Of a stretch of 64,000 bases of DNA, positions 1 through 64,000 are shown one piece after another. Each line of letters starts with the position of its first letter. Within the stretch, counting starts at the first letter, position 1. The translations under genes and the position numbers were made by a program. The stretch covers positions 84,563 through 148,562 of the forward strand of contig JABIDS010000009.1 of the NCBI GenBank assembly GCA_018651605.1, written 5' to 3'. The notes beneath the pieces are model-generated. The model saw nothing but the letters and a program-made list of their open reading frames with translations, searched no databases and was not told where the DNA came from. Origin of the DNA: an archaeon (GTDB lineage: Archaea > Nanobdellota > Nanobdellia > Pacearchaeales > GW2011-AR1).

Positions 1-1469
1 AGAAGTGGAAGAAGATTGGGGATTTGGGGTTGGTTGCTGAAAAGGTTATGGGAAAGAAAAAGCAAGGGACTTTATTTTCTAATATATTGATGACTAAGAA
101 GGTTTTGGAGAATTTGAGAAGACTTCCCGAGCTTAGTGGTAAGGGAGCTGTTGATAAGAAGATGTCTTTGATTTCTGAGTTGTTGACTTCTGCTTCTGGG
201 ATTGAGGCGAAATATATTATTAGGACTTTGTTGGGGCAACTTCGTATTGGTGTTGCGTCTGGGACTATAAGGGATTCTATTGCAGAGGCTTGTTTTAAAG
301 AGAAGACTAAGGAAAATGTTGAGGCTGTTCAAGATTCTTATGATAAGATTACTGATTTTGCTCTTGTGTTTGATAAGGCTTGTAAGGGTTTGAAGACTTT
401 GCATGCGACTAAATTGGTTCCTGGAAATCCTTTGAAAGCAATGCTTGCGCAGAAGGCAGATAGTATTGAAGATGGTTTTAAGAAAGTTGGAAGTCCTGCT
501 GTTTTTGAATATAAGTATGATGGGTTTAGGATGATGATTAATAAGGATAAGAATGGGGTGATAAAGATTTTTACTAGGAGATTGGATGAGGTTACTAATC
601 AGTTTCCAGATGTTGTGAAATATGTTAAGGAGCATATTAAGGCTAAGTCTTTTATTATTGACGGGGAGGCTGTTGGTTATGATTTGAAGACAAAAAAGTA
701 TAAGCCATTTCAGGCGATTTCTCAGAGGATTCGGAGGAAATATCATATTGAGAAATTGATTAAGGAATTGCCGATTGAGTTGAATATTTTTGATATTATT
801 TATTATGAAGGTAAGTCTATGATTAATGAACCTTTTTCTGAGAGAACTAAATTGATTAGAAAGATAATTAGAAATAATCCTTATCATCTTCGAACTGCGA
901 AGCAATTGATTACTGATGATGTGAAGAAGGCGAAGGAGTTTTATAAGCAGGCGTTGAAAGATAATCAAGAGGGTGTTATGATTAAGAATTTGGAGGCAGA
1001 GTATCGTCCGGGATTGAGAGTTGGACATATGTTGAAGTTGAAACCTGCTGAAAATGAATTGGATTTGGTGATAACTGGTGCAGAGTGGGGGAAGGGGAAG
1101 AGGGTTGGTATTTTGTCGTCATTTACTTTATCTTGTAGGGATTCTGTGAAGGGTGAATTTTTGGAGATTGGAAAAGCTTCTACAGGCTTAAAAGAGAAGG
1201 AAGAGTTAGGTTTGTCTTATGGTGAGTTGACTAAATTGTTGAAAGGGTTGATTGTTAAGGAGAAAGGGCGTGAGGTTTTGGTGAAACCTAAAGTTATTGT
1301 GACTATTCTTTATCAAAATATTCAGAGAAGTCCGACTTATAAGTCTGGGTTTGCTTTGAGGTTTCCGAGGATAATTGCTTTAAGAGAAGATAGGCATGCT
1401 GATGATGTTGCTACGTTGAAGGAGATTGGTGGAGATTATGAGAGGCATGAATTGAAGATTAGGTATTGA
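1..1469 (+). CDS. lig: ATP-dependent DNA ligase (5' end outside window)
   Basis: Frame 3 is open from the window edge. Adenylation motif KYDG occurs in FEYKYDGFRMMI, followed by EGVMIK and LKLKP ligase/OB motifs. Confidence 0.9.
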   Translation, partial: KWKKIGDLGLVAEKVMGKKKQGTLFSNILMTKKVLENLRRLPELSGKGAVDKKMSLISELLTSASGIEAKYIIRTLLGQLRIGVASGTIRDSIAEACFKEKTKENVEAVQDSYDKITDFALVFDKACKGLKTLHATKLVPGNPLKAMLAQKADSIEDGFKKVGSPAVFEYKYDGFRMMINKDKNGVIKIFTRRLDEVTNQFPDVVKYVKEHIKAKSFIIDGEAVGYDLKTKKYKPFQAISQRIRRKYHIEKLIKELPIELNIFDIIYYEGKSMINEPFSERTKLIRKIIRNNPYHLRTAKQLITDDVKKAKEFYKQALKDNQEGVMIKNLEAEYRPGLRVGHMLKLKPAENELDLVITGAEWGKGKRVGILSSFTLSCRDSVKGEFLEIGKASTGLKEKEELGLSYGELTKLLKGLIVKEKGREVLVKPKVIVTILYQNIQRSPTYKSGFALRFPRIIALREDRHADDVATLKEIGGDYERHELKIRY

Positions 1470-1479
1470 GGATTAAATT

Positions 1480-1695
1480 TTAATAAGGTCTTAGAGCGAT
1501 TCTTTCCTGATCTTGATGAGGTATTTTTCTAAAGACTTCTCCGCCTTCTTTATAGGTATCTAAGATTATTCTATAAAGTGTGAATGCTCTTCTAAAAACT
1601 TCTTCATCTTCAGACATTCCTTCTTGTTCTTTAATTTTATCTAAAAGTTTTGCTGCATCTGGTGAGACTTTTAACTCAATGGTTCTTCCTTTCAT
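1480..1695 (-). CDS. hypothetical small protein (71 aa)
   Basis: Clean ORF with codon style typical of minus-strand genes here. No recognisable motif. Confidence 0.45.
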   Translation of the reverse strand: MKGRTIELKVSPDAAKLLDKIKEQEGMSEDEEVFRRAFTLYRIILDTYKEGGEVFRKIPHQDQERIALRPY

Positions 1696-1761
1696 TTTAA
1701 ATATAATTATAAGGAGTTTATAATGATTTATATGTTCAACTCAATTCGAACTCATAACAAC

Positions 1762-1770
1762 TTTTATAAA
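1762..1770 (+). promoter_or_regulatory. TATA-box-like element for the 1792 gene
   Basis: ttttataaa is centred about 26 nt upstream of ATG 1792, the same geometry as several other genes in the window. Confidence 0.45.
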
Positions 1771-1791
1771 CTTGTGAATTGTTATCTAGGT

Positions 1792-2343
1792 ATGGTGAGG
1801 AAAAAATCTATGAATAAAATTGCTCTTTCTATATTAGTTAGTATTATATTAACTGTGATAATTGTTTCGCTTGTTAATGTTGGTTTGAGTATATTTATGG
1901 AGAGACCGGATTATTCTGATTTTTGTGGGGAGTTTAAAACTCAAGAAATAATGGATAGTCAGGAAAGTTGTGAGGCGATTGGTGGTAAATGGAATCCTGA
2001 GGGAAAGTCGTATCCTCCTGCTCGGGCTGTTGATGGTGATGTTCAAGTGATTGATGGATATTGTGATAGAGATTTCACATGTCGTGAAGAATTGGAAGAG
2101 GCTGAAGATGATTATGATCAAAAGAGATATTATGTTTTTGCTTTGATTGGTTTTACATTGTTGTTGATTGGTTTGTTTTCTAAGGAGATTTTAATTCAGA
2201 TAACTGGTTTGGCTTCTGGAGGTATTTTGGTTTTTGAAGGGATTGTGACTAATTTTGATAATAAGATTGTTACTTTTATTTCTCTTCTTTTGATATTTGT
2301 TGTGTTTGGAGTTTTGGCTTATAGGATTGTGAATAAGGATTAG
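1792..2343 (+). CDS. membrane protein, hypothetical
   Basis: Start moved to ATG 1792 (MVRKKSMNK). Has an N-terminal TM helix, a Cys-containing acidic ectodomain and C-terminal TM helices. Confidence 0.6.
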   Translation: MVRKKSMNKIALSILVSIILTVIIVSLVNVGLSIFMERPDYSDFCGEFKTQEIMDSQESCEAIGGKWNPEGKSYPPARAVDGDVQVIDGYCDRDFTCREELEEAEDDYDQKRYYVFALIGFTLLLIGLFSKEILIQITGLASGGILVFEGIVTNFDNKIVTFISLLLIFVVFGVLAYRIVNKD

Positions 2344-3512
2344 ATGTTTACTAAGTTCTCCCCTAAATAAAATCTTTCTCTTTGATTATATTCTGGTGTT
2401 GTTAAACATGCTAATGCGCCTTTTAATCCTATCTCGTTGTCAATAACTGCATAAACTGGGACTTTGTTTACCCATTCTCTTTGAGTTGGGCCGTTATCAA
2501 ATTCATTCATTATTACTCTTGCTATTCTTTTATCTAATTCTCCTGAACCTATTTTTGTTTCAATGTTTTTCATTAAAACTCCTCCTGTTCCATATATTCC
2601 ACCTTTTGCTCCTTCATGTAATGCTAAATCATGAAAAGCTCTTCCTAATGATTTCCAGACAAAATCCATTGTTTCTCCATAAATAGATCCTGGAACTTCT
2701 TTTGCTTTTTTTGCTATGTATGCTGTAGGAATTGTTTCAGTTAATGCTTTTTTGTATTCTGCAACTTCTGCTGGATTTGTTTCTTCTGATTTTAAGAATC
2801 TATTTGTATAAAGACAGTTAAAAATATCTTCAACTCCTCTTCCTGATAAGACTGCTTCTAAGTGAGGTACATCTGATTTATATTTTTTAGAAAGGTATTT
2901 TGAAATCATTATTTCTTTTTCGTCTGAGGGATTAATTGGTAAGAACTTGTGTCCTCCTTCAGAATCAAATGGGAAGTATAATTTTTTATCTCTGTCATAA
3001 TGTAATCTGGTTGTTCCTAATCCTGTTCCTGGGCCTTGTATTGCTATTGGTGCTTTTGGAATTGCTTCTTCTAATTTATTGTTTGTATGAAGTAGTTCAA
3101 GGACGTTTAAGTTCATCTTTCCTCTTTTGAATTCTGCAATAGAATAAGCTATTGCTTTGTAATCATTTATTAAAGCTGTTGGAATTTTGGTTGTTTTGGC
3201 ATTAACTGAAAAATCGCTGTTTGTCATTATACATTCTGATCCATCTTGGTTAATTGGTCCTGCAGGACTTAAAACCATTGCATTAATATTTTTTAATTTA
3301 GTTTCTCTAAGAATATCTTCTAAAACTTCGGTGTTGAAGTCTTTTGTTCTTTGCCCATTATAGTTTGCCTTAAAGATGCAATCTAAATTTTCATTGGTTT
3401 CTGAATATACTCCTATTAAAATATTTGTTGCACTTACATCTCCTGCGATATAGAATCTTGATGTTGCCTGAGGGATTTCTTTTCTTTCTAAAACTTTTTT
3501 TTCAGTAGGCAT
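2340..3512 (-). CDS. glk: glucokinase-family sugar kinase (Glk-like)
   Basis: N-terminal FYIAGDVSATNILIG matches the GDxGGTN-type phosphate loop. GPGTGLGT is typical of the Glk family. Confidence 0.6.
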   Translation of the reverse strand: MPTEKKVLERKEIPQATSRFYIAGDVSATNILIGVYSETNENLDCIFKANYNGQRTKDFNTEVLEDILRETKLKNINAMVLSPAGPINQDGSECIMTNSDFSVNAKTTKIPTALINDYKAIAYSIAEFKRGKMNLNVLELLHTNNKLEEAIPKAPIAIQGPGTGLGTTRLHYDRDKKLYFPFDSEGGHKFLPINPSDEKEIMISKYLSKKYKSDVPHLEAVLSGRGVEDIFNCLYTNRFLKSEETNPAEVAEYKKALTETIPTAYIAKKAKEVPGSIYGETMDFVWKSLGRAFHDLALHEGAKGGIYGTGGVLMKNIETKIGSGELDKRIARVIMNEFDNGPTQREWVNKVPVYAVIDNEIGLKGALACLTTPEYNQRERFYLGENLVNI

Positions 3513-3696
3513 TATTTTAGGTAGTGAATCTTATTTATTAAGACTATCCCAATATAAAATATCTTCACTATTATTTTATTTTTTTCACTATTACCTATTT
3601 TCCCTCGCTGTTTATTTCTCCTTACCGAAAGCTTTAAATAGGCATTTCCTTTATAAAGTTTATCATAAACGAAAATATAGTTACTATAAAATTACA

Positions 3697-4257
3697 ATGG
3701 CTACAATTAAATCTAAAACATCTTTAAAAATTCAAAATATTGTTGCGACGACTTCTTTGGGTAAAGATGTTCCTTTGACAAAGTTGGCGAAGACTATTCC
3801 TAATACTGAATATAATCCTGAGCAGTTTCCTGGTTTGGTTTTGAGAGTTAAGGAGCCTAAGTCTGCTGTTCTTGTTTTTTCGTCTGGGAATTTGGTTTGT
3901 ACTGGGACTAAATCAATTGCGCAGGTTAAGTTAGTTATTGAGCAGGTTATTAAGACACTTAAGAAAATAAATGTTAATGTTACTGAGAAGCCGAAGATTA
4001 CTGTGCAGAATATTGTTGCGTCTGGGAATATTAATATGATGTTGAATTTGAATTTTTTGGCTTTGGAGTTGGAGAATACTGAGTATGAGCCTGAGCAGTT
4101 TCCTGGTTTGGTTTACAAATTGATTGAACCTAATGCTACGTTTTTGTTGTTTAGTAATGGAAAGTTGGTTTGTACTGGGACTAAGAATAATCAACAGTTG
4201 AATGATTCTATGGAGCAGTTGTTAGAGCATTTGAAAGTTGCGATGAATAATAAGTAG
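3697..4257 (+). CDS. tbp: TATA-box binding protein
   Basis: Two direct repeats carry IQNIVAT/VQNIVAS, PEQFPGLV and LVCTGTK signatures. Confidence 0.95.
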   Translation: MATIKSKTSLKIQNIVATTSLGKDVPLTKLAKTIPNTEYNPEQFPGLVLRVKEPKSAVLVFSSGNLVCTGTKSIAQVKLVIEQVIKTLKKINVNVTEKPKITVQNIVASGNINMMLNLNFLALELENTEYEPEQFPGLVYKLIEPNATFLLFSNGKLVCTGTKNNQQLNDSMEQLLEHLKVAMNNK

Positions 4258-4363
4258 AGGTTTGTTTTTTTGAGAGGTTTAGTTTTGAAATGATGTAATT
4301 TTTATGATATGTTATGAGTTTTTAATTAGGTTTGAGTAGTCTTATAAAAACATATTTTAGAGT

Positions 4364-4645
4364 ATGGAATTATTTAAAAAGATTAATTGTAAACAGGATT
4401 GTATGACTGATAAATTCATTGGAAGGAGAATTGAAGAAAGGGAATTAGGAAAGGTTTTGGAAGGAGATTCTGCTGCAGAATTAGTTCTTGAAGGTAAACT
4501 TCCTTTTGCAGATGCTTGTAAGGAATATGGTAGAGAAAATATTGTTGCTTTAATTTATGCTCAACAAAAGGTTCAATATGGTGGAGGATTAAGGGCGATA
4601 AGTATGATGAGAAGATCAAGTCTCTATGAGGGAGATAGTTTTTGA
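4364..4645 (+). CDS. hypothetical protein (93 aa)
   Basis: ORF only. Uses A-ending codons, unlike neighbouring plus-strand genes. Confidence 0.4.
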   Translation: MELFKKINCKQDCMTDKFIGRRIEERELGKVLEGDSAAELVLEGKLPFADACKEYGRENIVALIYAQQKVQYGGGLRAISMMRRSSLYEGDSF

Positions 4646-4742
4646 TATTAATTTTTTTAATTTTAGATTAACCCCAACTCAAAACATCTTTCAAAAGATA
4701 TATATGTTTAAAAATAAATTGTTCTTTTTGATTTAGATAAAA

Positions 4743-5612
4743 ATGGGTATGTTTTCACTATTTAATGTAAGTAATACTGTGTATTTTCCAGGATGTGCGA
4801 CATATTTTAGATTTAAGGAGAATTTTGAGGTTTATCAGAGGGTTTTTTCTAGGATGGGGATTGGTTTTAGGTTGATTGATAAAAAGATTTGTTGTGGTGT
4901 TGATGCATTTGAGGCAGGTTATGAGGGTGAGGCGCGGAAGTTGGCTCGGCGGAATTTTGAGATATTTAAGGAAGAGGGGATTGATGGGATTATTACGAAT
5001 TCTCCTGAAGCATATAGAATGTTTTTGCAAAAATATCCTGATTTTTTGCCTGATTGGAATATTGAGGTTAAGAATGTTTGGAGTTTGATGCTTGAGAGAT
5101 TGAAGAATAAACCTAAATTGATAAAACATAAGGCAATGGAAGTTGTGACATATCATGATTCGTGTTCTCTTGGTAGGGGTTGTGGAAGTTATGATGATGT
5201 TCGTGAGATTTTGGAGTTGTTTGGTTATGAGGTTCGGGAAATGTCTGATTCAAGAGAAGAGAGTGTTTGTTGTGGGAGTTGTGGTGGATTGGTTGTGGTG
5301 AATCCTGAATTAGCTAATAAGATTGCTAAAGAAAGAATACTTCAGGCTAAAAGAATTGGTGTTAAGAAGATAGTAGTTTGTTCTATGAAAAATTATGAAT
5401 TGTTAGATAGAAATGCTGGTGATGATATGGAGATTGTTGAGCTTTCGGAGATTTTGGCTGTTGGTTTGGGTTTGAAAGTTAGAAGAGAAGAGAAGGAAGA
5501 ATATATTGATGGTGAAGAGAGAGTTATTAATGATACTCAGGCGAATATTAATATTGAGAGAGAGTTGAAGGATGAGGATTATTATGAAGGTAATGATGGG
5601 AGGGATAAATGA
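4743..5612 (+). CDS. cysteine-rich (CCG) domain Fe-S oxidoreductase subunit, GlcF/HdrB C-terminal-like
   Basis: Two CCG-type motifs (KICCGVDAFEAG, SVCCGSCGG) with FPGCATYF and YHDSCSLGR. Its stop overlaps the next ATG (ATGA). Confidence 0.75.
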   Translation: MGMFSLFNVSNTVYFPGCATYFRFKENFEVYQRVFSRMGIGFRLIDKKICCGVDAFEAGYEGEARKLARRNFEIFKEEGIDGIITNSPEAYRMFLQKYPDFLPDWNIEVKNVWSLMLERLKNKPKLIKHKAMEVVTYHDSCSLGRGCGSYDDVREILELFGYEVREMSDSREESVCCGSCGGLVVVNPELANKIAKERILQAKRIGVKKIVVCSMKNYELLDRNAGDDMEIVELSEILAVGLGLKVRREEKEEYIDGEERVINDTQANINIERELKDEDYYEGNDGRDK

Positions 5613-6001
5613 ATCAGAAATTAACAGAAAAAGTAACAGAAGAATTTAATAAAAGAACAGAAGAATTTGAAGGAGAGAGATTTGAAGGGATTAAAATTGT
5701 TGGTGTGCGTAGTTTAATTAGAGAATTAAATGCGAGGGGAAATTCAAGAATAAAATATGATTTAGAATTAGAAGTAACTGAGGAATGTAAGGACAGGGAT
5801 TATGCTAAAACTGCGCACCTTCGACCTGAAAAATTATTTATGTATAAAATTGTGCAAAAGAAAAATGATTCTTCTAAATATGTTGGAGTAATATATGAGT
5901 CCATGAAAAATCCTGAAAATTGTAGATTGCATTTTCAAACAAATGATAGAGAGTATGTGGAAGCACATTCTGAAATTGTATGGAGGAAAGCACAAAAATG
6001 A
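5609..6001 (+). CDS. hypothetical protein (130 aa) embedded in oxidoreductase operon
   Basis: ATGA start/stop overlaps with both neighbours. No motif. A-ending codon style differs from the flanking genes. Confidence 0.55.
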   Translation: MNQKLTEKVTEEFNKRTEEFEGERFEGIKIVGVRSLIRELNARGNSRIKYDLELEVTEECKDRDYAKTAHLRPEKLFMYKIVQKKNDSSKYVGVIYESMKNPENCRLHFQTNDREYVEAHSEIVWRKAQK

Positions 6002-7617
6002 AATTAAAAGAAACTGTTTGTTATAATTCTGATGCGTCTCGGATAGTTGGTAAAGCTGAGAAGGTTTTTTTTCCAAAGAATGTTGAGGAAGTTCAGCAAA
6101 TAATTAAGACAACAAATTTGGATATTGTTCCTCGTGGTGCTGGGAGTGGTTTGATGGGTGGTTGTGTTCCTAATAGTTCTGTTGTTGTTGATTTGTCAAA
6201 GATGAATAATGTTTCTGAGTTTAAATTTAAGGAGAGGAGTGTTAGGGTTGGAGCTGGAGTAACTATTAAGGAATTAAATGAGAAATTAAATCAAGTGGGA
6301 TTTGAATTTCCTATTAAAATTAATAATCCTGTTGCTACAATTGGTGGGGCTGTTGCTTTGAATTCTTTTGGAGAATATGGTTTGAAATATGGTTCTATTA
6401 AAGAATGGATTGAGGAGGTTGAGTTTGTTAATGGGCGAGGAGAGTTAATGAAAACTACTAAGGCTGATGTTTCAGATGTTTGTGGAATGGAAGGGACTAC
6501 TGGAATAATTTGTTCTGTAACATTAAGGGTTATTCCTAAAGTTAATAAATCTATATCTTTGTTTCAGTCTGATAATCTTGAAGAAGTATTTTCTATAGCT
6601 AGAAGACTTAAATTGGAAAAAGAAGTTATTATGATGGAGCTTTTTCCTCCAATGGTTTCTAAATTGTTGGGCTTTCCTGAAACTTATAATCTTGTTATAG
6701 AATTTGGTTCTGAGAGGGGAAAGATAAGGGGGAAGGAATATGACGAATTGTTGAAGGCGAAGGATAAGGTTTTTTCTGTTATGTTTTCTCAGGAATATTA
6801 TAATGTTGATGATCCTAAGTTTTTCTTTGATAAGGTTCGGGATTTTATTTCGTTTTTAGATTTGAATGAGATTCCTTATGTTAGTTATCTTGGGGCTGGA
6901 ATTGTTCATCCTTTTTTTAAGGATTTTGAGAAAAATAAAAAAAATGCTGTTGTTGATTTTATAAAAAAATCTCGGGCTAAGGTTTCTAAGTTTGGGATTG
7001 GTTCTGTTCGAAAGGAATTTTTGGATTCTTTTGAAAAGAAAGTTATTGAGAGGGTAAAATTGAGGCATGATCCTTTTGGGAAATTGAATAAGGGGAAGTT
7101 GATTGATGTTGATGCTCATGAGAAGAGGTTGGGTGTGGTTGGTTCGGAGGTTAAGAAGGTTAAGAGTGGTTTTGGGGGAGGGGTTGGTAGGGGTGGTGAA
7201 AAGGGGTTGGGAGCTGTTGGTTCTGAAGTTGAGGAAAGGAAACCGATTGTTAGGGATGTTGTGAAGAGGGTTGAGGAGGTTAAAAAGGTGGAGGTTTTGA
7301 AAAAGGTTGAACCTTTGGTTGAAGAGAAGAAAACTGTTAAGAGTATTTTGGAGAGTATGGAAAAGAAGAAGGAAATTGAAAGTGCTGCTATTAAGGATAA
7401 AGAATTTTCTAAACCTAAGACATCTGCAGAGGATTATAAAATTATTCAGGATATTATGAATAATCGGAAGGGTAGGGTTGAAGATAAGCCTGTTGATGAT
7501 TTTGAGAAAAAACCTGGGAATGAAGCTTCTTTGCCTAAGAAGGAAGAAGATAGTGATGATAAAGATTTGATTAATAGGATTATGACAAATAAATTTGAGG
7601 ATGATGATGAAAAATGA
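5998..7617 (+). CDS. FAD-binding oxidase (GlcD / D-lactate dehydrogenase-like) with long K/E/V-rich C-terminal tail
   Basis: VPRGAGSGLMGG FAD-binding PCMH motif; RHDPFGKLNKGKL matches the end of the FAD-oxidase C domain; about 160 aa of low-complexity tail follow. Start set to ATG 5998, which overlaps the upstream stop. Confidence 0.8.
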   Translation: MKLKETVCYNSDASRIVGKAEKVFFPKNVEEVQQIIKTTNLDIVPRGAGSGLMGGCVPNSSVVVDLSKMNNVSEFKFKERSVRVGAGVTIKELNEKLNQVGFEFPIKINNPVATIGGAVALNSFGEYGLKYGSIKEWIEEVEFVNGRGELMKTTKADVSDVCGMEGTTGIICSVTLRVIPKVNKSISLFQSDNLEEVFSIARRLKLEKEVIMMELFPPMVSKLLGFPETYNLVIEFGSERGKIRGKEYDELLKAKDKVFSVMFSQEYYNVDDPKFFFDKVRDFISFLDLNEIPYVSYLGAGIVHPFFKDFEKNKKNAVVDFIKKSRAKVSKFGIGSVRKEFLDSFEKKVIERVKLRHDPFGKLNKGKLIDVDAHEKRLGVVGSEVKKVKSGFGGGVGRGGEKGLGAVGSEVEERKPIVRDVVKRVEEVKKVEVLKKVEPLVEEKKTVKSILESMEKKKEIESAAIKDKEFSKPKTSAEDYKIIQDIMNNRKGRVEDKPVDDFEKKPGNEASLPKKEEDSDDKDLINRIMTNKFEDDDEK

Positions 7618-7964
7618 GTGTAGAGATTGAGAATGCAAAGCAGGAAATTGAAGAGATAATTGATAAGTGTATTAAATGTGGTTTATGTAAGTCGCGTTGT
7701 CCTGTTTTTAAAGTTATTAGGGAAGAGTGTGTTTCACCTAGAGGGAAGGTTAGTTTATTTGAGTCTGGTTTTTTTGATAAAATTGTTTATGATTGTACTT
7801 TATGTGGGGCGTGTGAGCAGGATTGTCCTTTGGGATTGAAACTTTGTGATGCATTTATTAATGCTAGGAAGATGTTGGTTTTTCAGAAAAAAGGAATTGA
7901 TGAGAATGAGGAAATGATTAGGAATTTGAATAAGAGAGGTAATGTTTTTGGTGAGAAGGAGTGA
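7614..7964 (+). CDS. 2x[4Fe-4S] ferredoxin-domain protein (GlcF N-terminal-like)
   Basis: CIKCGLCKSRCP and CTLCGACEQDCP cluster motifs. ATGA overlap with the upstream gene. Confidence 0.8.
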   Translation: MSVEIENAKQEIEEIIDKCIKCGLCKSRCPVFKVIREECVSPRGKVSLFESGFFDKIVYDCTLCGACEQDCPLGLKLCDAFINARKMLVFQKKGIDENEEMIRNLNKRGNVFGEKE

Positions 7965-8032
7965 ATATTATCTACTGAGTAGTTAGACTTTTGTTGAAGA
8001 AAGTTTTTAAATGATAAAATATTAAAAAATTT

Positions 8033-8425
8033 ATGACAGATATACGAGAAAAATACAAAGCTTATTTAAAACAAGCAGAAAGTTTACCAAAAGAAATGAA
8101 AAGACGCGGAATTCAATATGTGAATCCTAGATTTATGGAAACTGATTTTGTTGTTTATGTTGATGGAACTGCAGAAGTTCCAAGAAGAGCTGAATCTTTT
8201 TTGGAATATATTGGATTAAAATCAAGACCAATGAAAAGAATTGGGTTGGATAGTGTTGGAGAATTATTATATCACTTAACTTCTGATCCTAATCGATATA
8301 ACTGCGTTCCAAAAGATTTAAATCAAATTGATTCGTTTAATTTAGAAAGATTAACAAATGCACTTAGTTTAGAGGAAGATGTTGTTAGAAGCTCAAAAAA
8401 ACTAATAGAAGGTTTGGGATTTTAG
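8033..8425 (+). CDS. hypothetical protein (130 aa)
   Basis: ORF only, with A-ending codon style on the plus strand. Confidence 0.45.
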   Translation: MTDIREKYKAYLKQAESLPKEMKRRGIQYVNPRFMETDFVVYVDGTAEVPRRAESFLEYIGLKSRPMKRIGLDSVGELLYHLTSDPNRYNCVPKDLNQIDSFNLERLTNALSLEEDVVRSSKKLIEGLGF

Positions 8426-8841
8426 AAATTATCATTATCTCTTAATTCATTTGGTAATTGGTTGTAATTAATTTCATCAGCTATTTCATCTAAGTCTTGA
8501 TGTTTTTTGAAAGTTTTATTTTTTATACTGTATGCAATATCTTCTAATGCACCATCTGTAACCATATGTCCTAAAAATCTGAGAGATTCTAAAAATAGAA
8601 TGGGATTAGCATCACTAACCTCTCCGGTTTTAAAAGCTTTATATAAGAAAAATAAATCTAATATGTTGATGGTGTTTTTTACTATTATTCTCTGTACTTT
8701 CTTTATTTTGTAATTTATTAAAAAATCATTTGCTTCTTGTCCAAAAGTAAATTCTCTGAATATGTATTCTTCATTTTTGAACTTATCATAACCAAAACCA
8801 AAGAAGTAATCTATTGTTTTTCTAAAACTTGGAAGTTTCAT
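8422..8841 (-). CDS. hypothetical protein (139 aa), co-oriented directly downstream of uS10
   Basis: Its start lies 4 nt after the S10 stop. No motif. Confidence 0.5.
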   Translation of the reverse strand: MKLPSFRKTIDYFFGFGYDKFKNEEYIFREFTFGQEANDFLINYKIKKVQRIIVKNTINILDLFFLYKAFKTGEVSDANPILFLESLRFLGHMVTDGALEDIAYSIKNKTFKKHQDLDEIADEINYNQLPNELRDNDNF

Positions 8842-8844
8842 TTT

Positions 8845-9153
8845 TTATTCTTTCATCTCAATCTTGATTGTAACATCTCTTGATACATAGAGTCTCATTA
8901 CTGCGTGAAGAACTCGGTCATCAGAAGGTAGGTCGATAACTCTTGAATGTATTCGCATTTCAAAGTTATCAAAAGTAGCTGTTCCGTCTCCGCACGGTGA
9001 TTTTCGAGTAGTTATTTTTAGCTTTTTTGTTGGTAATGGAATAGGGCCGCTTATTTGTATTCCGAATTTATTAGCAATGTCTTTAATTTTATCGCATATT
9101 TCATTAAGTTTTCCTATATTCATACTTTTCAATTTTATTCTTACTTTTGCCAT
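8845..9153 (-). CDS. rps10: 30S ribosomal protein S10 (uS10)
   Basis: 102 aa; KIRIKL...GPIPLPTK...FEMRIHSRVIDL is the classic S10 pattern. Confidence 0.9.
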   Translation of the reverse strand: MAKVRIKLKSMNIGKLNEICDKIKDIANKFGIQISGPIPLPTKKLKITTRKSPCGDGTATFDNFEMRIHSRVIDLPSDDRVLHAVMRLYVSRDVTIKIEMKE

Positions 9154-9263
9154 TTTAGTACTCGTACAATTCTATATTAGGATTTTTTAATCCTGTAATC
9201 TGAAATTGTATAATAAGGTATCAAAAAAGAGGTTTTTAAAGTTTTTTGTTTGGGTTTTTGAGT

Positions 9264-9415
9264 TTTCTATCCCTGCGGAAAGCCGGTTTAGAGAATCTTC
9301 GATTCTCTAACTCTCTAACTCTCTTTGAGAGAGTTGGAGACTTCACACTTTCCCTTTCCTTCCCAGGTTTTGAAATCTTCTTAGGAATTTAATAGAGTAA
9401 GAGGTTTTCAGAGAA
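9264..9415 (+). repeat. mosaic intergenic repeat, module A copy with two nested hairpins
   Basis: ccctgcggaaagccgg...cacactttccctttccttcccaggttttgaaatcttcttagg aligns with 17715-17820. Extra hairpins lie at 9288-9310 and 9317-9335, inside the stem-1 loop. Confidence 0.8.
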
Positions 9416-9461
9416 TATTAAGTAAATAAAAGTTTATAAGGGACTAACTATCTGATAAATC

Positions 9462-9914
9462 ATGGAAGATTCACAAGAAAAATTAGATTTAATGATGAAA
9501 TGTTATTTAGGAAAATTTCATCCAGCTCTGGGTTGTGAACTTCAGATAAACTCATGGGGTTTTGGTAATAACATGCAAGGTTTGTTAAGTTGTTCTGAAA
9601 ATTATTTGTATCATCCTACTGAAACTATCTGGACGTTTAAAATGGGAAAATTTTATCAAAGGGCACAATCTGCATATGATTCTTTTCCATTTGATAAACT
9701 TGATCCTGAAGATAAGGATTTTAAAATTTTATTCGAGGTTAAAGATGAACTTCAGAAATTAGGTAATGCGTTAGAAACACTTATTGAGAGTACTGATCCC
9801 ACTTACTTCAGGGAAGTTAGTGCATTAATTAAAAATACAATAAGATTAGTTGAACCGGATTATAGGAATGCTGTAAAAGATTTGTGGTATAAATTAAATC
9901 AAAAACAATCTTAA
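9462..9914 (+). CDS. hypothetical protein (150 aa)
   Basis: ORF only, with A-ending codon style on the plus strand. Confidence 0.45.
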   Translation: MEDSQEKLDLMMKCYLGKFHPALGCELQINSWGFGNNMQGLLSCSENYLYHPTETIWTFKMGKFYQRAQSAYDSFPFDKLDPEDKDFKILFEVKDELQKLGNALETLIESTDPTYFREVSALIKNTIRLVEPDYRNAVKDLWYKLNQKQS

Positions 9915-9955
9915 TCAGATTAAACTTTTAAATTACTTATTTAAATTATAGGAGT

Positions 9956-11392
9956 TCAATAATTGTTAAGCTGAGTCGGTTGGACTTGTCCTCCGACGAG
10001 AGGGTTTATTTTTAAATTAGTAGTATTATCTATTAATTCTATAGCATTTTTTAATAAATTATTTGATGTTGTTTCATCTTTAGAATCTGCAATTATTCTT
10101 AGAACTTTGTCCTCTGTTTTAGATTGTCTAAACCAAATCCATGAATTATTTTTTATGAATTTTAATCCTCCGTTCTCACCTCCTGTTTGTTGAAGTTGGA
10201 AGCCTTTTGTTTGATAGTATTGAATTATATTTGGTGTAAGATTTTGAAAATCTGTTTTTAGTTTTATTTTTTCTTTGAGATAATAATATTTTGGTAGGTT
10301 GTTGATTAGTTTTTGGAGATTGGTTTGGTTTTGTGTTAGGATTTTTAGTAGGTAGAGGGTTGTTAGGATTCCATCTCGGCATTTTGAGTTTCCTAATATG
10401 ATTCCTCCGTTTGAGCCTTCTCCACCTAGAATTGAGTTTTGTCTTTGCATTTCGTTGATTATGTTTGTTTCTCCGACTTCGACTTCAATGAAGTTTGTGT
10501 TGTGTTTGTTTGCTATTTCTTTAACTAGATAACTTGTGGCATCGTTGACTATTATTGGTGGTTTGGAATCTGGGTTTGATGATGGGTTGGTTAGGAGATG
10601 ATTTGCGAATATGGCGAGAATTTGATTCCCATTGATTAGTTGTCCGTTTGGTAATAGAATTTCTACTCTGTCTGCATCGCAGTCAAATCCTATTGCGAAT
10701 TCTGTTTTTGTGTTGTTGAGTTGTTCTTTTAATGGTTTTAATGATTCTTGGTTTGGTTCTATTAATCTTGTGAATTTTCCATGGTTCATGTTGATGTAAG
10801 TTGCAGGTATTTGGAATTCATTGAAGATTTGTTTTGATGAGATTCCTGCACCTCCATTTGGGTCTACTAGGATTTCTATTCCTTGTAGGTTTATTTCTCC
10901 TATTATGTCTCTTAGGAAGCCAATGTAAGAACCTAGGGCGCTGTCTTGATAGTTTTCTATTGTTTGGTTGTCTAAATGAAGTGTTATTAGTTGTTGATCT
11001 TTTATTTGATTAAATGTTTGTATTACTTTTTCTATATCTTCTATGTTTAAGACTCCTCCGTCTTTTCCTAGGAATTTGAATCCATTGTATTCTGGTTCGT
11101 TGTGTGATGCAGTTATTATTATTCCTCCGTCGCAATTGAATGTTCTGACTGCGTTTTCTATTATGGGTGTTGAGGAGATTCCTAAGTCTAGGATTTCGCA
11201 GTTTAGGGTTTTGATTAGGGTGTTTAGAATTTCTTCACCTGATTCACGAGAGTCTCTGCCTATTGCTATTTTAGAATTGGGGTTTTGTTTTAGAAATGAT
11301 GTAAAATATGAATGAGCATATTTTTGAGCTATTTCGGGAGTCAAATCTTTTTTGTATACTCCTCTGATTCCTGAAAAGGATTGAATGAGCAT
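9956..11392 (-). CDS. phosphoglucomutase/phosphomannomutase family protein
   Basis: ITASHNEPEYNGFK (active-site Ser loop), GFDCDADR (Mg-binding loop) and GGEGSNGGII (sugar-binding loop). The last ~20 codons run through a repeat-derived hairpin. Confidence 0.85.
   Translation of the reverse strand: MLIQSFSGIRGVYKKDLTPEIAQKYAHSYFTSFLKQNPNSKIAIGRDSRESGEEILNTLIKTLNCEILDLGISSTPIIENAVRTFNCDGGIIITASHNEPEYNGFKFLGKDGGVLNIEDIEKVIQTFNQIKDQQLITLHLDNQTIENYQDSALGSYIGFLRDIIGEINLQGIEILVDPNGGAGISSKQIFNEFQIPATYINMNHGKFTRLIEPNQESLKPLKEQLNNTKTEFAIGFDCDADRVEILLPNGQLINGNQILAIFANHLLTNPSSNPDSKPPIIVNDATSYLVKEIANKHNTNFIEVEVGETNIINEMQRQNSILGGEGSNGGIILGNSKCRDGILTTLYLLKILTQNQTNLQKLINNLPKYYYLKEKIKLKTDFQNLTPNIIQYYQTKGFQLQQTGGENGGLKFIKNNSWIWFRQSKTEDKVLRIIADSKDETTSNNLLKNAIELIDNTTNLKINPLVGGQVQPTQLNNY
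9975..9997 (+). repeat. bulged-T hairpin module (repeat family fragment) inside the 3' end of the PGM ORF
   Basis: GTCGG-tt-GGA-cttg-TCC-t-CCGAC has the same architecture and inner stem-loop as 53294-53320 and 63610-63632. Confidence 0.7.
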
Positions 11393-11466
11393 GATTAGAA
11401 AAGTTGAAATTGGTATTTAAAGGTGGTGTAGGAAGAATATTTATAATATCTCTACCTTGCTAATTT

Positions 11467-12201
11467 ATGGTAAACATTTCTCTTCCATTAAGACTTTTAA
11501 TATTTGTTGGTGTGATATTTGGTTTGAGTTTGATTTCTATTTATTATCCTAGTTTTAATGGAGATGTTATTTATGAAAAGAAATCTGCGATTGTTTTGAG
11601 AGTTATTGATGGTGATACTATTGAGACAGATAGTGGGAAGATTAGATTGTTGGGTGTGAATACTCCTGAAAGAGGGCAGGCTTATTATTCTGATGCTAAG
11701 GGTTTTTTGGGTTATCTTGTTAATGAAAGTGTTGAGATTTTGAGGGATGTTGAGGATTTGGATAAATATGATAGAAAGTTGCGTTATGTTTTTTATGATG
11801 ATGTATTTGTTAATGGTTTGATTCTTGAGACTGGATTGGGTACTTCATTTATGTTAGAAGGGTTGGTTTATGGGGAGAAATTAAAGAGGGCTGAGGAGCA
11901 GGGGAGGATGAATGGTGTTAATCTTTGGGTTGGGTCTGATGATGAATGTTCTGAGTGTATTGTTCTTTTGGAGTTGAGTGCTGAGGAAGAATTTTTTGTT
12001 TTGGAAAATGTTTGTTTAAAAGATTGTAGTTTGGAAGGTTGGAGTGTGAAGGATGATGCAAATCATATTTTTAATCTTGAAAGTGTTGGTGCAGGAGAGA
12101 TTGTTCGTTATGATTCGAAAGGGCGTGTTTGGAATAATGCAGGAGATAGATTTTTTATGAGGGATAAAAGTGGTGGGTTGGTTGTTTTTTGGGAGTATTG
12201 A
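11467..12201 (+). CDS. membrane-anchored thermonuclease (SNase-like) with lamin-tail-like C-terminal domain
   Basis: N-terminal TM helix. VIDGDTIETDSGKIRLLGVNTPE is the SNase signature. The C-terminal EFFVLENVC...LEGWSVKDDANHIF resembles an LTD domain. Confidence 0.8.
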   Translation: MVNISLPLRLLIFVGVIFGLSLISIYYPSFNGDVIYEKKSAIVLRVIDGDTIETDSGKIRLLGVNTPERGQAYYSDAKGFLGYLVNESVEILRDVEDLDKYDRKLRYVFYDDVFVNGLILETGLGTSFMLEGLVYGEKLKRAEEQGRMNGVNLWVGSDDECSECIVLLELSAEEEFFVLENVCLKDCSLEGWSVKDDANHIFNLESVGAGEIVRYDSKGRVWNNAGDRFFMRDKSGGLVVFWEY

Positions 12202-12258
12202 TTAAGTATAATAATCTTTAAAAAGGAAATAACGTAAATGAGTTAATGGAAGGAACAA

Positions 12259-12879
12259 ATGGAAAAAAGTAATGCTGATAAATTAATTTCTGGAGTAACT
12301 AGGACTTATGATAATCTAAAAAATTCTACAGAATATATGGTATGTACAAATGGATTAGCTCTTGTTAAGACTCCAAAGGAACAGAGAAAATTTTTGCAAG
12401 AAAGAATTAATGTTTTGATGAAAGATGTTCGAAAACAAGGATTAGAAAAATTTGCGGTATCTTTGGAAGGAGAACATAATGAGGTGTTTAGAGAACAGGT
12501 TGAGGAGTTGTCGCAAAATGCAGGAATTCAAAATATTGGATATTCTAATTCAATATATCGTAATTTTAATATTGGTGGAGCAATTTGTGGAATCTTAGGG
12601 GGAATAGTTGCATATAATTATGGGTCAGAATTAGCGACAGGTTGTGCAGAATATTTAAATGATGCTTCTCACTTACTTGCTCCAATAACTGGAGCATTAC
12701 AATTTGTAGGATCTGTTAGCTCTGCTTTTGTTGGAGGGGTTATGGGTTGGGTTGGAGGAAGATTTGGTTCTGGAGTAGTAACATTGCCATTATCTCAAAT
12801 TAAATATCCTTTAGCAAAAGATAGTGGTACTTATCAAGACTTTTATAATCTGATAAGAAATGATAAGGTGGATGATTAA
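12259..12879 (+). CDS. hypothetical protein with Gly-rich hydrophobic C-terminal half
   Basis: ORF. Glycine-zipper-like segments GGAICGILGGIVAY and GGVMGWVGGRFGSG. A-ending codon style. Confidence 0.45.
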   Translation: MEKSNADKLISGVTRTYDNLKNSTEYMVCTNGLALVKTPKEQRKFLQERINVLMKDVRKQGLEKFAVSLEGEHNEVFREQVEELSQNAGIQNIGYSNSIYRNFNIGGAICGILGGIVAYNYGSELATGCAEYLNDASHLLAPITGALQFVGSVSSAFVGGVMGWVGGRFGSGVVTLPLSQIKYPLAKDSGTYQDFYNLIRNDKVDD

Positions 12880-13328
12880 TATTCTTTGTAACTTTTCTCT
12901 AGATAATATTGAATTGGTAGAACCATTCCGGCTACGAAATCTACCCAGCCTATGAAACTTAATGTGATTAATATCCAGTTTTTGAATAGGACTGAGATTA
13001 TGAATAATCCTCCCCATGCTATAAGTCCAGATAGGAATAAGATGACCCATGTCATTTTGTCTTTTCTTTTGATGATGAAATCTGAGAGGTACATTGTTGT
13101 TATTCCTGATGAGATTAAGAATAGTCCGATTAGGACGTTGAATAGATAGAACATGTAAGAGATGTCGTTGCTGTATCTTGCGAAGAATCCCCATAGTTGG
13201 TCTATTGAGCTGAAGTTTGCGTTCATGTTGAATTTTATGAAAAAGATGTAGAAGAATCCGAATAGAATCATGTAAATTCCATTATAGAAAGTTATTCTTG
13301 CGCCTTGTTTAACTAACTTGATGTTCAT
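12876..13328 (-). CDS. integral membrane protein (about 4 TM)
   Basis: Four hydrophobic helices in 150 aa. Confidence 0.6.
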   Translation of the reverse strand: MNIKLVKQGARITFYNGIYMILFGFFYIFFIKFNMNANFSSIDQLWGFFARYSNDISYMFYLFNVLIGLFLISSGITTMYLSDFIIKRKDKMTWVILFLSGLIAWGGLFIISVLFKNWILITLSFIGWVDFVAGMVLPIQYYLEKSYKEY

Positions 13329-13392
13329 TGATTTTTTAAGGGAAATGATATTTAAAAGTATTTGTGGAGGGGGTTGGTGTTGTTTAAGTGTT

Positions 13393-14583
13393 TTATTTTT
13401 TTATAATCCTATAAACCTCATCACCTTTTCTGCACTTAGGTAATTTTAATCCAACTTCATCACCTTTTTTTGCTGAGTTGATATCTTTGTGATTTATTTG
13501 CATTGAGTTTATTTTTGTTCTTATGAGTCCTGTTGTTTTTCCAATTATTAGAATGTTGTCGTTGAGTTTGAGAGGTCCTTTACTTATTTTTAATAAACCT
13601 ACATTTAGTTTTGGATAGTAGTGTGTGATTTTTCCGATGAACTGTTTTTTCTGAGTTGCTGAAGAGTGTTCAACTTTTGAAAAGTCGTCTGATGTTGGTG
13701 TATCTAATAGGAATCCTGATGAGAATCCTTTGTTATAGACTTTGTTTAGGTTTTTTAGAGATTGTTCTATTTCTTTTTTAGTTAGTTTTTTATCTATTGC
13801 TTTTCTGTAAGTTTTGACTACTGTGTCAACATATTCTGGTTCTTTGTTTCTTCCTTCTATTTTGAATGATTTTATTCCTGCGTTTTTTAGTTTTTCTATA
13901 AATGGTAATGCACATAAATCTTTTGGAGAGAGGATGTAATTGTTTTCTAATTTTAGTTCGTTGTTTTGATTGTCTTTGATTGTGTAGGGTCTTCTGCAAG
14001 GTTGGATACATTGTCCTCTGTTTGCAGATTGGTTAAATGCAAATTGTGAGATAAGGCATCTTCCTGAAACTGAGATGCACATTGCTCCGTGGATGAAAAC
14101 CTCTGTTGGGATTATTTTTGAGATTTGTTTTATTTGTTTTAAGTTTAATTCTCTTGCAAGGACTATTCTTTCGGCTCCTAATTTTTTATAGAATTTTGCT
14201 GTTTCTGTGTTTGAGATTGAGCATTGAGTTGATATGTGAAAAGGAACTTTGTATTTTTTGCATAAAAGCATTACAGATATGTCTGAACAGATTATTGCGT
14301 CTATGTATTTTTTTGATTTTTTTATTATTGTTTCTACTTTTTTTAATTCGTTGTCGTAGATTATTGTATTAAGGGTTAGGTATAGTTTTATTTTTTTGGT
14401 TTTTTGTTGGGAGAGTTTTTTTATTTTTGGTAAATCTTTTATTGTGAAATTTTTTGCTCTTGCTCGCATGTTGAAACCTTGGATTCCAAAATAGATTGCG
14501 TCTGCTCCTGCGTTTATCGCAGTTACTAATGTTGGGAAGTTTCCTGCTGGTGCAAGGAGTTCTGGTTTGTTTTGTTTTGCCAT
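13393..14583 (-). CDS. peptidase U32 family protein
   Basis: KPELLAPAGNFPTLVTAINAGADAIYFG N-terminus and EVFIHGAMCISVSGRC core are typical of the U32 family. Confidence 0.8.
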   Translation of the reverse strand: MAKQNKPELLAPAGNFPTLVTAINAGADAIYFGIQGFNMRARAKNFTIKDLPKIKKLSQQKTKKIKLYLTLNTIIYDNELKKVETIIKKSKKYIDAIICSDISVMLLCKKYKVPFHISTQCSISNTETAKFYKKLGAERIVLARELNLKQIKQISKIIPTEVFIHGAMCISVSGRCLISQFAFNQSANRGQCIQPCRRPYTIKDNQNNELKLENNYILSPKDLCALPFIEKLKNAGIKSFKIEGRNKEPEYVDTVVKTYRKAIDKKLTKKEIEQSLKNLNKVYNKGFSSGFLLDTPTSDDFSKVEHSSATQKKQFIGKITHYYPKLNVGLLKISKGPLKLNDNILIIGKTTGLIRTKINSMQINHKDINSAKKGDEVGLKLPKCRKGDEVYRIIKK

Positions 14584-14805
14584 AATTAATCTAAATTGAT
14601 TAAGTTTAAGAAGTTAATGGATTATCGTGATTATGCCTTGGGGAATAATTTATATAGATGTTATTCTTATATTTTTATATTTTTATATCTTATTAATAAA
14701 GAGGTTTGAGAAAATGGGAAAAATTATAAAATTTATTCAAGAAAGTTGGCCTTATTTTTTTATAGCTATATCTATAATAATTTTTATTGTTATGGGAACT
14801 TCTAA

Positions 14806-15213
14806 TTAAGCTAATTGTTCTACTAATGCTTTTTGTATCTCTGCTTGTTTGGTTTTTCCTGTTAAAACAAATTCGTTCAAGGCTTCTAAATCTATCATCT
14901 TTTCTAGAGGTAGATATCCTCCAACTTTTTGTCTTAATCTAAATCCTGTTTTAAACCGAAAAGGAGTTATTTTTACATCAGAAAATTCTAAATCTTCCAT
15001 TTCAAAAAGATATTTACCTAATTCTCTTCTTGCATGGCAAAGCATTTCTTTCTCTGCAGTTGTTTTTGTAGTTGTATTATATCTTTCTCTGACTTCTTCT
15101 CTTTGATCTGGATGTATTTCTTGTCCAAATGAAAATGTTGCTGTAAGAATTGTTTCATATTTATGTTTAGAATGCCCTCCATCTCTTAAATGCTTATAAC
15201 TATAATTATACAT
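14806..15213 (-). CDS. hypothetical protein (135 aa)
   Basis: ORF only. Confidence 0.45.
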   Translation of the reverse strand: MYNYSYKHLRDGGHSKHKYETILTATFSFGQEIHPDQREEVRERYNTTTKTTAEKEMLCHARRELGKYLFEMEDLEFSDVKITPFRFKTGFRLRQKVGGYLPLEKMIDLEALNEFVLTGKTKQAEIQKALVEQLA

Positions 15214-15262
15214 TTTATTTTAATGATTTTTTGTATTATAAATATTATTGCATTTGAAAACC

Positions 15263-15270
15263 TATATAAA
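15263..15270 (+). promoter_or_regulatory. TATA box for GTPase gene
   Basis: tatataaa is centred 26 nt upstream of ATG 15292, consistent with a leaderless transcript. Confidence 0.5.
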
Positions 15271-15291
15271 CAAAGATTTCTTTCCTATTTT

Positions 15292-16137
15292 ATGAGACAA
15301 AAACCTACAAACCATGAATCTTATTGGGGAGTTATAAGAAGAATTGTTGAAGAGTCTGATTTAGTTTTGGAAATATTGGATTCAAGATTAGTGGAGCTTT
15401 CGCGAAATGAGGAAGTTGAGGCGATTGTTGAAGAGATTGGTCGGCCTTTGATTTATGTTGTGAATAAATCTGATTTGGTTTCTAAAGAATCTTTGAATAA
15501 ACAAGTTGAGAAATTGAAAGAGAAAGGGAGTGTTGTTTTTATTTCTGCTAAGAGTCCTAAGAGTACGAAGGTTTTGCTTTATGCGATTAAAAAGGCTTTT
15601 AAAAAATATGGTAAGAGGGAGATTGTTGAGCGTGGGAAGTTTGACCCTAAGCCTATTTATCGTGAGGCTAAGGGTGAGATTGTTGTTGGGATTTTGGGTT
15701 ATCCTAATGTTGGGAAGTCTTCTATAATTAATGCTCTTGCTCATAAGAAAAAAGTTAAGGTTAGTAAGAAATCCGGGACGACTCATGGTATTCATTGGGT
15801 TAAAGCTAGTGACGAGATTAAATTGATTGATAGTCCTGGAGTTATTCCTTTGAAGAAGGATGATGAAGTTCGTTATGGTTTGATTGGTGCTAAGGATACA
15901 GAGAGATTGAAGAATCCGGAGTTGGTTGTGCATGCGATTGTTGAATTGTTTTTGAAGAATAATGTTAGAGCTTTTGAGAAATTTTATAAGATTGAAGTTA
16001 AGGGTTTGGATGTTTATGAGATTATTGAGAAGATTGGTCTGCGGAAAAGTTATTTATTGAAGGGTGGAAAGATTGATGAGAATCGTGTTTTTTTGGATAT
16101 TATTCGGGATTGGCAACAGGGGCGGTTGGGGTTGTAG
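15292..16137 (+). CDS. circularly permuted ribosome-biogenesis GTPase (YlqF/RbgA/MMR-HSR1 type)
   Basis: Motif order is G4 (VVNKSDL), then G1 (GYPNVGKSS), then G3 (DSPG). Start moved to ATG 15292; the upstream part of the track ORF is hydrophobic junk overlapping the promoter. Confidence 0.8.
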   Translation: MRQKPTNHESYWGVIRRIVEESDLVLEILDSRLVELSRNEEVEAIVEEIGRPLIYVVNKSDLVSKESLNKQVEKLKEKGSVVFISAKSPKSTKVLLYAIKKAFKKYGKREIVERGKFDPKPIYREAKGEIVVGILGYPNVGKSSIINALAHKKKVKVSKKSGTTHGIHWVKASDEIKLIDSPGVIPLKKDDEVRYGLIGAKDTERLKNPELVVHAIVELFLKNNVRAFEKFYKIEVKGLDVYEIIEKIGLRKSYLLKGGKIDENRVFLDIIRDWQQGRLGL

Positions 16138-16170
16138 GGGTTTAAGGTTGGAGGTGTTAGGGTTTAGAAT

Positions 16171-16486
16171 GTTTCCTCCTCCAGCAGAGAGCCGGCTTAC
16201 GCCTTTCCCTCTCTGCCCGTTGCAGTTTTGGTAAGTTGTTAGAGGGTTTATTTTTTCAGATGAGTTTTCTTTGGTTGTTATGAGTGCGAAGTAGGTTTTG
16301 TAGAGAGTTTAAGATTTGGGTGATTCAGAGAATTAAAAATTCTCTGACTTAGAAAAATAAGCTATAAGCCCTATTATTTTTCTAATTTTAGTATTTAGCG
16401 AAGCACCCTGACGAAGTCGGGTGCGAAAGCGATATAGGATAAATGAGTAGAGCGAATGTATCTACACGAGCGGAGCGAGTGTTTAG
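16171..16486 (+). repeat. mosaic intergenic repeat, full-length copy (modules A + linker + B)
   Basis: Aligns by eye with 53125-53379, 58123-58415 and 63441-63695. Stem 1 is at 16184-16216, the nested palindrome at 16325-16347 and the bulged-T hairpin at 16403-16424. Confidence 0.85.
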
Positions 16487-16508
16487 TTGTTTAATTTTAT
16501 AGTTATAA

Positions 16509-16516
16509 TTTAAAAA
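16509..16516 (+). promoter_or_regulatory. TATA box for HAD hydrolase gene
   Basis: tttaaaaa is centred 26 nt upstream of ATG 16538. Confidence 0.45.
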
Positions 16517-16537
16517 GTGTGTTTTCTTATTCTGTTT

Positions 16538-17182
16538 ATGAAAAAGGGTGATAAAATAAAGGCAGTTGTATTTGATATTGGAGGAGTTTTGCAGTTATAT
16601 AAGAATCCTTCGCATGTTAAAAGTGGGGCATCTAAAGGTATTCATGAAACTTTGGCTCGGAAGTTTAGACGGGATTTGGATTCTTGGTTTGATGCAATTG
16701 ATACGCCATATGGTGAGGCAATGGTTGCAGGGATTTCACGTAAGAAGGCTATCTCTACTATTTCTAAAAATCTTGGGATTTCTGAGGCTAAGTTAGTGAA
16801 AGGGTATTGTAAGACAATTAAGAGATTTTTTAGGAAAAATAAGAAGTTGTATAATATGGCTTTTAGATTGAAGAAGAAAGGTTATAGAATTGGGATTCTT
16901 TCAGATCAATGGTATCTTTCTCAGGATGCGCTTATGCCTGCTCGAGATATTAAGGAATTTAATCCAGTTATTGTTTCGTGTGATGCAAAGGTTAAGTTAA
17001 GAAAGCCAGATGTTAAAATTTATAAATTGTTGATTAAAAAGTTGAGGCTTAAGGCTGATGAGATTTTGTTTGTGGATAATAGGGAGTATAATTTGAAGCC
17101 TGCTCGTAAAATGGGGATGAAGGTTTTACTTTTTAAGGATAATGATAAGGTGATTAAGGAGTTGGAGGGGTTGTTAAAATGA
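16538..17182 (+). CDS. HAD-superfamily hydrolase
   Basis: Motif I in KAVVFDIGGVL; GILSDQ and VDNREYN resemble HAD motifs II-IV. Start moved to ATG 16538. Confidence 0.7.
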   Translation: MKKGDKIKAVVFDIGGVLQLYKNPSHVKSGASKGIHETLARKFRRDLDSWFDAIDTPYGEAMVAGISRKKAISTISKNLGISEAKLVKGYCKTIKRFFRKNKKLYNMAFRLKKKGYRIGILSDQWYLSQDALMPARDIKEFNPVIVSCDAKVKLRKPDVKIYKLLIKKLRLKADEILFVDNREYNLKPARKMGMKVLLFKDNDKVIKELEGLLK

Positions 17183-17694
17183 AATTATTGGTGGAGGAAT
17201 TTTTTGGGAAAACTTTTGAATATATTGATGGGATGAATATTTTTGTGATAAGATGGATTGTTAAATTTATTTTTTATTTGGTTTTTGTTTTGATCGGAGG
17301 TTATGTTTTGATTTCTGTTTTTAGGAAGGATTTTTTGCCTATTGTTGTTATTGTTGGTCTTCTGATTTTGGGAGAGGTTGCACATTATTTGAGGAAGAGT
17401 CGTGAGAAGGTTATGGTGTCGAGAGTTACTGAGAAGAATAGTTTGGATGAGAAGGTGAAGAATGGTGGGTTGTTGGTTAAGGGGAAGAATAAAGGGCTTG
17501 GGTTTAATAAGGTGAAGAATAAAAGTTTGGTTAAGAAAAAGGTGGTTAGTGGGAGTGGTGTTAAAGGTGTTGGTGGGAAGAAGGTTGGGAAGAAAAAGGT
17601 TAAAAGTAAAATTTTGAAGAAGAAAGTAATTAAGAATAAGAATTTGTTGAAGGTTAATAAGGCGAAGAATGAGGATATGTTGAAGGGTGTTTGA
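17179..17694 (+). CDS. membrane protein with lysine-rich C-terminal tail
   Basis: ATGA overlap with the HAD gene. Two TM helices are followed by a KKKV/GKK low-complexity tail. Confidence 0.55.
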   Translation: MKLLVEEFFGKTFEYIDGMNIFVIRWIVKFIFYLVFVLIGGYVLISVFRKDFLPIVVIVGLLILGEVAHYLRKSREKVMVSRVTEKNSLDEKVKNGGLLVKGKNKGLGFNKVKNKSLVKKKVVSGSGVKGVGGKKVGKKKVKSKILKKKVIKNKNLLKVNKAKNEDMLKGV

Positions 17695-17714
17695 TTGACA
17701 TTTTAGTTGGTGAA

Positions 17715-17820
17715 CTTCCTCCTCCACGGAAAGCCGTGTTTCGCACTTTCCCTTTCCTTCCGAGGTTTTGAAATCTTCTTAGGGATTTAATTTATGGAGG
17801 GGAGTTTTCTTTTTTGTTGT
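17715..17820 (+). repeat. mosaic intergenic repeat, module A only
   Basis: cttcctcctccacggaaagccgtgtttcgcactttccctttccttccgaggttttgaaatcttcttaggg...ggagttttctttttt. Confidence 0.8.
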
Positions 17821-17846
17821 ATTTGGTTTATTAGATTTTAGAATTA

Positions 17847-19307
17847 TTAATCATATCTAGATTTTCTTTCTCGTCTTGCTTTGTTTCTTCCAACTGGGTT
17901 TTTGTTGTCAGATCTTCTGTTGTCTCTGTTTCCGTAACTTCCACCTCTTGAGCCACCTGAACTTCTTCTGTCACCAGTTCTACCATAACTGCTTCCTCTG
18001 CTGTCTCTTCCCCCGTAACTTCCACCCCTACCGCTATCTCTTGAAGAACCACGCCCACCATATCCACCCCTAGAACTTCCACCTCTTGAATAACCTCCCC
18101 TTCTATCTCCTCCTCTTGAACCTGAACCTCTATCTCCTATATTGTGTCTTCTTGCATATCTTTGTCCTTTTGTTTCTGGCATCCACCTTATTCTTACTCT
18201 TGGGACGTAGGGAGTTTCTACATGTTCTATCTTGACTCCTTCTATGTCTAAGACATTTCTAAAATTATCATAATCTCGACTTGAGACAACATTAATTACT
18301 TTTCCTTCTTTTCCTGCTCTTGCTGTTCTTCCTATTCTGTGGATATATTCATTTGCGTCGTTTGGTGTGTCGTAATTATAAATATGACTAACTCCCTTTA
18401 TATCTAGTCCTCTTGCTGCGACATCTGTGCAAACTAAAACATGAACTTCTTTTGAATGGAATTGTTCTAAGATTCGGCTTCTTTTTTCTTGGCTGAATCC
18501 TCCGTGGATTGGTAATGATTCTATTCCCATGAACTTAAGATTGTTTGAGACAAAATCTACATTGCTTCGAGTGTTACAGAAAACCATTACTAATTTTGCT
18601 TTTTCTATTTCTAATAAATGTTTTAGTAAAGAGTATTTTAGATTGTCGTCTACATCGTAATAAATTTGTTTTAATTTGCTTGGGTCTACATGTGATTCTG
18701 CTGAGACTTCAATTGGGTTGTTCATGTAATCTTGAGCAAGTAATACTATATCTTGAGAGATTGTTGCTGAGAATAAAAGGGTTTGTCGTTTTTTTGGGCA
18801 GTTGTTGATTATTGTTTTGACGTCGTCTATGAAACCCATGTCTAACATTCTGTCTGCTTCATCTAGAACTAATGTTTTTATATTTGATAAGTCAATTGTT
18901 CCTCTTTCTATATGGTCTAGTATTCTTCCAGGTGTTCCTACAATAATGTCTGCGTATTCTAATTGTTTTATTTGAGGAATTATTGAAACTCCTCCATAAA
19001 TTGCAGAAATACTTAATGGATCGTGTTTTGAGAAATTGTCTAGTGCGTCTGCTATTTGATCTGCTAATTCTCTTGTAGGTGTTAGAACTAATGCTTGAAC
19101 TCCATAATCTTTTTTAGTGTTTTGTAAAATTCCTGAACCAAATGCTAGTGTTTTTCCTGAACCTGTTGATGCTCCAGCTATAACATCTTTTCCTTCTATA
19201 ACTAATTTAATAGTTTTTTCCTGTATTTCGCTAGGTTTTTCAAATCCGTGTTCTTCAAGAGATTTTAAGATTGGATCTGAAATTCCTAATTCTTTAAATG
19301 CTTGCAT
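17847..19307 (-). CDS. DEAD-box RNA helicase with RGG/RS-rich C-terminal tail
   Basis: AGASTGSGKTLAF, VLDEADRM, SAT and HRIGRTARAG motifs. The last ~100 aa are an Arg/Gly/Ser repeat. Confidence 0.9.
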   Translation of the reverse strand: MQAFKELGISDPILKSLEEHGFEKPSEIQEKTIKLVIEGKDVIAGASTGSGKTLAFGSGILQNTKKDYGVQALVLTPTRELADQIADALDNFSKHDPLSISAIYGGVSIIPQIKQLEYADIIVGTPGRILDHIERGTIDLSNIKTLVLDEADRMLDMGFIDDVKTIINNCPKKRQTLLFSATISQDIVLLAQDYMNNPIEVSAESHVDPSKLKQIYYDVDDNLKYSLLKHLLEIEKAKLVMVFCNTRSNVDFVSNNLKFMGIESLPIHGGFSQEKRSRILEQFHSKEVHVLVCTDVAARGLDIKGVSHIYNYDTPNDANEYIHRIGRTARAGKEGKVINVVSSRDYDNFRNVLDIEGVKIEHVETPYVPRVRIRWMPETKGQRYARRHNIGDRGSGSRGGDRRGGYSRGGSSRGGYGGRGSSRDSGRGGSYGGRDSRGSSYGRTGDRRSSGGSRGGSYGNRDNRRSDNKNPVGRNKARRERKSRYD

Positions 19308-19415
19308 TTTATTGTTTTAATTAATCACGAGAAATAGCTTTTGTATTTCTCTAACTTTTTAGATAATCTAAATTGTTAATTAATTTTTTGTATATTGAGA
19401 TTTAGTGTGGGGGGT

Positions 19416-19721
19416 TTATAAGGTTGTGGGTTTTCTATCAGGAAAAACAGATTGAGAAAGATTTTTACCCACCCTTAAATTACGAGCGTAAACTTTAGGT
19501 TGTCTTTTTATATAAGAATTAATTTTCCTTACAACCCTTCTAGTAGAAATTGCTAAAGAATTAGCCATTGACGTATTTTCTCTGTCTATTTCATCCATGT
19601 GTCTATAACCTTCTGCATAATCTCTACATAAAGAACAATTTTCGAGGGGTCTTTCTTCACATAACGGACAAATCACATTTTTTCCTGGAATGTATTTTTG
19701 AAATAGATTACTAATGCTCAT
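19416..19721 (-). CDS. hypothetical zinc-finger protein (101 aa)
   Basis: CPLC...CSLC pair near the N-terminus; basic C-terminus. Confidence 0.45.
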   Translation of the reverse strand: MSISNLFQKYIPGKNVICPLCEERPLENCSLCRDYAEGYRHMDEIDRENTSMANSLAISTRRVVRKINSYIKRQPKVYARNLRVGKNLSQSVFPDRKPTTL

Positions 19722-19755
19722 TTAATAATTAATAAAAAGGGATATTTAAGAATTG

Positions 19756-20544
19756 TTATTGTACTGTTGCTTTAATTATTGTGATGTCTTCTACAGGTTT
19801 ATCTCCTGGACCTGTTTGTGTGTTTGCAATTGTGTCAATAATATCCATTCCTTCAATAACTTTTCCGAATACAGGATGTTTGCTTGTTGATGGTTCTTTG
19901 TCCCAATCTAAGAATGTGTTATCTACAAGATTTATGAAGAATTGGCTTGAGCCTGTGTTTGGGCCTCTGTTTGCCATTGAGATTGTATATTTTAAGTTTG
20001 AGTTTCCTTGTATGTATTCGTCTTGAATTTCTGGAATTGATGAGTCGCCCATTCCTGTTCCTGTTGGGTCTCCTCCTTGAATCATGAAATTTTTAATTAC
20101 TCTATGAAATATTACTCCGTCATAGGTTCCTTTTTCGACTAGGGTTTTGAAATTGTTTGTTGTTATTGGACTGTTTGTGTAGAGTTCTATGACTATGTTT
20201 CCTTTATTTGTTTCTAATAATATTTTTGTTGATTGTGTTTCTTGTTCCATGTTGTTTACTACGTAGCCTATCATTTTTGAGCCTACGAAAATTATTAATA
20301 TGATAAGAAAAATGCCTGTTATAAGTTTTGTGATGTTTGTTTTTGGTGTTTGATTATTGATTTCTATATTGGTTTCTTGAGTTTGTGATTGAGTTGGTTG
20401 TGGTTGTTCTTGTGGATTTTCTGGTTGTGGTTCTGGTTTTGGTTGTTCTTCTGGTTGTGGTTCTGGTTTTGGTTGTTCTTCATGGGTTGGTTCTGGTTCT
20501 GAGATTTCTTTTGGATTTTGGTTTGAAGGGTTTGGTTCTTCCAT
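19756..20544 (-). CDS. cyclophilin-type peptidyl-prolyl isomerase, membrane-anchored, with P/E/Q-rich N-terminus
   Basis: FHRVIKNFMIQGGDP and SMANRGPNTGSSQFFI. The N-terminus carries an EEQPKPEPQP tandem repeat and one TM helix. Confidence 0.9.
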   Translation of the reverse strand: MEEPNPSNQNPKEISEPEPTHEEQPKPEPQPEEQPKPEPQPENPQEQPQPTQSQTQETNIEINNQTPKTNITKLITGIFLIILIIFVGSKMIGYVVNNMEQETQSTKILLETNKGNIVIELYTNSPITTNNFKTLVEKGTYDGVIFHRVIKNFMIQGGDPTGTGMGDSSIPEIQDEYIQGNSNLKYTISMANRGPNTGSSQFFINLVDNTFLDWDKEPSTSKHPVFGKVIEGMDIIDTIANTQTGPGDKPVEDITIIKATVQ

Positions 20545-20584
20545 GGTTAATTTAGATTAAAGTTGTTTATAAATTTAACTGGGT

Positions 20585-21859
20585 TTATCTCCAATTATTA
20601 TTTCCGAAAACTTCATCTAAGACATCCTTACTTGCGTTGTTGATATTGCATTTTTCGCAGAGGTTGTTTTTTAATTGGTATTTTGGAAGTTCTCTTTTGC
20701 AGTTGTTGCAAGAGGTTATGCAATTTATGCAGAGGTTTTCTGAATTTATGGTTCTTGTGTGGTCTTTACAGAATATTTTTCTGCAGTTGTTGCATTTTAT
20801 TTGACATTTGCATAATTTTATATTGCAGATTGAACATTCTTCGAGGTTGCATTTTTTGCAATAGATTTCGTTGCAAGAATTGCATCTGTCTCCGCAATTT
20901 TTGCATGTGATGTGTCCTGATGAGCATAGGATTATTTCGTTTATTTCTTCATTGCAATTGTTGCAAGTTATTGGGTTGAATTCTCTTGTTAGTGGGTTGA
21001 ATGTTAATTGTGTTGTTGTTTGAGAGGTTTCATTTTTTAGGGTTAGATTATATATGAAGATAGGGTAATAGATTATGGTTGTGTTCATGAGCTTGTTTTT
21101 AATGTTTAGGCTGTGTTTTTGCATTTCATCGTTTAGGAAAAATTTTTCTTCTTTTCTTAATTCTCGAATTTTTTCTTGAGGATTATTTGATTTGTTTTCT
21201 ATTTCATTTACGCTTGATTGATAGTGTTTTTGTATTCTGTCTGTTTCTTTTTTCAAGCATTTTTTTAATTCTTTTCCTACTGTTTGAGTTTTGTATTCTA
21301 TTAATGATTTTAATTTTTCTTTGGCAATTGTGTAATCTTTCTTTATGCTTTCGCTGGGTATTTCTTTTATGTTCCCTTCGCTAGTGTTGTAGCTTGTTAA
21401 ATAGAAATCTGTTACTTGATTGTCTTTTATGTAAATTGTGTTCATGATTTGTTCTCTTTCGTTTAGATATTGAAATGTTGTCATGAATGTGAATCTTGTG
21501 AAGAATTTTGGAGTTTCGGTTTTGTCTATGTTTAGAATTTGACAGTTTCTTAATGGGAATTTGTTTGTGATTTCTACTTTGGGTTCTAGGTTGAAATCTA
21601 TTTTTAGTAAGGTTGTTTGACATAGACTTTCTAGGTATTTGTTCATTGTTTTTAAGAGGTATGAGCCTTGAGTTATTAGTTCTGCTCCGTCTATGTTGTC
21701 TTCGCTGTTGAATGCTAGAATAAATGGTTCTGGTTTTCCTGCTAATTTTTGAAAATCTTCTGGTATGTTTTTTATGAATAGTAGGTTGTTTTTTGTTTCT
21801 ATTTCACAGTTGAGGTTTTTGAAGAAATTTATTGTGAAGGTTTTTATTGGGTTTTGCAT
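20585..21859 (-). CDS. hypothetical protein with C-terminal array of about nine CxxC pairs (multiple zinc ribbons)
   Basis: The last ~125 aa contain CNNC, CKNC, CNSC, CKKC, CSIC, CNNC, CINC, CNNC and CEKC. It lies directly downstream of the SNF2 helicase gene on the same strand. Confidence 0.6.
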   Translation of the reverse strand: MQNPIKTFTINFFKNLNCEIETKNNLLFIKNIPEDFQKLAGKPEPFILAFNSEDNIDGAELITQGSYLLKTMNKYLESLCQTTLLKIDFNLEPKVEITNKFPLRNCQILNIDKTETPKFFTRFTFMTTFQYLNEREQIMNTIYIKDNQVTDFYLTSYNTSEGNIKEIPSESIKKDYTIAKEKLKSLIEYKTQTVGKELKKCLKKETDRIQKHYQSSVNEIENKSNNPQEKIRELRKEEKFFLNDEMQKHSLNIKNKLMNTTIIYYPIFIYNLTLKNETSQTTTQLTFNPLTREFNPITCNNCNEEINEIILCSSGHITCKNCGDRCNSCNEIYCKKCNLEECSICNIKLCKCQIKCNNCRKIFCKDHTRTINSENLCINCITSCNNCKRELPKYQLKNNLCEKCNINNASKDVLDEVFGNNNWR

Positions 21860-21964
21860 GTTGGGAGAAGGAGTGGGTGGTTTTTAAGTTTTATACAGAT
21901 AAAATAAGAGCCTGTTCAAACCCAGACTTTCATGTGTAGGTGTCCCATTGTCTTTCTTATAATA

Positions 21965-23752
21965 CTATATCTCATCTAACAATTCTTGATTATAATTATT
22001 TTCTTCCCTATATGCCTCAATTCCTTCATCGATTAATTCTGCTATTTTGTCAACCTCTGAGGAAAACATTTCAAGGTTGTTTTTTGAATCAATGAAAGAG
22101 TTCATAAGTCGTTCCTCTATTTTGTTTACGCCTTTTTCGCTGTAGCCGTCGAGTCCTAGATTGAAAAGAATGATTGGTAGTTCTCCGATTACTAATCCGA
22201 CGCAACACATTTTATTTATTATTAAATCCACGACATGTTCTTCCATTGTTCCTTTTGTCGCAAGGCTGTAAATGTTCATGTCTCTTTTTTGTCCTATTCT
22301 GTCGAGTCTTCCTATTCTTTGTTCAACTGACATTGGATTCCAAGGGAGGTCGTAGTTGATTAGGCTGTTACAGAATTGAAAGTTTAATCCTTCGCATCCT
22401 GTTTCAGTGCTTATCATTATCTCTGCTGAGTTTTTGAATTCTAGGATTCTTTTTGTTTTTTCTTCTCTATCTAGTCCTCCTACAAATTCAATTACTTTGA
22501 GTCCTAATGGTCTTAATTGTTCTGCGATGTATCTTAGAGTTGTTGGATGTTTTGTGTAGATTAACATTTTTGAGTCAGGTATATTTGTAAAGTTGTCTTG
22601 GACTATGTCTAAGAGTTTGTTTATTTTTGAATCTGTTTTTAGATTGTTGTAGGCATTGAGGATTCTTTGTGCTCTGTCTTTTGTTTTTTCATGGTATTTT
22701 TCATTGTTAATCATATTTGTTAGAGATTCTTTTGCTGATGCTATTGAACTTGTTATCTTTGGTAGAATTGCGTAAACTGCTAGTTTGCCATTTATTTCGT
22801 TTCCTGATGCAGAGAAGTATTGTTTTTTTATTAGGTCGCACATTTCTTCGTAGACTTCCATTTCTGGTTTTGTCAAATCTACTGGGACAACTTTTGGGAT
22901 TCTTTTTGTATAATTTATTTTTGTTTCGCTTCTCTTTCTTCTTACCATTAATTGGTTTAGTTTTCTTTTTAGTTCATAGGGGTTTAGTGGATATCTTTTG
23001 TTTCCTCTGTTTAGGAAATTTTTTCTGAATTCTTGAACTGTTCCTAAGTGTCCTCTTTTTAAAATGTGTAGTAGATTGTATAATTCTAGTAGGTCATTTT
23101 GGAAAGGGGTTGCTGTTAGGATTAGGAATCTTTTCTTTTTTATTTTATCTACAAATCTCCATCTTGTTGTTGTTCTGGATTTTAATTTGTGTGCCTCGTC
23201 TACTACTAGTAAGTCCCATTGAATGTCGTGGGCGTCTTTGTGTCTGAATTCTCCTATTTCTCTGTTGTATGCTTTTACTCTGTCTATGGAGGCTATTGCG
23301 AAGTTAGTATTTTTCCAATCTTTATCACTTTCTATAATTGTGAAATCTAATTCAAATTTTTCTTTTAATTCTGCTACCCATTGGTCTACTAGTGAGGGCG
23401 GTGTGAGGATTAATATTTTTTTTGTGAATCCTCTCATAATGCATTCTTTTAAGACTATTCCTGTTGTTATTGTTTTTCCTAAACCTACTTCATCTGCTAA
23501 TAATGCGGTACAGTTGAAATCTTTTAAAATCTTTAATGCTCCTTCTTTTTGATAGGCGAAATGATATTCTAAATTTTTTTTGACAACATCCCAGGAGATT
23601 AGTTCGTTGATTTCATTTTTTTTGTTGATTTCTTCTGCGGAGACTTTTAGGCTTAGCATTTCTTGAGATGAGAAATCGTTTTTTTCTACTTTGTCGAAAA
23701 GCATATCTACATTGTCGTCTGCAAATGATTCGTTGATTATTATTTCGTCCAT
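21965..23752 (-). CDS. SNF2-family (Swi2/Rad54-like) helicase/ATPase
   Basis: LADEVGLGKTI (I), VVDEAHKLK (II), LTATPFQN (III), DLPWNPMSVEQRIGRLDRIGQ (V-VI). Confidence 0.9.
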   Translation of the reverse strand: MDEIIINESFADDNVDMLFDKVEKNDFSSQEMLSLKVSAEEINKKNEINELISWDVVKKNLEYHFAYQKEGALKILKDFNCTALLADEVGLGKTITTGIVLKECIMRGFTKKILILTPPSLVDQWVAELKEKFELDFTIIESDKDWKNTNFAIASIDRVKAYNREIGEFRHKDAHDIQWDLLVVDEAHKLKSRTTTRWRFVDKIKKKRFLILTATPFQNDLLELYNLLHILKRGHLGTVQEFRKNFLNRGNKRYPLNPYELKRKLNQLMVRRKRSETKINYTKRIPKVVPVDLTKPEMEVYEEMCDLIKKQYFSASGNEINGKLAVYAILPKITSSIASAKESLTNMINNEKYHEKTKDRAQRILNAYNNLKTDSKINKLLDIVQDNFTNIPDSKMLIYTKHPTTLRYIAEQLRPLGLKVIEFVGGLDREEKTKRILEFKNSAEIMISTETGCEGLNFQFCNSLINYDLPWNPMSVEQRIGRLDRIGQKRDMNIYSLATKGTMEEHVVDLIINKMCCVGLVIGELPIILFNLGLDGYSEKGVNKIEERLMNSFIDSKNNLEMFSSEVDKIAELIDEGIEAYREENNYNQELLDEI

Positions 23753-23829
23753 TGTTTCACCTTCTTGTAGTTTTTAGAAAAATTAGAGGGGTTTAACTTG
23801 GGATTAAAGGGGTTTCTGATTTTTCTGAT

Positions 23830-23874
23830 TCAGAGAAATGGTGGCGGTTCTTGGTAGAAATGCTATTTCTCTGA
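23830..23874 (+). repeat. TCAGAGAA palindromic module (10-bp stem, 25-nt loop)
   Basis: tcagagaaat...atttctctga, with the flanking gatt shared with the 16325-16347 copy. Confidence 0.65.
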
Positions 23875-23930
23875 TAAGAATTAGGTTAAAAAAAGAAAGG
23901 AGGTTTTTAAGGATTGGGGTGATTGTTGGA

Positions 23931-24335
23931 TTAAATATAAAATATTCCAATCTGAATTAATCCAATTAAGAATCCGATTAATCCTCCAATCCATGTTATG
24001 AATCTGAGTTCTTTTTGTGCAACTCTTAGAACTATTGATTCTAGTTGTGTTATGGATAGAGAATTTATTTGGTTTTCTACGGAGTTTTTTATGTATTGTA
24101 TTGTTGCTGTTCCGATTATTGGGATTTTTTCTATTTCTCTTAGATTTGATGGGATTAATTCTATTGAGACATCTCCGATTCTTTGAGCTAGTTGTTTTCT
24201 GTGTTTTGGTAATAATCCTTGGATTCCTAGGATTTTTGTTCTTGGGTGAAAGAGCATTTTTATTGCTAGGTAATTTGTTGAATATCCAATTATGAAACCG
24301 ATTAGGGGGATAAGGATTAGTTTGTAGTCTATCAT
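23931..24335 (-). CDS. small membrane protein, DUF445-like
   Basis: GYSTNYLAIKMLFHPR N-terminal motif plus a C-terminal TM helix. Confidence 0.55.
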   Translation of the reverse strand: MIDYKLILIPLIGFIIGYSTNYLAIKMLFHPRTKILGIQGLLPKHRKQLAQRIGDVSIELIPSNLREIEKIPIIGTATIQYIKNSVENQINSLSITQLESIVLRVAQKELRFITWIGGLIGFLIGLIQIGIFYI

Positions 24336-24425
24336 GATATGGAGTTGTTTGTATGGTTATTAAATTTGTTGGTGATGTTGATTATTTAGGCAAAGACTTA
24401 AAAAGGCTTTTTTCTACAAAAAAAT

Positions 24426-25064
24426 ATGGTAGTTGAAAAAAATAATAAAGTGACTGTTGAATATGAAGGTAGATTTGATAATAAAGATGGCGAGGTTTTT
24501 GATAGTTCTGAAGGAAAGGAGCCGTTGAATTTTGTAGTTGGGATTGGAATGGTTGTGCCTGGTTTTGATAATGCTATTATTGGAATGGATAAGGGGCAAG
24601 AGAAAGAGATTACTTTGACTAAAGATGAGGCATATGGAGATTATAGGGATGAATTGAAGCAAAAGGTTCCTAGGAATGTTATACCTCAAGATCAGAAGCC
24701 TGAAGTTGGTATGATGATGATTATGGCTACACCTCAAGGACAGCAAATGCCTGCTAAAATTACTGAAGTTACAGATGAAGAGATTACTTTGGATATTAAT
24801 CATCCTTTGGCTGGGAAGGCACTTTATTTTAAAATAAAATTAGTAGATTATTCTGAGATGGATTCTGAGGAGTTGAAGAAGATGACTCAACCTCAGGAGC
24901 ATAATTGTAGTTGTTCTGAAGATGATGCTTGTAAAACTGGAGAGGAAGATTGTAAGTGTTCTGAAGATGGTAAGTGTGTAGATGATTCTAAGGTTGAAGA
25001 TGGTGTGGTTGGTGGGGATAAGAAAGATGAAGTTTCTATTGAAGATTTAGCTGAGGGAAAATAG
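24426..25064 (+). CDS. FKBP-type peptidyl-prolyl isomerase (SlyD-like) with acidic Cys-containing tail
   Basis: VTVEYEGRF...GEVFDSS, VPGFDNAIIGMDKGQ, INHPLAGK. Confidence 0.85.
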   Translation: MVVEKNNKVTVEYEGRFDNKDGEVFDSSEGKEPLNFVVGIGMVVPGFDNAIIGMDKGQEKEITLTKDEAYGDYRDELKQKVPRNVIPQDQKPEVGMMMIMATPQGQQMPAKITEVTDEEITLDINHPLAGKALYFKIKLVDYSEMDSEELKKMTQPQEHNCSCSEDDACKTGEEDCKCSEDGKCVDDSKVEDGVVGGDKKDEVSIEDLAEGK

Positions 25065-25112
25065 TAATTCTAATAATTAAAGATTTATAAAGAGTAGAGA
25101 ATAATATATAAT

Positions 25113-26810
25113 ATGGGAAAACAAAAATTTCAAAAGAATAAAGGAAAATTTAAGAAAGATAATTTTAAAGGTAAAGGGAATTCTGGTGAGGGTGGATTTA
25201 GAAAGAGTTTTGGTAAGGCTGGTTTTAAAGATAAACCTCGATTTCAAGAGAATCCAGAGTTGGTTGATATTTGTGATGTGAGTTCTGATTTAGCTAAGCA
25301 AACTATTGAAGTAAAGGGTTTGGTTGAGAGAGTTGTGCAGACTGGTGGGCCGACTGTTTTTATGATTTCTGATGGAACTGGGACTTTGGGTTTGAAAGGA
25401 TTTGAAGGACCTGGTGAAAGGGCATATCCTGAGATTGAAGAAGGAGATAGTGTTAAGGCGATTGTAAGTATTGGGGAGTTTAATGGGGAGCTTGAGGGAG
25501 ATATTAAGAAGATTTCAAAGTTGAGTGAAAAAGAGCATGAAGGTTATTTGAAGAAAATTTTAGATATTCAGAAAGAACGTGCTAAGGTTGAGGAAATTGA
25601 TTTTTTAGTTAAGAGTCCTATTCTGGATAAGTTGAAGGATAATTTTTTTAAGGCGGCTATGGAGATTCGGCTTGCGATAATTCAGGGGCGTCCGATAATT
25701 GTTAGACATCATAATGATACTGATGGTTATAGTGCTGGTTTTGCTTTGGAGAGGGCTATTTTGCCTTTGATTTTGAAGGAGCATAGTTCTGATAAAGCTG
25801 GTTGGGAGTTTTTTTTAAGGGCTCCGTGTGCTGCGCCGTTTTATGAAATTGATGATTCTATTAGAGATGCTGCGCAGTCGTTGAGAAATGTTGCAAAGTT
25901 TTCAAATAAAATGCCATTAGTTGTTATTGCAGATAATGGTTCTAGTCCTGAGGATTTGCTTGGGATAAAACATGGTAAAGTTCATGGGATGGAGTTTATT
26001 GTTATTGATCATCACTTTTCTGATGAGGATGTTATTACTGATGAAGTTTTAGTTCATATTAATCCTTTTTTAGTTGGTGAGAATGGTTCTGCGTTTTCTG
26101 CTGGAATGCTTTGTACTGAGCTTGCGAGATTAATTAATAATGTTGATAATTTAGAGCAGATTCCTGCGATGGCTGGGTTTGCTGATAGAATTGATTTGGA
26201 AAATCCTGCTGTTATGGAGGATTATTTGAAGATTGCTAAGAAACAGGGTTATACTAAGGATTTGTTGCATGATATTTCTAAGGTTATTGATTTTGTTTCT
26301 GCGAAGGTTCGGTTTATGGAAGTTCGTGAATATATGGAGGCTGTTTTTGGTGAGCCAAGAGAGAAGCAAAAGGCTTTGGTTGGTTTGTTGGCGCCGCATA
26401 TAAAGAAGTTGGAGAAGAAGGGTTTGGCTATTTCAAATGCTAATGCTACTACTGAGGAAATTGGTAAGACTACTTTGCAGATTATTGATATTGATAAGAC
26501 TTTTCCTGGTTTTGGTTTTTATCCTAAGCCTGGTATGGCTGTTGGAATGACTCATGATGATTTGCAGAAAACTAAGGGTGTTACTAGTTTGGTTTCAATT
26601 GGTTTGATGAATACTGCGATTACTATTCGTGCAACTGATGGTGCTAATTTTTCTGTTCATGATTTGATAACTTTTTTGAATAAAAAATTGCCTAATGCTT
26701 TTGTTGAAGGTGGTGGGCATAAGAATGCGGGGAGTATTAATTTTATTCCTAGTAAGAAGGATGAAGTTATGGCAGGACTGAGGGAGTTTATTGGGGAGAG
26801 AAAGGGGTAG
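25113..26810 (+). CDS. RecJ/GAN-like DHH-family nuclease with N-terminal K-rich segment and OB-fold
   Basis: HHNDTDGYSAG, ADNGS, VIDHHF (DHH) and GGGHKNAGS (DHHA1). The OB-like segment is VKGLVERVVQTGGPTVFMISDGTG. Confidence 0.8.
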   Translation: MGKQKFQKNKGKFKKDNFKGKGNSGEGGFRKSFGKAGFKDKPRFQENPELVDICDVSSDLAKQTIEVKGLVERVVQTGGPTVFMISDGTGTLGLKGFEGPGERAYPEIEEGDSVKAIVSIGEFNGELEGDIKKISKLSEKEHEGYLKKILDIQKERAKVEEIDFLVKSPILDKLKDNFFKAAMEIRLAIIQGRPIIVRHHNDTDGYSAGFALERAILPLILKEHSSDKAGWEFFLRAPCAAPFYEIDDSIRDAAQSLRNVAKFSNKMPLVVIADNGSSPEDLLGIKHGKVHGMEFIVIDHHFSDEDVITDEVLVHINPFLVGENGSAFSAGMLCTELARLINNVDNLEQIPAMAGFADRIDLENPAVMEDYLKIAKKQGYTKDLLHDISKVIDFVSAKVRFMEVREYMEAVFGEPREKQKALVGLLAPHIKKLEKKGLAISNANATTEEIGKTTLQIIDIDKTFPGFGFYPKPGMAVGMTHDDLQKTKGVTSLVSIGLMNTAITIRATDGANFSVHDLITFLNKKLPNAFVEGGGHKNAGSINFIPSKKDEVMAGLREFIGERKG

Positions 26811-26834
26811 TCCTGAATTTGTTTAGGGGGTTTG

Positions 26835-27098
26835 TTAAGGGTCGTTAGTTTGTTTAAACCAATCTAATTTTTCCCATTTTGATAATTGTTTAATTGCATA
26901 TTCACATTTGCAGGCATCTGATTTATCTTTGCATTCTTGAACTCTGAGTAATTCTTTGAATCCTTTTCTTCCTACGTATTTACTTCCTTTTCCAATTTCA
27001 TGGGCTTTCATTCTCGCATCTATGTTGTTTGTTACACCTGTATAAAATGAGCCGTCACAGCATTCTAGAAGATATACACACCAGATTTTGTTTGTCAT
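26835..27098 (-). CDS. GIY-YIG nuclease family protein (small, stand-alone)
   Basis: CVYLLECCDGSFYTGVTNNIDARMKAHE matches the GIY-YIG core. Confidence 0.8.
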   Translation of the reverse strand: MTNKIWCVYLLECCDGSFYTGVTNNIDARMKAHEIGKGSKYVGRKGFKELLRVQECKDKSDACKCEYAIKQLSKWEKLDWFKQTNDP

Positions 27099-27136
27099 AG
27101 GATAAATAATTATTTAGAACTAATTAAGCTTGTTGT

Positions 27137-27604
27137 TTATTCAGCTTTATCTTCTTTTGTATCTGTTTTTTCTTCAGATTGATTTTCTTGGTTGTCTTCT
27201 TCCTCTTCATATTCTTCATCTTCAAGTTCTAAATCTTCTAAAACTGAAAGTATTTTATCAAGTTTTTTGTTAAGTGTTTCAAATTGTTCTTGAGATATTC
27301 CTGATTGAGATGGTCTATCTTGGTTTCTTGAATTGTTGCTTCTTGAGTCACTATTATTCCTAAAACAATCGCTGCATAAAACTGGTTTGTTTCCTGAAGG
27401 TTTAAATGGAACTTGACATTCTTTTCCACATTTGTCGCATGTAACATCATGCATTTCTTGAGATCTTCGGTCACTTCTTCCAGAATTTCTGTCTCGTCCA
27501 AATCCTCCTCTTCCTCCAGAACGATTGTTGTTTCCAAATCTACTTGGACCACGTCTATCATCTCTACCTGATCTGTTTCCATTGTTTGGTCTAAAGTTTC
27601 CCAT
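27137..27604 (-). CDS. CxxC-x17-CxxC zinc-ribbon protein with RGG-rich N-terminus and acidic tail
   Basis: CDKCGKECQVPFKPSGNKPVLCSDC; N-terminal RGG/RS repeats; C-terminal E/D run. Confidence 0.7.
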   Translation of the reverse strand: MGNFRPNNGNRSGRDDRRGPSRFGNNNRSGGRGGFGRDRNSGRSDRRSQEMHDVTCDKCGKECQVPFKPSGNKPVLCSDCFRNNSDSRSNNSRNQDRPSQSGISQEQFETLNKKLDKILSVLEDLELEDEEYEEEEDNQENQSEEKTDTKEDKAE

Positions 27605-27732
27605 AGAGATTTATCATAATGTTAGTATATAAAGTTATGTTATTGGATGAAAATAACTTAGAGGGTTATTTAGATATAACTAATTAGTAGTAACATAACA
27701 AGGTTTATATACCTAGATTTTTCTGTTTAATT

Positions 27733-29319
27733 ATGGAATTCAAACAATTAAAACTTATAGACCCTATATTGAGGGCTTTGGAAAAAAAAGGATATGTAGA
27801 GCCAACTTTGATTCAAGAGAAGACTATTCCGTTGTTGTTAGATAATAGGGATGTGATTGGGATAGCTCAGACTGGAACTGGGAAGACTGCTGCGTTTGTT
27901 GTGCCTATTTTGCAAAGATTGCATGAGGGAAAGGAGAATGTTAGGGCGACAAAACCTAAGGCATTGATTTTGGCTCCGACAAGGGAATTAGCTGTTCAGA
28001 TATCTGAGAGTTTTAATGATTATGGGACTTTTCTTGGTCTTAAACGTACGACTGTGTATGGTGGTGTTGGATTAAGGCCTCAGATAAAAGATTTGCAACG
28101 TGGAACAGATATAATTATTGCAACTCCTGGAAGATTGCTTGATTTAATGAGTCAGGGGGTTGTGGATTTGAGAGAGATAGAATTTTTTGTTTTGGATGAG
28201 GCAGATAGAATGTTGGATATGGGATTTTTGAGAGATATACAGAAAATTGCTTTGGCATTACCAAAAGTAAAGCAGTCGTTGTTTTTTTCTGCGACAATGT
28301 CTCAAGATATTACTAGATTGACTCAGAAGTTTTTGAGGGACCCTGTTAGGATGGAGGTAACTCCTCAGTCTACTCCTGTGGAAAAAATAGAGCAGTCTGT
28401 TTTTTTTATTGATCCTGAAAATAAAATTGAGTTATTGTTTGATTTAATTGAGAGTCAAAAAATGAGTTGTATGTTGGTGTTTGTAAAGACAAAACATAAG
28501 GCAGATAAGATTTCTAAAATGTTGAATCATAATCGTATAAGTTCTGATGCTATTCATGGGAACAAGTCGCAGATTCAAAGAATGCGTGCTTTGAAGGATT
28601 TTAAGGCTGGAAAAGTAAAAGTTTTAGTGGCAACAGATATTGCAGCTAGAGGAATAGATGTTGAGAATATTAGTCATGTTGTGAATTTTGATTTGCCTAA
28701 TGAGCCTGAAAATTATGTTCATAGAATTGGGAGAACTGCTCGAGCTGGAACTGAGGGTATTGCTTATTCTTTTTGTTCGTCTGAAGAAAGAGATTTTCTT
28801 AATCAAATAGAAAGAATAACTAAAACTAAAACTAATCAAATGGAGCATAAGTATCATTCGAACAAAGCTAAGAATGCTGTTGGTGTTGATGCTAAGCCTA
28901 GGCCAAGAGGGCAAGGGTTTCAAGGAAGAAATGGAAGTAGATTTAGTCGTGGTGGGAATGGTTCTAGAGGTAGAAGTTTTGGTGGTGGTTCTAAGAGTGG
29001 TTTTGGTGGGGGTAAAAGTGGTGGGAATGGTTTTGGTGGTAATCGTGGCGAAAGTCGTAGTGGTTTTGGAAGTTCTAATAATAGTGGAAGTAGATTTAAT
29101 CGAGATTCAAGTGAAAAAAGATTTAGTAATGATAGTGGAAGTTCAAATAATAATGGGAGAAGTCAGAGTGTTAGAAAAAAATTTGATAAAAGATTTATGG
29201 GAAGTGGGAAAAATACTAAAAGTAAATATGGTAAAAATAAAGGGAATAGATCTCGGTTTGGTTCAAAAGTATCTGGTTCAAGTAGAGTGAGATCTGGAAG
29301 AACTAGTAGTAGAAGGTAA
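27733..29319 (+). CDS. DEAD-box RNA helicase with G/S/R-rich C-terminal tail
   Basis: AQTGTGKTAAF, VLDEADRM, SAT and HRIGRTARAG motifs, with about 150 aa of Gly/Ser/Arg/Asn tail. Confidence 0.9.
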   Translation: MEFKQLKLIDPILRALEKKGYVEPTLIQEKTIPLLLDNRDVIGIAQTGTGKTAAFVVPILQRLHEGKENVRATKPKALILAPTRELAVQISESFNDYGTFLGLKRTTVYGGVGLRPQIKDLQRGTDIIIATPGRLLDLMSQGVVDLREIEFFVLDEADRMLDMGFLRDIQKIALALPKVKQSLFFSATMSQDITRLTQKFLRDPVRMEVTPQSTPVEKIEQSVFFIDPENKIELLFDLIESQKMSCMLVFVKTKHKADKISKMLNHNRISSDAIHGNKSQIQRMRALKDFKAGKVKVLVATDIAARGIDVENISHVVNFDLPNEPENYVHRIGRTARAGTEGIAYSFCSSEERDFLNQIERITKTKTNQMEHKYHSNKAKNAVGVDAKPRPRGQGFQGRNGSRFSRGGNGSRGRSFGGGSKSGFGGGKSGGNGFGGNRGESRSGFGSSNNSGSRFNRDSSEKRFSNDSGSSNNNGRSQSVRKKFDKRFMGSGKNTKSKYGKNKGNRSRFGSKVSGSSRVRSGRTSSRR

Positions 29320-29342
29320 AATTTTTAATCCTTAATAATATT

Positions 29343-29486
29343 TTATCTATTTTCATTAGCTAATTTTATTTTTCCGCAATCTTCTTTGCATTTGCAGTTA
29401 CGGCAGATTCCTGAATTATCTGACCATTCGTTTGTTCCGTAACAAGCCTTTGTTGATTGCATTTGTTCTAATTTGTTTTTAGTCAT
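29343..29486 (-). CDS. possible small Cys-rich protein (47 aa)
   Basis: Hand-translated: MTKNKLEQMQSTKACYGTNEWSDNSGICRNCKCKEDCGKIKLANENR. Below the length cutoff of the ORF track. Confidence 0.3.
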   Translation of the reverse strand: MTKNKLEQMQSTKACYGTNEWSDNSGICRNCKCKEDCGKIKLANENR

Positions 29487-29545
29487 AGAATATTAGGTAT
29501 TTTAGGGTTTATATTTGCTTGGTATTGCTAATGAGTATCCAAAAG

Positions 29546-29553
29546 TTTAAAAA
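29546..29553 (+). promoter_or_regulatory. TATA box for tRNA-Asp
   Basis: tttaaaaa ends 27 nt upstream of the tRNA 5' end. Confidence 0.5.
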
Positions 29554-29579
29554 TGCTTAATGATAGGGTATTTTATCAA

Positions 29580-29651
29580 GCCCCGGTAGTATAGCGGTTA
29601 GTACTCTACCCTGTCACGGTAGCATCCCGAGTTCAATTCTCGGCCGGGGCG
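29580..29651 (+). tRNA. tRNA-Asp (GUC)
   Basis: Cloverleaf read by hand: acceptor gccccgg/ccggggc, D stem gtat/gtac, anticodon stem ctacc/ggtag with loop ctGTCac, T arm ccgag-ttcaatt-ctcgg. No encoded CCA. Confidence 0.9.
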
Positions 29652-29721
29652 TTTTCTTTACTAAGGTTTTCAAGGGAGAGATTTGGGGGGGAGAGTTTAA
29701 TTCGAGCATTTGCACTTTAAA

Positions 29722-29770
29722 GGTTATCAAGGGTTTAGAAAGGGAAAAGTGGAAGTGCGAGTAAGCCTGG
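29722..29770 (-). repeat. mosaic repeat, truncated module A fragment in inverted orientation
   Basis: The reverse complement ccaggcttactcgcacttccacttttccctttctaaacccttgataacc parallels gccgtgtttcgcactttccctttcc...ttgaaatc. Confidence 0.6.
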
Positions 29771-29784
29771 GTGTTTTTGAAGTT

Positions 29785-32700
29785 TTATCTACGTTTTTTA
29801 GTGATTTTCCACATTTTCTTTTTTGAAATTATTTTAAATATTAGAATAATTAAAAGTATTATTATCGCTGTTATGCCTGGGGTCCATCTTGTTGGTTTAG
29901 AAGTTTTTTCTTCAGTTAATTTTTCAACTTCTTCTTCATATCCTACTATTGCAAAATAACTAAAGCCAGGGGTTATTGTTTCATAATATGCATAATCACT
30001 ATCTTTATTCAAAAAATTTGTTTCAAGTTTTTCCCACTCTGATGAATATCTTAGTATTTTAACTGATTCTGGTTTAAATTTTTCATCAAACCACGATGAT
30101 GAAATTTTGAATTCGATTATTGCTTTGCTTATTTCTTTGTTGTCAATATTTTTTGTGTTGATAATTAAGTATTGGTATATTTTTCCTTTTGGTTTTGGCA
30201 TATCTAATAAGTTATTTATTGAAGAAACCTCTATTCTACTATTAATTTTTGAATTCTTTAATTTTAAAGTAATTTTATTAATGGCAATTTTTTCTTTGTC
30301 AATATTTAGATCATATTTTTTATTTGCTTCCATTTTACTCCAAACATTAATTATTGTTTCAATTTTGTTTGACTGTGTTGTTGAGATGGATCCTCCTGAG
30401 CTCGAGGTTGTTGTTGGCGAGATACTTTGTTCAATATTAGAACCATAGTAAATTGTAACACTTTCAGATATTGTTGAATTGTCCTTTGTTTGAACATATA
30501 TTTCGCTTGTGTTCTCTGCTCTTATTTTTTTGCTTAGTCTATGTGATGCTCCAGTCCTAACTCTAAAAGTTCCGTGGTATTCGTTTGTGTTTATTCCTGT
30601 TTCGTATGCTTTTATTGGAACTGCAATTGAGGAATCTGTACTATTTATGAGTACGGTAATAATGTCTTTTATTCCTGGGTCTCCTCCTGTTGCAGCAATA
30701 TTAACATATAATGGATCATTAATATTAACATAAACTATTCCTGAATTGTCCGAACCTGTATAATCCGATTCATCAGTTATTTTTATTGTGGAGATTGTTT
30801 TTGCAACAAAATCTTCTCCTGTACCATAGATTAGATAGATTCTTCCAGCATCATTTGCCCCGTAGTCATTATTAGTTGAGTCAATAACAAAGTCTTCATA
30901 CCCATCATTATTAATATCTCCTAGGCCATCCATTTCATAGGCTCCATCATCCTCATATTCTCCAATCCATGAAGCATTTGCATTGCTTATACTTGTTCTC
31001 ATTGAAAGTCCTGTTGGGCTTCCATAAACTAATTGCACTTCTCCAACTGATCCTAAGTCTGGCCTATAATTACCCATAAATAAATCATCCCACCCATCAC
31101 CATTTACATCACCAATAAATGAGTTTGATGACAGAGAATCACCACTGCGTTCGCCATACCATGAAGCATTTGCCGAACTAACATTATAGTTTCCAGCGTA
31201 AGATATTGGACTGCCGAATATTAAATATGTTTGACCTGCTCCAGATGCACCATAATCATTACTGCCACTATAAAAAATAATGTCAGCAATCCCATCTCCA
31301 TTAATATCTCCTGAGGATGCACTCCTAGCCCAATCCCCATCTGCTTCACCATACCATGAAACACTAACATCACTAACATTTGTTCTCATAGAAAATCCAT
31401 TTGATGAACCATAAACTAGATATATTTGTCCAGAATCATAGATTCCCATTGGAGATGTGAGCAATAAATCATCGTATCCGTCGTTATTAATATCTCCTGC
31501 ATAACTTGTGCCATATCCCAACCAGTCAGAAGCTTTTGCGCCATACCAGGAGGCATTCACTTCACTTACATTATAGTTTCCAGCGTAAGATATTGGACTA
31601 CCTAATATTAAATATGTTTGACCTGCTGAGTCTCCACCATAATCATCTCTAAAATGGTCAATAACAAAGTCGTCATACCCATCTCCATTAAAATCTCCTA
31701 TTCCTTCTGCCAGTGTATTCTCACTACTTTCAATAGATTCACGACTCCAAGAGGCATTTGCAGTACTGACATTTATTCTTCCAGAAAATATAGTTTCTCT
31801 TCCGTATATTAAATTAGTTCTCCCTATCCCTTCTTTTGCTACTGATGTATATCCATATGAGGGAATTAATAGATCATCATAACCATCCCCATTTATATCC
31901 CCTGCATATGACGTGCCTCTTCCAAGATCATCTTTACGATAGGCACCATACCACGAAGCATTTGATTCATTTACATTCATTGTACCACTAAATGTGTTAG
32001 TATTCCCATAAAAGAGATATACACTTCCAGTGTCAGATCCTCCATAACTATTATCTTCAGAGTATAAAATAAAATCTGAGTAACCATCATTATTAATGTC
32101 TCCAACATAGCTCCCACCCTCTAAATTGTCTCCACTATTTTCTCCATACCAACTTGCATTTGCCCCACACAATAGAGACATTTCATCTTCAAAATCAGTC
32201 CTGCCCCCACAATAATATATGCTATAGTTTTCATCTCCAAAAGCACAATTCCCTCCAATATCGCAAAGATAATAATTCCAATAATTTTCTCCAAAAGAAC
32301 TAAGCTCTATAGTCATATTACTATTGTTTTTTGTTCCTGTAATTTCTGTTGTTGAGAAATTATATAGTCCTTCCCGATCCCAAACATAAAGAGTCGCATT
32401 CTTTAAGTCAATAGAGGTAAAAGGATTAGAACTTAAATTCGCAACGAAATATTGTGTAGCCTCATAAGTGTAATCTTCTCCATCTAGGGGAGATATTAGT
32501 TCTACCTCTAATTCATTTAATCTGTATATTGTAACATTTGTTTCTTGTGTTTGATTACTTTTGCTCATATTACTGGTTAGATTAACATAAGAATAAAAGT
32601 TAAAAGTATTAGAACCCGCTGTTGCATTTACCCAGAAGGTAACCACTTCACTTTCTCCTTCAGAAATTGAGATATTGTATGGATTAGTTGACATATTTGT

Positions 32701-33729
32701 ATAGAAAGGAATTGCCCCAGTAGTTGTATTAATGAGGCCCCCAACATCTATATATAAACTATAATCTTCAACCTCGTTATAATCAGGAGCATTACAAGCA
32801 AGTTCATTTTCACCATATTCTGCAACGAGTCTAAACATTGTCGGTCCTGGAGCCGCACCTACAGGAACTGTAATATTTTTAGAGATTACGGTTCCATCGG
32901 TAGCTGTTCCACCCATTTCGTATCTTTCAGTAGTCTCGCTAAATACTTGGTCCTGATTCCAATCAAAAAAAGCTACTACATAATCAGTATAACCGTCATC
33001 AACATACAATGTAACATTTAATTCATAAGTTGTACCAAGAGTTAATAAGGTTATATTACTTGTCGCATCCAGATATCCTTCATTATCTCCTGAAGTATAA
33101 TCTATTTCATTAAATACTACTCTATCAATATATTCACCATAAGAGGTGTCTCCGCCAGTATTACTGCAATAAGTACTAGCATTAACGTCTGAACCTACGC
33201 CTGTCAAGAGTGCTAGACTCACATTAACCTCTCCACAACTTCCAGTTAAACAAGTTACATTAATGGTATAATTAAAAAAGTTATTTTGACTAATATTAAT
33301 ATTGCTTGTGGGATAAATAATTTCTAATCCTATTGATGAAGTATTTGTTGTCAAACTATAAATTGCTGTTTGATTCCAATTGTTTGATGTGTCATTTGCA
33401 TACCATCTATAGCCGATTACAGTTCCCTCTGTTTCATTTAGTGTTTTTGTTAGGTTTGCCCAAGAAGGTGTTGTGCTAAATGCTGTCCAGGTATCATTAA
33501 TCCAACTTCCAGTATTATTAGTTGAAAAAATATATCCTCCTGTAGGGTGTAGTGCTGTTCCATCTGTCCAATAAGAATAAAATTTTGCTGTGGAGTTTGC
33601 CAAGGTGGTGTTTACTCCAAAAAGGGAATATGCTGGATCTGCGTTTACCATTATGGTGAGAAAGATTAGTGTGATTATAATTAATGTAAGTGCTAATGTA
33701 GTCTTATGATGTCTTGTGCCTCTTTTCAT
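29785..33729 (-). CDS. giant surface protein: signal/TM, sequon-rich region, GEVED-like domain, ~7 FG-GAP repeats, PGF-pre-PGF-like domain, C-terminal TM anchor
   Basis: Repeated GDINxDGYDD calcium-loop motifs; FDWNQDQVF (GEVED-like); PGFSYFAIVG followed by a TM helix and KKK; many N-x-S/T sequons. Confidence 0.85.
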   Translation of the reverse strand: MKRGTRHHKTTLALTLIIITLIFLTIMVNADPAYSLFGVNTTLANSTAKFYSYWTDGTALHPTGGYIFSTNNTGSWINDTWTAFSTTPSWANLTKTLNETEGTVIGYRWYANDTSNNWNQTAIYSLTTNTSSIGLEIIYPTSNINISQNNFFNYTINVTCLTGSCGEVNVSLALLTGVGSDVNASTYCSNTGGDTSYGEYIDRVVFNEIDYTSGDNEGYLDATSNITLLTLGTTYELNVTLYVDDGYTDYVVAFFDWNQDQVFSETTERYEMGGTATDGTVISKNITVPVGAAPGPTMFRLVAEYGENELACNAPDYNEVEDYSLYIDVGGLINTTTGAIPFYTNMSTNPYNISISEGESEVVTFWVNATAGSNTFNFYSYVNLTSNMSKSNQTQETNVTIYRLNELEVELISPLDGEDYTYEATQYFVANLSSNPFTSIDLKNATLYVWDREGLYNFSTTEITGTKNNSNMTIELSSFGENYWNYYLCDIGGNCAFGDENYSIYYCGGRTDFEDEMSLLCGANASWYGENSGDNLEGGSYVGDINNDGYSDFILYSEDNSYGGSDTGSVYLFYGNTNTFSGTMNVNESNASWYGAYRKDDLGRGTSYAGDINGDGYDDLLIPSYGYTSVAKEGIGRTNLIYGRETIFSGRINVSTANASWSRESIESSENTLAEGIGDFNGDGYDDFVIDHFRDDYGGDSAGQTYLILGSPISYAGNYNVSEVNASWYGAKASDWLGYGTSYAGDINNDGYDDLLLTSPMGIYDSGQIYLVYGSSNGFSMRTNVSDVSVSWYGEADGDWARSASSGDINGDGIADIIFYSGSNDYGASGAGQTYLIFGSPISYAGNYNVSSANASWYGERSGDSLSSNSFIGDVNGDGWDDLFMGNYRPDLGSVGEVQLVYGSPTGLSMRTSISNANASWIGEYEDDGAYEMDGLGDINNDGYEDFVIDSTNNDYGANDAGRIYLIYGTGEDFVAKTISTIKITDESDYTGSDNSGIVYVNINDPLYVNIAATGGDPGIKDIITVLINSTDSSIAVPIKAYETGINTNEYHGTFRVRTGASHRLSKKIRAENTSEIYVQTKDNSTISESVTIYYGSNIEQSISPTTTSSSGGSISTTQSNKIETIINVWSKMEANKKYDLNIDKEKIAINKITLKLKNSKINSRIEVSSINNLLDMPKPKGKIYQYLIINTKNIDNKEISKAIIEFKISSSWFDEKFKPESVKILRYSSEWEKLETNFLNKDSDYAYYETITPGFSYFAIVGYEEEVEKLTEEKTSKPTRWTPGITAIIILLIILIFKIISKKKMWKITKKRR

Positions 33730-33968
33730 TATAATACCTCGTTCTTCATTTTTATGGTTAGTAAAAACAGATATATAAAATTATTTATTTTTTTAACTAG
33801 AAGAAGCATGGGGAATTGAGAATAATCTATCACTCCCCATCATTGTAATTCAGAAAATCAAATCCACCAATTAACAGGATTGAGTAAAAATACTACTTTC
33901 CTGTACAGGCGTTTTCTTATACTTTTTCCCAACAAATTTAAATAAGCCCTAAACCTGTTATGTAAAAG

Positions 33969-35024
33969 ATGGTAGTTAGAAGAAAAAATGAGAAGATTAA
34001 GAGAAAACCTTCTAGAAAACAATTGGCATCTCAACAATCAGTTGTTGAACAAAAAGATGCGTCTGCTATGACATTTTTTTTGACAATGATTTTAATTTTT
34101 ATGATTATTGCTCTTTTAGGAGTGTCTGTTTATTTTATTTATCTTAATATGCCTGGCGAGGCCTTGAGATTGAATGTTGAATTGCCTGAGATTAATAATG
34201 AGAATACTGTGTTAAGGTCGTCTTTTTCAGAGCAGTTTTATCCTAATATGAAATTTAATCATAATAATATTTCTTATAGTATGGATTTTAATTGTGGAGA
34301 TGTAAAGAAAGAGAGGATGCTTAGTGCTTTTGGAGATATTTCTTTGAAAATTCCTATTGTGAATTTTATTGAGGTTCGTGATAATCCGGATATTGAAGTG
34401 AGTTGTTCTGGTGAGGAGAAGGAATCGTTGAGGGAGGATTTTTTTATTGCTGGTGAAGGTGGGGCAAGGGAAATAATTCAAACAGATAAATATAATGTTA
34501 TAACTGAAGGGGTTATATTATTATATGATGATGATGGAAATAATGATTTACAGGAATGTGAATGGCCTAATGTTGAGATTCATGAGCTTATGCATGTTTT
34601 TGGATTTAATCATTCTGAAGATGAGCAAAGTATAATGTATCCTTATTTAGAGGATTGTGAGCAGGTTTTGGATTTAGCTATAGTTGAGAGATTGAGAGAG
34701 CTTTATTCTGAAGAGAACTTAGCAGATTTATATTTTGAAGAAGTGAATGTTATAAAACGGGGGAGGTATCTTGATTTTAATTTGACTGTTAAGAATTCTG
34801 GGTTAATTAATGCTAAAAATGTTAGTATAAGTATTTTGGATGAGGGGAAGATTATTGAAGAGAATGATTTGGGGGAGATAAATTATGGTGCAGGTATTTC
34901 TTTGAGTATTTCTGGTTTGAAATTAGCTCGGAAAAATCCAGAGGAGATAATGTTTGTAATTGATAAAGATGACAATATAAAAGAGATGGATGATAAAAAT
35001 AATATAGTAAAAATAAAGTTATAA
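33969..35024 (+). CDS. membrane-anchored matrixin-like zinc metalloprotease with CARDB-like C-terminal domain
   Basis: HELMHVFGFNH (HExxHxxGxxH) followed by the Met-turn SIMYP. N-terminal TM helix. Confidence 0.8.
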   Translation: MVVRRKNEKIKRKPSRKQLASQQSVVEQKDASAMTFFLTMILIFMIIALLGVSVYFIYLNMPGEALRLNVELPEINNENTVLRSSFSEQFYPNMKFNHNNISYSMDFNCGDVKKERMLSAFGDISLKIPIVNFIEVRDNPDIEVSCSGEEKESLREDFFIAGEGGAREIIQTDKYNVITEGVILLYDDDGNNDLQECEWPNVEIHELMHVFGFNHSEDEQSIMYPYLEDCEQVLDLAIVERLRELYSEENLADLYFEEVNVIKRGRYLDFNLTVKNSGLINAKNVSISILDEGKIIEENDLGEINYGAGISLSISGLKLARKNPEEIMFVIDKDDNIKEMDDKNNIVKIKL

Positions 35025-35047
35025 AAAATAAAAATAAGTTAAAAGAA

Positions 35048-35296
35048 TTATTCGGCAGACTCTTCTGCTTTTTCTTCTTCTGGCGCTTCTTCAGTTGCTT
35101 CTGCTTCTTCAGCTGCAGGTTCTTCTGCTGCTTCTTCAGCTGCAGGTTCTTCTTCAGTTGCTTCTTCAGCTGCAGGTTCTTCTTCAGTTGCTTCTTCAGT
35201 TTCTTCTGCTGCTTCTTCAGCTGCAGGTTCTTCTTCAGTTGCTTCTTCAGCTTCTGCTTCAGGCGCTTCTTCTTGTGTTTTTTCTTCTTCTTCCAT
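35048..35296 (-). CDS. acidic tandem-repeat protein (82 aa)
   Basis: ATEEEPAAEE decapeptide repeats from a 30-nt DNA repeat. TATA-like ttttataaat lies about 30 nt upstream of the ATG on the minus strand. Confidence 0.5.
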   Translation of the reverse strand: MEEEEKTQEEAPEAEAEEATEEEPAAEEAAEETEEATEEEPAAEEATEEEPAAEEAAEEPAAEEAEATEEAPEEEKAEESAE

Positions 35297-35425
35297 TTTT
35301 TTTTAAGAACAAATTTAATTAATTTATAAAATAGGTTTTACTTTTTAAACCTTTGTGAAATAGATTTACTCTTTTGCAGAGTGACAGATTGGTAGGTTGG
35401 GTTGTTAGAAGGTTTTGGTTGAGAA

Positions 35426-35593
35426 TTATTTATTTTTTGGAAGATTATCTGAAATGGATTTTTCTAAATCATCTTTGGCTTTTTTCCATTTTTTTGTTTT
35501 GCTTTTGACTTCTGTTTCTAGTTCTTCATCATTTACTTGATAATCTCGATTACTGCATGTTGCTTGTTGGAATTCTAGTTCTTTGAATTTCAT
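35426..35593 (-). CDS. possible small protein (55 aa)
   Basis: Hand-translated MKFKELEFQQATCSNRDYQVNDEELETEVKSKTKKWKKAKDDLEKSISDNLPKNK. Below the track cutoff. Confidence 0.3.
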   Translation of the reverse strand: MKFKELEFQQATCSNRDYQVNDEELETEVKSKTKKWKKAKDDLEKSISDNLPKNK

Positions 35594-35745
35594 TTTATGT
35601 TATTTGTAAGGGAAGGATATATTTAAGTTTTTGGATTGGAGGTGGGGGTTTGGTTGTTGTAATGTTATGAAAGAGTTTATTGATTGGGAGAAGATTTAAA
35701 TATGGTAAGTTTTTACTTAGATTAGCTCTGTTAGTGGAGTTTAAA

Positions 35746-35818
35746 CCCTCGATCGTATAATGGTTTATTACAGGCGGCTGTAGACCGCTTAATGCGAGTT
35801 CGATTCTTGCTCGAGGGA
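35746..35818 (+). tRNA. tRNA-Tyr (GUA)
   Basis: Acceptor ccctcga/tcgaggg with the C1-G72 pair typical of archaeal tRNA-Tyr; anticodon stem ggcgg/ccgct with loop ctGTAga; T arm gcgag-ttcgatt-cttgc; discriminator A. Confidence 0.85.
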
Positions 35819-35819
35819 T
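35808..35819 (+). repeat. attL core (tgctcgagggat) at 3' end of tRNA-Tyr
   Basis: Exact 12-bp repeat of 50573-50584. Extends to 18/21 matches (35799-35819 vs 50564-50584). Confidence 0.75.
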
Positions 35820-35845
35820 TGATGTATATGTTCGTGTTTGGTAAG

Positions 35846-35853
35846 ATTTATAA
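35846..35853 (+). promoter_or_regulatory. TATA box for integrase gene
   Basis: atttataa is centred 26 nt upstream of ATG 35876. Confidence 0.45.
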
Positions 35854-35875
35854 GGAAAAGGTTAGTAGATAATTC

Positions 35876-36970
35876 ATGGCGTTAGAAAACCAATACAAAA
35901 GAAGAAAAGAAGAATTATTAAATAATGTTTCTCCTTCAAATAAAAAATTATTTAATAAGTTCTTTGAATGGGAAGAGAACAAATTAAAGAGGAGTAATGG
36001 TATCTCAGAAATAGACGAAAGAAGCTATAAAACCCTTATTCTCTACATTCATTATTTTAAAAATTTAAATAAATGGTTTAAAGGAAAAGATTGGAAGAAG
36101 CTAACAAAAAAAGATATTAGAAAAGTATATGATGATTTAGAAGAGGGAAGAATAAAAAAATCCAATGGGGAACCTATGAAAGACAAGGTTTCTTATTACA
36201 ATAAAGTTTTCAAATCCAAGCCTTTTTCTCTTGCAGGAAAAAAAGATATTGCAGAAGAGGTTATTGAATTTACAGCCCCACAAATAGAACCAGTAAGATT
36301 TATTACTGAAGAAGATTTTAAAAAATTAGTTAAGGTTGTAGGTTTAAATTTTAAATTAATGTTTTGGTTGTTATGGGACATAGGAGAAAATGTAGGGTCT
36401 ATATTAGATTTAAGAAAAAAGAACTTTGTTAGAAAGATTGATGAAAATAAAGAACCAGAATATCATGTAATTCTTAACAAAGAAATTCTTAAAAGAAGTA
36501 GAACTCCTAGAACTGAACCAACACATTATAAGGAAACTGTTGAATTATTAGATTTAGTTTTACGAGACTTAAAAGATGATGATAAAATCTTTAATTTCGG
36601 AATGAGATATGCTGAACAAATTATGAAAAAAGCAGTTAATAAAACTAAAATTAAATGTAAACCTTCTGGAGAACAACCAACTATCAAAGATTTAAGAAGT
36701 GGAATGGCTTGTCATCTTTTATCAGAATGGGGATTTTCCACAGATGAACTTAAATCAAGATTAGGACATAAACCTTCTAGTAGGGCTATAGATAAATATG
36801 TTAATTATCTTGCTTTAAATAAGGTCCAACCAAAAAGAAAAATTTATGAGAGCAATATTAAACAATTGGAAACAGAAATTAAAGAGATGAGAGAAAGAGA
36901 AAAAATAAAAGATAGGAAAGTTCAAAAGCTTCAGGAGTTCTTAGATAAAATGGAGAAGAGGTTTAAATAA
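35876..36970 (+). CDS. tyrosine recombinase / integrase
   Basis: C-terminal catalytic pattern: DLRSGMACHLL (R, H), RLGHKPSS (H) and IDKYVNY (Y). Sits next to the tRNA att site. Confidence 0.8.
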   Translation: MALENQYKRRKEELLNNVSPSNKKLFNKFFEWEENKLKRSNGISEIDERSYKTLILYIHYFKNLNKWFKGKDWKKLTKKDIRKVYDDLEEGRIKKSNGEPMKDKVSYYNKVFKSKPFSLAGKKDIAEEVIEFTAPQIEPVRFITEEDFKKLVKVVGLNFKLMFWLLWDIGENVGSILDLRKKNFVRKIDENKEPEYHVILNKEILKRSRTPRTEPTHYKETVELLDLVLRDLKDDDKIFNFGMRYAEQIMKKAVNKTKIKCKPSGEQPTIKDLRSGMACHLLSEWGFSTDELKSRLGHKPSSRAIDKYVNYLALNKVQPKRKIYESNIKQLETEIKEMREREKIKDRKVQKLQEFLDKMEKRFK

Positions 36971-37602
36971 TTTGAACAAAAGTTCTTCTAAAGAATAAAT
37001 ATTCACACATAGTTTATTGGGGAGTTCTATTATCTTCATATATCCGTGAAACAATTAGAGATTTTGAAAACATGAAACTAATTTTCTACTTCTCATATTA
37101 TAATCTTCCTTATTTTATTTATAGTCTTTCTTTATCCATTTTCTTTTACGTTTTTTAATTGCTTCTTTTTTATCAAGTTCCTTTTCATTCTTATTTCATT
37201 CTATGAATTCTTTAGTATCTATTTCTTGCTGGAAAAAATCTTTGAGCATCTGGCACATTTGTATTTTCTTCTGCGTTCTAGAAGTACTAAAGATTAAAAG
37301 CAGTTTGGACATTTTGGTTGTAGATTTAATTTTTGCATGAGTGTTAATAGGTGGAGAAGTATTTACGTTTTGTTGAAATAGTAGCTTTTTTCTAGACCAA
37401 AAGACTTTTAAAAGGTATATACCTTGTATATTAGAGTATTTTCAGTTATGACTTAAAGAGTATACAGATTAATAAAAAGGTAAATGTAACCTTAAGTAAG
37501 CAAGAAATAAACGTCCCTTTTTTTCACAAATAAATGAGGATTTTTTTATTTATAAAACCTTGTAATCACTTTAAAACAACACTAAATTTTAAAACAAAAA
37601 AA

Positions 37603-38481
37603 ATGAAGATAAAAACACAAAGGAGTGAGAAAAAGATGGATGATGTAAATTTAGTCCAGCTTCCAAGCAATCAATTTGTTATTCCAAATAGTCAGGAAAT
37701 AGATTTGTCAAAGGTTTGTAATCAGAAGATTATAACTATGCCTTTTGCAGTTAAAGGTTTTAAATTCAGTTCAAGAAACATGAATAAATTTAACTCTTCT
37801 AATGTGAGCGAACAAAGGCAAGGATATAAAGAACTTTGTAACTTATATCCGAATTCAAAATTTCTTTTACATATCCAAGTCAAAGAAAAAACTGAATTTA
37901 CTGATGAACAAATAGAATTTATCGAGAAAGTTCAAGAGATTGAACAAAGTCCTTTTTTCTGTGTTTATGAGAAATCATACAAACAATCGGAAAAAGAACT
38001 TAAATCTCAGTTGATAGAGGCAAGAAAAAAATATCCTGACAAGGAAATAGTTCCAGCAGTAGAAATCTATACAAGATATAATGCGGAGAAGGTTAATGTT
38101 ATGTCTGAGCTTAATATCAAGAAATGTATTGTAATTTACAGGAACTATATCAAATATGAAGAAGAGTGGAAGGAATTAATGGGACTACTTGACACCATGG
38201 AAATTTCTCGTTTTGTTTTTGGTGTTAATCCACGTATGAGAAGGAAAAACAGGGCGTCGGTTTTATTAGCCCCATTAAGATATGGTGCTAATTATGTATG
38301 TCATGGACTTCCTTGGAGCGGTGGAAAAGGAAATGTCTATCTTTTAGATAACTGGGTTTACAAAGTTACTCAGAGAGCAACATATCCTATAAGCCGAGTA
38401 GATGCTTTGAATAAAGTAAATACATTGACACCAGAAATAAAAACATTAAGTGTAGAGCAAATTGAAACCTTGCTTTACTGA
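37603..38481 (+). CDS. hypothetical protein (island)
   Basis: ORF. Start moved to ATG 37603, downstream of the TATA-like tttatttataaaa. No motif. Confidence 0.5.
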   Translation: MKIKTQRSEKKMDDVNLVQLPSNQFVIPNSQEIDLSKVCNQKIITMPFAVKGFKFSSRNMNKFNSSNVSEQRQGYKELCNLYPNSKFLLHIQVKEKTEFTDEQIEFIEKVQEIEQSPFFCVYEKSYKQSEKELKSQLIEARKKYPDKEIVPAVEIYTRYNAEKVNVMSELNIKKCIVIYRNYIKYEEEWKELMGLLDTMEISRFVFGVNPRMRRKNRASVLLAPLRYGANYVCHGLPWSGGKGNVYLLDNWVYKVTQRATYPISRVDALNKVNTLTPEIKTLSVEQIETLLY

Positions 38482-38676
38482 TAGAGAAATATAGGGATGC
38501 TTATTGTATGCCTTATCCCACTCTAATAAAATTTTTTCTTTTATTTCTTTTTTTCTTTTTTTAGTTATTCTTCCTTCTATAAATGCTTTATCTACTTTCC
38601 GTCTTAGTGCTACAAGCATTATACATTTTCTTTTAAATTCAAGATGCCTTTCTTGTTTTTCATTATGGTTTTCCAT
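38446..38676 (-). CDS. hypothetical basic protein (76 aa, island)
   Basis: Start moved to ATG 38676 (MENHNEKQ), overlapping the stop of the upstream RHH ORF. Confidence 0.4.
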   Translation of the reverse strand: MENHNEKQERHLEFKRKCIMLVALRRKVDKAFIEGRITKKRKKEIKEKILLEWDKAYNKHPYISLSVKQGFNLLYT

Positions 38677-38842
38677 TGCTAATATCAATAAAAGGTTTAT
38701 TATTGAATACCCAATTTTCAATTATTTTTTTCATTAATTCAGAACGAGAATTACATCCATATAGTTTGAAAGCTCCGTCTAATAATTTTATGTTATTTTT
38801 CCCAACCGTGAATGAAACCTGATTTTCTTTTTTACTAACCAT
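38663..38842 (-). CDS. ribbon-helix-helix (CopG/Arc-like) DNA-binding protein (59 aa)
   Basis: Hand-translated MVSKKENQVSFTVGKNNIKLLDGAFKLYGCNSRSELMKKIIENWVFNNKPFIDISNGKP shows a beta-strand plus two-helix RHH pattern. Below the track cutoff. Confidence 0.55.
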   Translation of the reverse strand: MVSKKENQVSFTVGKNNIKLLDGAFKLYGCNSRSELMKKIIENWVFNNKPFIDISNGKP

Positions 38843-38947
38843 TTTATTGGTAACTTACCTTTAATTTTAAATGTAATGTTAATTTATAAATGTTTGTAAC
38901 TTACCTCTAATAGAAACATTTAAATAATAATATATACTAAGTATACT

Positions 38948-39136
38948 ATGGAAAAGAAAAAAATTGACATAGACCTTAGAGTTAGTTTAGATGAAGGAGA
39001 CGAAATGATAGAGAGAGATATAAGAAAATTTGGAAATGCAAGTCACGTAATATTGCCTCAGAAACATGAAGGGAAAAAAGCAATCATAATAATTACTGAG
39101 GAGATAAGGGATGAAACTAATTTAGTCAAGAGATAA
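38948..39136 (+). CDS. small AbrB/SpoVT-like (DUF2080-like) protein
   Basis: KFGNASHVILPQKHEGKKAIIII resembles the FGNSxxVxLPKxxxGKxV swapped-hairpin motif. Confidence 0.5.
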   Translation: MEKKKIDIDLRVSLDEGDEMIERDIRKFGNASHVILPQKHEGKKAIIIITEEIRDETNLVKR

Positions 39137-39145
39137 GTAAATCTA

Positions 39146-39403
39146 TCAAATTCGAAACTCTTTCAACTCCACCAACAACTCAAGATACTTCTTTCCCCTA
39201 TCACTAATAACATAATAGCTCTTCTTGTGACCTTTATCTTCCCTAACAATTAAATCTTTCTCTAATAAGTATTTCAATGCTGTCTGCAAAGTATCATGAC
39301 TCAAACCAATATCTTTATACAAACTGGCATAATTTTCATTTTTCTTATTTAACATATATAATATTTTATACAAACATTCAACAATTTTTATTTTAAATAT
39401 CAT
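39146..39403 (-). CDS. winged-helix transcriptional regulator (85 aa)
   Basis: YASLYKDIGLSHDTLQTALKYLLEKDLIVRED...YYVISDRGKKYL shows the wHTH pattern. Confidence 0.6.
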   Translation of the reverse strand: MIFKIKIVECLYKILYMLNKKNENYASLYKDIGLSHDTLQTALKYLLEKDLIVREDKGHKKSYYVISDRGKKYLELLVELKEFRI

Positions 39404-39460
39404 ACGGGAAAACCGATGTATTTATATATAACTATTACATAGAATTATCTATGCAATACA

Positions 39461-39880
39461 ATGGAGGTATTTAATATGAAAGTTGAAAGATTAATTTTAA
39501 GTTTGTTGTTATTTGTAGCAGTTTTTGTAGCTTTATTCTTTTTCATGCAATCAAATGAAGGATTTACGGGTAATGTTGTAGGAATAGATAGTAAAGCAAA
39601 AAAGATTGTAAATACGATAACACCTATTAAAAGTGATGCAGATAAGTGTGCAGAGAAGTATTTCTCATGTATTCAAAGATGTCCTCCTTCTTTATTAGAT
39701 GCAAGACTTTTGAGTTATACATGTTTTGTTTCATGTGCAGGGACTTATGGCGAAGAATGTGGAGAGGTAGGTTATGATTTGAGTTATAGTAATGAGGCGA
39801 AGATTGATTGTTTAGGTGAATGCATGACAGATTCTAAAATAATGACTTATAAAATAAACTGTATGGATAATTGTTTGTAG
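39461..39880 (+). CDS. secreted cysteine-rich protein
   Basis: Signal/TM helix followed by about 10 Cys in 90 aa. An alternative start is ATG 39476. Confidence 0.55.
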   Translation: MEVFNMKVERLILSLLLFVAVFVALFFFMQSNEGFTGNVVGIDSKAKKIVNTITPIKSDADKCAEKYFSCIQRCPPSLLDARLLSYTCFVSCAGTYGEECGEVGYDLSYSNEAKIDCLGECMTDSKIMTYKINCMDNCL

Positions 39881-39902
39881 ATAATTTTTCTTTTTTATTA
39901 TT

Positions 39903-40835
39903 TTATAATTCTATTTCAACCCAAACTAAATAATGGTCTGATTGTTCTTTAGTTATTTCTGTATAAATTCCATCATCAACATATTCTTCATTCATATCAT
40001 CATTTATAATAATTCTATCATAAGCACAATCTGTTTGTGAAACAGTTGTATCTTCACCATCTTCAATTAGATAATTCCAATCTACAAAATCTCCAGCCTT
40101 TCCATCATCATAACTACAATCTAAATTAAAATCTCCAATAATTAGGACATTTCCTGAATCCTCAACTAAATTTTCAAGTAAATTAATATCTTCTTCTACA
40201 CTATCAGGACTTGTATGATAATTCCAAGCAGTTAATTCATAATCATCAATAAGAAATTCAACCTTTAGTGGTGGTCTTTGAACTTCATCTTGATATTCTG
40301 AAGTATAATCAGTTAATGTTGCTTCAATACTTTTCTTATAGATAACTCCATATTGTTCTTTGCTTGTAGATTGACCTGCTCTTTGAGATATTTGACAATC
40401 ATAATCTTCTAATGAACTACAAAGAGTATTGAATGAACTTCCATCTTTATCTCGGATTTCTTGAAGGAAAAATATGTCATAATCTTCTATTAATGGAACA
40501 AAAAAACTTGAACCTAATTTACCCCATTTAGAATCTCCAAATATCTGTGCATTAAAGTTTGCTATCTTAATGTTTTGTGAATTAGGTTCTGGTTCATCTA
40601 TTACTTCTTTCTCTTCTTTATCGTCATCTTTCTCTTGTTCTTCTTCATCCTCACCATCCTCAAAAAATTCTTCTTTTGTTTCTTCAATAAAATCTTTAGT
40701 GTTTTCTGTTTGTTCTTCAATAATTCTAATAGTATTCCCTGTAATAGTATTAGTATCACTTGGAATCAAATAAAAGAAACTTCCAATTCCAATTACCAAT
40801 AAAAATATTAGTGTGAATAGTAATTTTTTAGCCAT
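39903..40835 (-). CDS. secreted endonuclease/exonuclease/phosphatase-family nuclease (DNase I-like)
   Basis: N-terminal TM/signal and acidic linker; IANFNAQIFG, FFLQEIRD, IIGDFNLDC and C-terminal SDHYLVWVEI are the EEP catalytic motifs. Confidence 0.8.
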   Translation of the reverse strand: MAKKLLFTLIFLLVIGIGSFFYLIPSDTNTITGNTIRIIEEQTENTKDFIEETKEEFFEDGEDEEEQEKDDDKEEKEVIDEPEPNSQNIKIANFNAQIFGDSKWGKLGSSFFVPLIEDYDIFFLQEIRDKDGSSFNTLCSSLEDYDCQISQRAGQSTSKEQYGVIYKKSIEATLTDYTSEYQDEVQRPPLKVEFLIDDYELTAWNYHTSPDSVEEDINLLENLVEDSGNVLIIGDFNLDCSYDDGKAGDFVDWNYLIEDGEDTTVSQTDCAYDRIIINDDMNEEYVDDGIYTEITKEQSDHYLVWVEIEL

Positions 40836-40836
40836 T

Positions 40837-41016
40837 TTATTTTTTTCTTAACTTATTTGCATATTCGACCTCTAATCTCTCATTTTTTTTAAAAGATTTA
40901 AGTAATCTAACAATTATAGAATTATAAGTTTCACCTTCCCCCAATCTTAAATTTTCAAGTTCTTCCTTAGTTTCCCTTGATACGACAATTTTAGGATTTT
41001 GTGGATAAGCTATCAT
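40837..41016 (-). CDS. small CopG/VapB-antitoxin-like protein (59 aa) immediately upstream of the DNase gene
   Basis: Hand-translated MIAYPQNPKIVVSRETKEELENLRLGEGETYNSIIVRLLKSFKKNERLEVEYANKLRKK follows the IxVSxETxxxLxxLxxGEsYxxVIxxLL pattern. Its stop lies 1 nt before the DNase ATG. Confidence 0.5.
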   Translation of the reverse strand: MIAYPQNPKIVVSRETKEELENLRLGEGETYNSIIVRLLKSFKKNERLEVEYANKLRKK

Positions 41017-41069
41017 AATATATTGTAATGTATTAGATATAAAAGGATTTAGTTAGGGGATTAAGATAG

Positions 41070-41393
41070 TTAGAATGAAGGCTTTTTATAATAAGGAATA
41101 AAGAGATTCCGATTCATTAAAATTCTAAAGATAACAATAAGAAGGAAGATAAAAATCAAGAAGATAAAAATTATGTTCATATAAATGGAAGGATTACTGC
41201 TCATCATTATTACATTATATACTCTTGATATAGCCATCCATGCAAGAAACAAAAAGAGCCATATGAAAAACATATCCTTAAAACCCCAATTTTTAGGTTC
41301 TATATTCATTGTTCTCCTATAGTTTGTTGGGATGTGATAACTCTCCTTCAATTCAAAAAACTTTTTCTTCAAATTAGCATGTACTTTTTTCAT
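41070..41393 (-). CDS. membrane protein (island)
   Basis: Start moved to ATG 41393 (MKKVHANL), which overlaps the upstream stop (ATGA). Two TM helices. Confidence 0.5.
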   Translation of the reverse strand: MKKVHANLKKKFFELKESYHIPTNYRRTMNIEPKNWGFKDMFFIWLFLFLAWMAISRVYNVIMMSSNPSIYMNIIFIFLIFIFLLIVIFRILMNRNLFIPYYKKPSF

Positions 41394-41539
41394 TTTCTCC
41401 TCAACCAACTCAAAGCATAAATCAAACTAATCACTAACAAGAACACTCCAGCAATCTTAATATAATGCCCACCAGCCAATAAACCAATACCAGCAATTAA
41501 AGAGATTATGAATAATCCTAAATCATTATTAGATTTCAT
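41390..41539 (-). CDS. small membrane protein (49 aa)
   Basis: Hand-translated MKSNNDLGLFIISLIAGIGLLAGGHYIKIAGVFLLVISLIYALSWLRRK, with two TM helices. Confidence 0.4.
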   Translation of the reverse strand: MKSNNDLGLFIISLIAGIGLLAGGHYIKIAGVFLLVISLIYALSWLRRK

Positions 41540-41540
41540 T

Positions 41541-41729
41541 TTAACTTGAAACCCATTTTTTAAATCTGCCTGCCATAGTAATCAAACCTAATACCGCTAA
41601 AATAATTCCTATAAACATCATAATTCCACCAATTTTTGAACCTTCAAATAAAAAAGGTACAGTTCCTTTAAAAAATAAGAGAAAACCTAAAACAAACATT
41701 ACTGCCCCAGTTAATAATTTGACTACCAT
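41541..41729 (-). CDS. small membrane protein (62 aa)
   Basis: Two TM helices, tightly packed in the operon. Confidence 0.5.
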   Translation of the reverse strand: MVVKLLTGAVMFVLGFLLFFKGTVPFLFEGSKIGGIMMFIGIILAVLGLITMAGRFKKWVSS

Positions 41730-41774
41730 TTTCTTTAATTCCTAGTAAAAACTACAAAATCAAACTTTATTAAA

Positions 41775-42023
41775 TTAACCTTTAGTAATAATTTTATCTA
41801 ACTTATCTTCAATCCTTTGTAATTGGGAATCTTCCCTAAGTTTCTTCCTACACCATTCAGAAAGAGAAATATTTTCATTTTTAGCCCTATCTTTCATCCT
41901 ATTGAGAGTATCCGTATCAATCATAAAGTGTATCTGAGAATTCTTTTTTAATGACGAATTAATATATTCTAAATTTTCTATTATCTCTTGCCCTATATCT
42001 TTTTTTCCTTGCCATTTATTCAT
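41775..42023 (-). CDS. ribbon-helix-helix-like protein (82 aa)
   Basis: HFMIDTDTLNRMKDRAKNENISLSEWCRKKL shows the RHH pattern. Confidence 0.5.
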   Translation of the reverse strand: MNKWQGKKDIGQEIIENLEYINSSLKKNSQIHFMIDTDTLNRMKDRAKNENISLSEWCRKKLREDSQLQRIEDKLDKIITKG

Positions 42024-42250
42024 TTCATTCTCCTCCGATTATTCCAACGAATAACCTTGATAGGTCGAACAGTTATTAAAAGCAAAATAGAAATAATAAG
42101 GAGGGAGATTAAGAACAATGACATATCGCCTAACCATCGATACTCTGTTCCCCAGGATTTTATTATTAAATCAATTAATATGATTGGAAGTGCCATTATA
42201 GCAAAATAAAAAATACCTTCAAGAAACATCTCTTTTAGTGCCTTTTTCAT
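42020..42250 (-). CDS. small membrane protein (76 aa)
   Basis: Two TM helices. A 4-nt overlap with the downstream RHH gene. Confidence 0.5.
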   Translation of the reverse strand: MKKALKEMFLEGIFYFAIMALPIILIDLIIKSWGTEYRWLGDMSLFLISLLIISILLLITVRPIKVIRWNNRRRMK

Positions 42251-42304
42251 TTTAATTAAGGATATTCTTCATTTATTAAATTAACTAAACAATTACTTAC
42301 TTGT

Positions 42305-42841
42305 TTAATCATAAAAAATTTCTTCAGGTTCATCGATTCTTTCTTGAATTAATTCTGCTAACCAATCTGCAGTTTCTTCTAAATTTTCAATTATAGAAAT
42401 ATTAGGTATTCTTTGAGTATGGTAGCCTTTTGATAATGAATAAATTGTTCTCTTCATATCTGCCAATGCCTGTCTAGAATTAGTATTATGGTGTCTGCCA
42501 TCTACTTCTATATTAAATTTAGCTTTTGGAATAGCAATATCAATAGTTTTATGTCCGTCCCATTTTTCTAATTCTGCAGGAATACCTCTTTTTATCAGTT
42601 CAAAATACAATGTTCTTGATTCACTGGTGGATTTTTTCAATTTCTTTTTACTTATATAATGAACTTCCTTATCATCATCTCTTTCATCATAATCATCTTC
42701 ATATTCTTCATCATAATCTTCTTGGCATCCCTCACATAATATCTTACCAAAATTTTCTTTTGAATCCTCCATAATACTTCTAGTTATTACTTCCTTACAT
42801 TCTGAACAATAATACTCATAATCCATGAAATAATTAAACAA
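42305..42841 (-). CDS. zinc-ribbon + DUF559/Vsr-like restriction-endonuclease-fold protein
   Basis: N-terminal CSEC...CEGC and an acidic linker. The C-terminal IDIAIPKAKFNIEVDGRHH resembles the DUF559 core (D...EVDG..H). Confidence 0.6.
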   Translation of the reverse strand: MFNYFMDYEYYCSECKEVITRSIMEDSKENFGKILCEGCQEDYDEEYEDDYDERDDDKEVHYISKKKLKKSTSESRTLYFELIKRGIPAELEKWDGHKTIDIAIPKAKFNIEVDGRHHNTNSRQALADMKRTIYSLSKGYHTQRIPNISIIENLEETADWLAELIQERIDEPEEIFYD

Positions 42842-42941
42842 TACCTAGTTAAATAATTTTCTAAATAATCATCTGATTATTTATTAGAAAAAACTTAAAT
42901 ATGCTTAAAATCTCTCTAAAATAAAGAAATGATTAAGGAAA

Positions 42942-43541
42942 ATGAAATTTCAAGAAAAATTATCCACTAAACAAATTCAATCAATTTTTTTAATTAGTGT
43001 TTCATTAATTTTATTTTATTCTTTAAGAAGTAAACCAGAACAGAGTGCAGAAATTCTTTTCTTGTTTATTTTTGTTATGTTTGGAGTTTCAATATTAAAT
43101 TTATTTCAAGAGAGCCATAAGAGATACAAAATATTAAGGTCTGAGACTATAGGAGATACGGGAGATTATGATAGCAAAGCAGAAAAAATAGTTGCAGATT
43201 ATTTCAAAGCAAAATCAATTAAATTTTATTTGCATCCTAAGGTTAAAGTTCCTAAAAAGATATGGATTTTTGACAATCCTTTTAGCAAGAGAGTATTAAA
43301 ACCTGATTTTTTCCTTCCTCAGTATAATGCGTTTGTAGAATATTGGGGTATGCTAGATGATGAAAATTACAAAAGAAAATCTGAATTAAAAAAGAAAGCA
43401 TACCGAGAAAATGATATTGATTTTATTTCCTTAACCCCAAGAGACTTAGAAGAAAGGCATAGGTTAGATTGGAATTTTACTCAGAAACTTCTTAGTTTAA
43501 TTAGAGACAGAGAAGGAAATGGATTGGAGTGGAGAAAATAA
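42942..43541 (+). CDS. membrane-anchored PD-(D/E)XK-like nuclease-fold protein
   Basis: Two N-terminal TM helices. KPDFFLPQYNAFVEYWGM matches the PDF...E-x-WG pattern seen in restriction-endonuclease-like domains. Confidence 0.5.
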   Translation: MKFQEKLSTKQIQSIFLISVSLILFYSLRSKPEQSAEILFLFIFVMFGVSILNLFQESHKRYKILRSETIGDTGDYDSKAEKIVADYFKAKSIKFYLHPKVKVPKKIWIFDNPFSKRVLKPDFFLPQYNAFVEYWGMLDDENYKRKSELKKKAYRENDIDFISLTPRDLEERHRLDWNFTQKLLSLIRDREGNGLEWRK

Positions 43542-43662
43542 GGGTTAGCCATTGGAAGCAAAACAATCACATGATTGTTTATTACACATAAACATCCTTA
43601 TGAAAATAACTACTTAAAATTAATTGTTTTAATCTTATTCTTTTGTTAATCTTTGCTAAATT

Positions 43663-44991
43663 TTATAACATTTTTATTTTTGAAATTAACAAATTTCGAA
43701 TATCTCCACCACTACAATAAACACTATTTGAACCCTTTCCTAGAAGAAATTCTTCTTCCCTAAGACCCAACGCCCTAAGAACTGCCATAAGTGATACTTC
43801 TGAAAATTTATATTTACTTTCACTTAAACATTTTTCATAATAAAATAAACTAATATTCGCCCCAATAATTTTGTTATCTTCTAAAACATATTCTTGATTA
43901 ATTGCAGGAGTTCCATCAAGCCAAAAATCCGTTTCATAAGAAAATGATTCTTTACTTATATTTTCATATTTTTTACAATAAAATTTAAGGTTTGAGGATT
44001 CCTTATCGCCTTCATAAATTAATAATTCTTTTAACGCATTTATTTCGATTTCTTTTATGGCATTTTTGATGTTATCAGTAGCATAATCTTCACAACCCAA
44101 TATTGAGTAAGTTACTGGATAATTATTCCATAAATAATTTTTCTTTTCTAAAATTTCTTCCTCTTTTTTTAATTCTACTTCATATTCTAAATCATACGGA
44201 TATATATTCAAGTTTGAACAATCTCCTTTAATTTCTCCATTAGAGTAGATGTGCTTTAAACAATTTATTGTATCTGCATCTATCTCTTTTATTTTACAAG
44301 TTTGAATAGAAATTTTTAAAGGGAACATTATCTGATTAGGAGTATCATAAACATGTCTAAATCCGAAGGTATGCAATATTTCATGAATTTCTGTCTGTGG
44401 AAAATCAAGACATTTTCCATTATAACTTCCCAGATAATTTGAAAAGAAAATTACTTCCCCAGTATTTATTTTATTTTTGTTAAAATCAGTAATTCCTCCG
44501 ACTCCTAAGACTTCCCATCCATCATAATTTTGATAAGTCCCATTAGAATCATAAAGTCCTTGAATTTTAAGTTTAGGATTTTCAGTTTCACTAACTTCCT
44601 TGAAGGTAATTAATCCTTCAGTTTCTTCTTCAATAATATTTAGTGCCTCTTTAATTCTTTTAACTTGCTTATTTCTAGAAATTCCATCCCTATACCAACT
44701 TTGACTTGATTCAGAATAGATGCCTAATGATGAGATATTTAAACTATAAGTTATAGGCATTTCTCTCCAATGCATTTCATTAACTTTTGAAAATGAATCA
44801 TTAATCAAATAATTTTTATTTTCTTTATCATAATCCTCATACGAATATTTCTTAGGAGTTTCTTCCAGATTTATTTTTGATGAATAAAAAAAAGCCAAAA
44901 CTAAAAAAATCATAAATACTAAAATAATTAAGAAATTTTTAAAACTATCTCTCTTTACATTTTTCCCCATTTTATTTTTTTCCCAATTCAT
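43663..44991 (-). CDS. secreted/anchored metzincin zinc metalloprotease (matrixin-like)
   Basis: HEILHTFGFRH (HExxHxxGxxH) plus the Met-turn QIMFP. N-terminal TM helix. Paralogous motif block to 33969-35024. Confidence 0.8.
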   Translation of the reverse strand: MNWEKNKMGKNVKRDSFKNFLIILVFMIFLVLAFFYSSKINLEETPKKYSYEDYDKENKNYLINDSFSKVNEMHWREMPITYSLNISSLGIYSESSQSWYRDGISRNKQVKRIKEALNIIEEETEGLITFKEVSETENPKLKIQGLYDSNGTYQNYDGWEVLGVGGITDFNKNKINTGEVIFFSNYLGSYNGKCLDFPQTEIHEILHTFGFRHVYDTPNQIMFPLKISIQTCKIKEIDADTINCLKHIYSNGEIKGDCSNLNIYPYDLEYEVELKKEEEILEKKNYLWNNYPVTYSILGCEDYATDNIKNAIKEIEINALKELLIYEGDKESSNLKFYCKKYENISKESFSYETDFWLDGTPAINQEYVLEDNKIIGANISLFYYEKCLSESKYKFSEVSLMAVLRALGLREEEFLLGKGSNSVYCSGGDIRNLLISKIKML

Positions 44992-45178
44992 TCATTAATT
45001 ACATTATATATTATAAAAATAGAGAGAGTGAGTATTTATTAAATTAACCCTTAGAAGTCCAAACAATCACCTGATTGTTTATTGTGAAGATTTGGATGGT
45101 TTTTAGAAGTAGAAATGAGTGATTTTAGGAGGTAGATTATTTAGTAAAGTTTTTATATCATATTTTATTAAATAATCT

Positions 45179-45346
45179 ATGAAATATAAGGGATTAATGG
45201 GATTAGTTATGATTATAATTGGAATTACCATAGTTTTAAAATTCCCCACATCAATGAATGGTTTTGGTATACTAATAGGTATGGGGCTTATTGTTATTGG
45301 AGGCCCTCTTACATTAACAAGCTTTATGAAATTTGTTACCAAATAA
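45179..45346 (+). CDS. possible small membrane protein (55 aa)
   Basis: Hand-translated MKYKGLMGLVMIIIGITIVLKFPTSMNGFGILIGMGLIVIGGPLTLTSFMKFVTK. More protein-like than the antisense 85-aa track ORF. Confidence 0.35.
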   Translation: MKYKGLMGLVMIIIGITIVLKFPTSMNGFGILIGMGLIVIGGPLTLTSFMKFVTK

Positions 45347-45381
45347 CTCATTTTCCCCATCTTTGATAATATCCACTCTTT

Positions 45382-45606
45382 CTAAATATTCATAAACCTC
45401 TCAACCGCTTCTTTTGCCCTTTTTGAAGATATCTTAAATCTTTTCATTAATAATTTGTAAGTGTTAGAATTTATCTTCTCTTCTACATATAATGGAACTA
45501 AAAAATCCCAAAAGTTTCCAAAGTGTGGGGAATCGCAGGGTTCTATTAATTCAGCATTTACTATTTGTCTTGTTTCAGGAGACCATACTTTTATTTTTTT
45601 TACCAT
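45382..45606 (-). CDS. hypothetical protein (74 aa, island)
   Basis: ORF abutting the upstream gene. Confidence 0.45.
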   Translation of the reverse strand: MVKKIKVWSPETRQIVNAELIEPCDSPHFGNFWDFLVPLYVEEKINSNTYKLLMKRFKISSKRAKEAVERFMNI

Positions 45607-46116
45607 CTACCCTTCCTTCCAAAACCAATATTTTCTTAGGTTGTGGTGATTTGAAATTCGCGCCCGTAATCCCTCTGAATGTTCAGTAATAATTATATCT
45701 GCCTTTTTACAAAAACTACAATGAAATTTATTTTTTCTTGCAGTCGGCATTCTCATTTGAAAATGGCCTTGGTATGCAATCAAATTAATAGCAAGTTCTC
45801 CAATCTTCTTACAAGTGCTTAAATCTTCTGGATTAACAATTGCAAGAGAAGGCTTATCTGCTTGAGAGTCAAGAATAACAACCCGAAAACATTTTTTATT
45901 ATGTCTTAATCTGAGGTGTTTTGGAATCCTCATATAACTATCATGAGGCAAATCACAAACCTCATGAAACTGAACTTTTAAAGGGTCATTCTTATCTCTT
46001 TTAGAAACATAAGGGATGAAGTTCCCATGCTTATTCATACGCTTTTTCTTAACAGGTTTTCCTGCATAAGTCTTTGGTTTCTTATGAGTTCCACCTTTAT
46101 CTGACCTAGTTTTCAT
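45607..46116 (-). CDS. hypothetical basic protein (169 aa, island)
   Basis: ORF with a K/R-rich N-terminus and His/Cys-containing core. No family recognised. Confidence 0.5.
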   Translation of the reverse strand: MKTRSDKGGTHKKPKTYAGKPVKKKRMNKHGNFIPYVSKRDKNDPLKVQFHEVCDLPHDSYMRIPKHLRLRHNKKCFRVVILDSQADKPSLAIVNPEDLSTCKKIGELAINLIAYQGHFQMRMPTARKNKFHCSFCKKADIIITEHSEGLRARISNHHNLRKYWFWKEG

Positions 46117-46206
46117 ATCAATTTCTCGGAATTCCTAATAAAATTCCGAACCCCCTTATAAATAATTCCGAACCCCATAATTAACATTTTACCGTCTATA
46201 AACATC

Positions 46207-46530
46207 CTAAAAATCCTCCTGAAGCTCATCTTTCATACCTATTCCGAATTCCGAATTTGCACATGTGTCCCCATAAGAGAATAAGATTAATCTATTGAGA
46301 TTAGTCTTTATCCTCGCTATTTTATTTAATCTTGGGAGCATTAAGATTGATTTATGTGGGTTTTTTCTCTCAGACCGCTGGGAATCCTTTAATGTGAGTG
46401 TACACATATTTGAGGTTTTTTTATTACCTATTGGTCTTATATGAACTTTTTCCATTTCTTCAGAAATTTGATTTTTAGTAATCCCAAACTTCCCTACCCT
46501 AGTGCAATTGAACTTTTTATTAATACTCAT
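46207..46530 (-). CDS. hypothetical protein (107 aa, island)
   Basis: ORF only. Confidence 0.45.
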   Translation of the reverse strand: MSINKKFNCTRVGKFGITKNQISEEMEKVHIRPIGNKKTSNMCTLTLKDSQRSERKNPHKSILMLPRLNKIARIKTNLNRLILFSYGDTCANSEFGIGMKDELQEDF

Positions 46531-46657
46531 TTTTATTTTAAAGTATCACTCCTTAATTTATTTTTCGTATATCTTGCCTCATATTTAAGTTTAGTTTTTG
46601 TTTCTCTTTCTCTTTCCAATTTATTTTCTTTTGTTGTTGTCATTTTATTTTAAAAGA

Positions 46658-46672
46658 AGGGGCAATGCCCCT
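46658..46672 (-). terminator. GC-rich hairpin followed by T-run on the minus strand
   Basis: aggggc-aat-gcccct is the only GC-rich hairpin in this AT-rich spacer. On the minus strand it is followed by tctttt, downstream of the putative Rep operon. Confidence 0.3.
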
Positions 46673-46730
46673 CCAATTCTCGCAGGCAACTAATAAACCA
46701 ATTGGTAATTTAATTCGCGAGTATATTTGT

Positions 46731-46853
46731 TCATTCTAAATCATCTCCAATGAGGTGCTCATCCATTTTATTTGAACATTCCTTACAGAGTTCTGAAATA
46801 TATTCTGTCTTCTCTTTCAAACATCCATTACATTTTATTTTATTTTTTTTCAT
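46731..46853 (-). CDS. possible zinc-ribbon peptide (40 aa)
   Basis: Hand-translated MKKNKIKCNGCLKEKTEYISELCKECSNKMDEHLIGDDLE (CxxC...CxxC). Its start overlaps the upstream stop. Confidence 0.35.
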   Translation of the reverse strand: MKKNKIKCNGCLKEKTEYISELCKECSNKMDEHLIGDDLE

Positions 46854-47008
46854 TATATTTCTCCAAATTCTTTTAATAATCTCCTTTGTTGATTTAGTTC
46901 TAGGGTTTCTTTTTCTTTTTCTGAATAATCTTCAGGATAGTTTTTCCTTCTGCGTTTTGAATCCAAAAGCATGGACTCAAGTATTTTGTTGTCAGTTTGC
47001 TCGGTCAT
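46853..47008 (-). CDS. possible small protein (51 aa)
   Basis: Hand-translated MTEQTDNKILESMLLDSKRRRKNYPEDYSEKEKETLELNQQRRLLKEFGEI. Confidence 0.3.
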   Translation of the reverse strand: MTEQTDNKILESMLLDSKRRRKNYPEDYSEKEKETLELNQQRRLLKEFGEI

Positions 47009-47057
47009 TTTTGGTTACCATCACCCCTAGGATTTAGTAGCCTCTTTTAATCACCTC

Positions 47058-49187
47058 TTATATTTTTGCTTCTTTCAATTCATTTATTAATTTTATTTTA
47101 TTATCTTGAAGAAGAATTTGAGACATCTCTTTTCCTAAATCTCCTAAATCTTCAATAGAATATTCCTTATCGGGTTCAAGAGTAATTTTTATCTCTTGCC
47201 CTTTTTTATATCCTGCGATGTTTAAGGATTCTAGAGGTGTAAACTTGCCTACTCCACCCTCCAAACCAAGTGTCAAAGTGTCAGAAGTGTCAGATTTACG
47301 CTTAATTTTCTTATTTTTTTTTTCAAGTGTCAGATTACTTACTGACACCTTCTTATTAAGTGTCAAGTAAGTGTCAGTATACCATTTATTTATTTTATCG
47401 TCGTTATACTTACACCCTGACACCTCTGACACTATTTTTAATATATTCTCTTTAACTACAAACCCTTGTCTTAATAAAATCTCTATGACCTTATAAAAAT
47501 CCAATCGATATCCCCTTTGATTTCCAGTAGGGTTTTCTCTAAAATCAGTAAATCCAAGACTGCTTAATATCATACCAATTTTAGTGTTTGAAATATCATA
47601 ATGTCTAGGACTTTGCTCATCTAGTTCACTAGTAAATTGATTTTTTATGAATTCTACAGATAAAAACTTTTCAACTTCATGTTGACTAAACAATTTAATT
47701 ACCGTTTGAGCCATTATCATCTCCCAACTTTGTTCATCAAAATTAAAATCTCTTATCTCAAATAATCTAACTAAAAAAGAACCTATTTTCTTTTCTAAGT
47801 TCTTATTAATACAACTAGCTAATGCAATCAATGGCTTTGCCAATACCCATTGTCTATTCGCTAATCCATAATCATTTTTAATATTTTTTAGTGAATCTTC
47901 ATATTTTTTATAATTCAATAAACCACAAATATAAATTTTATTTCTTATAGAGCAATATTTAGAATCATCTTCAGGAGGAGGTTCAATATTTCCTCTTAAA
48001 TCTCCTTTTGGTGCTTTAATCATATGCAATGCCACGCTTCTTTGTCCCAAAGCTCCTCTTAGAGGTTTTATAGAACCTATTGCAGAATCCCCTGCAGGGT
48101 CAAATTCATCTGTTTGATTTATATTTTTATCATTTTGTCTAGGAACAGTATTCCCTTTTTCATAACTTCCATTAAGATATTCAACAAGTTCAGAATCCCC
48201 TGTAGTCTTCTTTTTAGAATCATCAAAAAGTCTTTCCATTTCTTCCATAAATAATGTAGCTTTGTTATGATGTCTGTATCTGAAAAAATTTGCAGGAGTG
48301 GGGCATAAGAATTTTTTCCCATTAAAAGAAAGATTTGCTCCAATTCTCATTCCTTTAGATTTTGCAACTCCTGAAATACCTTCATGTTTAATAATTAAGA
48401 ATTTGTCATTTAAATCCCAGAAATAAGTTTTTAAATCTCTTAATGGAAGAAGAAAATACCACATATCATTTTCAAAAACCATCCCCTCATCATAGAATTT
48501 TTTAACGTCATTAAACACTTTTTCAAAGGTGTAGTCTTTTTTATTTAAATTACCCTCGCAAAAAAATTTAATAGAATTCAAACTCCACCTATTTCTTTTT
48601 AAGGTCATAATAGAATCAAAAACAAAGTTAACATCCTCAGGCTTATTATTTTCAGTAATTATTTTTCCATTTTCAAGAACAATCCCTGGAGATAATTCAG
48701 TAGTTTGTATTAATTTGCCTCTCTGCTTTTTTAAAATTAATTCATTAACCTTAATTCCATAATATCTATAGTTCTTATTTTTTATTTTTATCTTACCAAC
48801 TGCGTGGTCAAGAACCTGAGGTAATTCTGAATCATCTAAGATAAATTTATTTAAATCTTTATTAAACTCTTCTTTTTCTTTTCCCTCTAATCTTTCTTTC
48901 AAATCTTCATTATATTCATCTACAAATCTATCCGCATTTTCTTGACTTACCCTCATATAAACACAACTCTTCTCATTAGTTTTCAGCATCTTTTTATCTT
49001 GGAAAGCAACTTCTTTATTGTCTGGGTCTTCTCTAGGCAATTGTTTTAAGTGTTTTGTTAGAGTTTCCTTATCACTCAACCATTTCGCATATTTTTCTTT
49101 CTTAACTTGTTCTTCATCTGTTAAGTATTCTTTAAATTCAACCCTCTCAACATTTTCTTTAGTTGTCATTTTCAACACCTTTTTCAT
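47058..49187 (-). CDS. large island protein (709 aa), candidate replication protein
   Basis: Largest island ORF, heading an operon behind RHH/HTH genes. Degenerate P-loop-like GISGVAKSKG is followed ~43 aa later by LFMEEME (SF3-helicase-like spacing). An iteron array lies inside its 3' part. Function is inferred only. Confidence 0.6.
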   Translation of the reverse strand: MKKVLKMTTKENVERVEFKEYLTDEEQVKKEKYAKWLSDKETLTKHLKQLPREDPDNKEVAFQDKKMLKTNEKSCVYMRVSQENADRFVDEYNEDLKERLEGKEKEEFNKDLNKFILDDSELPQVLDHAVGKIKIKNKNYRYYGIKVNELILKKQRGKLIQTTELSPGIVLENGKIITENNKPEDVNFVFDSIMTLKRNRWSLNSIKFFCEGNLNKKDYTFEKVFNDVKKFYDEGMVFENDMWYFLLPLRDLKTYFWDLNDKFLIIKHEGISGVAKSKGMRIGANLSFNGKKFLCPTPANFFRYRHHNKATLFMEEMERLFDDSKKKTTGDSELVEYLNGSYEKGNTVPRQNDKNINQTDEFDPAGDSAIGSIKPLRGALGQRSVALHMIKAPKGDLRGNIEPPPEDDSKYCSIRNKIYICGLLNYKKYEDSLKNIKNDYGLANRQWVLAKPLIALASCINKNLEKKIGSFLVRLFEIRDFNFDEQSWEMIMAQTVIKLFSQHEVEKFLSVEFIKNQFTSELDEQSPRHYDISNTKIGMILSSLGFTDFRENPTGNQRGYRLDFYKVIEILLRQGFVVKENILKIVSEVSGCKYNDDKINKWYTDTYLTLNKKVSVSNLTLEKKNKKIKRKSDTSDTLTLGLEGGVGKFTPLESLNIAGYKKGQEIKITLEPDKEYSIEDLGDLGKEMSQILLQDNKIKLINELKEAKI
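47269..47432. repeat. iteron-like array: 10 copies of GTGTCA(G)/CTGACAC
   Basis: Direct copies start at 47269, 47277, 47286, 47326, 47359 and 47370. Inverted copies lie at 47342-47348, 47417-47423 and 47426-47432. A perfect inverted repeat, gtgtcag-8nt-ctgacac, spans 47327-47348. Confidence 0.8.
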
Positions 49188-49494
49188 CTTCTGATGATTT
49201 GTTTATTCTATTAAAATTATCAATATTTTCAAAACACAATGTTAATTTAACAGGATTTATACTCCAACCTTCTGCGATTTGATAGATAAGTTTTGCAGTT
49301 TTTGGTAAGTCATATCCTACCAAAATTTGTCTTACTCTTCCTTGAGAAATTCCTGCCTTTATTCCTGCTTCCTTATAATCTCGAAATCTTAACCTCAGGT
49401 ATGTTTTCAAATCATTTGCGTTTAAATCATCATTAAGTAGGTATTTATTAGAGATGATATTGTTAATATTTGGGTTTGATTGTGAATTTTTCAT
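49159..49494 (-). CDS. HTH DNA-binding protein (111 aa)
   Basis: YKEAGIKAGISQGRVRQILVGY shows the helix-turn-helix pattern. Confidence 0.55.
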   Translation of the reverse strand: MKNSQSNPNINNIISNKYLLNDDLNANDLKTYLRLRFRDYKEAGIKAGISQGRVRQILVGYDLPKTAKLIYQIAEGWSINPVKLTLCFENIDNFNRINKSSEDEKGVENDN

Positions 49495-49495
49495 C

Positions 49496-49651
49496 TTAAA
49501 CGGCCTTGATTGCAGAATTTAATTTCTGATTTTCTCTTAAGATTTTATTTAAAGGGATTTCAATATCATTCTCAATTATAAAAGTTAATTTTGGAAATCT
49601 CTCTCGAAATTCATCGTTAATAAAAGGTTTTTTATTTGATTCAAATTGCAT
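49496..49651 (-). CDS. possible small protein (51 aa)
   Basis: Hand-translated MQFESNKKPFINDEFRERFPKLTFIIENDIEIPLNKILRENQKLNSAIKAV. Packed between two genes with overlapping or abutting codons. Confidence 0.35.
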   Translation of the reverse strand: MQFESNKKPFINDEFRERFPKLTFIIENDIEIPLNKILRENQKLNSAIKAV

Positions 49652-49790
49652 TTTGTTTTTCCTGAATTTTTTGTAACACTAAAAATCTAATAAAAGAGGA
49701 TGTTGATAATCCAGAATCCTCTGCAATTTTTAATATTCTTTTTTTATTTTTATCGTCTATAAAAAATGTTATTGATTTTCCTTTTTCCAT
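49641..49790 (-). CDS. ribbon-helix-helix protein (49 aa)
   Basis: Hand-translated MEKGKSITFFIDDKNKKRILKIAEDSGLSTSSFIRFLVLQKIQEKQNAI is a classic RHH. First gene of the minus-strand operon. Confidence 0.55.
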   Translation of the reverse strand: MEKGKSITFFIDDKNKKRILKIAEDSGLSTSSFIRFLVLQKIQEKQNAI

Positions 49791-49929
49791 TTTACTAATA
49801 ACCTATGGTATTTTATAGTACTTTAAGGTAGATATGGTTTATAAACATTTCTATCATATAGTTTTATAGTTTACCATAATGTTTATATATTGATTTAGAC
49901 TTCTAATTTAAATATTATCCAAAAACAAG

Positions 49930-50532
49930 ATGGTTCAAAAACAAATTAACTCAAATGAAGAAGGTGTAAAGAATCTTTTTTTTGACAAAGAAACTCTTGA
50001 AAATGATTTTGAAGGTCTGATGACTTCTCTAACAGATATTGAACAAGGAGTAATAAAGATTTTATATGAGAAAAAACACGCTATGACAATGAGTAAAATA
50101 AGAGGTCTTTTAGTTGATGCTTATTTTCATTACTTAATAGAATTTTATGAAGAAAATACTAAAAAAAAGATTAACAACTTGGCTGAAAAGTCTATTAAAT
50201 GGAGACCTAATTTAGAATTAACATTTTTACAGGCAGAAAAGGTCATGCAAGGAATTACTAAAAAGATGAAAGAAAGGGGTGATAAAGCATTGTATGAGAG
50301 CCAGAGACTAAAAGAAATCAATGATGTTATGATTAATAATGGAATTATACTTCCTTCTAGGAATCTTGTTAATTCCTCCTTGATTAATCTAAAAAGAATG
50401 GGCTTAGTTTCTTTTAGATATGTTATTCCAACCAATTCTCTTAATAAGGAGGATTTTAATAAAAAAGATAGATATCAAAGAGAAATATGGTTCTTAAATC
50501 CTAAATTTTATACTTTTCTAAAAAAGTTATAA
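49930..50532 (+). CDS. hypothetical protein with wHTH-like segments (200 aa)
   Basis: IEQGVIKILYEKKHAMTMSKIRGLL and SSLINLKRMGLVSFRY resemble winged-helix recognition regions. Confidence 0.5.
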   Translation: MVQKQINSNEEGVKNLFFDKETLENDFEGLMTSLTDIEQGVIKILYEKKHAMTMSKIRGLLVDAYFHYLIEFYEENTKKKINNLAEKSIKWRPNLELTFLQAEKVMQGITKKMKERGDKALYESQRLKEINDVMINNGIILPSRNLVNSSLINLKRMGLVSFRYVIPTNSLNKEDFNKKDRYQREIWFLNPKFYTFLKKL

Positions 50533-50572
50533 TCCCTTAATTGTTTAAAACCCGAACTATAACTTCTATTAC

Positions 50573-50584
50573 TGCTCGAGGGAT
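50573..50584 (+). repeat. attR core (tgctcgagggat)
   Basis: Exact 12-bp copy of the tRNA-Tyr 3' end (35808-35819). Confidence 0.75.
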
Positions 50585-50630
50585 ATCCTGTTTTCTATAA
50601 ATTTAAAAACTTGAATATCTTTAGAATTGT

Positions 50631-51320
50631 ATGGAAGAGGGGATGTTAGAAGCAGCAAAGGTATTAGAATCTGAATCTAGAAATAATGGTTTTCTATTGA
50701 TTGTTTTTTTGATTTTGAGTTTTATGATTATGGTTGTGATTTCGATTTTTGGGTTTTTTTATTTTGGTGGAGATTCTGATGAAGGTAATAAATCTTTTTC
50801 TAATGATAGTTTGTTACAAAGTAATGTAAGTGCAGGTTCTGTTGTGAATGTTAGTGATGGAGGTGGGGAAGGTGTTAATGGATCTTTGGTGGGAGATGAT
50901 AATTCTAGTGATGAGGGTGTTAATGAGTCTGTTTTTGATGATGGAAGTGTTCCTAATCCGACAGGTTCTATAAAAATTTTTAAGATAAAAGATGATGAAG
51001 GAGAATATTTTTGTAATAATGTTACAAATTCTGAGCATGGAGTAAGGGTTTATACTTATAGGATTGTGAATGGGGTTAAGAATTTGTCAGAAGAATTTGT
51101 GGATAGTGCTAAAGTGAATAATTTGTGTGACCATTTTAATGTTAATGTGACTAATTATTATATAAAATGGGAATGGGAGGCTGTTGAAGGTATTGATGGC
51201 TATAGAATTTATCAGCATTATGCTCTTAATAATATTACTAAAAATTATAATTATTATGTTGATATGAAGGTTGGTTTTCATTCGTTAATTGATATGGGTT
51301 TGGATTTCTGGGTTTCTTGA
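50631..51320 (+). CDS. membrane-anchored secreted protein, hypothetical (FN3-like C-terminus)
   Basis: TM helix, G/S/D/N-rich linker, then YYIKWEWEAVEGIDGYRIYQ. Uses the chromosomal G/T-ending codon style. Confidence 0.6.
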   Translation: MEEGMLEAAKVLESESRNNGFLLIVFLILSFMIMVVISIFGFFYFGGDSDEGNKSFSNDSLLQSNVSAGSVVNVSDGGGEGVNGSLVGDDNSSDEGVNESVFDDGSVPNPTGSIKIFKIKDDEGEYFCNNVTNSEHGVRVYTYRIVNGVKNLSEEFVDSAKVNNLCDHFNVNVTNYYIKWEWEAVEGIDGYRIYQHYALNNITKNYNYYVDMKVGFHSLIDMGLDFWVS

Positions 51321-51383
51321 TTGATTGGGATATAACTATTTTATTATATCAAAATTTATAATAGGAGTATTTTATTTTAGTAT

Positions 51384-51674
51384 ATGGATAGGAAGAATTT
51401 GGCTGATAAATTAAAGTTTGTTGCGCAGACTGGGTTTTTGGTTCCTGCGATTGGTGAAGGGATTTATGGTGGTTCTCTTTTGATTTATGATTTTTGGATT
51501 AATGATTGTTTTTATTTTAAAGAACAAGTTACAAATGTTATTGGTGAGGTTAATTATGATGGATTTCAGTTGATTGCTCCAATTGTTGGAATTGGAAGTT
51601 ATATCTATTCTGTAGGGTATTGTTCTAATAAAATAAATAAGTTTGTTGATAAAATTGTTGGGATAGATAATTAG
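51384..51674 (+). CDS. hypothetical small membrane protein (96 aa)
   Basis: ORF with hydrophobic segments. Confidence 0.45.
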   Translation: MDRKNLADKLKFVAQTGFLVPAIGEGIYGGSLLIYDFWINDCFYFKEQVTNVIGEVNYDGFQLIAPIVGIGSYIYSVGYCSNKINKFVDKIVGIDN

Positions 51675-53041
51675 TTTCTCTTTTCATTAATATAAAATGC
51701 TCTGTTAGAATTTGTGTCTTTTAATTTTCCGTCTCTTTCATAAACTGCTCTTGCTGAGGGTAGTTCGAATCTTCCTATGACGCCTATTTTTGAATAAATA
51801 ATATAACTAAATACTCTTTCTTCTCCTTTGTTTAATGAGTCAATTTCCCAGCTTAATCTGTGATTGGTTAGGTCTATTTCATTTGGAGGAATTGCTCCGA
51901 ATCTTTCGTATAGTTTTACTAATGGTGGTAATTTATCAATGAGTCTGATTTTTGTTATGTGATTTTTTGCTTTAATCCTCAATGTTACTTTTAGAGCGAA
52001 TTGTCCTCCTTTTGTTTTGACAAATGATACGTTTTTGTTTAAGGTTAGATGGTTTGTTGAAGATTTTTTTGAAAGATATATTATTCCGAAGATTAGTAGG
52101 AATATGAATACTGGATAGAACCAATTTGTGGTTGAGATTATTTTTAGTTCTTCATTTGAGACAAGTTCTTTTTCCCAGATGTAGTATCTTCCAAATCCTT
52201 TGAATCCTGACTTAGTTGGTTCAATGTTGAAATTAGTGAATAGAGCTGTTATTAGGTTTTTTTCTATTCTTATGCTTACACTTTTTTTTACATTTCCTAC
52301 GTTGTGTCTGATAATTTCTTGTCTTTTTTTAATTAATCCTGAAGATGATTCGCTTGAATATAAATCTTCTTTTTCTAGGAAATTAATCATTGCTTCTTTG
52401 GTTGCTGATTTGTCTTGGTATTTTATTTTTGTGTTTGTTAAATAAGAGCCTGCTTCTAATGGTTTTATTTTTTCCTTGTCTAATTGTATCTCTATTTCTT
52501 TTATTTCTAGTGATTCTAATGTAAGTGTTTCTTTTTGTTCGAAAAATGCTGAGCTGAATTCTAGATTTAGGTTTTTGAAATCTTTTGATATTCTGTTTTT
52601 AATTGAAACTTGTATTGTATTTGAGTTTGGGTTTATGTTTGCAAAGGTTATGTCAAATGATGATTCTAAGTCTGCTACATTTAGTGTTAAGGTTTTCTTT
52701 TGTATGTCTTCTTCTGAATCTTTTATTATGTATTCAAATGTAAAAAATCCTTTTTTTGATAAAAGTGCTTTTTGTGGCATGGCTGAGATTCTTATTGTTT
52801 TTGTTTGTTGAGAGTTTATTGTGAAGGAATCTGGTTCTATGTCTACACCTACTAAAGAGTAGATTTCAAAATTATCTGAATCTTGGTTGTTTGTTATTAC
52901 TAAGTCGAAGATTGCTGGTTCGTTTAAATCGCTGATTGCAGTGTTTGATATTGGGATTGTGTTTATGTCTAAGTTTGTTGCTGAAAGAAGATTTAAGTTA
53001 ATTAATAATATTAGTGAGATTAAAATGTGGAGGTGTTTCAT
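51671..53041 (-). CDS. secreted/membrane protein with DUF11-like beta-sandwich C-terminal region
   Basis: N-terminal signal and an internal TM helix. The C-terminal LSWEIDSLNKGEERVFSYIIYSKIGVIGRFELPSA pattern is DUF11-like. Confidence 0.6.
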   Translation of the reverse strand: MKHLHILISLILLINLNLLSATNLDINTIPISNTAISDLNEPAIFDLVITNNQDSDNFEIYSLVGVDIEPDSFTINSQQTKTIRISAMPQKALLSKKGFFTFEYIIKDSEEDIQKKTLTLNVADLESSFDITFANINPNSNTIQVSIKNRISKDFKNLNLEFSSAFFEQKETLTLESLEIKEIEIQLDKEKIKPLEAGSYLTNTKIKYQDKSATKEAMINFLEKEDLYSSESSSGLIKKRQEIIRHNVGNVKKSVSIRIEKNLITALFTNFNIEPTKSGFKGFGRYYIWEKELVSNEELKIISTTNWFYPVFIFLLIFGIIYLSKKSSTNHLTLNKNVSFVKTKGGQFALKVTLRIKAKNHITKIRLIDKLPPLVKLYERFGAIPPNEIDLTNHRLSWEIDSLNKGEERVFSYIIYSKIGVIGRFELPSARAVYERDGKLKDTNSNRAFYINEKRN

Positions 53042-53124
53042 TTGATGAAAACATAATGAAGATATATAAATATTTTTGTGGGTGGTTGTATATTATAGGG
53101 TTATTGGGTTGAAAAATTATTGAA

Positions 53125-53379
53125 TTTCCGCCCCTGCGAAAAGCCGGTTTCACCTTTTCCTTTTCGCGCCTTTGCAGTCTTGAAATTTTGTTAGAGGGTT
53201 ACTTTTTGCAGATGAGAAGATTAGGTTTTGTCATGAATGCTAAAAATGTTTTTCATAGCTTCTGATATTTAGAAGATTTCAAAAAAATTAGAAATTTGGG
53301 TTGGACTTGTCCTCCCAAATTGATATAAAATAAGATGAGCGGAGCGAATGAATCTACGCGAGCGATAGCAAGCATTTAG
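53125..53379 (+). repeat. mosaic intergenic repeat, full-length copy
   Basis: Stem 1 at 53136-53167 (gcgaaaag/cttttcgc); bulged-T hairpin at 53294-53320; 3' block gatataaaataagatgagcggagcgaatgaatctacgcgagcgatagcaagcatttag. Confidence 0.85.
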
Positions 53380-53406
53380 CTAATGAGGATAATTATTAAA
53401 AATAAG

Positions 53407-53904
53407 CTAACTCTTAGCCTCCAAAGCTAAGAATGCTTTGGATTGGTCGATTAGTTCGAGTAATTCTTCGACAAGTCTTTGTTCATAATCATCAACTCTG
53501 TTTCTTATTAGGTATCTATCATAAACTCCTCTTAAGAATTTGAAGAAAGGTTTGTTTTCCCATCTATTTTCGTAGTCTTTTTCTATAACTGCTGTAAAGC
53601 TGACTTCTAATGTTCCTGAGTTCATTTTTACTTTTTTGCCTTCTCTTTGGACTTCGACGTCTTTCATTCCTAGAATCATCCATCTTATTTTTATTCTAAA
53701 TTGGAAATAATCAGAGATTTTTCTAAATGCTTCCCATTCTATTTCTATTTCTTTTGCATCTCCTGCAACTTTTTCAGAGTATTTTTTTTCTGTTAAATCA
53801 TAGCCTTCACTGATTATCCAATCGTATGCAAAACTATAATAATCTTTGAAATGAAAAATTCCTCCGTGTTTTATCTTCCCTTTGTAAATCTGATCTTTTT
53901 CCAT
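53407..53904 (-). CDS. hypothetical protein (165 aa)
   Basis: ORF only. Confidence 0.5.
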   Translation of the reverse strand: MEKDQIYKGKIKHGGIFHFKDYYSFAYDWIISEGYDLTEKKYSEKVAGDAKEIEIEWEAFRKISDYFQFRIKIRWMILGMKDVEVQREGKKVKMNSGTLEVSFTAVIEKDYENRWENKPFFKFLRGVYDRYLIRNRVDDYEQRLVEELLELIDQSKAFLALEAKS

Positions 53905-53978
53905 TTTTTTGTTGTTATATAATAGTTAAAGAAGTTGTCTATTTAAATATTTTCATCTGTATGTTTTTAGATGATTTG

Positions 53979-54536
53979 TTATTCTCCCATCTCTTTACAT
54001 CTTTCGCATAATTTTTTTCCGTCAACACTGTATAATAAATCAAATCTTTCGCATTCTTCACATATTCCTTCTTCAAAATTTTCCCTTACTGTTTCTCCTT
54101 TTAGGGCGTAGCCTTCTTTTGCGATTTGAAATAATTCTGGTTGGATTTTTAAGATGTCTTTAAGAGTTAGATATCCAATGACTTTTTTATTTACTGTTAC
54201 AGGTAATCTTCGGAATTTAACTCTTTTCATTAATTTTACTGCGTCGTAAATATCTGCGGACGGTTTTATTGTTGTTATTTTTCTTATACAAATGTCTCCT
54301 ACTTTAATGCCGCTTAAATCCTTTTTTTTGCTTAATGCCCAGATTATGTCTTTTTCAGTTAGTATTCCTCTTAATAGTCCTTTTTCTACAACTATTAAAC
54401 TTCCTACTCTTTTTTTGACCATTAATTTAACTGCTTCTAAAACTTGTGCATCAAAATTTATAGAAATAAAGTTTCTTGCCATGACATCTCCAACCTTGAC
54501 TCCGACTTTGACTGAAAAAGGGTTCCATTTTTTCAT
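53979..54536 (-). CDS. CBS-domain pair protein with C-terminal zinc ribbon
   Basis: Two CBS repeats (VGDVMARNFISI..., VGDICIRKITTI...). C-terminal CEECERF...CERC. Confidence 0.8.
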   Translation of the reverse strand: MKKWNPFSVKVGVKVGDVMARNFISINFDAQVLEAVKLMVKKRVGSLIVVEKGLLRGILTEKDIIWALSKKKDLSGIKVGDICIRKITTIKPSADIYDAVKLMKRVKFRRLPVTVNKKVIGYLTLKDILKIQPELFQIAKEGYALKGETVRENFEEGICEECERFDLLYSVDGKKLCERCKEMGE

Positions 54537-54619
54537 GAAATATGGAGTTATTGAGGGTATTTATAGTTGGTTAGGGATTAAAGTATGTTTTGTAGAATAT
54601 ATATTCTTGTTTGTGAATC

Positions 54620-54627
54620 TTTAAAAG
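54620..54627 (+). promoter_or_regulatory. TATA box for thermosome gene
   Basis: tttaaaag is centred 26 nt upstream of ATG 54649. Confidence 0.45.
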
Positions 54628-54648
54628 TTGATTTGGGTTTTGATTTTT

Positions 54649-56271
54649 ATGAGCGACAAACAACCGATTTATATTTTGCCTGAAAGTACTGAGAGAACTG
54701 TAGGTAAGGATGCTCAGAGGAATAATATTTTGGCTGCGAAGTTGGTTGCTGATTCTGTGAAAACGACTTTGGGGCCTAAGGGAATGGATAAGATGCTTGT
54801 TGATTCTGTTGGAGAGATTACTGTTACGAATGATGGTGTTACTATTTTGGAGAAAATGGAGATTGAGCATCCTGCGGCTAAGATGATGGTGGAGATTGCG
54901 AAGACTCAGGAGACAGAGGTTGGTGATGGGACGACGACTGCTGTAATGCTTGCTGGAAAACTTTTGGAAAATGCAGAGAAACTTTTAGATATGAAGATTC
55001 ATCCAACTGTGATTACTAAGGGATATAATTTGGCTGAGAGAAAAGCTAAGGAACTTTTGGAGGAGTTGAGTACTGGTGTGAGTATTGAGAGAGAAGATGT
55101 TTTGAAGCATATTGTTATGACTGCTATGACTGGAAAAGGTGCTGAAAGTGTTAAGGAGAAATTTGCAGATATAATTATTAAGGCAATTAAACAGATTCAG
55201 GAAGATGGGAATGTTGATTTGACTAATATTAAAATTGTTAAGAATAAGAGTAATAGTGTTGAGGATAGTGAGTTGATACGTGGTGTTGTTGTTGATAAAG
55301 TTCGGACGTCTATTGATATGCCTTCTAAGGTTGAGAATCCGCGGATTGCTTTGATTTCTGATGCTTTGGAGATAAAGAACCCTGAAGGAGATACGAAGAT
55401 TTCTATTTCAGAGCCTGCGCAATTGCAGAGTTTTATGGATAGAGAAGAAGAGAATCTTAAGAGGATTGTTGAGAAGATTAAGTCTGTAAATGCAAATGTG
55501 ATTTTTTGTCAGAAGGGAATTGATGATGTTGTTCAGTATTATTTGGCTAAGGAGAATATTTATGCTTGTAGGCGTGTTGCGAAGTCTGATATGGAAAGTT
55601 TGGCTTTTGCTACTGGTGGGAAAATTATCACGAACTTGAATGAAATTTCTATTGAGCAATTGGGTAAGTGTGAAAGTATTGAGGAAGTTAAACAAGGAGA
55701 TGATTCAATGACTTATGTTACTGGTTGTGAGAATCCAAAGGTTTTGAGTATTTTGGTTAAGGGCGGTAGTGAGCATGTTTTAGATGAGATTGAGAGAGCG
55801 ATGATGGATGGTTTGGGTGATGTTGCAGCTGTTATTAAAGATAAGAAAATTGTTGCTGGGGCAGGTGCTATTGAGATTGAATTATCTAAGAGATTGAGAG
55901 GTTTTGCAAATACTTTGTCTGGTAGGGAACAGTTGGCTGTTCAGGAATTTGCAAATGCTTTAGAGTTTATTCCTTTGACTTTGGCTGAAAATGCTGGGTT
56001 GGATCCAATTGATATTTTAACTGAGTTGAAATCTAAACATGATAATGGTGAGGTTTCTGCAGGGATTAATATTTTTAATAATAGAATTGAAGATACTTTG
56101 GTTCAGGGAATAATTGAACCTGCTAAAATTAAGAGACAGGCATTGAGTTCTGCTACTGAGGTTGCGATTATGATTTTAAGGATTGATGATGTTTTGGCTT
56201 CGAAATCTTCAGGGAATTCTAGAGGTGTTGGTTCTGGTGGTGGGATGGGTGGAATGATGGGGATGGATTAA
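54649..56271 (+). CDS. ths: thermosome subunit (group II chaperonin)
   Basis: [40 protein letters not shown] and a [11 protein letters not shown]-terminus. Start moved to ATG 54649. Confidence 0.95.
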
Positions 56272-56280
56272 AAGATTGGT

Positions 56281-56425
56281 TCGCTTTCGCTCACAACTTA
56301 TTTTATGTCAAAGTGCCTGACTTTGTCAAGGCACTTTTCTAATTTTCTTGATATCTGTTAAAATTTAATATTTTATGGAGATTAGTTTTCTTTTTGATTG
56401 TTGTTATGGTTTGTGGTTTTAAGTG
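56281..56425. repeat. rearranged mosaic repeat copy (module B hairpin inverted, module A tail forward)
   Basis: 56281-56340 is the reverse complement of hairpin-GCGAaAGCGA..ATAAAATAAG..GAGCGAA. It is followed by the forward agttttctttttgattgttgttatgg. Confidence 0.65.
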
Positions 56426-56510
56426 AATGATTTATATTAATATTTTTTAATAACTTTAAAGTGGTAATAATCGAAAAGTTTATAAAGTCTTTATTTATTG
56501 AAATGTTAAT

Positions 56511-57014
56511 ATGACTGAAGAACAAACACAATCTCAATTTATCTTTTGGGTAAAAGAAGCGGGAGTCTTTAGACCTGCTGAATTGAAAATGCCTGAGAAT
56601 ACAACTACTTATGGTTTAGAAAAAAATATAGAATTAAGAGAACAAGATATTCCTTTAGATTCATTAAATTTATTAAGTTCTGTTTATCTGGGGGATATAA
56701 ATATCTTTAAAGGACAACTAGAAGGATATGCCTCTAAAGATGTTTTTAAGGAATTTAAATCTCATGTATATGGAACAGTTTCTAATATTGTAAAACTTGC
56801 TGAAGGAGTTGCAAAAGAACAAGGAGCTCCATATTTTGCAGTAAATGTTGTTCAAACACCTAAGGATAGAACTTGGAAATTTGAGAGAAATAGAGATTTA
56901 TTAAAATACGTTGCAGCTATAAATTTCACAAGTATAGTAAAACCATTTAATGAGCCAAAAGGACCCTCAGAATTTGTCCTTTGTCCTACTGCACAATTAT
57001 ATGTATCAAAATAA
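56511..57014 (+). CDS. hypothetical protein (167 aa)
   Basis: ORF with A-ending codon style on the plus strand. Confidence 0.5.
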   Translation: MTEEQTQSQFIFWVKEAGVFRPAELKMPENTTTYGLEKNIELREQDIPLDSLNLLSSVYLGDINIFKGQLEGYASKDVFKEFKSHVYGTVSNIVKLAEGVAKEQGAPYFAVNVVQTPKDRTWKFERNRDLLKYVAAINFTSIVKPFNEPKGPSEFVLCPTAQLYVSK

Positions 57015-57065
57015 TTAGATTCTTCTTAAGATAACATTTAAATATGCTTTACACTTTTCTATTTT

Positions 57066-58103
57066 ATGTTAGATCAATATATTTCAAATGATTATCTTCG
57101 GGCATTAGTTGTAATGATAATACTTTTTATTGTAATTAGGTTGGGTTTATATTTTGTTACGAAGATTGCGATTTTTTTGACTAGGAAAACAAAGAGTGAT
57201 TTGGATGATAAATTAATTGAACGGTCTTCGAATCATTTGCATCTTTTGACATTGTTTATTGTTTTGTTTTTTGGTATTGGTGAAATATCTTTGGCAGAGA
57301 ATGTGAAATTTATTGTGTATAATATTATTCATTCTTTGATGGCCGTAGTTTTAGCGCATCTTATTTATGTTGTCTTGGATTTGTTGTTTATTAGGGCGGT
57401 GAGTTTGATTTCTCAGAGAACTAAGACTCGAGTGAATCAGAGTTTGGTTGCTTTATTTCATAGTTTTTTGAGTGTTGTTCTGATTCTTTTAGTTGTGATT
57501 TATATTCTTGATTTATGGGGATTTGAGATTGGACCTTTACTTGCTGGTTTGGGAATTGCTGGTTTGGCTATTGCTCTTGCATTGCAACCTATACTAAGTA
57601 ATATTTTTTCAGGAGCTTCAGTGATATTGGATAAGTCTGTGAAGGTTGGAGATTTGGTTTATTTAGAATCTCAGAGTATTAAGGGAAGGATTGAAAAAAT
57701 TGGATTGAGAAGCACGCAGATAAGAACTTTTGATAATGAATTGATAATTATTCCGAATAATAAATTGGCTGATGGTGTGATTCAGAATGTTGCTTTGCCT
57801 GAGCCTAAGACTAGGGTGACTGTTCCGTTTGGTGTTGCTTATGGTTCTGATATTGCACAAGTTAAGAAGATTGTTCTGGGAGAGATTGGTAGGATTAAGG
57901 ATTTTGTGAATGAACCTGAGCCTGTTATTAGATTTAGTGAGATGGCGGATTCTTCTTTGAATTTTACTGCTTATTTTTATGTTAATAGTTTTGAAAATAG
58001 GGCTAGTGCTTTAGATGAAGCAAATACTCGGATCTATAATGCTTTGAATAAAGCAGGTATTGAGATTCCGTTTCCGCAGATGGATGTTAGGGTGGAGAAA
58101 TAG
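57066..58103 (+). CDS. mechanosensitive ion channel (MscS family)
   Basis: Multiple TM helices, then VKVGDLVYL...IRTFDNELIIIPNNKLADGVIQN, the MscS beta-domain signature. Confidence 0.8.
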   Translation: MLDQYISNDYLRALVVMIILFIVIRLGLYFVTKIAIFLTRKTKSDLDDKLIERSSNHLHLLTLFIVLFFGIGEISLAENVKFIVYNIIHSLMAVVLAHLIYVVLDLLFIRAVSLISQRTKTRVNQSLVALFHSFLSVVLILLVVIYILDLWGFEIGPLLAGLGIAGLAIALALQPILSNIFSGASVILDKSVKVGDLVYLESQSIKGRIEKIGLRSTQIRTFDNELIIIPNNKLADGVIQNVALPEPKTRVTVPFGVAYGSDIAQVKKIVLGEIGRIKDFVNEPEPVIRFSEMADSSLNFTAYFYVNSFENRASALDEANTRIYNALNKAGIEIPFPQMDVRVEK

Positions 58104-58122
58104 AGGTTTGGTTGATTGAGGG

Positions 58123-58415
58123 GTTTCCGCCACCGCGAAAATCCGTTCCTTACGTCACTTTCCCATTTTCTTACCGAGTCTTGAAATGTTGAGGAAGGGT
58201 TTATTTTTGAAGATGAGTTTTCTTTTGATTGTTATGAGAACTTAGTTTTTTACGAGTGATTAAGATTTAGGAGATTTCAGTATTTAGCGAAGCGGACTGG
58301 CGCAAGCCGTCCGCGAGAGCGATATAGAATAAGATGAGCGGAGCGAATGAAACTTGTGGAAGAGGGATATAAGCGAACGAAGTGAGTTATCTACGCGAGC
58401 GAAGCGAGCGTTTAG
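58123..58415 (+). repeat. mosaic intergenic repeat, full-length copy (with a 37-nt insertion in module B)
   Basis: Bulged-T hairpin with a GCAA loop at 58292-58314. The segment acttgtggaagagggatataagcgaacgaagtgagtt is inserted between gagcgaatgaa and atctacgcgagcg. Confidence 0.85.
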
Positions 58416-58431
58416 GTATTTTTATTTTTTA

Positions 58432-60312
58432 CTAACTATCAATCAATTCCTTCATCCTATCAGTCAAAAACCTTGTGAATTTTCCTCTTCCGTTTGTTAG
58501 GTGGAGGTTTTCTTTTGCTCTTGAAAGTGCAACATAAAATAATCTTTTTTCTTCTTCCTCTTTATCGTAATCTTCTATTTTAATCATTTCAATTATTGGA
58601 TGGTCTGAGGCTTTGCATGGGAAGTTTTGTTCATTGCATCCTATTATGAAAACAACTTTGGCTTCTAGTCCTTTTATTGCGTGGATTGTTGCAAGTGTGA
58701 TTTCTCCTTGTTTTGCAGTTAGGAGGGATTTTTCTTCTTCACTTCTGATTATGTGTTGGATTTTTTTTTCTTTCATTAATTTTGAAAGTGTATTTAGTTG
58801 TCTGTTTGTTCTTGCTAGGATGAATATTTCTTGTTTGTCTATTGTGGAGTTTTGTATCTTGTTTATTATGAAATTCATTTCTTGGGTTTCTGAATCAAAG
58901 TTTGAGAGAGTTATTTTTCCATTATCTTCTAATGAATGGTTTAAGTCTGGAAGGTTCATGTCTCTTATTGATTCGTTGAAGAAATTAATGATGTTTTTGG
59001 TGCTTCGGTAATTTTTTGTTAGGCTTATTGTTTCAGGATTTGTATGTGTTTTTTCAAAGTTTAGAATGTAGTTTATGTCTGAGCCTCTCCATCCGAAGAT
59101 TGATTGTCGTGGGTCTCCTACTGAGAAGAAATTTGGGGCGTTGAAGAGATTAAGGAATTTGATTTGGGTTGAGTTGACATCTTGGTATTCGTCTACAAGA
59201 ATGTGTTCAAATTCTGGGATGAATTCTTTATTTTCGGTTAGGAATTTCATTGCGTCTAAAACTTGGTCTGAGTAATCTCTTAATCCTGCACGGAACATAT
59301 ATTCTTTTAAATATTTACAAATATTGTAAATCATCTTTGCTATTTCTTTGTCGTCTTCATCTGCCTCTTCTGAAAAATCGTAAAGATCTAAATTTTTATA
59401 TTTGAAATATTCTAAAATAAAAAAACAATCATTCATGAAAATGCTTGCTAGTTGTTCTTTTGTTTTTAATCTTTTTTGGGCTACTGAAAAATATTTGTCT
59501 ATTGCTTCATTCATTTTTAAATTTAGATTTTGTAATGCTCCACTTAGTGCTATAACCTTGTTTCCATAGCTCATTATTTTAACATTTCTTCCGTAAATTA
59601 ATTGTCCATATTTTTGTAGAATCTTTTCGCAGAAAGAATTGAATGTTTCTACTTGGACGTCATTAATGTTTAGTTGGTTTAGTCTTGTTATCATTTCTTG
59701 ACGAGCTTTTCTTGTGAAAGTTACTGCGAGTATTTTTTCTGGGTTGATTCCTTTGAATTTTACTAAGAACTCTATTCTTTTTGTTAGTGCTGTGGTTTTT
59801 CCTGAGCCTGCTCCTGCAATGCATAATATTTTTTGGTTGCTAGAGATGATTGCTTTTTTTTGTTCGTCGTTGTAGTTATTTAGAAAAAAATCTAATTCTT
59901 TGAAAATTTCTCTGTCTTTGTCTGTTATTATTGTTTTTTTGAAGATGAAATTGTTTTTTAATTTTTTAGAATTTAATGTTGGGTTTTGAAATTCTTTTAT
60001 TCCTTTTTGTGTTAATTTTAAGTATTTCATAAATCTGTTGTTGTTTGCTTCTACGAATTCTAAGAGATTGTTGCTTACTAGGTTGTTTATGATTTTTTCT
60101 AGTTGTTCTTTAGTGGTTTTAGAGAGGATTCCGAATTCTTCTAGGAGGTTGAGTCTGTTTAGTTTTATAGATTTGTTATTTGGATTTCCTTGTAAAAAAT
60201 CTATGAGAAGTTTTTTTCCGACGCCGAAGGGGATTTTTTGAATTGTTTTTAAAATTATTAAATAATCTTGAGAGTCATCTCTTTTGTAGGTTGGGATTGG
60301 TTGTGAGTTCAT
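58432..60312 (-). CDS. UvrD/PcrA-family SF1 helicase with N-terminal winged-helix-like domain
   Basis: IAGAGSGKTT (Walker A), LVDEYQDVN, GDPRQSIFGWRG, and TIHAIKGLE...LFYVALSRAK. About 150 aa of extra N-terminus. Confidence 0.85.
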   Translation of the reverse strand: MNSQPIPTYKRDDSQDYLIILKTIQKIPFGVGKKLLIDFLQGNPNNKSIKLNRLNLLEEFGILSKTTKEQLEKIINNLVSNNLLEFVEANNNRFMKYLKLTQKGIKEFQNPTLNSKKLKNNFIFKKTIITDKDREIFKELDFFLNNYNDEQKKAIISSNQKILCIAGAGSGKTTALTKRIEFLVKFKGINPEKILAVTFTRKARQEMITRLNQLNINDVQVETFNSFCEKILQKYGQLIYGRNVKIMSYGNKVIALSGALQNLNLKMNEAIDKYFSVAQKRLKTKEQLASIFMNDCFFILEYFKYKNLDLYDFSEEADEDDKEIAKMIYNICKYLKEYMFRAGLRDYSDQVLDAMKFLTENKEFIPEFEHILVDEYQDVNSTQIKFLNLFNAPNFFSVGDPRQSIFGWRGSDINYILNFEKTHTNPETISLTKNYRSTKNIINFFNESIRDMNLPDLNHSLEDNGKITLSNFDSETQEMNFIINKIQNSTIDKQEIFILARTNRQLNTLSKLMKEKKIQHIIRSEEEKSLLTAKQGEITLATIHAIKGLEAKVVFIIGCNEQNFPCKASDHPIIEMIKIEDYDKEEEEKRLFYVALSRAKENLHLTNGRGKFTRFLTDRMKELIDS

Positions 60313-60352
60313 TTTAGAATTAGAAGGTTATGGTTTTTAAAATGTGGTGAGG

Positions 60353-61327
60353 TTAGTCGAATAGTTCGCTTAGGCTTTCTCCAATACTTATTCTATAAAT
60401 TGCTTCTCCAAGTAAGGGGGCAAAAGAGATAGTTTCAATAAAATCATTCTCAGGAATTTTTAAAGTATCTCCAATGTATAATTTATCTATATACTTATCA
60501 ATACCTTCAAATCCTTTAGTAAATAATCCATGAGTGCAATATACAATAACTTTTTTTGCTCCATGGTCTTTGCAAGATTTTGCTGCATCTTTAGAAGTCC
60601 CTCCAGAATCCCACATATCATCAACCATCAAAACATTTTTACCTTCAACATTTCCCAAAATTCCTAAACTTCCTCCAACTTCTCCTGGAACTTTTCTATA
60701 TTTATCTCCCATTGCTAAATCTGTAATTCCTAATTTATCTGCACAATTTCTTGCTCTTTTTATTCCTCCTTCATCTGCACTCATAACAATAAGGTCTTCT
60801 AAAATTCCAGGATTATACTTATTTAAATGAGATTCTAACACTGGATGAGAATCTAGTCCATCAAAAGGTATTTTATAAAAACCTTGTATTGCAGGATTAT
60901 GAACATCTAAAGTCAAAACCCTATCTGCATAAAGTCCAACAACATCTGCTACAACTTGAGCTCCAATAGGCACTCTTGATTCATCTTTTACATCTTGTCT
61001 TGCAAATCTTAAATAAGGAAAAACATCTATAATCTCATGAGCCGATGAATTTTTTAAGGCATGATTTACTAAGCAAAGTTCTGTAAACCAACGAAAAGGT
61101 TCCAAATTAGAATCATGAATCAAGAAACAATCTCTTTTTCTAATATCTTTCTCAATCTTTGGTTTAATTTCTCCATCCCTAAAACTATACTTTTTAGAAT
61201 GACTATCAATTTTCCTTAATTCAAATTCTATTCCTTTTTTATTTAGTATATATTCATGAATTCTACAAGCTAATCCCCAAGTTTTACCTTTAGGATTTGC
61301 AATAATGGAACATTTATTATCTACCAT
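60353..61327 (-). CDS. prs: ribose-phosphate pyrophosphokinase (PRPP synthetase)
   Basis: LDVHNPAIQGFYKIPFDGL and the PRPP loop VDDMWDSGGT. Confidence 0.85.
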   Translation of the reverse strand: MVDNKCSIIANPKGKTWGLACRIHEYILNKKGIEFELRKIDSHSKKYSFRDGEIKPKIEKDIRKRDCFLIHDSNLEPFRWFTELCLVNHALKNSSAHEIIDVFPYLRFARQDVKDESRVPIGAQVVADVVGLYADRVLTLDVHNPAIQGFYKIPFDGLDSHPVLESHLNKYNPGILEDLIVMSADEGGIKRARNCADKLGITDLAMGDKYRKVPGEVGGSLGILGNVEGKNVLMVDDMWDSGGTSKDAAKSCKDHGAKKVIVYCTHGLFTKGFEGIDKYIDKLYIGDTLKIPENDFIETISFAPLLGEAIYRISIGESLSELFD

Positions 61328-61390
61328 CTTTTACCTAAAAAACAAAAATTAATTTATAAACATTATAGCAATGAAAGATATACATTAGGT

Positions 61391-63175
61391 TTATTTGATG
61401 TATCCGCCTTTTTGGAGGTTCCAGAGTTTTTTGTATTCTCCTTTTTGTTGGATTAGTTCTGAATGTTTTCCCATTTGGATTATTCTACCTTTTTTTAAGA
61501 CGATGATTCTATCTGCGTTCATGATTGTTGAAAGTCTGTGTGCGATTATTACAGATGTTCTGCCTTTTAGTAATTTTTGAAGGTCTTTTTGGATTTCATT
61601 TTCTGTTTCTGAATCTAATGCAGATGTGGCTTCATCTAGAACTAATATTTTTTTGTTTGCTAAGATTGCTCTTGCTATTGAAACTCTTTGTTTTTCTCCT
61701 CCTGAAAGTTTGACTCCTCTTTCTCCTACAATTGTGTTTTCTTTGTCTTGAAAGTTTTCTATTACCTTATCTAATTGTGCAAATTTTATTGCTGATAAAA
61801 CTTGTTTTCTTGTTGCTTTTGGATTTGAGAACTTTATGTTGTTGTATATTGTGTCGTCGAATAAAACGCATTCTTGAGGAACAATTCCTGTTTCACTTCT
61901 AATTGATTCTTGTTTGAATTCTCGGATATCTTTGTTGTCAATTAAAATACTTCCTTGATTGACGTCATAAAACCTGTTTAATAGTTTTACTAGTGTTGTT
62001 TTTCCGCAACCAGAATGTCCTACAAATGCGACTTTTTCGTTTTCATTTATTTTTAGATTGAAATCTTGGAGGAATTTTCTACGCCCATAATTGAAATTTA
62101 CATTTTTGAATTCAATTGTTCCTTTTGATATCTTTAAGTTTGGTGCGTTGTTTTTGTCTTTTATTTCATTTTCAAATCTATTGTATTCAAATAATTCTTG
62201 GAAGTCTGCCATTGAACGATAAAATCCTCTTAATCCGTGGACAAATCCGAATATGTATACTAGGAGTCCTGCGAATGTTGTGTAAATGAATGTTAATGTT
62301 CCTAGGCTTATTTGTCCATTTAAGAATTTTACTAGAGAGAAGTAAAGTAAGACAAATGTTCCTGTTCCTAAGATTAGGGATTGTCCTGCGCTCATCCATC
62401 GGAAGTAGTCCCAGTTTTTTAGGTAAAAGGCTCGTGTTGTGTCTGATAGTTTGACGAATTTGTCTTCTACTACTTTTTCTTTTCCGTAGTATTTTACAGA
62501 GTCTATGTTTGTAAAAATATCTGCGACGTTTCCTTTTTCAACATCTTCTGCTTTGTTTGCTTCTATGTTTGATTTTTCTTGGAGTCTTTGCAAGATAAAA
62601 CTGTAACTAATGAAAATTATTACGGTGATTAACATAATCATTGCTGAAAATGTTTCTAGGTAGATTAAGGAGAAGAAAACTAATGTTAGTTGTAAGATTA
62701 GAGTTATGAAATTGAATGAGATTATGTCTGTCATTCTTTCTACTGCTCCTGCGCCTCTGCCGATTCTGGAAATTAAGCTTCCTGTTTTGTGTGTTGTGTG
62801 GAAGTTGTGGTCTAATTTTAATATATGGTTGAAGAATTTTCTTTTTAAATCTGTGATGACATTATTTTCAAGTCTGTTTAGGAAATGAATTCTTAACCAA
62901 TTTGAAATTGATGTTAGGATGAAGAAGGTGATGAAAACTGCTCCAACAATTATTAAGATGTTTGTGAAGGCTGTTCTGGTTAATATTCCTGTGTTGAAAT
63001 CTGTTCCATTGTCAATTATTACTTTGAATAAAAATTTGTCTACAATGACTCTTATTTCTTTTATTAATACGAAAAGCACGACTAGGAACATTAGTAATTT
63101 GTATTTTTTTAAAAGATTCCAATATATTCTGAAGTTGTATTTGAAGTCTATTTCTTTTGATGATTTTGTTCTCAT
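61391..63175 (-). CDS. ABC transporter, fused permease/ATPase (MsbA/multidrug-exporter type)
   Basis: Six TM helices at the N-terminus; GHSGCGKTT, LSGGEKQRVSIARA, ILVLDEATSALD. Confidence 0.9.
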   Translation of the reverse strand: MRTKSSKEIDFKYNFRIYWNLLKKYKLLMFLVVLFVLIKEIRVIVDKFLFKVIIDNGTDFNTGILTRTAFTNILIIVGAVFITFFILTSISNWLRIHFLNRLENNVITDLKRKFFNHILKLDHNFHTTHKTGSLISRIGRGAGAVERMTDIISFNFITLILQLTLVFFSLIYLETFSAMIMLITVIIFISYSFILQRLQEKSNIEANKAEDVEKGNVADIFTNIDSVKYYGKEKVVEDKFVKLSDTTRAFYLKNWDYFRWMSAGQSLILGTGTFVLLYFSLVKFLNGQISLGTLTFIYTTFAGLLVYIFGFVHGLRGFYRSMADFQELFEYNRFENEIKDKNNAPNLKISKGTIEFKNVNFNYGRRKFLQDFNLKINENEKVAFVGHSGCGKTTLVKLLNRFYDVNQGSILIDNKDIREFKQESIRSETGIVPQECVLFDDTIYNNIKFSNPKATRKQVLSAIKFAQLDKVIENFQDKENTIVGERGVKLSGGEKQRVSIARAILANKKILVLDEATSALDSETENEIQKDLQKLLKGRTSVIIAHRLSTIMNADRIIVLKKGRIIQMGKHSELIQQKGEYKKLWNLQKGGYIK

Positions 63176-63440
63176 TTTGGTCTCTTACTTTTTTAAAGTA
63201 GTTAATTTTTTGGGATGGGTTTAAATATTAGATTGTCTCGTGGTTTTTATGTTATATTCAGATAATGAATCTTTGGATAAGATGTTTGAAAAGGGTGATG
63301 ATGGTGATGCGGATGATGAAGATGAGGTGGATGGGGATAGTTAGGGGATGAGGGATTGGAGTGATTCTTAATAGAAAGTTGATATGTGATTTAAAGTTTT
63401 CGGTTTGATTTCAAGAGGCTCGGTTTAAGGGGGTTTGGAT

Positions 63441-63695
63441 TTTCCTCCACCGCAGAAAGCCGTGCTCGCACTTTCCCTTTCTGCCCTTAGTAATCTTGAA
63501 ATCTTGTTAGAGAGTTATTTTATTCAGAGGAGTTTTCTTTTGGTTGTTATGAGGGTTAAAAAGTTTTGTATAAATATTAAGACTTAGAAGATTTCAGTAT
63601 TTTAGTGAAGCAGACTGGACTTGTCCGTCTGCGAGAACGACATAAAATAAGTGAGTGGAGCGAATGAATCTACGCGAGCGATAGCGAGTGTTGAG
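63441..63695 (+). repeat. mosaic intergenic repeat, full-length copy
   Basis: Stem 1 at 63452-63484 (gcagaaag/ctttctgc); bulged-T hairpin with a CTTG loop at 63610-63632. Confidence 0.85.
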
Positions 63696-63726
63696 ATAGT
63701 TTTTTTTATAATTTCTAGAAATCTTT

Positions 63727-64000
63727 TTATTCCCTATCTTCTGCGCAACAGATTAAAGAGTTCATGCAATTTTCAACGCAACCTAAGTTTTTTTCGTTTT
63801 CATTGCATTCTAAATCAAATGATTTGTCTACTATTCTTCCGCCTTCTACTGTGCATTCTGCGATTGTGATTATGTTTTCATCTACGACTTCCCAGTCATT
63901 TATGTAGATTAATTCTTTTTCTTCTTTATTATCTACGCTTACTACAAAACATCCTGGGCATTCTACGGGGTTTATGTTTTCTATTGTTGGTGGGTCTTGG
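63727..64000 (-). CDS. cysteine-rich hypothetical protein (3' part; 5' end outside window)
   Basis: Hand-translated open frame ...ECPGCFVVSVDNKEEKELIYINDWEVVDENIITIAECTVEGGRIVDKSFDLECNENEKNLGCVENCMNSLICCAEDRE, with the stop at 63727-63729. Absent from the track because no start codon lies in the window. Confidence 0.5.
   Translation of the reverse strand, partial: QDPPTIENINPVECPGCFVVSVDNKEEKELIYINDWEVVDENIITIAECTVEGGRIVDKSFDLECNENEKNLGCVENCMNSLICCAEDRE

Follow-up and report, generated by a model that had tools for sequence, protein, structure and literature searches.

In bacteria and in archaea with a single replication origin, the leading strand contains more G than C and more T than A. 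The textbook case is Borrelia burgdorferi, in which codon usage is dominated by the strand that carries the gene. The strand asymmetry of animal mitochondria arises from deamination of the strand that is left single-stranded during replication.

Among 185 bacterial chromosomes, the Spirochaetes have the highest phylum mean of the replication term over all positions, with 0.096 ± 0.047 (PMC2031905). Skew is mostly absent from classical archaeal genomes (PMC2684130; PMC7111523), and a cumulative skew of the bacterial type, with cdc6 located at the switch, has been described for the DPANN archaeon Ca. Forterrea (PMC5905446). A disparity of G and C over the whole chromosome is known from the CPR order UBA1400, which includes Microgenomates Ch65, Collierbacteria and Beckwithbacteria; the closed chromosome of Ch65 consists of 29.8% C and 15.0% G, retains a single sign over its entire length and has no A/T disparity (PMC7143001). 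A description of strand skew in Woese- or Pacearchaeota was not found in the literature searched, the coverage of which is incomplete.

The 64 kb of DNA analysed here, referred to as the window, belong to the chromosome of a DPANN archaeon that is uncultured and falls into the Woese-/Pacearchaeota group (Nanoarchaeota/Nanobdellota). The best match of its ligase in a metagenome scan was 74% identical. Four independent ENA assemblies were 99.97–100% identical to the window, each differing by at most one base, which renders strain-level polymorphism uninformative as a record of mutation. The kind of skew observed in the window is already known; notable are its size, the lineage in which it occurs and the flips of its polarity.

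With the replication asymmetry of bacteria, the window shares a G+T-rich strand, a skew that follows the physical strand and is maximal at third codon positions, shifts in both codon and amino-acid usage, and recently transferred genes as outliers. Unlike the bacterial case, it has no bias in gene co-orientation, and the asymmetry is known here from 64 kb without switch points. Its replication term over all positions is 0.25–0.30, compared with the Spirochaetes mean given above, and its strand component at third positions is 0.73–0.81, compared with 0.14 in the Borrelia plasmid lp54, a rough benchmark obtained with the same script. The likeness to Ch65 comprises an ultra-small uncultured organism, a large disparity and genes that lie nearly evenly on both strands, and in UBA1400, too, related lineages occur with and without the trait. 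In contrast to Ch65, the window is archaeal, spans 64 kb only and shows an A/T disparity. The size of the skew at 4-fold sites is comparable to that in animal mitochondria, and one strand shows an excess of both C>T and A>G, as is generally known for the mitochondrial spectrum; unlike mitochondrial DNA, the window belongs to a cellular chromosome and has no positional gradient detectable in 64 kb.

Strand composition of the resident genes

The window is composed of the following segments and marked features, gene orientation on both strands being backed by Pfam matches:

1–29,647: resident DNA with bias, + strand G/T-rich (GC skew +0.31, TA skew +0.17); genes for DNA ligase, glucokinase, TBP, a GlcD-like/CCG/Fer4 cluster, PGM, SNase, U32 peptidase, GTPase, HAD, DEAD and SNF2 helicases, cyclophilin, FKBP and a Hef-associated-nuclease-like DHH protein
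17,847–23,752, − strand: block of DEAD helicase, cyclophilin, a 424-aa protein and SNF2 helicase that illustrates the − strand dialect and has its polarity inverted in the relative L168/L169
29,580–29,651, + strand: tRNA-Asp, overlapping at its 3' end with the left one of the 11-bp direct repeats on either side of the adhesin block
29,659–33,907, − strand: adhesin block, between the copies of the 11-bp direct repeat
33,919–35,807: resident DNA with bias (GC skew +0.32); M10/CARDB peptidase gene and a small acidic repeat ORF
35,746–35,818, + strand: tRNA-Tyr, its 3' end being the left copy (35,808–35,819) of the 12-bp direct repeat TGCTCGAGGGAT
35,808–50,584: inserted element of 14.8 kb without strand bias, right repeat copy at 50,573–50,584
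50,585–64,000: resident DNA with bias (GC skew +0.21, TA skew +0.20); genes for thermosome, CBS protein, MscS, UvrD-like helicase and ABC transporter
54,649–56,271, + strand: thermosome gene, which illustrates the + strand dialect (GC3 skew +0.93, TA3 skew +0.5)

The strand bias of the window is real and very strong, yet it does not extend across the whole 64 kb. The + strand of the window contains 11,943 G vs 8,442 C and 24,889 T vs 18,726 A, corresponding to a GC skew of +0.17 and a TA skew of +0.14; the composition of the resident DNA is 21.0% G, 11.9% C, 39.5% T and 27.7% A, with a TA skew of +0.175. Per-gene skews were calculated for the 45 ORFs that lie outside the 14.8-kb island and encode 90 aa or more (24 vs 21 per orientation). 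Read in coding orientation, the GC3 skew was mostly between +0.75 and +1.00 in + strand genes and between −0.45 and −0.83 in − strand genes. As the initial annotation had proposed from a few quoted codon runs, the third-position skews thus differ between the genes of the two strands (Mann-Whitney, p = 1.6e-8 for GC3 and 7e-8 for TA3), and the runs it quoted from thermosome and cyclophilin were located at 54,673 and at 19,780–19,827, respectively.

Whatever the orientation of a gene, the sign of its skew goes with the physical strand. Expressed in + strand letters, pooled third positions were A.225, C.012, G.258 and T.505 in + genes and A.251, C.050, G.187 and T.511 in − genes, T exceeding A by approximately 2:1 in both. 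The effect was greatest at 4-fold sites (A.193, C.009, G.174, T.624 in + genes; A.228, C.025, G.120, T.626 in − genes), where the TA skew reached +0.47 to +0.53. The first two codon positions and the usage of amino acids moved in the same direction as third positions, with Val at 8.2 vs 4.3%, Thr at 3.5 vs 5.7% and Asn at 5.3 vs 7.9% in + vs − genes, and codon choice differed accordingly (AAG for Lys 54% vs 6%, AAC for Asn 3% vs 60%). The third-position GC skew was separated into a physical-strand component of 0.73 and a coding-strand component of 0.18 for the 45 genes, or 0.81 and 0.13 without eight outliers; the strand component of the TA skew was 0.36–0.45. Since coding DNA is balanced between the two strands (19.6 kb vs 19.0 kb), gene orientation is not able to yield the skew. 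The annotation had left open whether the asymmetry is associated with replication or with transcription, and these components assign transcription a minor additive term only.

The codon dialect was predicted by the strand in 37/37 resident genes, all of which had one sign without a switch within the window. No Orc1/Cdc6 was found among the ORFs scanned, which comprise every ORF of at least 300 aa, and the window therefore bears no signature of an origin or terminus, as the annotation had stated. A gradient of the skew along the 64 kb, a short distance for this purpose, was not detected (Spearman, p = 0.26 and 0.30), and genes showed no preference for the presumed direction of the fork (24 vs 21).

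Spacers between resident genes had the same sign as these genes in all four types of gene orientation, with a GC skew of +0.28 to +0.44 and a TA skew of +0.08 to +0.17. Their skew was 2–3 times weaker than that of 4-fold sites, and their GC content approximately twofold higher (31–37% vs 16%). A purely neutral model predicts spacer values close to those of 4-fold sites, so that constraint, turnover or unannotated genes must be assumed. Known RNAs do not account for the GC-rich spacers, because Rfam yielded only two tRNAs in the window, even when a permissive threshold was included. In the codon-aligned antisense frame, the density of stops was 0.028 where the frame faces + genes and 0.10 where it faces − genes, compared with ~0.07 within the unbiased island. 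The asymmetry hence explains long antisense shadow ORFs, for which the annotation had held it responsible throughout, only opposite + genes, where such frames are lengthened; opposite − genes they are shortened.

Unbiased insertions and the polarity of relatives

The 14.8-kb element at tRNA-Tyr serves as an internal control for the strand bias. Here the strand effect was absent (p = 0.72 and 0.86; strand component −0.02) at a GC content of 28%, and genes on both strands had a GC3 skew of about +0.3 in coding orientation, corresponding to a coding-strand term of +0.29. The first gene of the element (35,876–36,970) is weakly integrase-like (PHROG integrase, E = 2e-4) and had no match in Pfam, NCBIfam or PDB; a 709-aa protein encoded in the element had no relative in IMG/VR. 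The adhesin block, on either side of which lies a copy of the 11-bp direct repeat GGCGTTTTCTT (at 29,648 and 33,908), is probably an insertion as well. Its gene encodes a 1,314-aa FG-GAP/GEVED protein (29,785–33,729, − strand) and is nearly free of strand bias, with a GC3 skew of +0.16 and a TA3 skew of −0.05 in + strand letters. The bias is also absent from prs (60,353–61,327; GC3 skew −0.24 in + strand letters), the best match of which is a bacterial-type family model; beyond the adhesin gene and prs, it is weak or absent in 5–6 small genes. The gene at 56,511–57,014 lacks it too. Raw GC skew falls below zero at 30–34 kb and 38–50 kb. The view of the initial annotation that the + strand is G/T-rich over the 64 kb without a change of sign thus holds for resident genes and fails for 29,659–33,907, for 35,808–50,584 and for single genes; adhesin and prs, which it had cited as examples of the minus dialect, are both exceptions.

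The phenomenon is also present in relatives from other samples. Skewed populations besides that of the window are L005, L006, L168 and L172. A relative with 94% identity (loci L166 and L172) has retained the polarity of the window, with a strand component of 0.68. In the loci L168/L169, the SNF2 helicase of which is 81% identical to the window protein, a syntenic block has kept gene order and relative orientations and has inverted its polarity; the skews in the two genomes are of opposite sign for SNF2 (+0.75 vs −0.55), DEAD (+0.78 vs −0.63) and HAD (−0.39 vs +0.97). The four copies L168–L171 differ at only 0–7 sites. The ligase-TBP pair has a skew of +0.97 in the window and of −0.19 to −0.33 in L086/L088, and that of thermosome orthologues in relatives ranges from +0.95 to −0.62 (GC3). 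These flips suggest that a segment takes on the opposite skew when it is reoriented relative to what would be the replication fork. Every skewed locus of ~20 kb in the relatives had one sign throughout, without a switch inside, and a Walker-A screen of the DPANN loci did not detect Orc1/Cdc6. The closest relatives by thermosome sequence (L002–L004) showed no strand component, and the cause of the bias must therefore be gained and lost quickly. The coding-strand term in unskewed relatives was +0.2 to +0.3.

Recent substitutions and the cause of the asymmetry

The synonymous differences between the window and L166 comprised 32 A<>G and 4 C<>T, compared with ~19 and ~6 expected at saturation, as computed by hand from base frequencies. 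Synonymous transitions are hence near saturation, and a reading of the asymmetry as almost wholly A>G was dropped for this reason; instead, replacement substitutions at codon positions 1 and 2 in the lineages of the window and L166/L172 were polarised by outgroups. In nine genes only, at selected sites and with most outgroups being of opposite polarity, the counts in + strand letters were 65 C>T vs 21 G>A and 102 A>G vs 51 T>C. With + and − genes balanced, the strand ratio was 2.27 (95% CI 1.29–4.00) for C>T/G>A and 3.25 (95% CI 2.06–5.13) for A>G/T>C, while the ratios of G>T/C>A and A>C/T>G were ~1. Both C>T and A>G are thus in excess on the + strand in these nine genes, as in a spectrum of the mitochondrial type. 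The composition of 4-fold sites corresponds to a combined transition asymmetry of ~25-fold (bootstrap range 13–64), from which the T excess follows with symmetric transversion rates.

The dependence of the skew on the physical strand, its concentration at degenerate sites, its absence from insertions, its inverted polarity in a relative and its agreement with the recent substitutions are best read as a mutational asymmetry that is probably of the deamination type and tied to the direction of replication. As no origin, terminus or sign switch was seen, the link to replication draws on analogy and on the polarity flip. We hypothesize that over a long period the two strands have mutated at different rates according to their role in replication, and that on the + strand C>T and A>G, the products of cytosine and adenine deamination, would be commoner than their complements G>A and T>C. 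Weakly selected sites on this strand would thereby drift to ~62% T, 21% A, 15% G and <2% C. If the window resembles bacterial chromosomes and those of archaea with a single origin, its + strand would be the 'leading' one, that is, the template of the lagging strand, which may remain single-stranded for longer, and forks would travel from left to right through the window. A small preference for G over C on the coding strand, due to transcription or translation, would add to the skew in + genes and subtract from it in − genes. Recently arrived DNA would have had too little time to take on the bias, and a block reoriented relative to the fork would re-equilibrate to the opposite one.

The asymmetry could also be linked to replication through enzymes that differ in error spectrum or proofreading between the two strands they copy, without deamination of single-stranded DNA, for instance if, in a lineage devoid of mismatch repair, G were misinserted opposite template T during the copying of one strand. 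We regard this as rather unlikely, though the strongest of the alternatives: A>G on one strand is indistinguishable from T>C on the other by composition or substitution counts, polymerases typically err by A:T>G:C changes, the A>G/T>C asymmetry at least equals that of C>T/G>A, and the trait varies among close relatives, as expected from changes in replication or repair genes. However, the two deamination-type transitions are elevated together on one strand and the transversion ratios are symmetric; in vertebrate mitochondria, a rise of both transitions on one strand is the known pattern of single-strand deamination. A lower probability is assigned to a very asymmetric replication of the chromosome, in one direction, by strand displacement or by a rolling circle, which would leave the same bias all round, as has been proposed for Ch65 and as in animal mitochondria. 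The magnitude at 4-fold sites is nearer to mitochondrial than to bacterial values, the all-position term lies above the maximum of the bacterial phylum means, the skewed loci of relatives are one-signed, and one-signed disparity of whole chromosomes is known in small-genome CPR bacteria (PMC7143001). Ch65, however, lacks the A/T disparity of the window, the complete DPANN genome is two-armed with cdc6 at the switch (PMC5905446), no gradient of the skew was detected along the 64 kb, and two replichores easily account for the opposite polarity of the syntenic block. It is similarly doubtful that one strand stays single-stranded for unusually long, resulting in a mitochondrion-like mutation regime in a cellular genome. 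Such a regime might be reached by uncoupled or strand-displacement-like, possibly unidirectional, replication or by the loss of systems that sense or repair uracil and hypoxanthine, and the lack of bias in some very close relatives and the block flip would in that case stem from sister populations that have rapidly switched their origin use or their mode of replication.

It is very improbable that the main cause lies in mutation or repair associated with transcription, or in codon selection by translation. A coding-strand term does exist at third positions of the resident genes, the island and the unskewed relatives, but + and − genes have opposite signs when read in coding orientation, the same orthologues occur in opposite dialects across relatives, and the contrasting use of AAG and AAC coexists in one genome with one tRNA pool; a misassignment of gene strands is excluded by the Pfam matches. 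Even less credence is due to an artefact, be it bisulfite-like C>T damage, a chimeric assembly or two gene pools that by chance lie on different strands. Nothing but the unusual effect size speaks for it, while independent assemblies are identical, the effect differs by codon position, the encoded proteins are conserved and intact, relatives from other samples are alike, and the strand predicts the dialect of every resident gene.

Implications for annotation, phylogeny and replication

Gene finders based on codon usage, detectors of horizontal gene transfer, binning by nucleotide signatures and predictors of expression misbehave on such genomes, in which each strand resembles an organism of its own and + strand genes face long false ORFs. 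Strand-dependent amino-acid composition, with a nearly 2-fold difference in Val, together with the dialect flips, can mislead DPANN trees. At the same time, the bias is a built-in clock and compass, which marks recent insertions with sharp edges and would indicate the direction of replication in organisms that resist cultivation. Biased, unbiased and inverted sister populations co-occur in public metagenomes, and this is a favourable situation for finding the replication or repair gene, or the origin usage, that sets the strength of strand asymmetry in archaea.

Third-position composition of the resident genes

The 64-kb stretch (31.9% G+C) carries 11,943 G versus 8,442 C and 24,889 T versus 18,726 A on its plus strand, and the 44,952 nt of resident DNA outside the inserted blocks consist of 39.5% T, 27.7% A, 21.0% G and 11.9% C. 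The initial annotation had described a plus strand enriched in G and T at third codon positions irrespective of gene orientation. This asymmetry was borne out by the per-gene skews, which differ between 24 plus- and 21 minus-strand genes (p = 1.6e-8 for GC3, 7e-8 for TA3), and both sequences quoted there were located in the window. Read in coding orientation, most plus-strand genes have a GC3 skew of +0.75 to +1.00 and most minus-strand genes one of -0.45 to -0.83. In the pooled ORFs of 90 aa or more outside the island, third positions written in plus-strand letters are A.225, C.012, G.258 and T.505 in plus-strand genes versus A.251, C.050, G.187 and T.511 in minus-strand genes; at 4-fold degenerate sites, the plus strand holds approximately 62% T and 1-2.5% C for both groups alike. 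The bias extends to codon choice and to amino-acid use (plus- versus minus-strand genes: Val 8.2 vs 4.3%, Gly 8.0 vs 5.8%, Thr 3.5 vs 5.7%, Asn 5.3 vs 7.9%).

Codon use in plus- and minus-strand genes
AAG (Lys): plus 54%, minus 6%
TTG (Leu): plus 61%, minus 2%
CTA (Leu): plus 1%, minus 32%
AAC (Asn): plus 3%, minus 60%
TTC (Phe): plus 2%, minus 64%

Gene orientations confirmed by Pfam
Plus strand: ligase, TBP, CCG/FAD/Fer4 proteins, SNase, GTPase, HAD, FKBP, DHH nuclease, DEAD helicase
Minus strand: PGM, U32 peptidase, DEAD helicase, cyclophilin, SNF2 helicase, DUF445, GIY-YIG, ribosomal protein S10

The thermosome protein finds its best matches, with up to 78% identity, in MAGs that carry the labels Woesearchaeota, Pacearchaeota or Nanoarchaeia, which makes the organism a DPANN archaeon of this group. 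Four short contigs, each assembled independently in ENA, match the window at 99.97-100% identity; this rules out an artefact of assembly or damage.

The skews were decomposed by the scheme of Chen & Chen 2007, in which half the difference between plus- and minus-strand genes is the replication (strand) term and half their sum the transcription term. For GC skew at third positions, the replication term is 0.73 over all 45 genes and 0.81 with 8 outliers left out, versus a transcription term of 0.18 and 0.13; for TA skew, the two terms are 0.36-0.45 and about zero. Counting all codon positions gives a replication term of 0.25-0.30; among 185 bacterial chromosomes, no phylum mean of this term exceeds 0.096 +/- 0.047, the value for Spirochaetes (PMC2031905). 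At third positions, the same script yields 0.14 for the Borrelia plasmid lp54, in contrast to the 0.73-0.81 found here. Coding DNA is nearly balanced between the two strands of the resident DNA (19.6 vs 19.0 kb), and gene orientation therefore cannot cause the skew.

The long antisense shadow ORFs had also been attributed to the asymmetry. This holds opposite plus-strand genes, where the codon-aligned antisense frame has only 0.028 stops per codon and stays open for up to 348 codons because the bias strips TTA, CTA and TCA codons from these genes, but not opposite minus-strand genes, where the density (0.10) exceeds that of unbiased DNA (0.07).

Spacers between resident genes share the sign of the bias, whichever of the four classes of gene orientation they fall in (GC skew +0.28 to +0.44, TA skew +0.08 to +0.17). 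Relative to 4-fold sites, however, their strand skew is weaker by a factor of 2-3 and their G+C content about twice as high (31-37%, or 31-41% over spacers such as 16,138-16,516, 58,104-58,431 and 63,176-63,650, versus 16%). A simple neutral model does not account for this. The deviation could stem from constraint in a compact genome, from small genes missed by annotation or from a rapid turnover of spacers; an Rfam search, permissive threshold included, detected no RNA family in the spacers.

Blocks and genes with little or no bias

The bias had been reported over the whole 64 kb with no sign change. It is indeed extreme in the resident genes, but it is interrupted by two blocks and several single genes, and raw GC skew falls below zero at 30-34 kb and 38-50 kb. 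The adhesin and prs, cited as examples of the bias, turned out to be exceptions that lack it.

8,845-9,153, minus: ribosomal protein S10 gene, weak bias
29,659-33,907 (29,648-33,918 with repeats): adhesin block at tRNA-Asp
35,048-35,296, minus: 82-aa ORF just upstream of tRNA-Tyr, in biased resident DNA
35,808-50,584: inserted element at tRNA-Tyr
56,511-57,014: single gene without bias
60,353-61,327, minus: prs (ribose-phosphate diphosphokinase)

The inserted element (14.8 kb, 28% G+C) has a GC3 skew of approximately +0.3 in coding orientation on either strand and a strand component of -0.02. Its left end is the 3' end of tRNA-Tyr, and it is bounded by a 12-bp direct repeat, TGCTCGAGGGAT, a match of a kind also seen in 46 of 2,000 shuffles. 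Composition switches exactly at the right-hand repeat, from a GC3 skew of +0.33 in the gene at 49,930-50,532 to +0.87 in that at 50,631-51,320. The first gene of the element shows a weak integrase likeness (PHROG E = 2e-4), and an Exo_endo_phos nuclease, DUF559-like and HNH-like endonucleases and an M10 peptidase are also encoded; a 709-aa protein of the element had no family match and no relative in IMG/VR. The 82-aa ORF is highly acidic and of low complexity, with Glu/Ala/Thr/Pro-rich tandem repeats (EEAxEE...).

The adhesin block encodes a 1,314-aa FG-GAP/GEVED protein and is flanked by the 11-bp repeat GGCGTTTTCTT, whose left copy overlaps the 3' end of tRNA-Asp. Since the adhesin gene is free of strand bias, the block looks like a second tRNA-targeted insertion, one with no recognisable integrase. 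Likewise without bias, prs has a very low GC3 (0.13) and matches the bacterial-type NCBIfam model PRK01259 (1e-70) ahead of the other ribose-phosphate diphosphokinase model, PRK00934 (1e-39); these sequence features suggest a recent replacement via horizontal transfer. For S10 (GC3 skew +0.22 in plus-strand letters), translational selection may oppose the mutational bias, or the small gene size may be sufficient. The gene list for the last ~7 kb of the source contig, right of the window, includes a 411-aa protein that weakly matches phage integrases, a dUTPase and several small ORFs; this region is probably another mobile element.

Presence, absence and inversion of the bias among relatives

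In related archaea, approximately 95 loci around thermosome or ligase genes have strand components between 0 and about 0.56, and the window is the most extreme. The trait is distributed patchily: the thermosome tree places the window together with two strongly biased loci (L005, L006) and with three that have no strand component (L002-L004). Thermosome GC3 skew is +0.93 in the window, +0.95 in L006, -0.62 in L056 and -0.52 in L034. The conserved ligase-TBP pair has +0.97/+0.97 in the window versus -0.19 to -0.33 in L086 and L088, whose TBP is 86-89% identical. In five ligase loci with moderate skew (L105, L106, L119, L122, L146), a small and local sample, most genes lie on the C/A-rich strand (16 vs 5 in L105), opposite to bacteria, which favour the G-rich leading strand for genes.

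Closer relatives were found by protein search with the SNF2 helicase. A relative with 94% identity in this protein (L166, L172; strand component 0.68) has the gene order and polarity of the window. Even populations this close show gene flux: in L166, an additional TPR gene free of strand bias (2,733-3,392) lies between SNF2 and the next gene. On the gene list of its 493-kb contig, UvrD-like and RelA/SpoT genes are inserted between GIY-YIG and the DHH nuclease.

A relative with 81% identity (L168-L171; strand component 0.63) keeps gene order and relative orientations over ~20 kb with inverted polarity. The bias therefore belongs to the role of the strand and not to the genes, and it re-equilibrates within the time of about 20% protein divergence.

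Skew of syntenic genes in the 81% relative and in the window
SNF2: L168 +0.75, window -0.55
Cyclophilin: L168 +0.80, window -0.73
DEAD helicase: L168 +0.78, window -0.63
U32 peptidase: L168 +0.92, window -0.76
HAD: L168 -0.39, window +0.97
FKBP: L168 -0.42, window +0.96

Three related populations occur together in JGI metagenome 3300072015, on contigs of 187,661, 493,049 and 86,973 bp, with SNF2 proteins 100%, 94% and 85% identical to that of the window. By exact protein match, the window lies on the first of these contigs, some 7 kb short of one end.

Mutation spectrum and origin of the asymmetry

The mean composition of 4-fold sites in plus- and minus-strand genes is A.210, C.017, G.147 and T.625. 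The quotient (T/C)/(A/G), in which the transition asymmetry C>T versus G>A is multiplied by that of A>G versus T>C, is 25 (bootstrap range 13-64) versus 0.7 in the inserted element. With symmetric transversion rates, an excess of G over C entails an excess of T over A, and the value of 3.2 found for (T-A)/(G-C) would in that case equal the transversion rate at G:C pairs divided by that at A:T pairs. For synonymous transitions, the window and L166 are near saturation, and their synonymous differences were therefore set aside as a rate measure. At codon positions 1 and 2 of 9 genes, changes between the window and the 94% relative, polarised by an outgroup, comprise 65 C>T versus 21 G>A and 102 A>G versus 51 T>C in plus-strand letters. 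After balancing plus- and minus-strand genes so that coding-strand effects cancel, the ratios are 2.27 (95% CI 1.29-4.00) for C>T / G>A and 3.25 (2.06-5.13) for A>G / T>C; those for transversions are 0.90 (G>T / C>A) and 0.81 (A>C / T>G). Thus, both deamination-type transitions are raised on the plus strand, and strand-asymmetric mutation is still active. The two transition ratios are probably lower bounds, given that these sites are under selection.

A mutational asymmetry tied to the direction of replication is the best-supported explanation. Of the replication- or transcription-associated skew proposed initially, the former part is supported; transcription is excluded as its main cause, since the sign flips with gene orientation. 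Codon selection can be excluded as well: one tRNA pool serves both codon dialects, and orthologues switch dialect between relatives. Under the replication-linked reading, the plus strand would act as the classical 'leading' strand, i.e. the lagging-strand template exposed in single-stranded form, and a small coding-strand preference for G would be superimposed. The chemistry may be either deamination of exposed DNA or differing error spectra of polymerases, and the chromosome may have either two replichores or a bias of a single sign. For the unbiased sister populations, differing repair or replication genes or the lack of a fixed origin are possibilities.

Replication-linked skew is textbook knowledge, and the phenomenon is thus known in kind, the window being an extreme case. 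A cumulative skew of bacterial type has been described for the DPANN archaeon Ca. Forterrea (PMC5905446) and for only 18 of 224 RefSeq archaeal genomes (PMC7111523), and the top archaeal GC-skew index of an early survey was 0.122 (PMC2684130). The CPR bacterium Ch65 has a comparably large G/C disparity over its whole chromosome, ascribed to possible unidirectional replication, but no A/T disparity (PMC7143001), in contrast to the 39.5% T versus 27.7% A of the resident DNA. A literature search of incomplete coverage found no description of strand bias in Woese- or Pacearchaeota, nor is it discussed in the main text of a 2026 preprint that covers 208 complete Nanobdellota genomes. The size of the bias, the lineage that carries it, the sharpness with which inserted DNA stands out and the co-occurrence of sister populations in which it is absent, present or inverted together recommend this case for studying what sets mutational strand asymmetry in archaea.

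Follow-up and report, generated by a model that had tools for sequence, protein, structure and literature searches.

A family of modular hairpin repeats in the intergenic spacers of three related DPANN archaea that behaves like a small mobile element

The 64-kb stretch of archaeal DNA analysed here (the window) contains a real family of non-coding repeats, 100-330 bases long and built from conserved hairpin modules, which is found in the spacers of three related DPANN archaea. DPANN archaea have very small, streamlined genomes. The family is apparently undescribed, behaves like a small mobile element, and is wider and more modular than the original prediction had described it from the window: a scan of related genomes brought further copies to light in two other DPANN archaea. 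Here the species of the window is called species A; species B is a relative whose UvrD is 83% identical, and species C is the GTDB genome 'Ca. Woesearchaeota archaeon SRP104257_co1_44'. The covariance model gave 21 matches on eight contigs of the three species. Run over the whole window with filters off, it found six copies of module A, all on the plus strand and with scores of 75-128 bits, against 16 bits (E 0.36) for the next-best match. In total the window holds four full copies (module A, linker and module B), two copies with module A only, one rearranged copy and small fragments, with the family occupying ~2.4% of its length. The density is higher in a second species, where five copies lie in one 10.6-kb contig.

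Each unit has a sharp 5' end, TTTCC(G/T)CC(A/T)CC, followed by the hairpin HpA, a variable linker, the hairpin HpB and a purine tract (GAYATAGAATAAG-TGAGCGGAGCGAA) in which AGCGA motifs are repeated. Module A is about 115 nt long. HpA begins 12 nt from the 5' end of the unit and is bipartite: stem 1 (8 bp) and a short stem 2, whose loop accommodates large insertions, are separated by a conserved internal loop (GCCG / CUUUCC). HpB is also bipartite (a 6-8-bp stem, a bulged U and a GGAC/GUCC apex) and lies 45-95 nt from the 3' end, and in species A and B there is an extra 3' hairpin tail 4 nt from the end. In the full copy used as reference (63441-63695, plus strand), stem 1 of HpA pairs 63452-63459 with 63477-63484 and stem 2 pairs 63462-63464 with 63469-63471, HpB is located at 63610-63632, the conserved purine motif GAGTGGAGCGAA at 63653-63664 and the 3' hairpin at 63672-63691. 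The alignments showed that both HpA and HpB are maintained by compensatory changes. Concerning HpA, 93% of the alignment cells are paired versus at most 61% with slid partners, and 22 cells carry double changes, values that none of 500 shuffles reached. HpB presents about nine distinct stem sequences, and the same bulged U is kept in most of them.

The four full copies, which had been predicted to share the plus strand, are borne out by their pairwise identity of 63-73% in end-to-end alignment, by an independent repeat detection that recovers all of them in the window, and by a 21-base module-B motif with three matches versus none in 100 shuffles. Apart from the reference, they are located, all on the plus strand, at 16172-16486 (module A 16172-16287, linker, module B 16391-16486), at 53125-53379 between two minus-strand genes, and at 58124-58415 between the convergent MscS and UvrD genes, where species B has a copy at the equivalent place. 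The copy at 16172 begins 35 nt 3' of the stop codon of the co-oriented GTPase gene and its linker carries two extra hairpins (16324-16346, TCAGAGAATT..AATTCTCTGA, and 16350-16386). At 53125, HpB has the long A/U lower stem of type B2, and at 58124 the HpA stem is weakened and there is a 40-nt internal partial duplication (about 58351-58390). The claim that the copies carry no ORF is correct as well: they differ by indels whose lengths are not a multiple of three, and one copy has lost the internal ATG. The family is therefore non-coding, and a coding reading was discarded on these grounds. Over the whole family, identity is 55-82% and there are no near-identical pairs; judged by this divergence, the copies are old.

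Regarding the partial copies, the two predicted to consist of module A only, at 9264 and 17715, were recovered by the covariance model, which refined their ends to 9427 and 17828. The copy at 17715-17828 (plus strand) follows a co-oriented gene, beginning 20 nt past its stop codon, and adjoins the end of the DEAD helicase gene, which is convergent. The copy at 9264-9427 (plus strand) has the long form of module A, with two extra hairpins (about 9287-9340) in the stem-2 loop of HpA. A 150-aa orphan ORF (9462-9914) is located 3' of it, and past this ORF an isolated HpB-type hairpin (9975-9997, plus strand; GTCGG-TT-GGAC TT GTCC-T-CCGAC) closes a ~800-nt segment that is absent from the syntenic relative L021. 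Its assignment to the family, already proposed, agrees with the exact apex TGGACTTGTCC that it has in common with two full copies (three matches versus 0.64 expected). The rearranged copy, first placed at 56281-56425, is real; it consists of a minus-strand module B (56274-56369; nhmmer E 2.6e-5 to 1e-8), lying directly 3' of the thermosome stop codon and ending prematurely after GCGAA, fused to a plus-strand 3' fragment of module A (TTTATGGAGATTAGTTTTCTTTTTGATTGTTGTTATGG, 56371-56412) whose score was reached by 1 of 300 shuffles. Chimeras of inverted module B and the 3' part of module A occur at three loci, and the one in the window has two counterparts in species B (L068). The inverted fragment of module A proposed beside tRNA-Asp (29722-29770, minus strand) has true similarity to the family (0/300 shuffles), but it is a degenerate piece of HpA, ~36 nt long, that the covariance model did not detect. 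The short 'echo' claimed at 35648-35670 is at chance level (82/300 shuffles).

The orientation of the family is uniform. The comparison with GC skew, suggested in the original prediction, placed the module-A copies on the G-rich strand of their contig on eight of eight contigs (21 model matches), and no significant match presents module A inverted. The copies are on the plus strand in the window (skew +0.17) and in L025 (+0.29), L028 (+0.28), L053 (+0.05), L037 (+0.19), L040 (+0.46) and L047 (+0.34), and on the minus strand in the negative-skew contigs L014 (-0.13) and L068 (-0.08). One gene block, DEAD-PPIase, has antisense copies in L068 of species B and sense copies in L040 of species C, with a matching difference in skew. 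The plus strand of the window had been described as G+T-rich, and it is G- and T-rich regardless of gene orientation, with a skew of +0.46 in plus-strand genes, -0.04 in minus-strand genes and +0.10 in intergenic DNA. For these archaea, it is assumed that the replication strand can be read from GC skew; on this assumption, such a strict polarity would offer an easy way to tell the direction of replication in uncultured archaea with unmapped origins.

Comparison with relatives showed that the copies are lineage-specific insertions at syntenic sites. In L021, which is syntenic, the GTPase and HAD genes overlap where the window has the copy at 16172, and the S10 and PGM genes are 52 nt apart where the window has the segment of module A (9264), ORF and hairpin. 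L017 is without any spacer at the place of the window copy at 58124, and no copy was found in 11 kb of L067, whose DEAD helicase is 85% identical. The family is patchy among close relatives, and presence/absence polymorphism within a species was not seen in L001-L003. Furthermore, accessory genes are located beside or between copies: in species C these are a HepT/MNT toxin-antitoxin pair and an NTase, and in species A and B they are orphan ORFs. In L014 a module A, a 183-aa ORF and an A+B unit follow each other where the window has a single A+B unit; L028 presents an NTase between two copies, and L040 an ORF between two copies where the window has a 41-nt spacer. The 150-aa and 183-aa inter-module ORFs were considered as possible transposases and rejected, with no Pfam or PADLOC match and no paralogues. 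This link between copies and accessory genes suggests how reduced genomes could still gain genes.

That the architecture belongs to no described family, as first stated, is supported within the tests made. With Rfam 15 at gathering thresholds, two tRNAs and nothing else passed in the window, and permissive Rfam scans of three copies gave best scores of 9-18 bits (E at least 0.4). No blastn match to the family was obtained in phage and plasmid collections. The module-B pattern had no match in viral contigs and ten in JGI metagenome contigs, all of them by chance, and its strict form had none in a collection of GTDB genomes that does not include the window's own species. In the titles and abstracts returned by a literature search, no paper on dispersed repeats in DPANN archaea was found. 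Two local resemblances were also rejected: a C/D-box, K-turn or hammerhead around AGATGAG, where consensus positions are unmet and Rfam is silent, and an RNase P-like GGAAAGCCG, whose sole match is noise on the wrong strand.

The best explanation for these features, to which we assign a probability of about 50%, is that the family is a non-autonomous mosaic repeat, like REP/BIME or PATE elements, that spreads via single-stranded DNA at the replication fork. Its hairpins would be recognised by a strand-specific enzyme encoded elsewhere, most likely a transposase of the Y1/HUH type, so that the copies would be inserted in one orientation relative to replication. After insertion, the copies may stay in spacers and decay to A-only forms; smaller hairpin elements could hit the resident copies, and the copies could also act as recombination substrates, leading to module shuffling and to the entry of accessory genes. 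If this single-strand mechanism is true, the lineage should have a strand-specific transposase or recombinase that has so far gone unrecognised.

The original prediction had proposed a REP/BIME-like or MITE-like mobile repeat. The first half has gained support from the insertions at syntenic sites, the patchiness, the shuffled and inverted modules and the nested hairpins; A-only copies, inverted-B chimeras and nested hairpins are a mosaic behaviour typical of DNA repeats. A strict MITE is unsupported because there are neither terminal inverted repeats nor target-site duplications: the 5' end TTTCCNCCNCC and the 3' end ..GCGAGCGTTTAG (..GAGCGGAGCGAAYGTA in species C) are not reverse complements, and no direct repeat was found in the flanks of 19 copies. 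The family is like MITEs in being short, non-coding, dispersed and lineage-specific and in having partial copies, but its copies are far more divergent than in typical MITE bursts. Several observations speak against the best explanation. No Y1/HUH (Y1_Tnp), TnpB (OrfB), RAYT or other transposase domain was found among the scanned ORFs and precomputed gene lists of the three species (roughly 100 kb in species A, 40 kb in species B and 39 kb in species C), so the search for TnpA, TnpB or RAYT enzymes that had been recommended gave none; a weak Phage_integrase match past the end of the window was the single hint. A conserved 4-5-nt target 5' of the left end is also missing, the last 4 nt being different in all 19 left flanks, unless the conserved TTTCC serves as the target. 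The age of the copies and the lack of within-species polymorphism in the genomes compared point in the same direction, as does the difference between HpA and HpB, whereas the end hairpins of IS200/IS605 elements are usually alike.

Among known systems, the closest in behaviour are REP/BIME elements and the PATEs (palindrome-associated transposable elements) of Haloquadratum walsbyi, which derive from IS200/IS605-type transposons. As described in PMC3119063, PATEs are non-coding elements of a few hundred bases or less in an archaeal host, heterogeneous, with no inverted terminal repeats and no target duplication, and with palindromes near both ends into which smaller repeats insert; the family shares all of this, its hairpins standing in the place of the palindromes. 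The differences are that no IS605-type parent, TnpA or TnpB was found in the sequence searched, that the two hairpins are dissimilar, that the left flank has no conserved target oligonucleotide, and that HpB is set back from the 3' end by the distance given above. [quoted passage not shown] Such a uniform orientation relative to replication is also found in the family, if skew is taken as the replication strand; on the other hand, IS200/IS605 elements have similar left and right subterminal hairpins, and HpA and HpB differ in sequence and form.

Proteobacterial REP/BIME elements, in the features summarised in PMC3333891, are also intergenic mosaics of hairpin modules and linkers, in which an imperfect palindrome is preceded by a short conserved sequence, hairpin modules are found in both orientations and many copies lack an internal transposase. 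However, module A is much longer than a REP (20-40 nt), no GTAG-type 5' tetranucleotide and no RAYT were seen, the host is an archaeon, and the main module has a single orientation and is not arranged in inverted pairs; only the mosaic principle is shared. The BOX elements of Streptococcus pneumoniae (boxA-boxB-boxC) are similar to the family as modular, intergenic repeats with a variable middle and a predicted stable folding. To our knowledge, BOX elements, like the family, have no known mobilising enzyme; we know of no sequence relation between the two and of no replication-strand polarity reported for BOX, which belongs to another domain of life. No sequence similarity to any known element was found in the collections searched.

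The alternative that survives best, considerably less probable than a mobile repeat, is the other option of the original prediction, a multicopy structured RNA, each copy being either a gene for a small RNA or an element within a transcribed 3'-UTR or spacer. The folded plus-strand transcript, with HpA, HpB and the AGCGA purine tract, would bind a protein or RNA, and the orientation would reflect selection for co-directional transcription and replication, which is known from tRNA and rRNA genes; in the window, the two tRNA genes share the strand of the copies. The strong covariation of the stems, which contain G-U pairs and no A-C pairs, is in agreement with this, and so are the conserved loop and internal-loop sequences, the expansion of stem 2 at a fixed point with variable length, as in many structured RNAs, the GC content of the copies (40% versus 30% in the intergenic background) and the fact that about half of the copies begin 6-95 nt past the stop codon of a co-oriented gene. 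Moreover, species A and C share about 94% identity in HpA versus 50-84% in their proteins, and this conservation beyond that of many proteins could equally indicate a host function. Nevertheless, there is no Rfam family match, a promoter box at a fixed upstream distance was not found, 3' T-runs (archaeal terminators) are not enriched (5/9 versus a background of 0.32, p = 0.12), and the full-length MFE is marginally below that of shuffles (z = -1.7). There is no consistent long-range fold, the closing helices being weak or register-shifted between copies; a global fold with the C-rich 5' leader paired with GAGCGGAG was rejected, with register shifts among copies and no compensatory change. The inversion of module B and its fusion to half of module A also argue against an RNA, and copies missing at syntenic sites of close relatives are unexpected for a needed RNA. 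If the copies are RNAs, one would expect discrete plus-strand molecules bounded by TTTCC on one side and by GAGCGGAGCGAA or the tail on the other; they would then form a new and abundant class of archaeal RNA, its covarying hairpins being well defined.

A more ambitious interpretation, which seems improbable to us, is that of a new functional DPANN system in which a folded single strand of conserved shape, either RNA or DNA, is read by a dedicated protein. In one version, integron-like hairpin sites would capture accessory genes, such as toxin-antitoxin pairs, at many spacers; in the other, a new multicopy structured RNA class would titrate or guide a protein through its repeated AGCGA tract.

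Slightly less probable still are dispersed, att-like folded recombination sites resembling attC, which would capture circular DNA with accessory genes. A circle with one copy, on integrating into a resident copy, would leave its cargo between two direct copies, as seen in L014, L028 and L040, and the window presents module A, the 150-aa ORF and an HpB hairpin in this order. The family is like integron attC sites in its single-strand hairpins with extrahelical bases (the bulged base), in the conservation of structure over a varying sequence and in accessory genes associated with one orientation, and a gene past the end of the window has a weak Phage_integrase match. However, most copies are cargo-free and lie between housekeeping genes, there is no cassette array, no integrase adjoins any copy and R/L core sites like those of attC are missing from the hairpins. 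The same pattern also arises by ordinary homologous recombination among any dispersed repeats, and the uniform orientation relative to skew is left unexplained. Lastly, a polar host element acting in cis in replication or chromosome organisation, read by a DNA-tracking or fork-associated protein, is very unlikely: it would account for the strict polarity with the G-rich strand on all eight contigs and for the conserved sequence blocks, but known polar motifs are short oligomers, unlike mosaics of 100-330 nt, close relatives lack the family, and its copies decay and rearrange.

Finally, small hairpins are nested in the HpA loop in two species. One hairpin of this kind stands free in the window at 23832-23872, with no strand assigned. 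The region (23830-23874) had been taken for an isolated module-B hairpin, which it is not; its sequence is of the AGAGAA..TTCTCT kind, akin to the small hairpins that sit within the copies at 9264 and 16172.

The repeat family is genuine, its strand polarity is unusually clean and its hairpins are well supported. The four full copies predicted on the + strand of the window (16172-16486, 53125-53379, 58124-58415 and 63441-63695; copies are named by their start coordinate) proved real, aligning end to end with pairwise identities of 63-73 % across their entire length and with a sharp 5' edge at TTTCC and a 3' edge at GTTTAG. A covariance model of module A, scored across the entire window with filters off, recovered six copies, all on the + strand, at 75-128 bits (the next match reached 16 bits), including the two predicted A-only copies at 9264-9427 and 17715-17828. 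The rearranged copy placed at about 56281-56425 is an inverted module B (56274-56369, - strand) fused to a 3' fragment of module A on the + strand, the isolated hairpin at 9975-9997 is a solitary hairpin of the module-B type (HpB), and the inverted module-A fragment at 29722-29770 is present as a 36-nt piece of HpA, the module-A hairpin. Two further claims of the original prediction were dropped: the hairpin at 23830-23874 belongs to a different module, and the 'echo' at about 35648 is a chance similarity. Copy 58124 carries a 40-nt insertion (58351-58390), a partial duplication of the adjoining module-B segment GATATA..AGCGAA..GTGAG.

The 21 covariance-model matches fall without exception on the G-rich strand of their own contig (8/8 contigs), which would have a probability of about 0.004 by chance if orientation were independent of skew. 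The uniform orientation claimed for the window extends to every match, and the gene context is otherwise mixed (convergent, tandem and divergent). The DEAD-PPIase gene block provides a natural control. In species A, the source of the window, and in species B, a relative with an 83 % identical UvrD, this block is on the C-rich strand and the nearby species B copies are antisense to its genes, whereas species C ('Ca. Woesearchaeota archaeon SRP104257_co1_44') has the block on a strand that is strongly G-rich (skew +0.46), with copies in the sense orientation. Therefore, repeat orientation follows the strand and not the genes. In sequence, the lagging-strand template corresponds to the leading strand. 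Leading strands are G-rich in most bacteria, and the same is assumed here for these archaea. The strand asymmetry of the window is strong. Its + strand is rich in G and T under either gene orientation: genes on the + strand have a GC skew of +0.46, genes on the - strand one of -0.04 and intergenic regions one of +0.10, indicating a strand bias of about +0.2 added to a coding-strand bias of about 0.25. Spacers of the window and of two species B contigs (L014 and L068) also hold low-complexity tracts rich in G+T (GGTTGTGGTGG, GGGTTTGG), which share the strand of the repeats in every case.

Module A opens with a C-rich leader followed by HpA. Stem 1 of this hairpin (8 bp) occurs as GCAGAAAG, GCAGAGAG, GCGAAAAG, GCGGAAAG and ACAAAAAG, each paired with its own complement; the internal loop, with ..GCCG opposite C(U)UUUCC, is conserved and asymmetric, and stem 2 (3-4 bp) varies as GGC/GCC, GUG/CAC, GGU/ACC and CGU/ACG. 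Among 19 copies aligned to the model, an alignment that leans towards structure because it was fitted to the covariance model, 93 % of cells are paired vs at most 61 % with partners slid, and 22 cells are changed on both sides, values reached in 0/500 shuffles; another run used 8 copies. The stems are legible straight from the raw sequences. Extra hairpins (one, two or a nested set) interrupt the stem-2 loop in copy 9264 and three copies from species C. The first of these inserts is related between species and carries compensatory changes of its own, and HpA sequence subtypes are common to different species. This stem covariation, the conserved loops, the expansion at a fixed point and the strong conservation of HpA across species agree well with the main rival explanation, a multicopy structured RNA transcribed along the replication direction.

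HpB is a two-part hairpin, mostly with a bulged U, with about nine different lower-stem sequences. The best-conserved primary sequence of the repeat, GAYATAGAATAAG-TGAGCGGAGCGAA, lies downstream of it. Copies of species A and B continue into an extra tail, in which a small hairpin (ACRC..GYGT) covaries, and in species C the element stops directly after GAGCGGAGCGAAYGTA. Against a structured RNA, there is no global fold: consistent long-range helices were not found, RNAalifold proposals being weak or register-shifting between copies, and the full-length fold barely beats shuffles (z = -1.7). Moreover, no promoter or terminator signals were found around the copies.

Species B has a full copy at the position matching window copy 58124, and at L014:4017-4733 (vs window 58104-58123) the MscS stop codon is separated from that full copy by an additional A-only copy plus an orphan ORF of 183 aa, a layout that would result if a circle with one module A integrated into a resident copy. 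The species B copy beside UvrD is 82 % identical to window copy 63441 vs 74 % to its positional counterpart, 58124. Contig L068 adds one more A-only copy and two chimeras of inverted HpB and the 3' half of module A (L068:230-340 and L068:5040-5140), built as in window 56274-56412; the inverted HpB is flanked by GCGAAGC/GCGAAAGC, and one of the two has an additional hairpin nested inside the HpB loop. These inverted-B chimeras fit an RNA less well. When the module-A pattern was scanned against 185,579 GTDB genomes, six of the 42 matches, on five contigs, came from species C, where roughly 39 kb yield 11 covariance-model matches (five of them from a single 10.6-kb contig) and which shares with species A a copy behind the GTPase stop codon. 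The other pattern matches, each single and in unrelated organisms, are due to chance.

Searches with nhmmer (three profiles) and the covariance model detected no copy in three relatives: L017 (22 kb of synteny; UvrD identity 68 %), L021 (GCA_964494375.1; 20 kb of synteny) and L067 (11 kb; DEAD helicase identity 85 %). Nor did these three contain comparable repeats of their own. This absence from close relatives also weighs against an RNA. At the exact positions of the window copies, L021 genes overlap or abut; its S10 and PGM genes are 52 nt apart (L021:4564-4617), vs a segment of about 800 nt in the window (9264-9997) made up of module A, an orphan ORF of 150 aa and the HpB hairpin. Orphan ORFs accompany copies in species A and B. 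A HepT/MNT toxin-antitoxin pair and a further nucleotidyltransferase gene directly adjoin or separate copies in species C (L025:3065-3992 and L028:2119-3152), and at these sites the window has a copy alone or a short spacer.

Lineage-specific insertion, patchiness among close relatives, decay to partial forms, module shuffling and inversion, nested small hairpins and adjoining accessory genes form the pattern of a repeat element that is non-autonomous and acts as DNA. Transcripts are made from many repeat elements, so an RNA, which we consider rather unlikely, would be compatible with a DNA repeat. The closest described behaviour is that of haloarchaeal PATEs, which lack inverted terminal repeats, have near-terminal palindromes that serve as insertion sites for smaller repeats, cause no target duplication and have heterogeneous copies (PMC3119063), and that of IS200/IS605 elements, which transpose as single strands into the lagging-strand template (PMC5027513). 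By this analogy, the favoured mover of the repeat would be a hairpin-recognising, strand-specific enzyme supplied in trans. However, no gene for such an enzyme was found among the scanned ORFs and gene lists, the left flanks of the copies have no conserved target, HpA and HpB are unlike each other, and all copies are old. Of the original prediction (a REP/BIME- or MITE-like repeat, or an RNA), the DNA-repeat reading is strengthened and the RNA is kept as the main rival, but the repeat cannot be assigned to PATE or REP: it is one of the small dispersed hairpin repeats in general, yet fits no defined family. As predicted, the family was not recognised in the Rfam, phage and plasmid collections searched, and literature searches on this lineage brought up no description of such elements.

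The window is gene-dense and archaeal (GC 32 %), encoding archaeal-type proteins such as thermosome and TBP; its UvrD-like helicase is identical (100 %) to a protein labelled '[archaeon]', with relatives labelled Pacearchaeota or Nanoarchaeota. The minus-strand ORF at 29785-33729 encodes a 1314-aa FG-GAP/GEVED surface-type protein with seven internal copies of a repeat unit of about 195 nt (30883-32175). A low-complexity tandem array (35038-35307; period 9-18 nt, TTCTTC-rich on the + strand) lies just downstream of an M10/CARDB protease gene and ahead of tRNA-Tyr (35746-35818). Directly after this tRNA begins a block (about 35750-50000) with GC down to 27-29 %, reversed skew, many orphan ORFs and DUF559 and Exo_endo_phos proteins, which may be an integrated island. 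About 5.5-6.7 kb past the window end, near the end of the same contig, a 411-aa gene has a weak Phage_integrase match.

Follow-up and report, generated by a model that had tools for sequence, protein, structure and literature searches.

A perfect palindrome as the probable left hairpin of short double-hairpin cassettes in a 1-Mb DPANN archaeal genome

The window analyzed here is a 64-kb stretch of DNA (C18:84563-148562) from assembly G000, a genome of 1.0 Mb in 24 contigs at 32% G+C. We use G000 for this source genome, C-numbers for its contigs, and G001-G016, G041, and similar labels for related genomes. G041 is CAYNOY01, "Ca. Woesearchaeota archaeon SRP104257_co1_44," with an S10 protein that shares 87% identity with the one in G000. 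The gene content of the window is archaeal, and an archaeal RNase P RNA lies within a syntenic region. The only Rfam 15 matches in the window at gathering score are two tRNAs, and there is nothing at E <= 1 in 16140-16520. On the plus strand, G very strongly exceeds C (skew 0.2-0.58 per 2 kb), whichever way the genes are oriented. The segment of interest sits between a GTPase gene and a HAD gene and is a composite of two repeat modules, A and B, with a pair of hairpins in the linker that joins them. See Table 1 for the coordinates of all features.

The first of the two hairpins, which we call P1, follows the pattern T[CT]AGAGAAT[CT]-loop-[GA]ATTCTCT[GA]A, with the core palindrome word TCAGAGAAT. 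The copy at 16325 has a predicted DNA fold of -7.5 kcal/mol (z = -5.2), and identical copies are found at C18:28130 and C23:71082. A preliminary description of this DNA listed palindromes at 16325-16347, 9288-9310, 23830-23874, and 9317-9335, and all four sequences are as it gave them. It also took the first three to be one palindrome. That is true of 16325 and 9288; the hairpin at 23830 (fold -11.3 kcal/mol, z = -8.4) is at most a possible member of the family. It has just the 8-nt foot in common with the others, lacks a partner hairpin, and beyond the foot shows no similarity to the cassettes described below. Within the window, TCAGAGAA-N0-30-TTCTCTGA was seen twice versus 0.01 expected by chance. 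The preliminary description had proposed a genome-wide search for the palindrome, and this returned 13 perfect P1 copies with loops of 0-6 nt across the 1.0 Mb of G000, versus none for a reversed control pattern. The census counts perfect P1; a search allowing up to two mismatches was too noisy for extension.

No P1 copy lies within an intact gene of G000, and one lies within a pseudogene. Gaps between genes hold 12 copies (six divergent, three convergent, and three tandem). A terminator reading was dropped, as half of the P1 copies are located between divergent genes. No P1 was found within 1.2 kb of any tRNA gene in G000. P1-tRNA linkage is present in relatives. In general, perfect hairpins (stem >=8, loop <=8) in G000 occur at 1.23/kb between genes versus 0.20/kb inside them, a six-fold difference by a crude gene call, and the spacers contain 157 of them versus 30-45 in shuffled spacers (~4x). 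Among these perfect-hairpin families, P1 is the most coherent.

P1 is never solitary, and each copy is followed at a distance of 1-6 nt by a second hairpin. The recurrent pairs fall into three types of cassette, 50-92 nt in length. U1 combines P1 (TTAG...) with a TTCAACTCTC-loop-GAGAGTTGAA hairpin, and U2 combines P1 (TCAG...) with a CTTCAAAAAG-AAGGG-TTTTTGAAG hairpin. H combines P1 (TCAG...) with a long hairpin that has A5/T5 arms, a GCTATRWGC tip, and the 3' end ...TTTTTCYRAT. The termini of the cassette, TCAGA...TCTGA, form a 5-nt inverted repeat. All three pairs recur in G041 and in G016. Folded as single strands, the cassettes are far more stable than shuffled sequences, whichever strand is taken (z = -4.2 to -8.4), and the H cassette at 16325 reaches -16.1 kcal/mol (z = -6.8). 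Pairing in the stem of the second H hairpin (H2) is kept via double changes at four pairs across two of the genomes. The hairpins at 9288 and 9317 were previously described as two insertions. They are one U1 cassette, because the same pair recurs, with three copies in G000 (the others are at C19:12181 and C12:22127-22177) and at least 10 occurrences in the relatives G041 and G016. The 9317-9335 hairpin, AACTCTCT-ttg-AGAGAGTT, also extends to a 13-bp stem (9312-9340).

Table 1. Positions of the P1 hairpin, cassettes, host repeat modules, and empty sites in the window
Feature	Position	Strand	Description
Module-A copy with U1 in stem-1 loop	9262..9400	+	Aligned against 12 module-A copies having a 9-12-nt loop there
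U1 cassette	9288..9340	+	P1 variant TTAGAGAATC-ttc-GATTCTCTAA and partner TCTCTAACTCTCT-ttg-AGAGAGTTGGAGA, in the stem-1 apical loop of a module-A copy
Host repeat module A	16160..16300	+	~40 copies genome-wide at 67-84% identity (BLAST census)
P1 hairpin	16325..16347	+	TCAGAGAATT-aaa-AATTCTCTGA, perfect 10-bp stem, AAA loop; 5' hairpin of the H cassette
H cassette	16325..16386	+	62 nt: P1, C, and H2 (TTAGAAAAATAA-GCTATAAGCCC-TATTATTTTTCTAA), end ...TTTTTCTAAT; in the A-B linker
Host repeat module B	16388..16505	+	~15 copies genome-wide
Module-A copy, uninterrupted stem-1 loop	17715..17820	+	Empty site for U-type cassettes
Hairpin that shares the 8-nt foot (TCAGAGAA/TTCTCTGA)	23830..23874		TCAGAGAAAT-25 nt-ATTTCTCTGA
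Empty H site, paralogous A-B composite	58270..58281	+	ggagat|ttcag, junction 58275|58276
Second empty H site	63588..63598	+	gaagat|ttcag, junction 63592|63593

The preliminary description also suggested comparing filled and empty paralogous sites. This comparison gave exact boundaries without target duplication and is in favor of insertion. The linkers reported as uninterrupted in the copies at 58123-58415 and 63441-63695 are indeed so and read ggagat|ttcagtatttagcg at 58270-58289 and gaagat|ttcagtattttagtg at 63588-63608. Two of eight A-B composites are filled and six are empty. At C18:28130, GGAGAT|cassette|TTCAGTATTTAGCG exactly fills a site whose empty state is GGAGAT|TTCAGTATTTAGCG. At the linker site, the H copy at 16325 shows a single, later C>T substitution. 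We set the boundaries of H within the linker from the codon-exact insertion of a sister copy in an SIS-domain gene. There, a 92-nt H cassette (C11:43954-44045) separates codons Y|V, so that the gene reads GAG CAT TAT | 92 nt | GTT AAT GAT. The ortholog in G008 (62% identical) reads GAA CAT TGG GTT AAT GAT within an uninterrupted 194-aa ORF, and a second ortholog agrees. At the junction, no bases are duplicated and none are lost. The 92-nt insert produces a frameshift and a stop; the gene also lacks its 3' third and is therefore a pseudogene. Judged from these alignments, the SIS gene gives the polarity of the event, an insertion into sequence that used to be coding.

Cassettes are also found inside module A. 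Three copies of the module hold H between GGGTTTATTTTT and (T/G)xAGAKGAGTTTTC, and approximately 12 copies have nothing there; the right junction is off by 2 nt from a simple empty state. The apical loop of the first hairpin of module A contains U1 in three G000 copies, and the copy at 17715-17820 does have the simple stem-1 loop reported for it. In G041, one host hairpin region has received U1, U2, or H after CCGG[TC], within TTCCTTA|CGTCA, or after GTCAC. Empty copies occur alongside, and three copies show a forward H within a reversed module A. Other cassettes lie outside all modules (C23:71082, C4, C14, and C19:19654). The targets are unpaired or easily unpaired places, namely the apical loop of a repeat hairpin, a module linker, AT-rich spacers, and once a gene, and the cassettes have been inserted precisely, without target duplication. 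Its three cassette types, its several carriers, and empty sites that are exact to the codon or to the paralog make this a tractable system in which to study how hairpin DNA that lacks a transposase spreads.

Our main reading, to which we assign a probability of roughly 0.6, is that P1 is the left hairpin of short (50-92 nt) non-coding, non-autonomous double-hairpin cassettes that insert precisely, by a mechanism that we infer. The idea of an independently inserting, nested unit put forward in the preliminary description survives with respect to nesting and insertion; the unit is the 50-92-nt two-hairpin cassette and not the 23-nt palindrome alone. The host modules also come and go at orthologous loci. 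In several relatives the A-H-B composite is absent, and the GTPase and HAD genes on either side of it lie directly or almost directly next to each other. The relatives from a single metagenome scan, at no more than 81% amino acid identity, inform on the whole composite and are too distant for the nested site. Upstream of S10, module A and its cassette are absent from G016 and G014. In G041, a module adjoins the RNase P RNA gene, and G000 is without a module there.

Next, we compared the divergence of the cassettes with that of their hosts. The two linker copies of H (16325 and C18:28130) match at 63/63 positions, and the host sequence on their left side matches at 120/165 (Fisher p = 1e-7). 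Within module A, the three H copies are 94-97% identical, versus 74-80% for the host (p = 3e-4 to 0.03). Overall, cassettes are 94-100% identical and host modules are 73-80% identical. Relative to their hosts, the cassettes are younger or better kept. For the linker pair, high identity extends ~30 nt to the left and ~60 nt to the right of the cassette, and so gene conversion between the paralogous composites could explain that pair.

This divergence also bears on the reverse scenario, in which the composite repeats originally contained the cassette and the "empty" ones have lost it by precise deletion, palindromes being prone to loss, above all between short direct repeats. Such a loss could use the short similar words that flank some of the cassettes, TCAG...TCAG/TTAG in the linker and CAGAG...TAGAG in module A, and repeat-mediated loss of palindromic elements is documented in Haloquadratum (PMC3119063). 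We nevertheless consider deletion improbable, as divergence is far lower in the cassettes than in their hosts and the SIS gene shows an insertion into once-coding sequence. Furthermore, the same cassette is found in at least four unrelated contexts, at least three positions and two orientations are used in one host hairpin, and the host copies of G000 are for the most part empty, by a wide margin.

The cassettes have a clear strand polarity. In 13 of 14 cassettes, P1 precedes its partner when the G-rich strand is read 5' to 3'. The orientation of module A matches the sign of the GC skew in 28 of 29 copies, whatever the neighboring genes. A fixed insertion orientation accompanies an unusually strong G/C strand asymmetry of the chromosome. 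The base at -1 of H is T in 13/13 copies and the preceding context is NAT in 8/13; only ~9 of the events are independent. The 3' end of H is ...AT in 12/13 copies. At the junctions, the target and the start of the cassette share a similarity of 3-6 nt (TTCAG/TCAGAG or TTA/TTAGAG).

P1 is present in multiple copies only in three related genomes, with 13 copies in G000, 33 in G041, and 5 in G016. Elsewhere in the family (about 240 other genomes), there are 0-1 copies per genome. One of 24 other genomes of the genus has a single P1 copy, and three of ~200 genomes representing ~190 other genera of the family have one copy each. Single P1 matches occur by chance in many unrelated genomes. The relatives that share the motif are labeled as Candidatus Woesearchaeota or Nanoarchaeota MAGs. 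A scan of IMG/VR for a viral carrier gave 26 chance palindromes and no cassettes, and phage records showed no similarity to the cassettes. A multi-copy element in a Flexilinea (Chloroflexota) MAG was considered and rejected, as it shares the apex only and belongs to an unrelated family of long-stem hairpins.

The arms of P1 are perfect in 13 of 14 copies despite ~20% divergence of the hosts, and all four arm variants (TCAG/TTAG x TT/TC) are present. The spacing between the arms varies (0/4, 3, 4, or 6 nt, with a TATA center). When the 3-nt loop is oriented by the partner hairpin, it is AAA in 17 cassettes and TTT in 9, with no intermediates, and both states are found within every cassette type. 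This alternation is an inversion of the spacer, a DNA-level event. Homogenization of arms and inversion of spacers are described in PMC8604942 as products of polymerase template switching between inverted repeats. Template switching can also create and maintain "compensated" stems, as stated in PMC8794818. Taken together, the loop flips and perfect arms suggest to us DNA-level signatures of replication template switching. Given the perfect arms and the mirrored variants (TCAG/TTAG, TT/TC), we read them as hairpin formation in DNA during replication, and we do not take them as proof of selection on RNA. For RNA-structure prediction this is a caution, since perfect "compensated" stems can be a product of template switching and not of selection.

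A 10+10-bp perfect inverted repeat in intergenic DNA, with 6 of 12 copies in divergent promoter regions, is also what one would expect of a double-stranded operator for a dimeric DNA-binding protein, with P1 as the site of a regulon. The distance between half-sites, however, is 3, 4, 6, or possibly 25 nt, and a change in one half-site is always mirrored in the other. Such variable spacing would not be tolerated by a rigid dimeric DNA-binding protein, and we therefore dropped this reading as highly improbable. Three copies are also located between convergent genes, others lie in other repeats and in a pseudogene, no common set of neighboring genes is seen, and the motif is absent from nearly all congeners.

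The hairpins could also be variable expansion stems of a functional structured RNA, with modules A and B being RNA genes or regulatory domains in which added stems are tolerated or selected. The places of insertion, loops and linkers, are indeed ones at which a structured RNA would accept additions. The stems are kept through double changes, the folds are strongly non-random, and the elements have a single strand orientation in common. However, there is no Rfam match even at E = 1, both hosts and cassettes are absent from the orthologous loci of congeners, and divergent, convergent, and tandem gaps are all occupied. One cassette lies in a broken gene, and the same cassette occurs outside the modules (C23:71082 and C11). 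The AAA/TTT flip is a DNA-level event, and template switching, as described in PMC8604942 and PMC8794818, gives perfect arms and paired changes without selection. For these reasons, we regard the RNA reading as quite unlikely. A role after insertion, such as an effect on RNA stability or on a promoter or terminator, is possible. Readings of the CTGA and GATGA words as C/D-box, H/ACA, or kink-turn motifs were rejected by eye, as the order and spacing of the boxes are wrong. Wobble pairs (G:T versus A:C) were also uninformative as a strand or RNA test. In the few imperfect copies, the wobble pair on the G-rich strand is G:T, as the C-to-T bias of the genome already predicts.

We then looked for an enzyme that could move the cassettes. 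A search with PF01797 (Y1_Tnp; RAYT/IS200/IS605) gave no hits in G000, G016, or G041 and did give hits in positive controls; these three carriers are metagenome-derived assemblies, all incomplete, so that such a gene may be missing from them. A search for the TnpB domain in G000 was also negative. Y1 genes are found in 20 of 49 genomes of the genus, and the Y1-bearing ones that were searched for P1 (within G001-G015) lack it. Two IS elements inspected in congeners (TnpA-bearing loci L185 and L186) have no P1-like ends or hairpins. IS copies and Y1 genes in congeners are often at contig ends. Given these contig ends and the incomplete assemblies, an enzyme may act in trans.

Exact insertion without duplication, unpaired targets, an element filled by hairpins, a fixed strand, and T at -1 all fit the "peel and paste" transposition of IS200/IS605 and REP-RAYT. 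We propose that the cassettes may spread by a single-stranded DNA, hairpin-recognizing, replication-coupled route of the IS200/IS605, REP-RAYT, or PATE kind. Cleavage would occur 3' of a T (mostly NAT) at the target and at the element's own 3' end (...TTTTTCYRAT). As the carrier genomes show no Y1 transposase, the enzyme would have to act in trans or belong to a novel type. After insertion, template switching between the arms during replication would keep the palindrome perfect and flip its loop, and would also yield apparent "compensatory" changes. Possible alternatives are a purely replicative route, by microhomology-guided template switching, and a novel enzyme.

Template switching may instead account for more than the upkeep of the palindrome. 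Local switching could have made each palindrome de novo, or microhomology-mediated patching could have copied it from another locus, with no dedicated mobility system. The process is known to create or perfect hairpins and to invert spacers, according to PMC8604942 and PMC8794818; the junctions show 3-6 nt of similarity, and no transposase was found. A de novo origin, however, cannot produce one and the same two-hairpin sequence of 50-92 nt, with its loops and its linker, at loci that are unrelated and in two genomes. The long-range version does not obviously give exact, loss-free junctions together with the constant end ...TTTTTCYRAT, and we judge this reading to be distinctly unlikely. In a tentative and rather unlikely reading, the cassettes may be the footprint of an undescribed replication-coupled hairpin insertion in DPANN of the Pacearchaeota/Woesearchaeota type. 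It would operate without IS200/IS605 or RAYT, by a new enzyme or an enzyme-free template switch, into single-stranded hairpin loops on one replication strand, and the outermost 3-4 bp of P1 (TCAG or TTAG) might base-pair with the target.

REP, BIME, PATE, and RPE elements shape bacterial and haloarchaeal genomes, and the 1-Mb genomes of DPANN archaea are thought to be streamlined. Our literature search found no such small palindromic repeats for DPANN archaea. The tiny genome described here puts up with nested hairpin insertions and apparently goes on producing them, with no recognizable transposase. The REP, BIME, and REPIN elements of Proteobacteria are mobilized by RAYT transposases (TnpA-REP, Y1 HUH) and have an imperfect GC-rich palindrome with a GTAG foot. 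Like these, the cassettes are short, extragenic, multi-copy palindromes in mosaics that are lineage-specific, with no target duplication and a presumed single-strand hairpin recognition. However, P1 is perfect and AT-rich, with a T[CT]AG foot in place of GTAG, the unit is a tandem pair of unlike hairpins and not an inverted REP doublet, and the carriers have no RAYT gene. The comparison with BIMEs in the preliminary description is thus apt for architecture and fails for membership, with no RAYT/Y1 gene in the three carriers. MITEs carry terminal inverted repeats related to those of a DDE transposon and, as a rule, duplicate their target. The comparison with MITEs was not borne out, as neither the codon-exact site nor the linker site shows a target-site duplication. 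MITEs and Rickettsia palindromic elements (RPE) are similar to the cassettes in being short non-autonomous repeats able to land in genes. RPE insert in frame and are translated, whereas the genic H cassette breaks the frame. The cassettes behave like REP/RAYT, PATE, and MITE elements but fail their membership tests, and they are best filed as transposase-free palindromic mobile repeats.

The closest precedents appear from our comparison to be the PATEs and SMR-A of Haloquadratum. PATEs are palindrome-associated transposable elements of Haloquadratum walsbyi that include 52-bp "terminal-only" forms, and a 52-bp remnant with two palindromes is apparently mobile (PMC3119063). SMR-A are small mobile repeats of the same organism that prefer the palindromes of other mobile repeats, resulting in nested conglomerates (PMC3119063). 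Both are archaeal and transposase-free like the cassettes, too short to code, with terminal or near-terminal palindromes and no target duplication. As in PATEs, two hairpins fill an element of 62-92 nt with exact junctions that lack duplication. The palindromes of PATEs, however, resemble IS605-type transposons of the same genome; here, the carriers have no IS605-type gene, and the IS ends of congeners (L185 and L186) are unlike P1. PATEs insert 3' of a fixed 4-6-nt word, and the corresponding preference of H is T at -1 in 13/13 and NAT in 8/13, with ~9 independent events. SMR-A share entry into a host hairpin loop and the lack of duplication. They are ~110 bp with terminal inverted repeats, and the cassettes are 50-92 nt with only a 5-nt inverted repeat, as compared by description. 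PATEs and SMR-A appear to have no sequence similarity to the cassettes, which are strictly strand-polar and reside in a DPANN host with a 1-Mb genome.

Finally, double-hairpin elements and repetitive hairpin-forming elements (RHEs) of fungal and sponge mitochondria (PMC2800124) are likewise small, intergenic two-hairpin units that are patchy among relatives and have no known enzyme. They differ in being organellar and unrelated in sequence, and they are a descriptive class, not a homologous family. For the Allomyces double-hairpin elements, the work as cited in PMC2800124 gives no flanking duplications and proposes an RNA intermediate. The traits that define the organellar elements, namely two adjacent hairpins, dispersed copies, and no flanking duplication, are all found in the cassettes.

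In the related genomes, P1, the 10-bp-stem hairpin at the 5' end of every cassette, together with its partner hairpin directly adjoins tRNA genes or tRNA fragments. This is seen at loci L187 and L189 of genome G016, at L192 and L163 of the Ca. Woesearchaeota MAG G041, and at L044 and L049 of other Nanoarchaeota MAGs. At L163, an H cassette (the type with a long A5/T5 second hairpin) touches the first base of a tRNA, and in G016 the tRNA-side hairpin pair is enclosed by direct repeats, both of an 11-nt sequence (TGCCTTGGGCG) and of ~45 nt from the tRNA 3' part. No such P1–tRNA linkage was found in G000, the Pacearchaeales genome that contains the window. A composite of module A, the host repeat, and a U2 cassette immediately adjoins the archaeal RNase P RNA gene in G041 (Rfam RF00373, 138 bits); none is present in the syntenic region of G000.

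Two composites of reversed module A and an H cassette bracket a ~2-kb segment at L056 of G041. Because the homologous segment in G000 lies ~3.5 kb distant and its flanks are contiguous there, these composites stand at rearrangement break points. A further P1-bearing module, at L081, also lies at a synteny break. Coordinates of all features are listed in the table.

Coordinates of cassette-associated features and their counterparts
Feature	Location	Position
RNase P RNA gene	G041, L007	6344-6675
Syntenic region	G000, C13	~1450-1800
Reversed module A + H composites	G041, C9 (L056)	3374 and 5398
Region compared with L056	G000, C2	20343-24483
Contiguous flanks	G000, C2	24273/24327
P1-bearing module at synteny break	L081	C12:97287 / C6:17094
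SIS-domain pseudogene (outside window)	G000, C11	43774-44312
Intact SIS-domain paralog	G000, C24	48930-49229
H-type cassette, one P1 arm mismatch	G000, C24	24886-24975
Called ORF	G000, C24	24587-24910
Lone half-arm TCAGAGAAT	window	9408-9416

Cassettes also meet coding sequence in G000. A SIS-domain (phosphosugar isomerase-like) pseudogene is interrupted by a 92-nt H cassette and lacks its final ~60 codons. The H-type cassette on C24 supplies the closing codons of a called ORF. Inside the loop of its second hairpin it holds an extra perfect hairpin, ATCCATACTT-aa-AAGTATGGAT, so that nesting here reaches a third level. The lone half-arm, ~70 nt downstream of the U1-bearing module A, may be a remnant.

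Of the 49 genomes of the genus, 20 encode Y1 (IS200/IS605-type) transposases, with at most 11 matches per genome, many at contig ends; the three P1-cassette carriers (G000, G041 and G016) have none.

Flexilinea sp. RGIG2505, a Chloroflexota MAG (L001-L115), carries multiple copies of a hairpin element with a long stem, cccgaGGAGATTCAGAGAAT-nn-ATTCTCTGAATCTCCtcggg. This element is unrelated to the P1 cassettes, although its apex is identical to that of P1, it carries GGAGAT, the flank of the window copy's twin, and it shares the AA/TT loop flipping; the likeness is probably coincidental.

Finally, GC skew is 0.2-0.58 per 2 kb (±10-kb values 0.3-0.45) throughout the window and on C18, C19, C23 and C12, where it tracks the chromosome strand and not gene direction. 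Skew of this size is unusually strong for any prokaryote.
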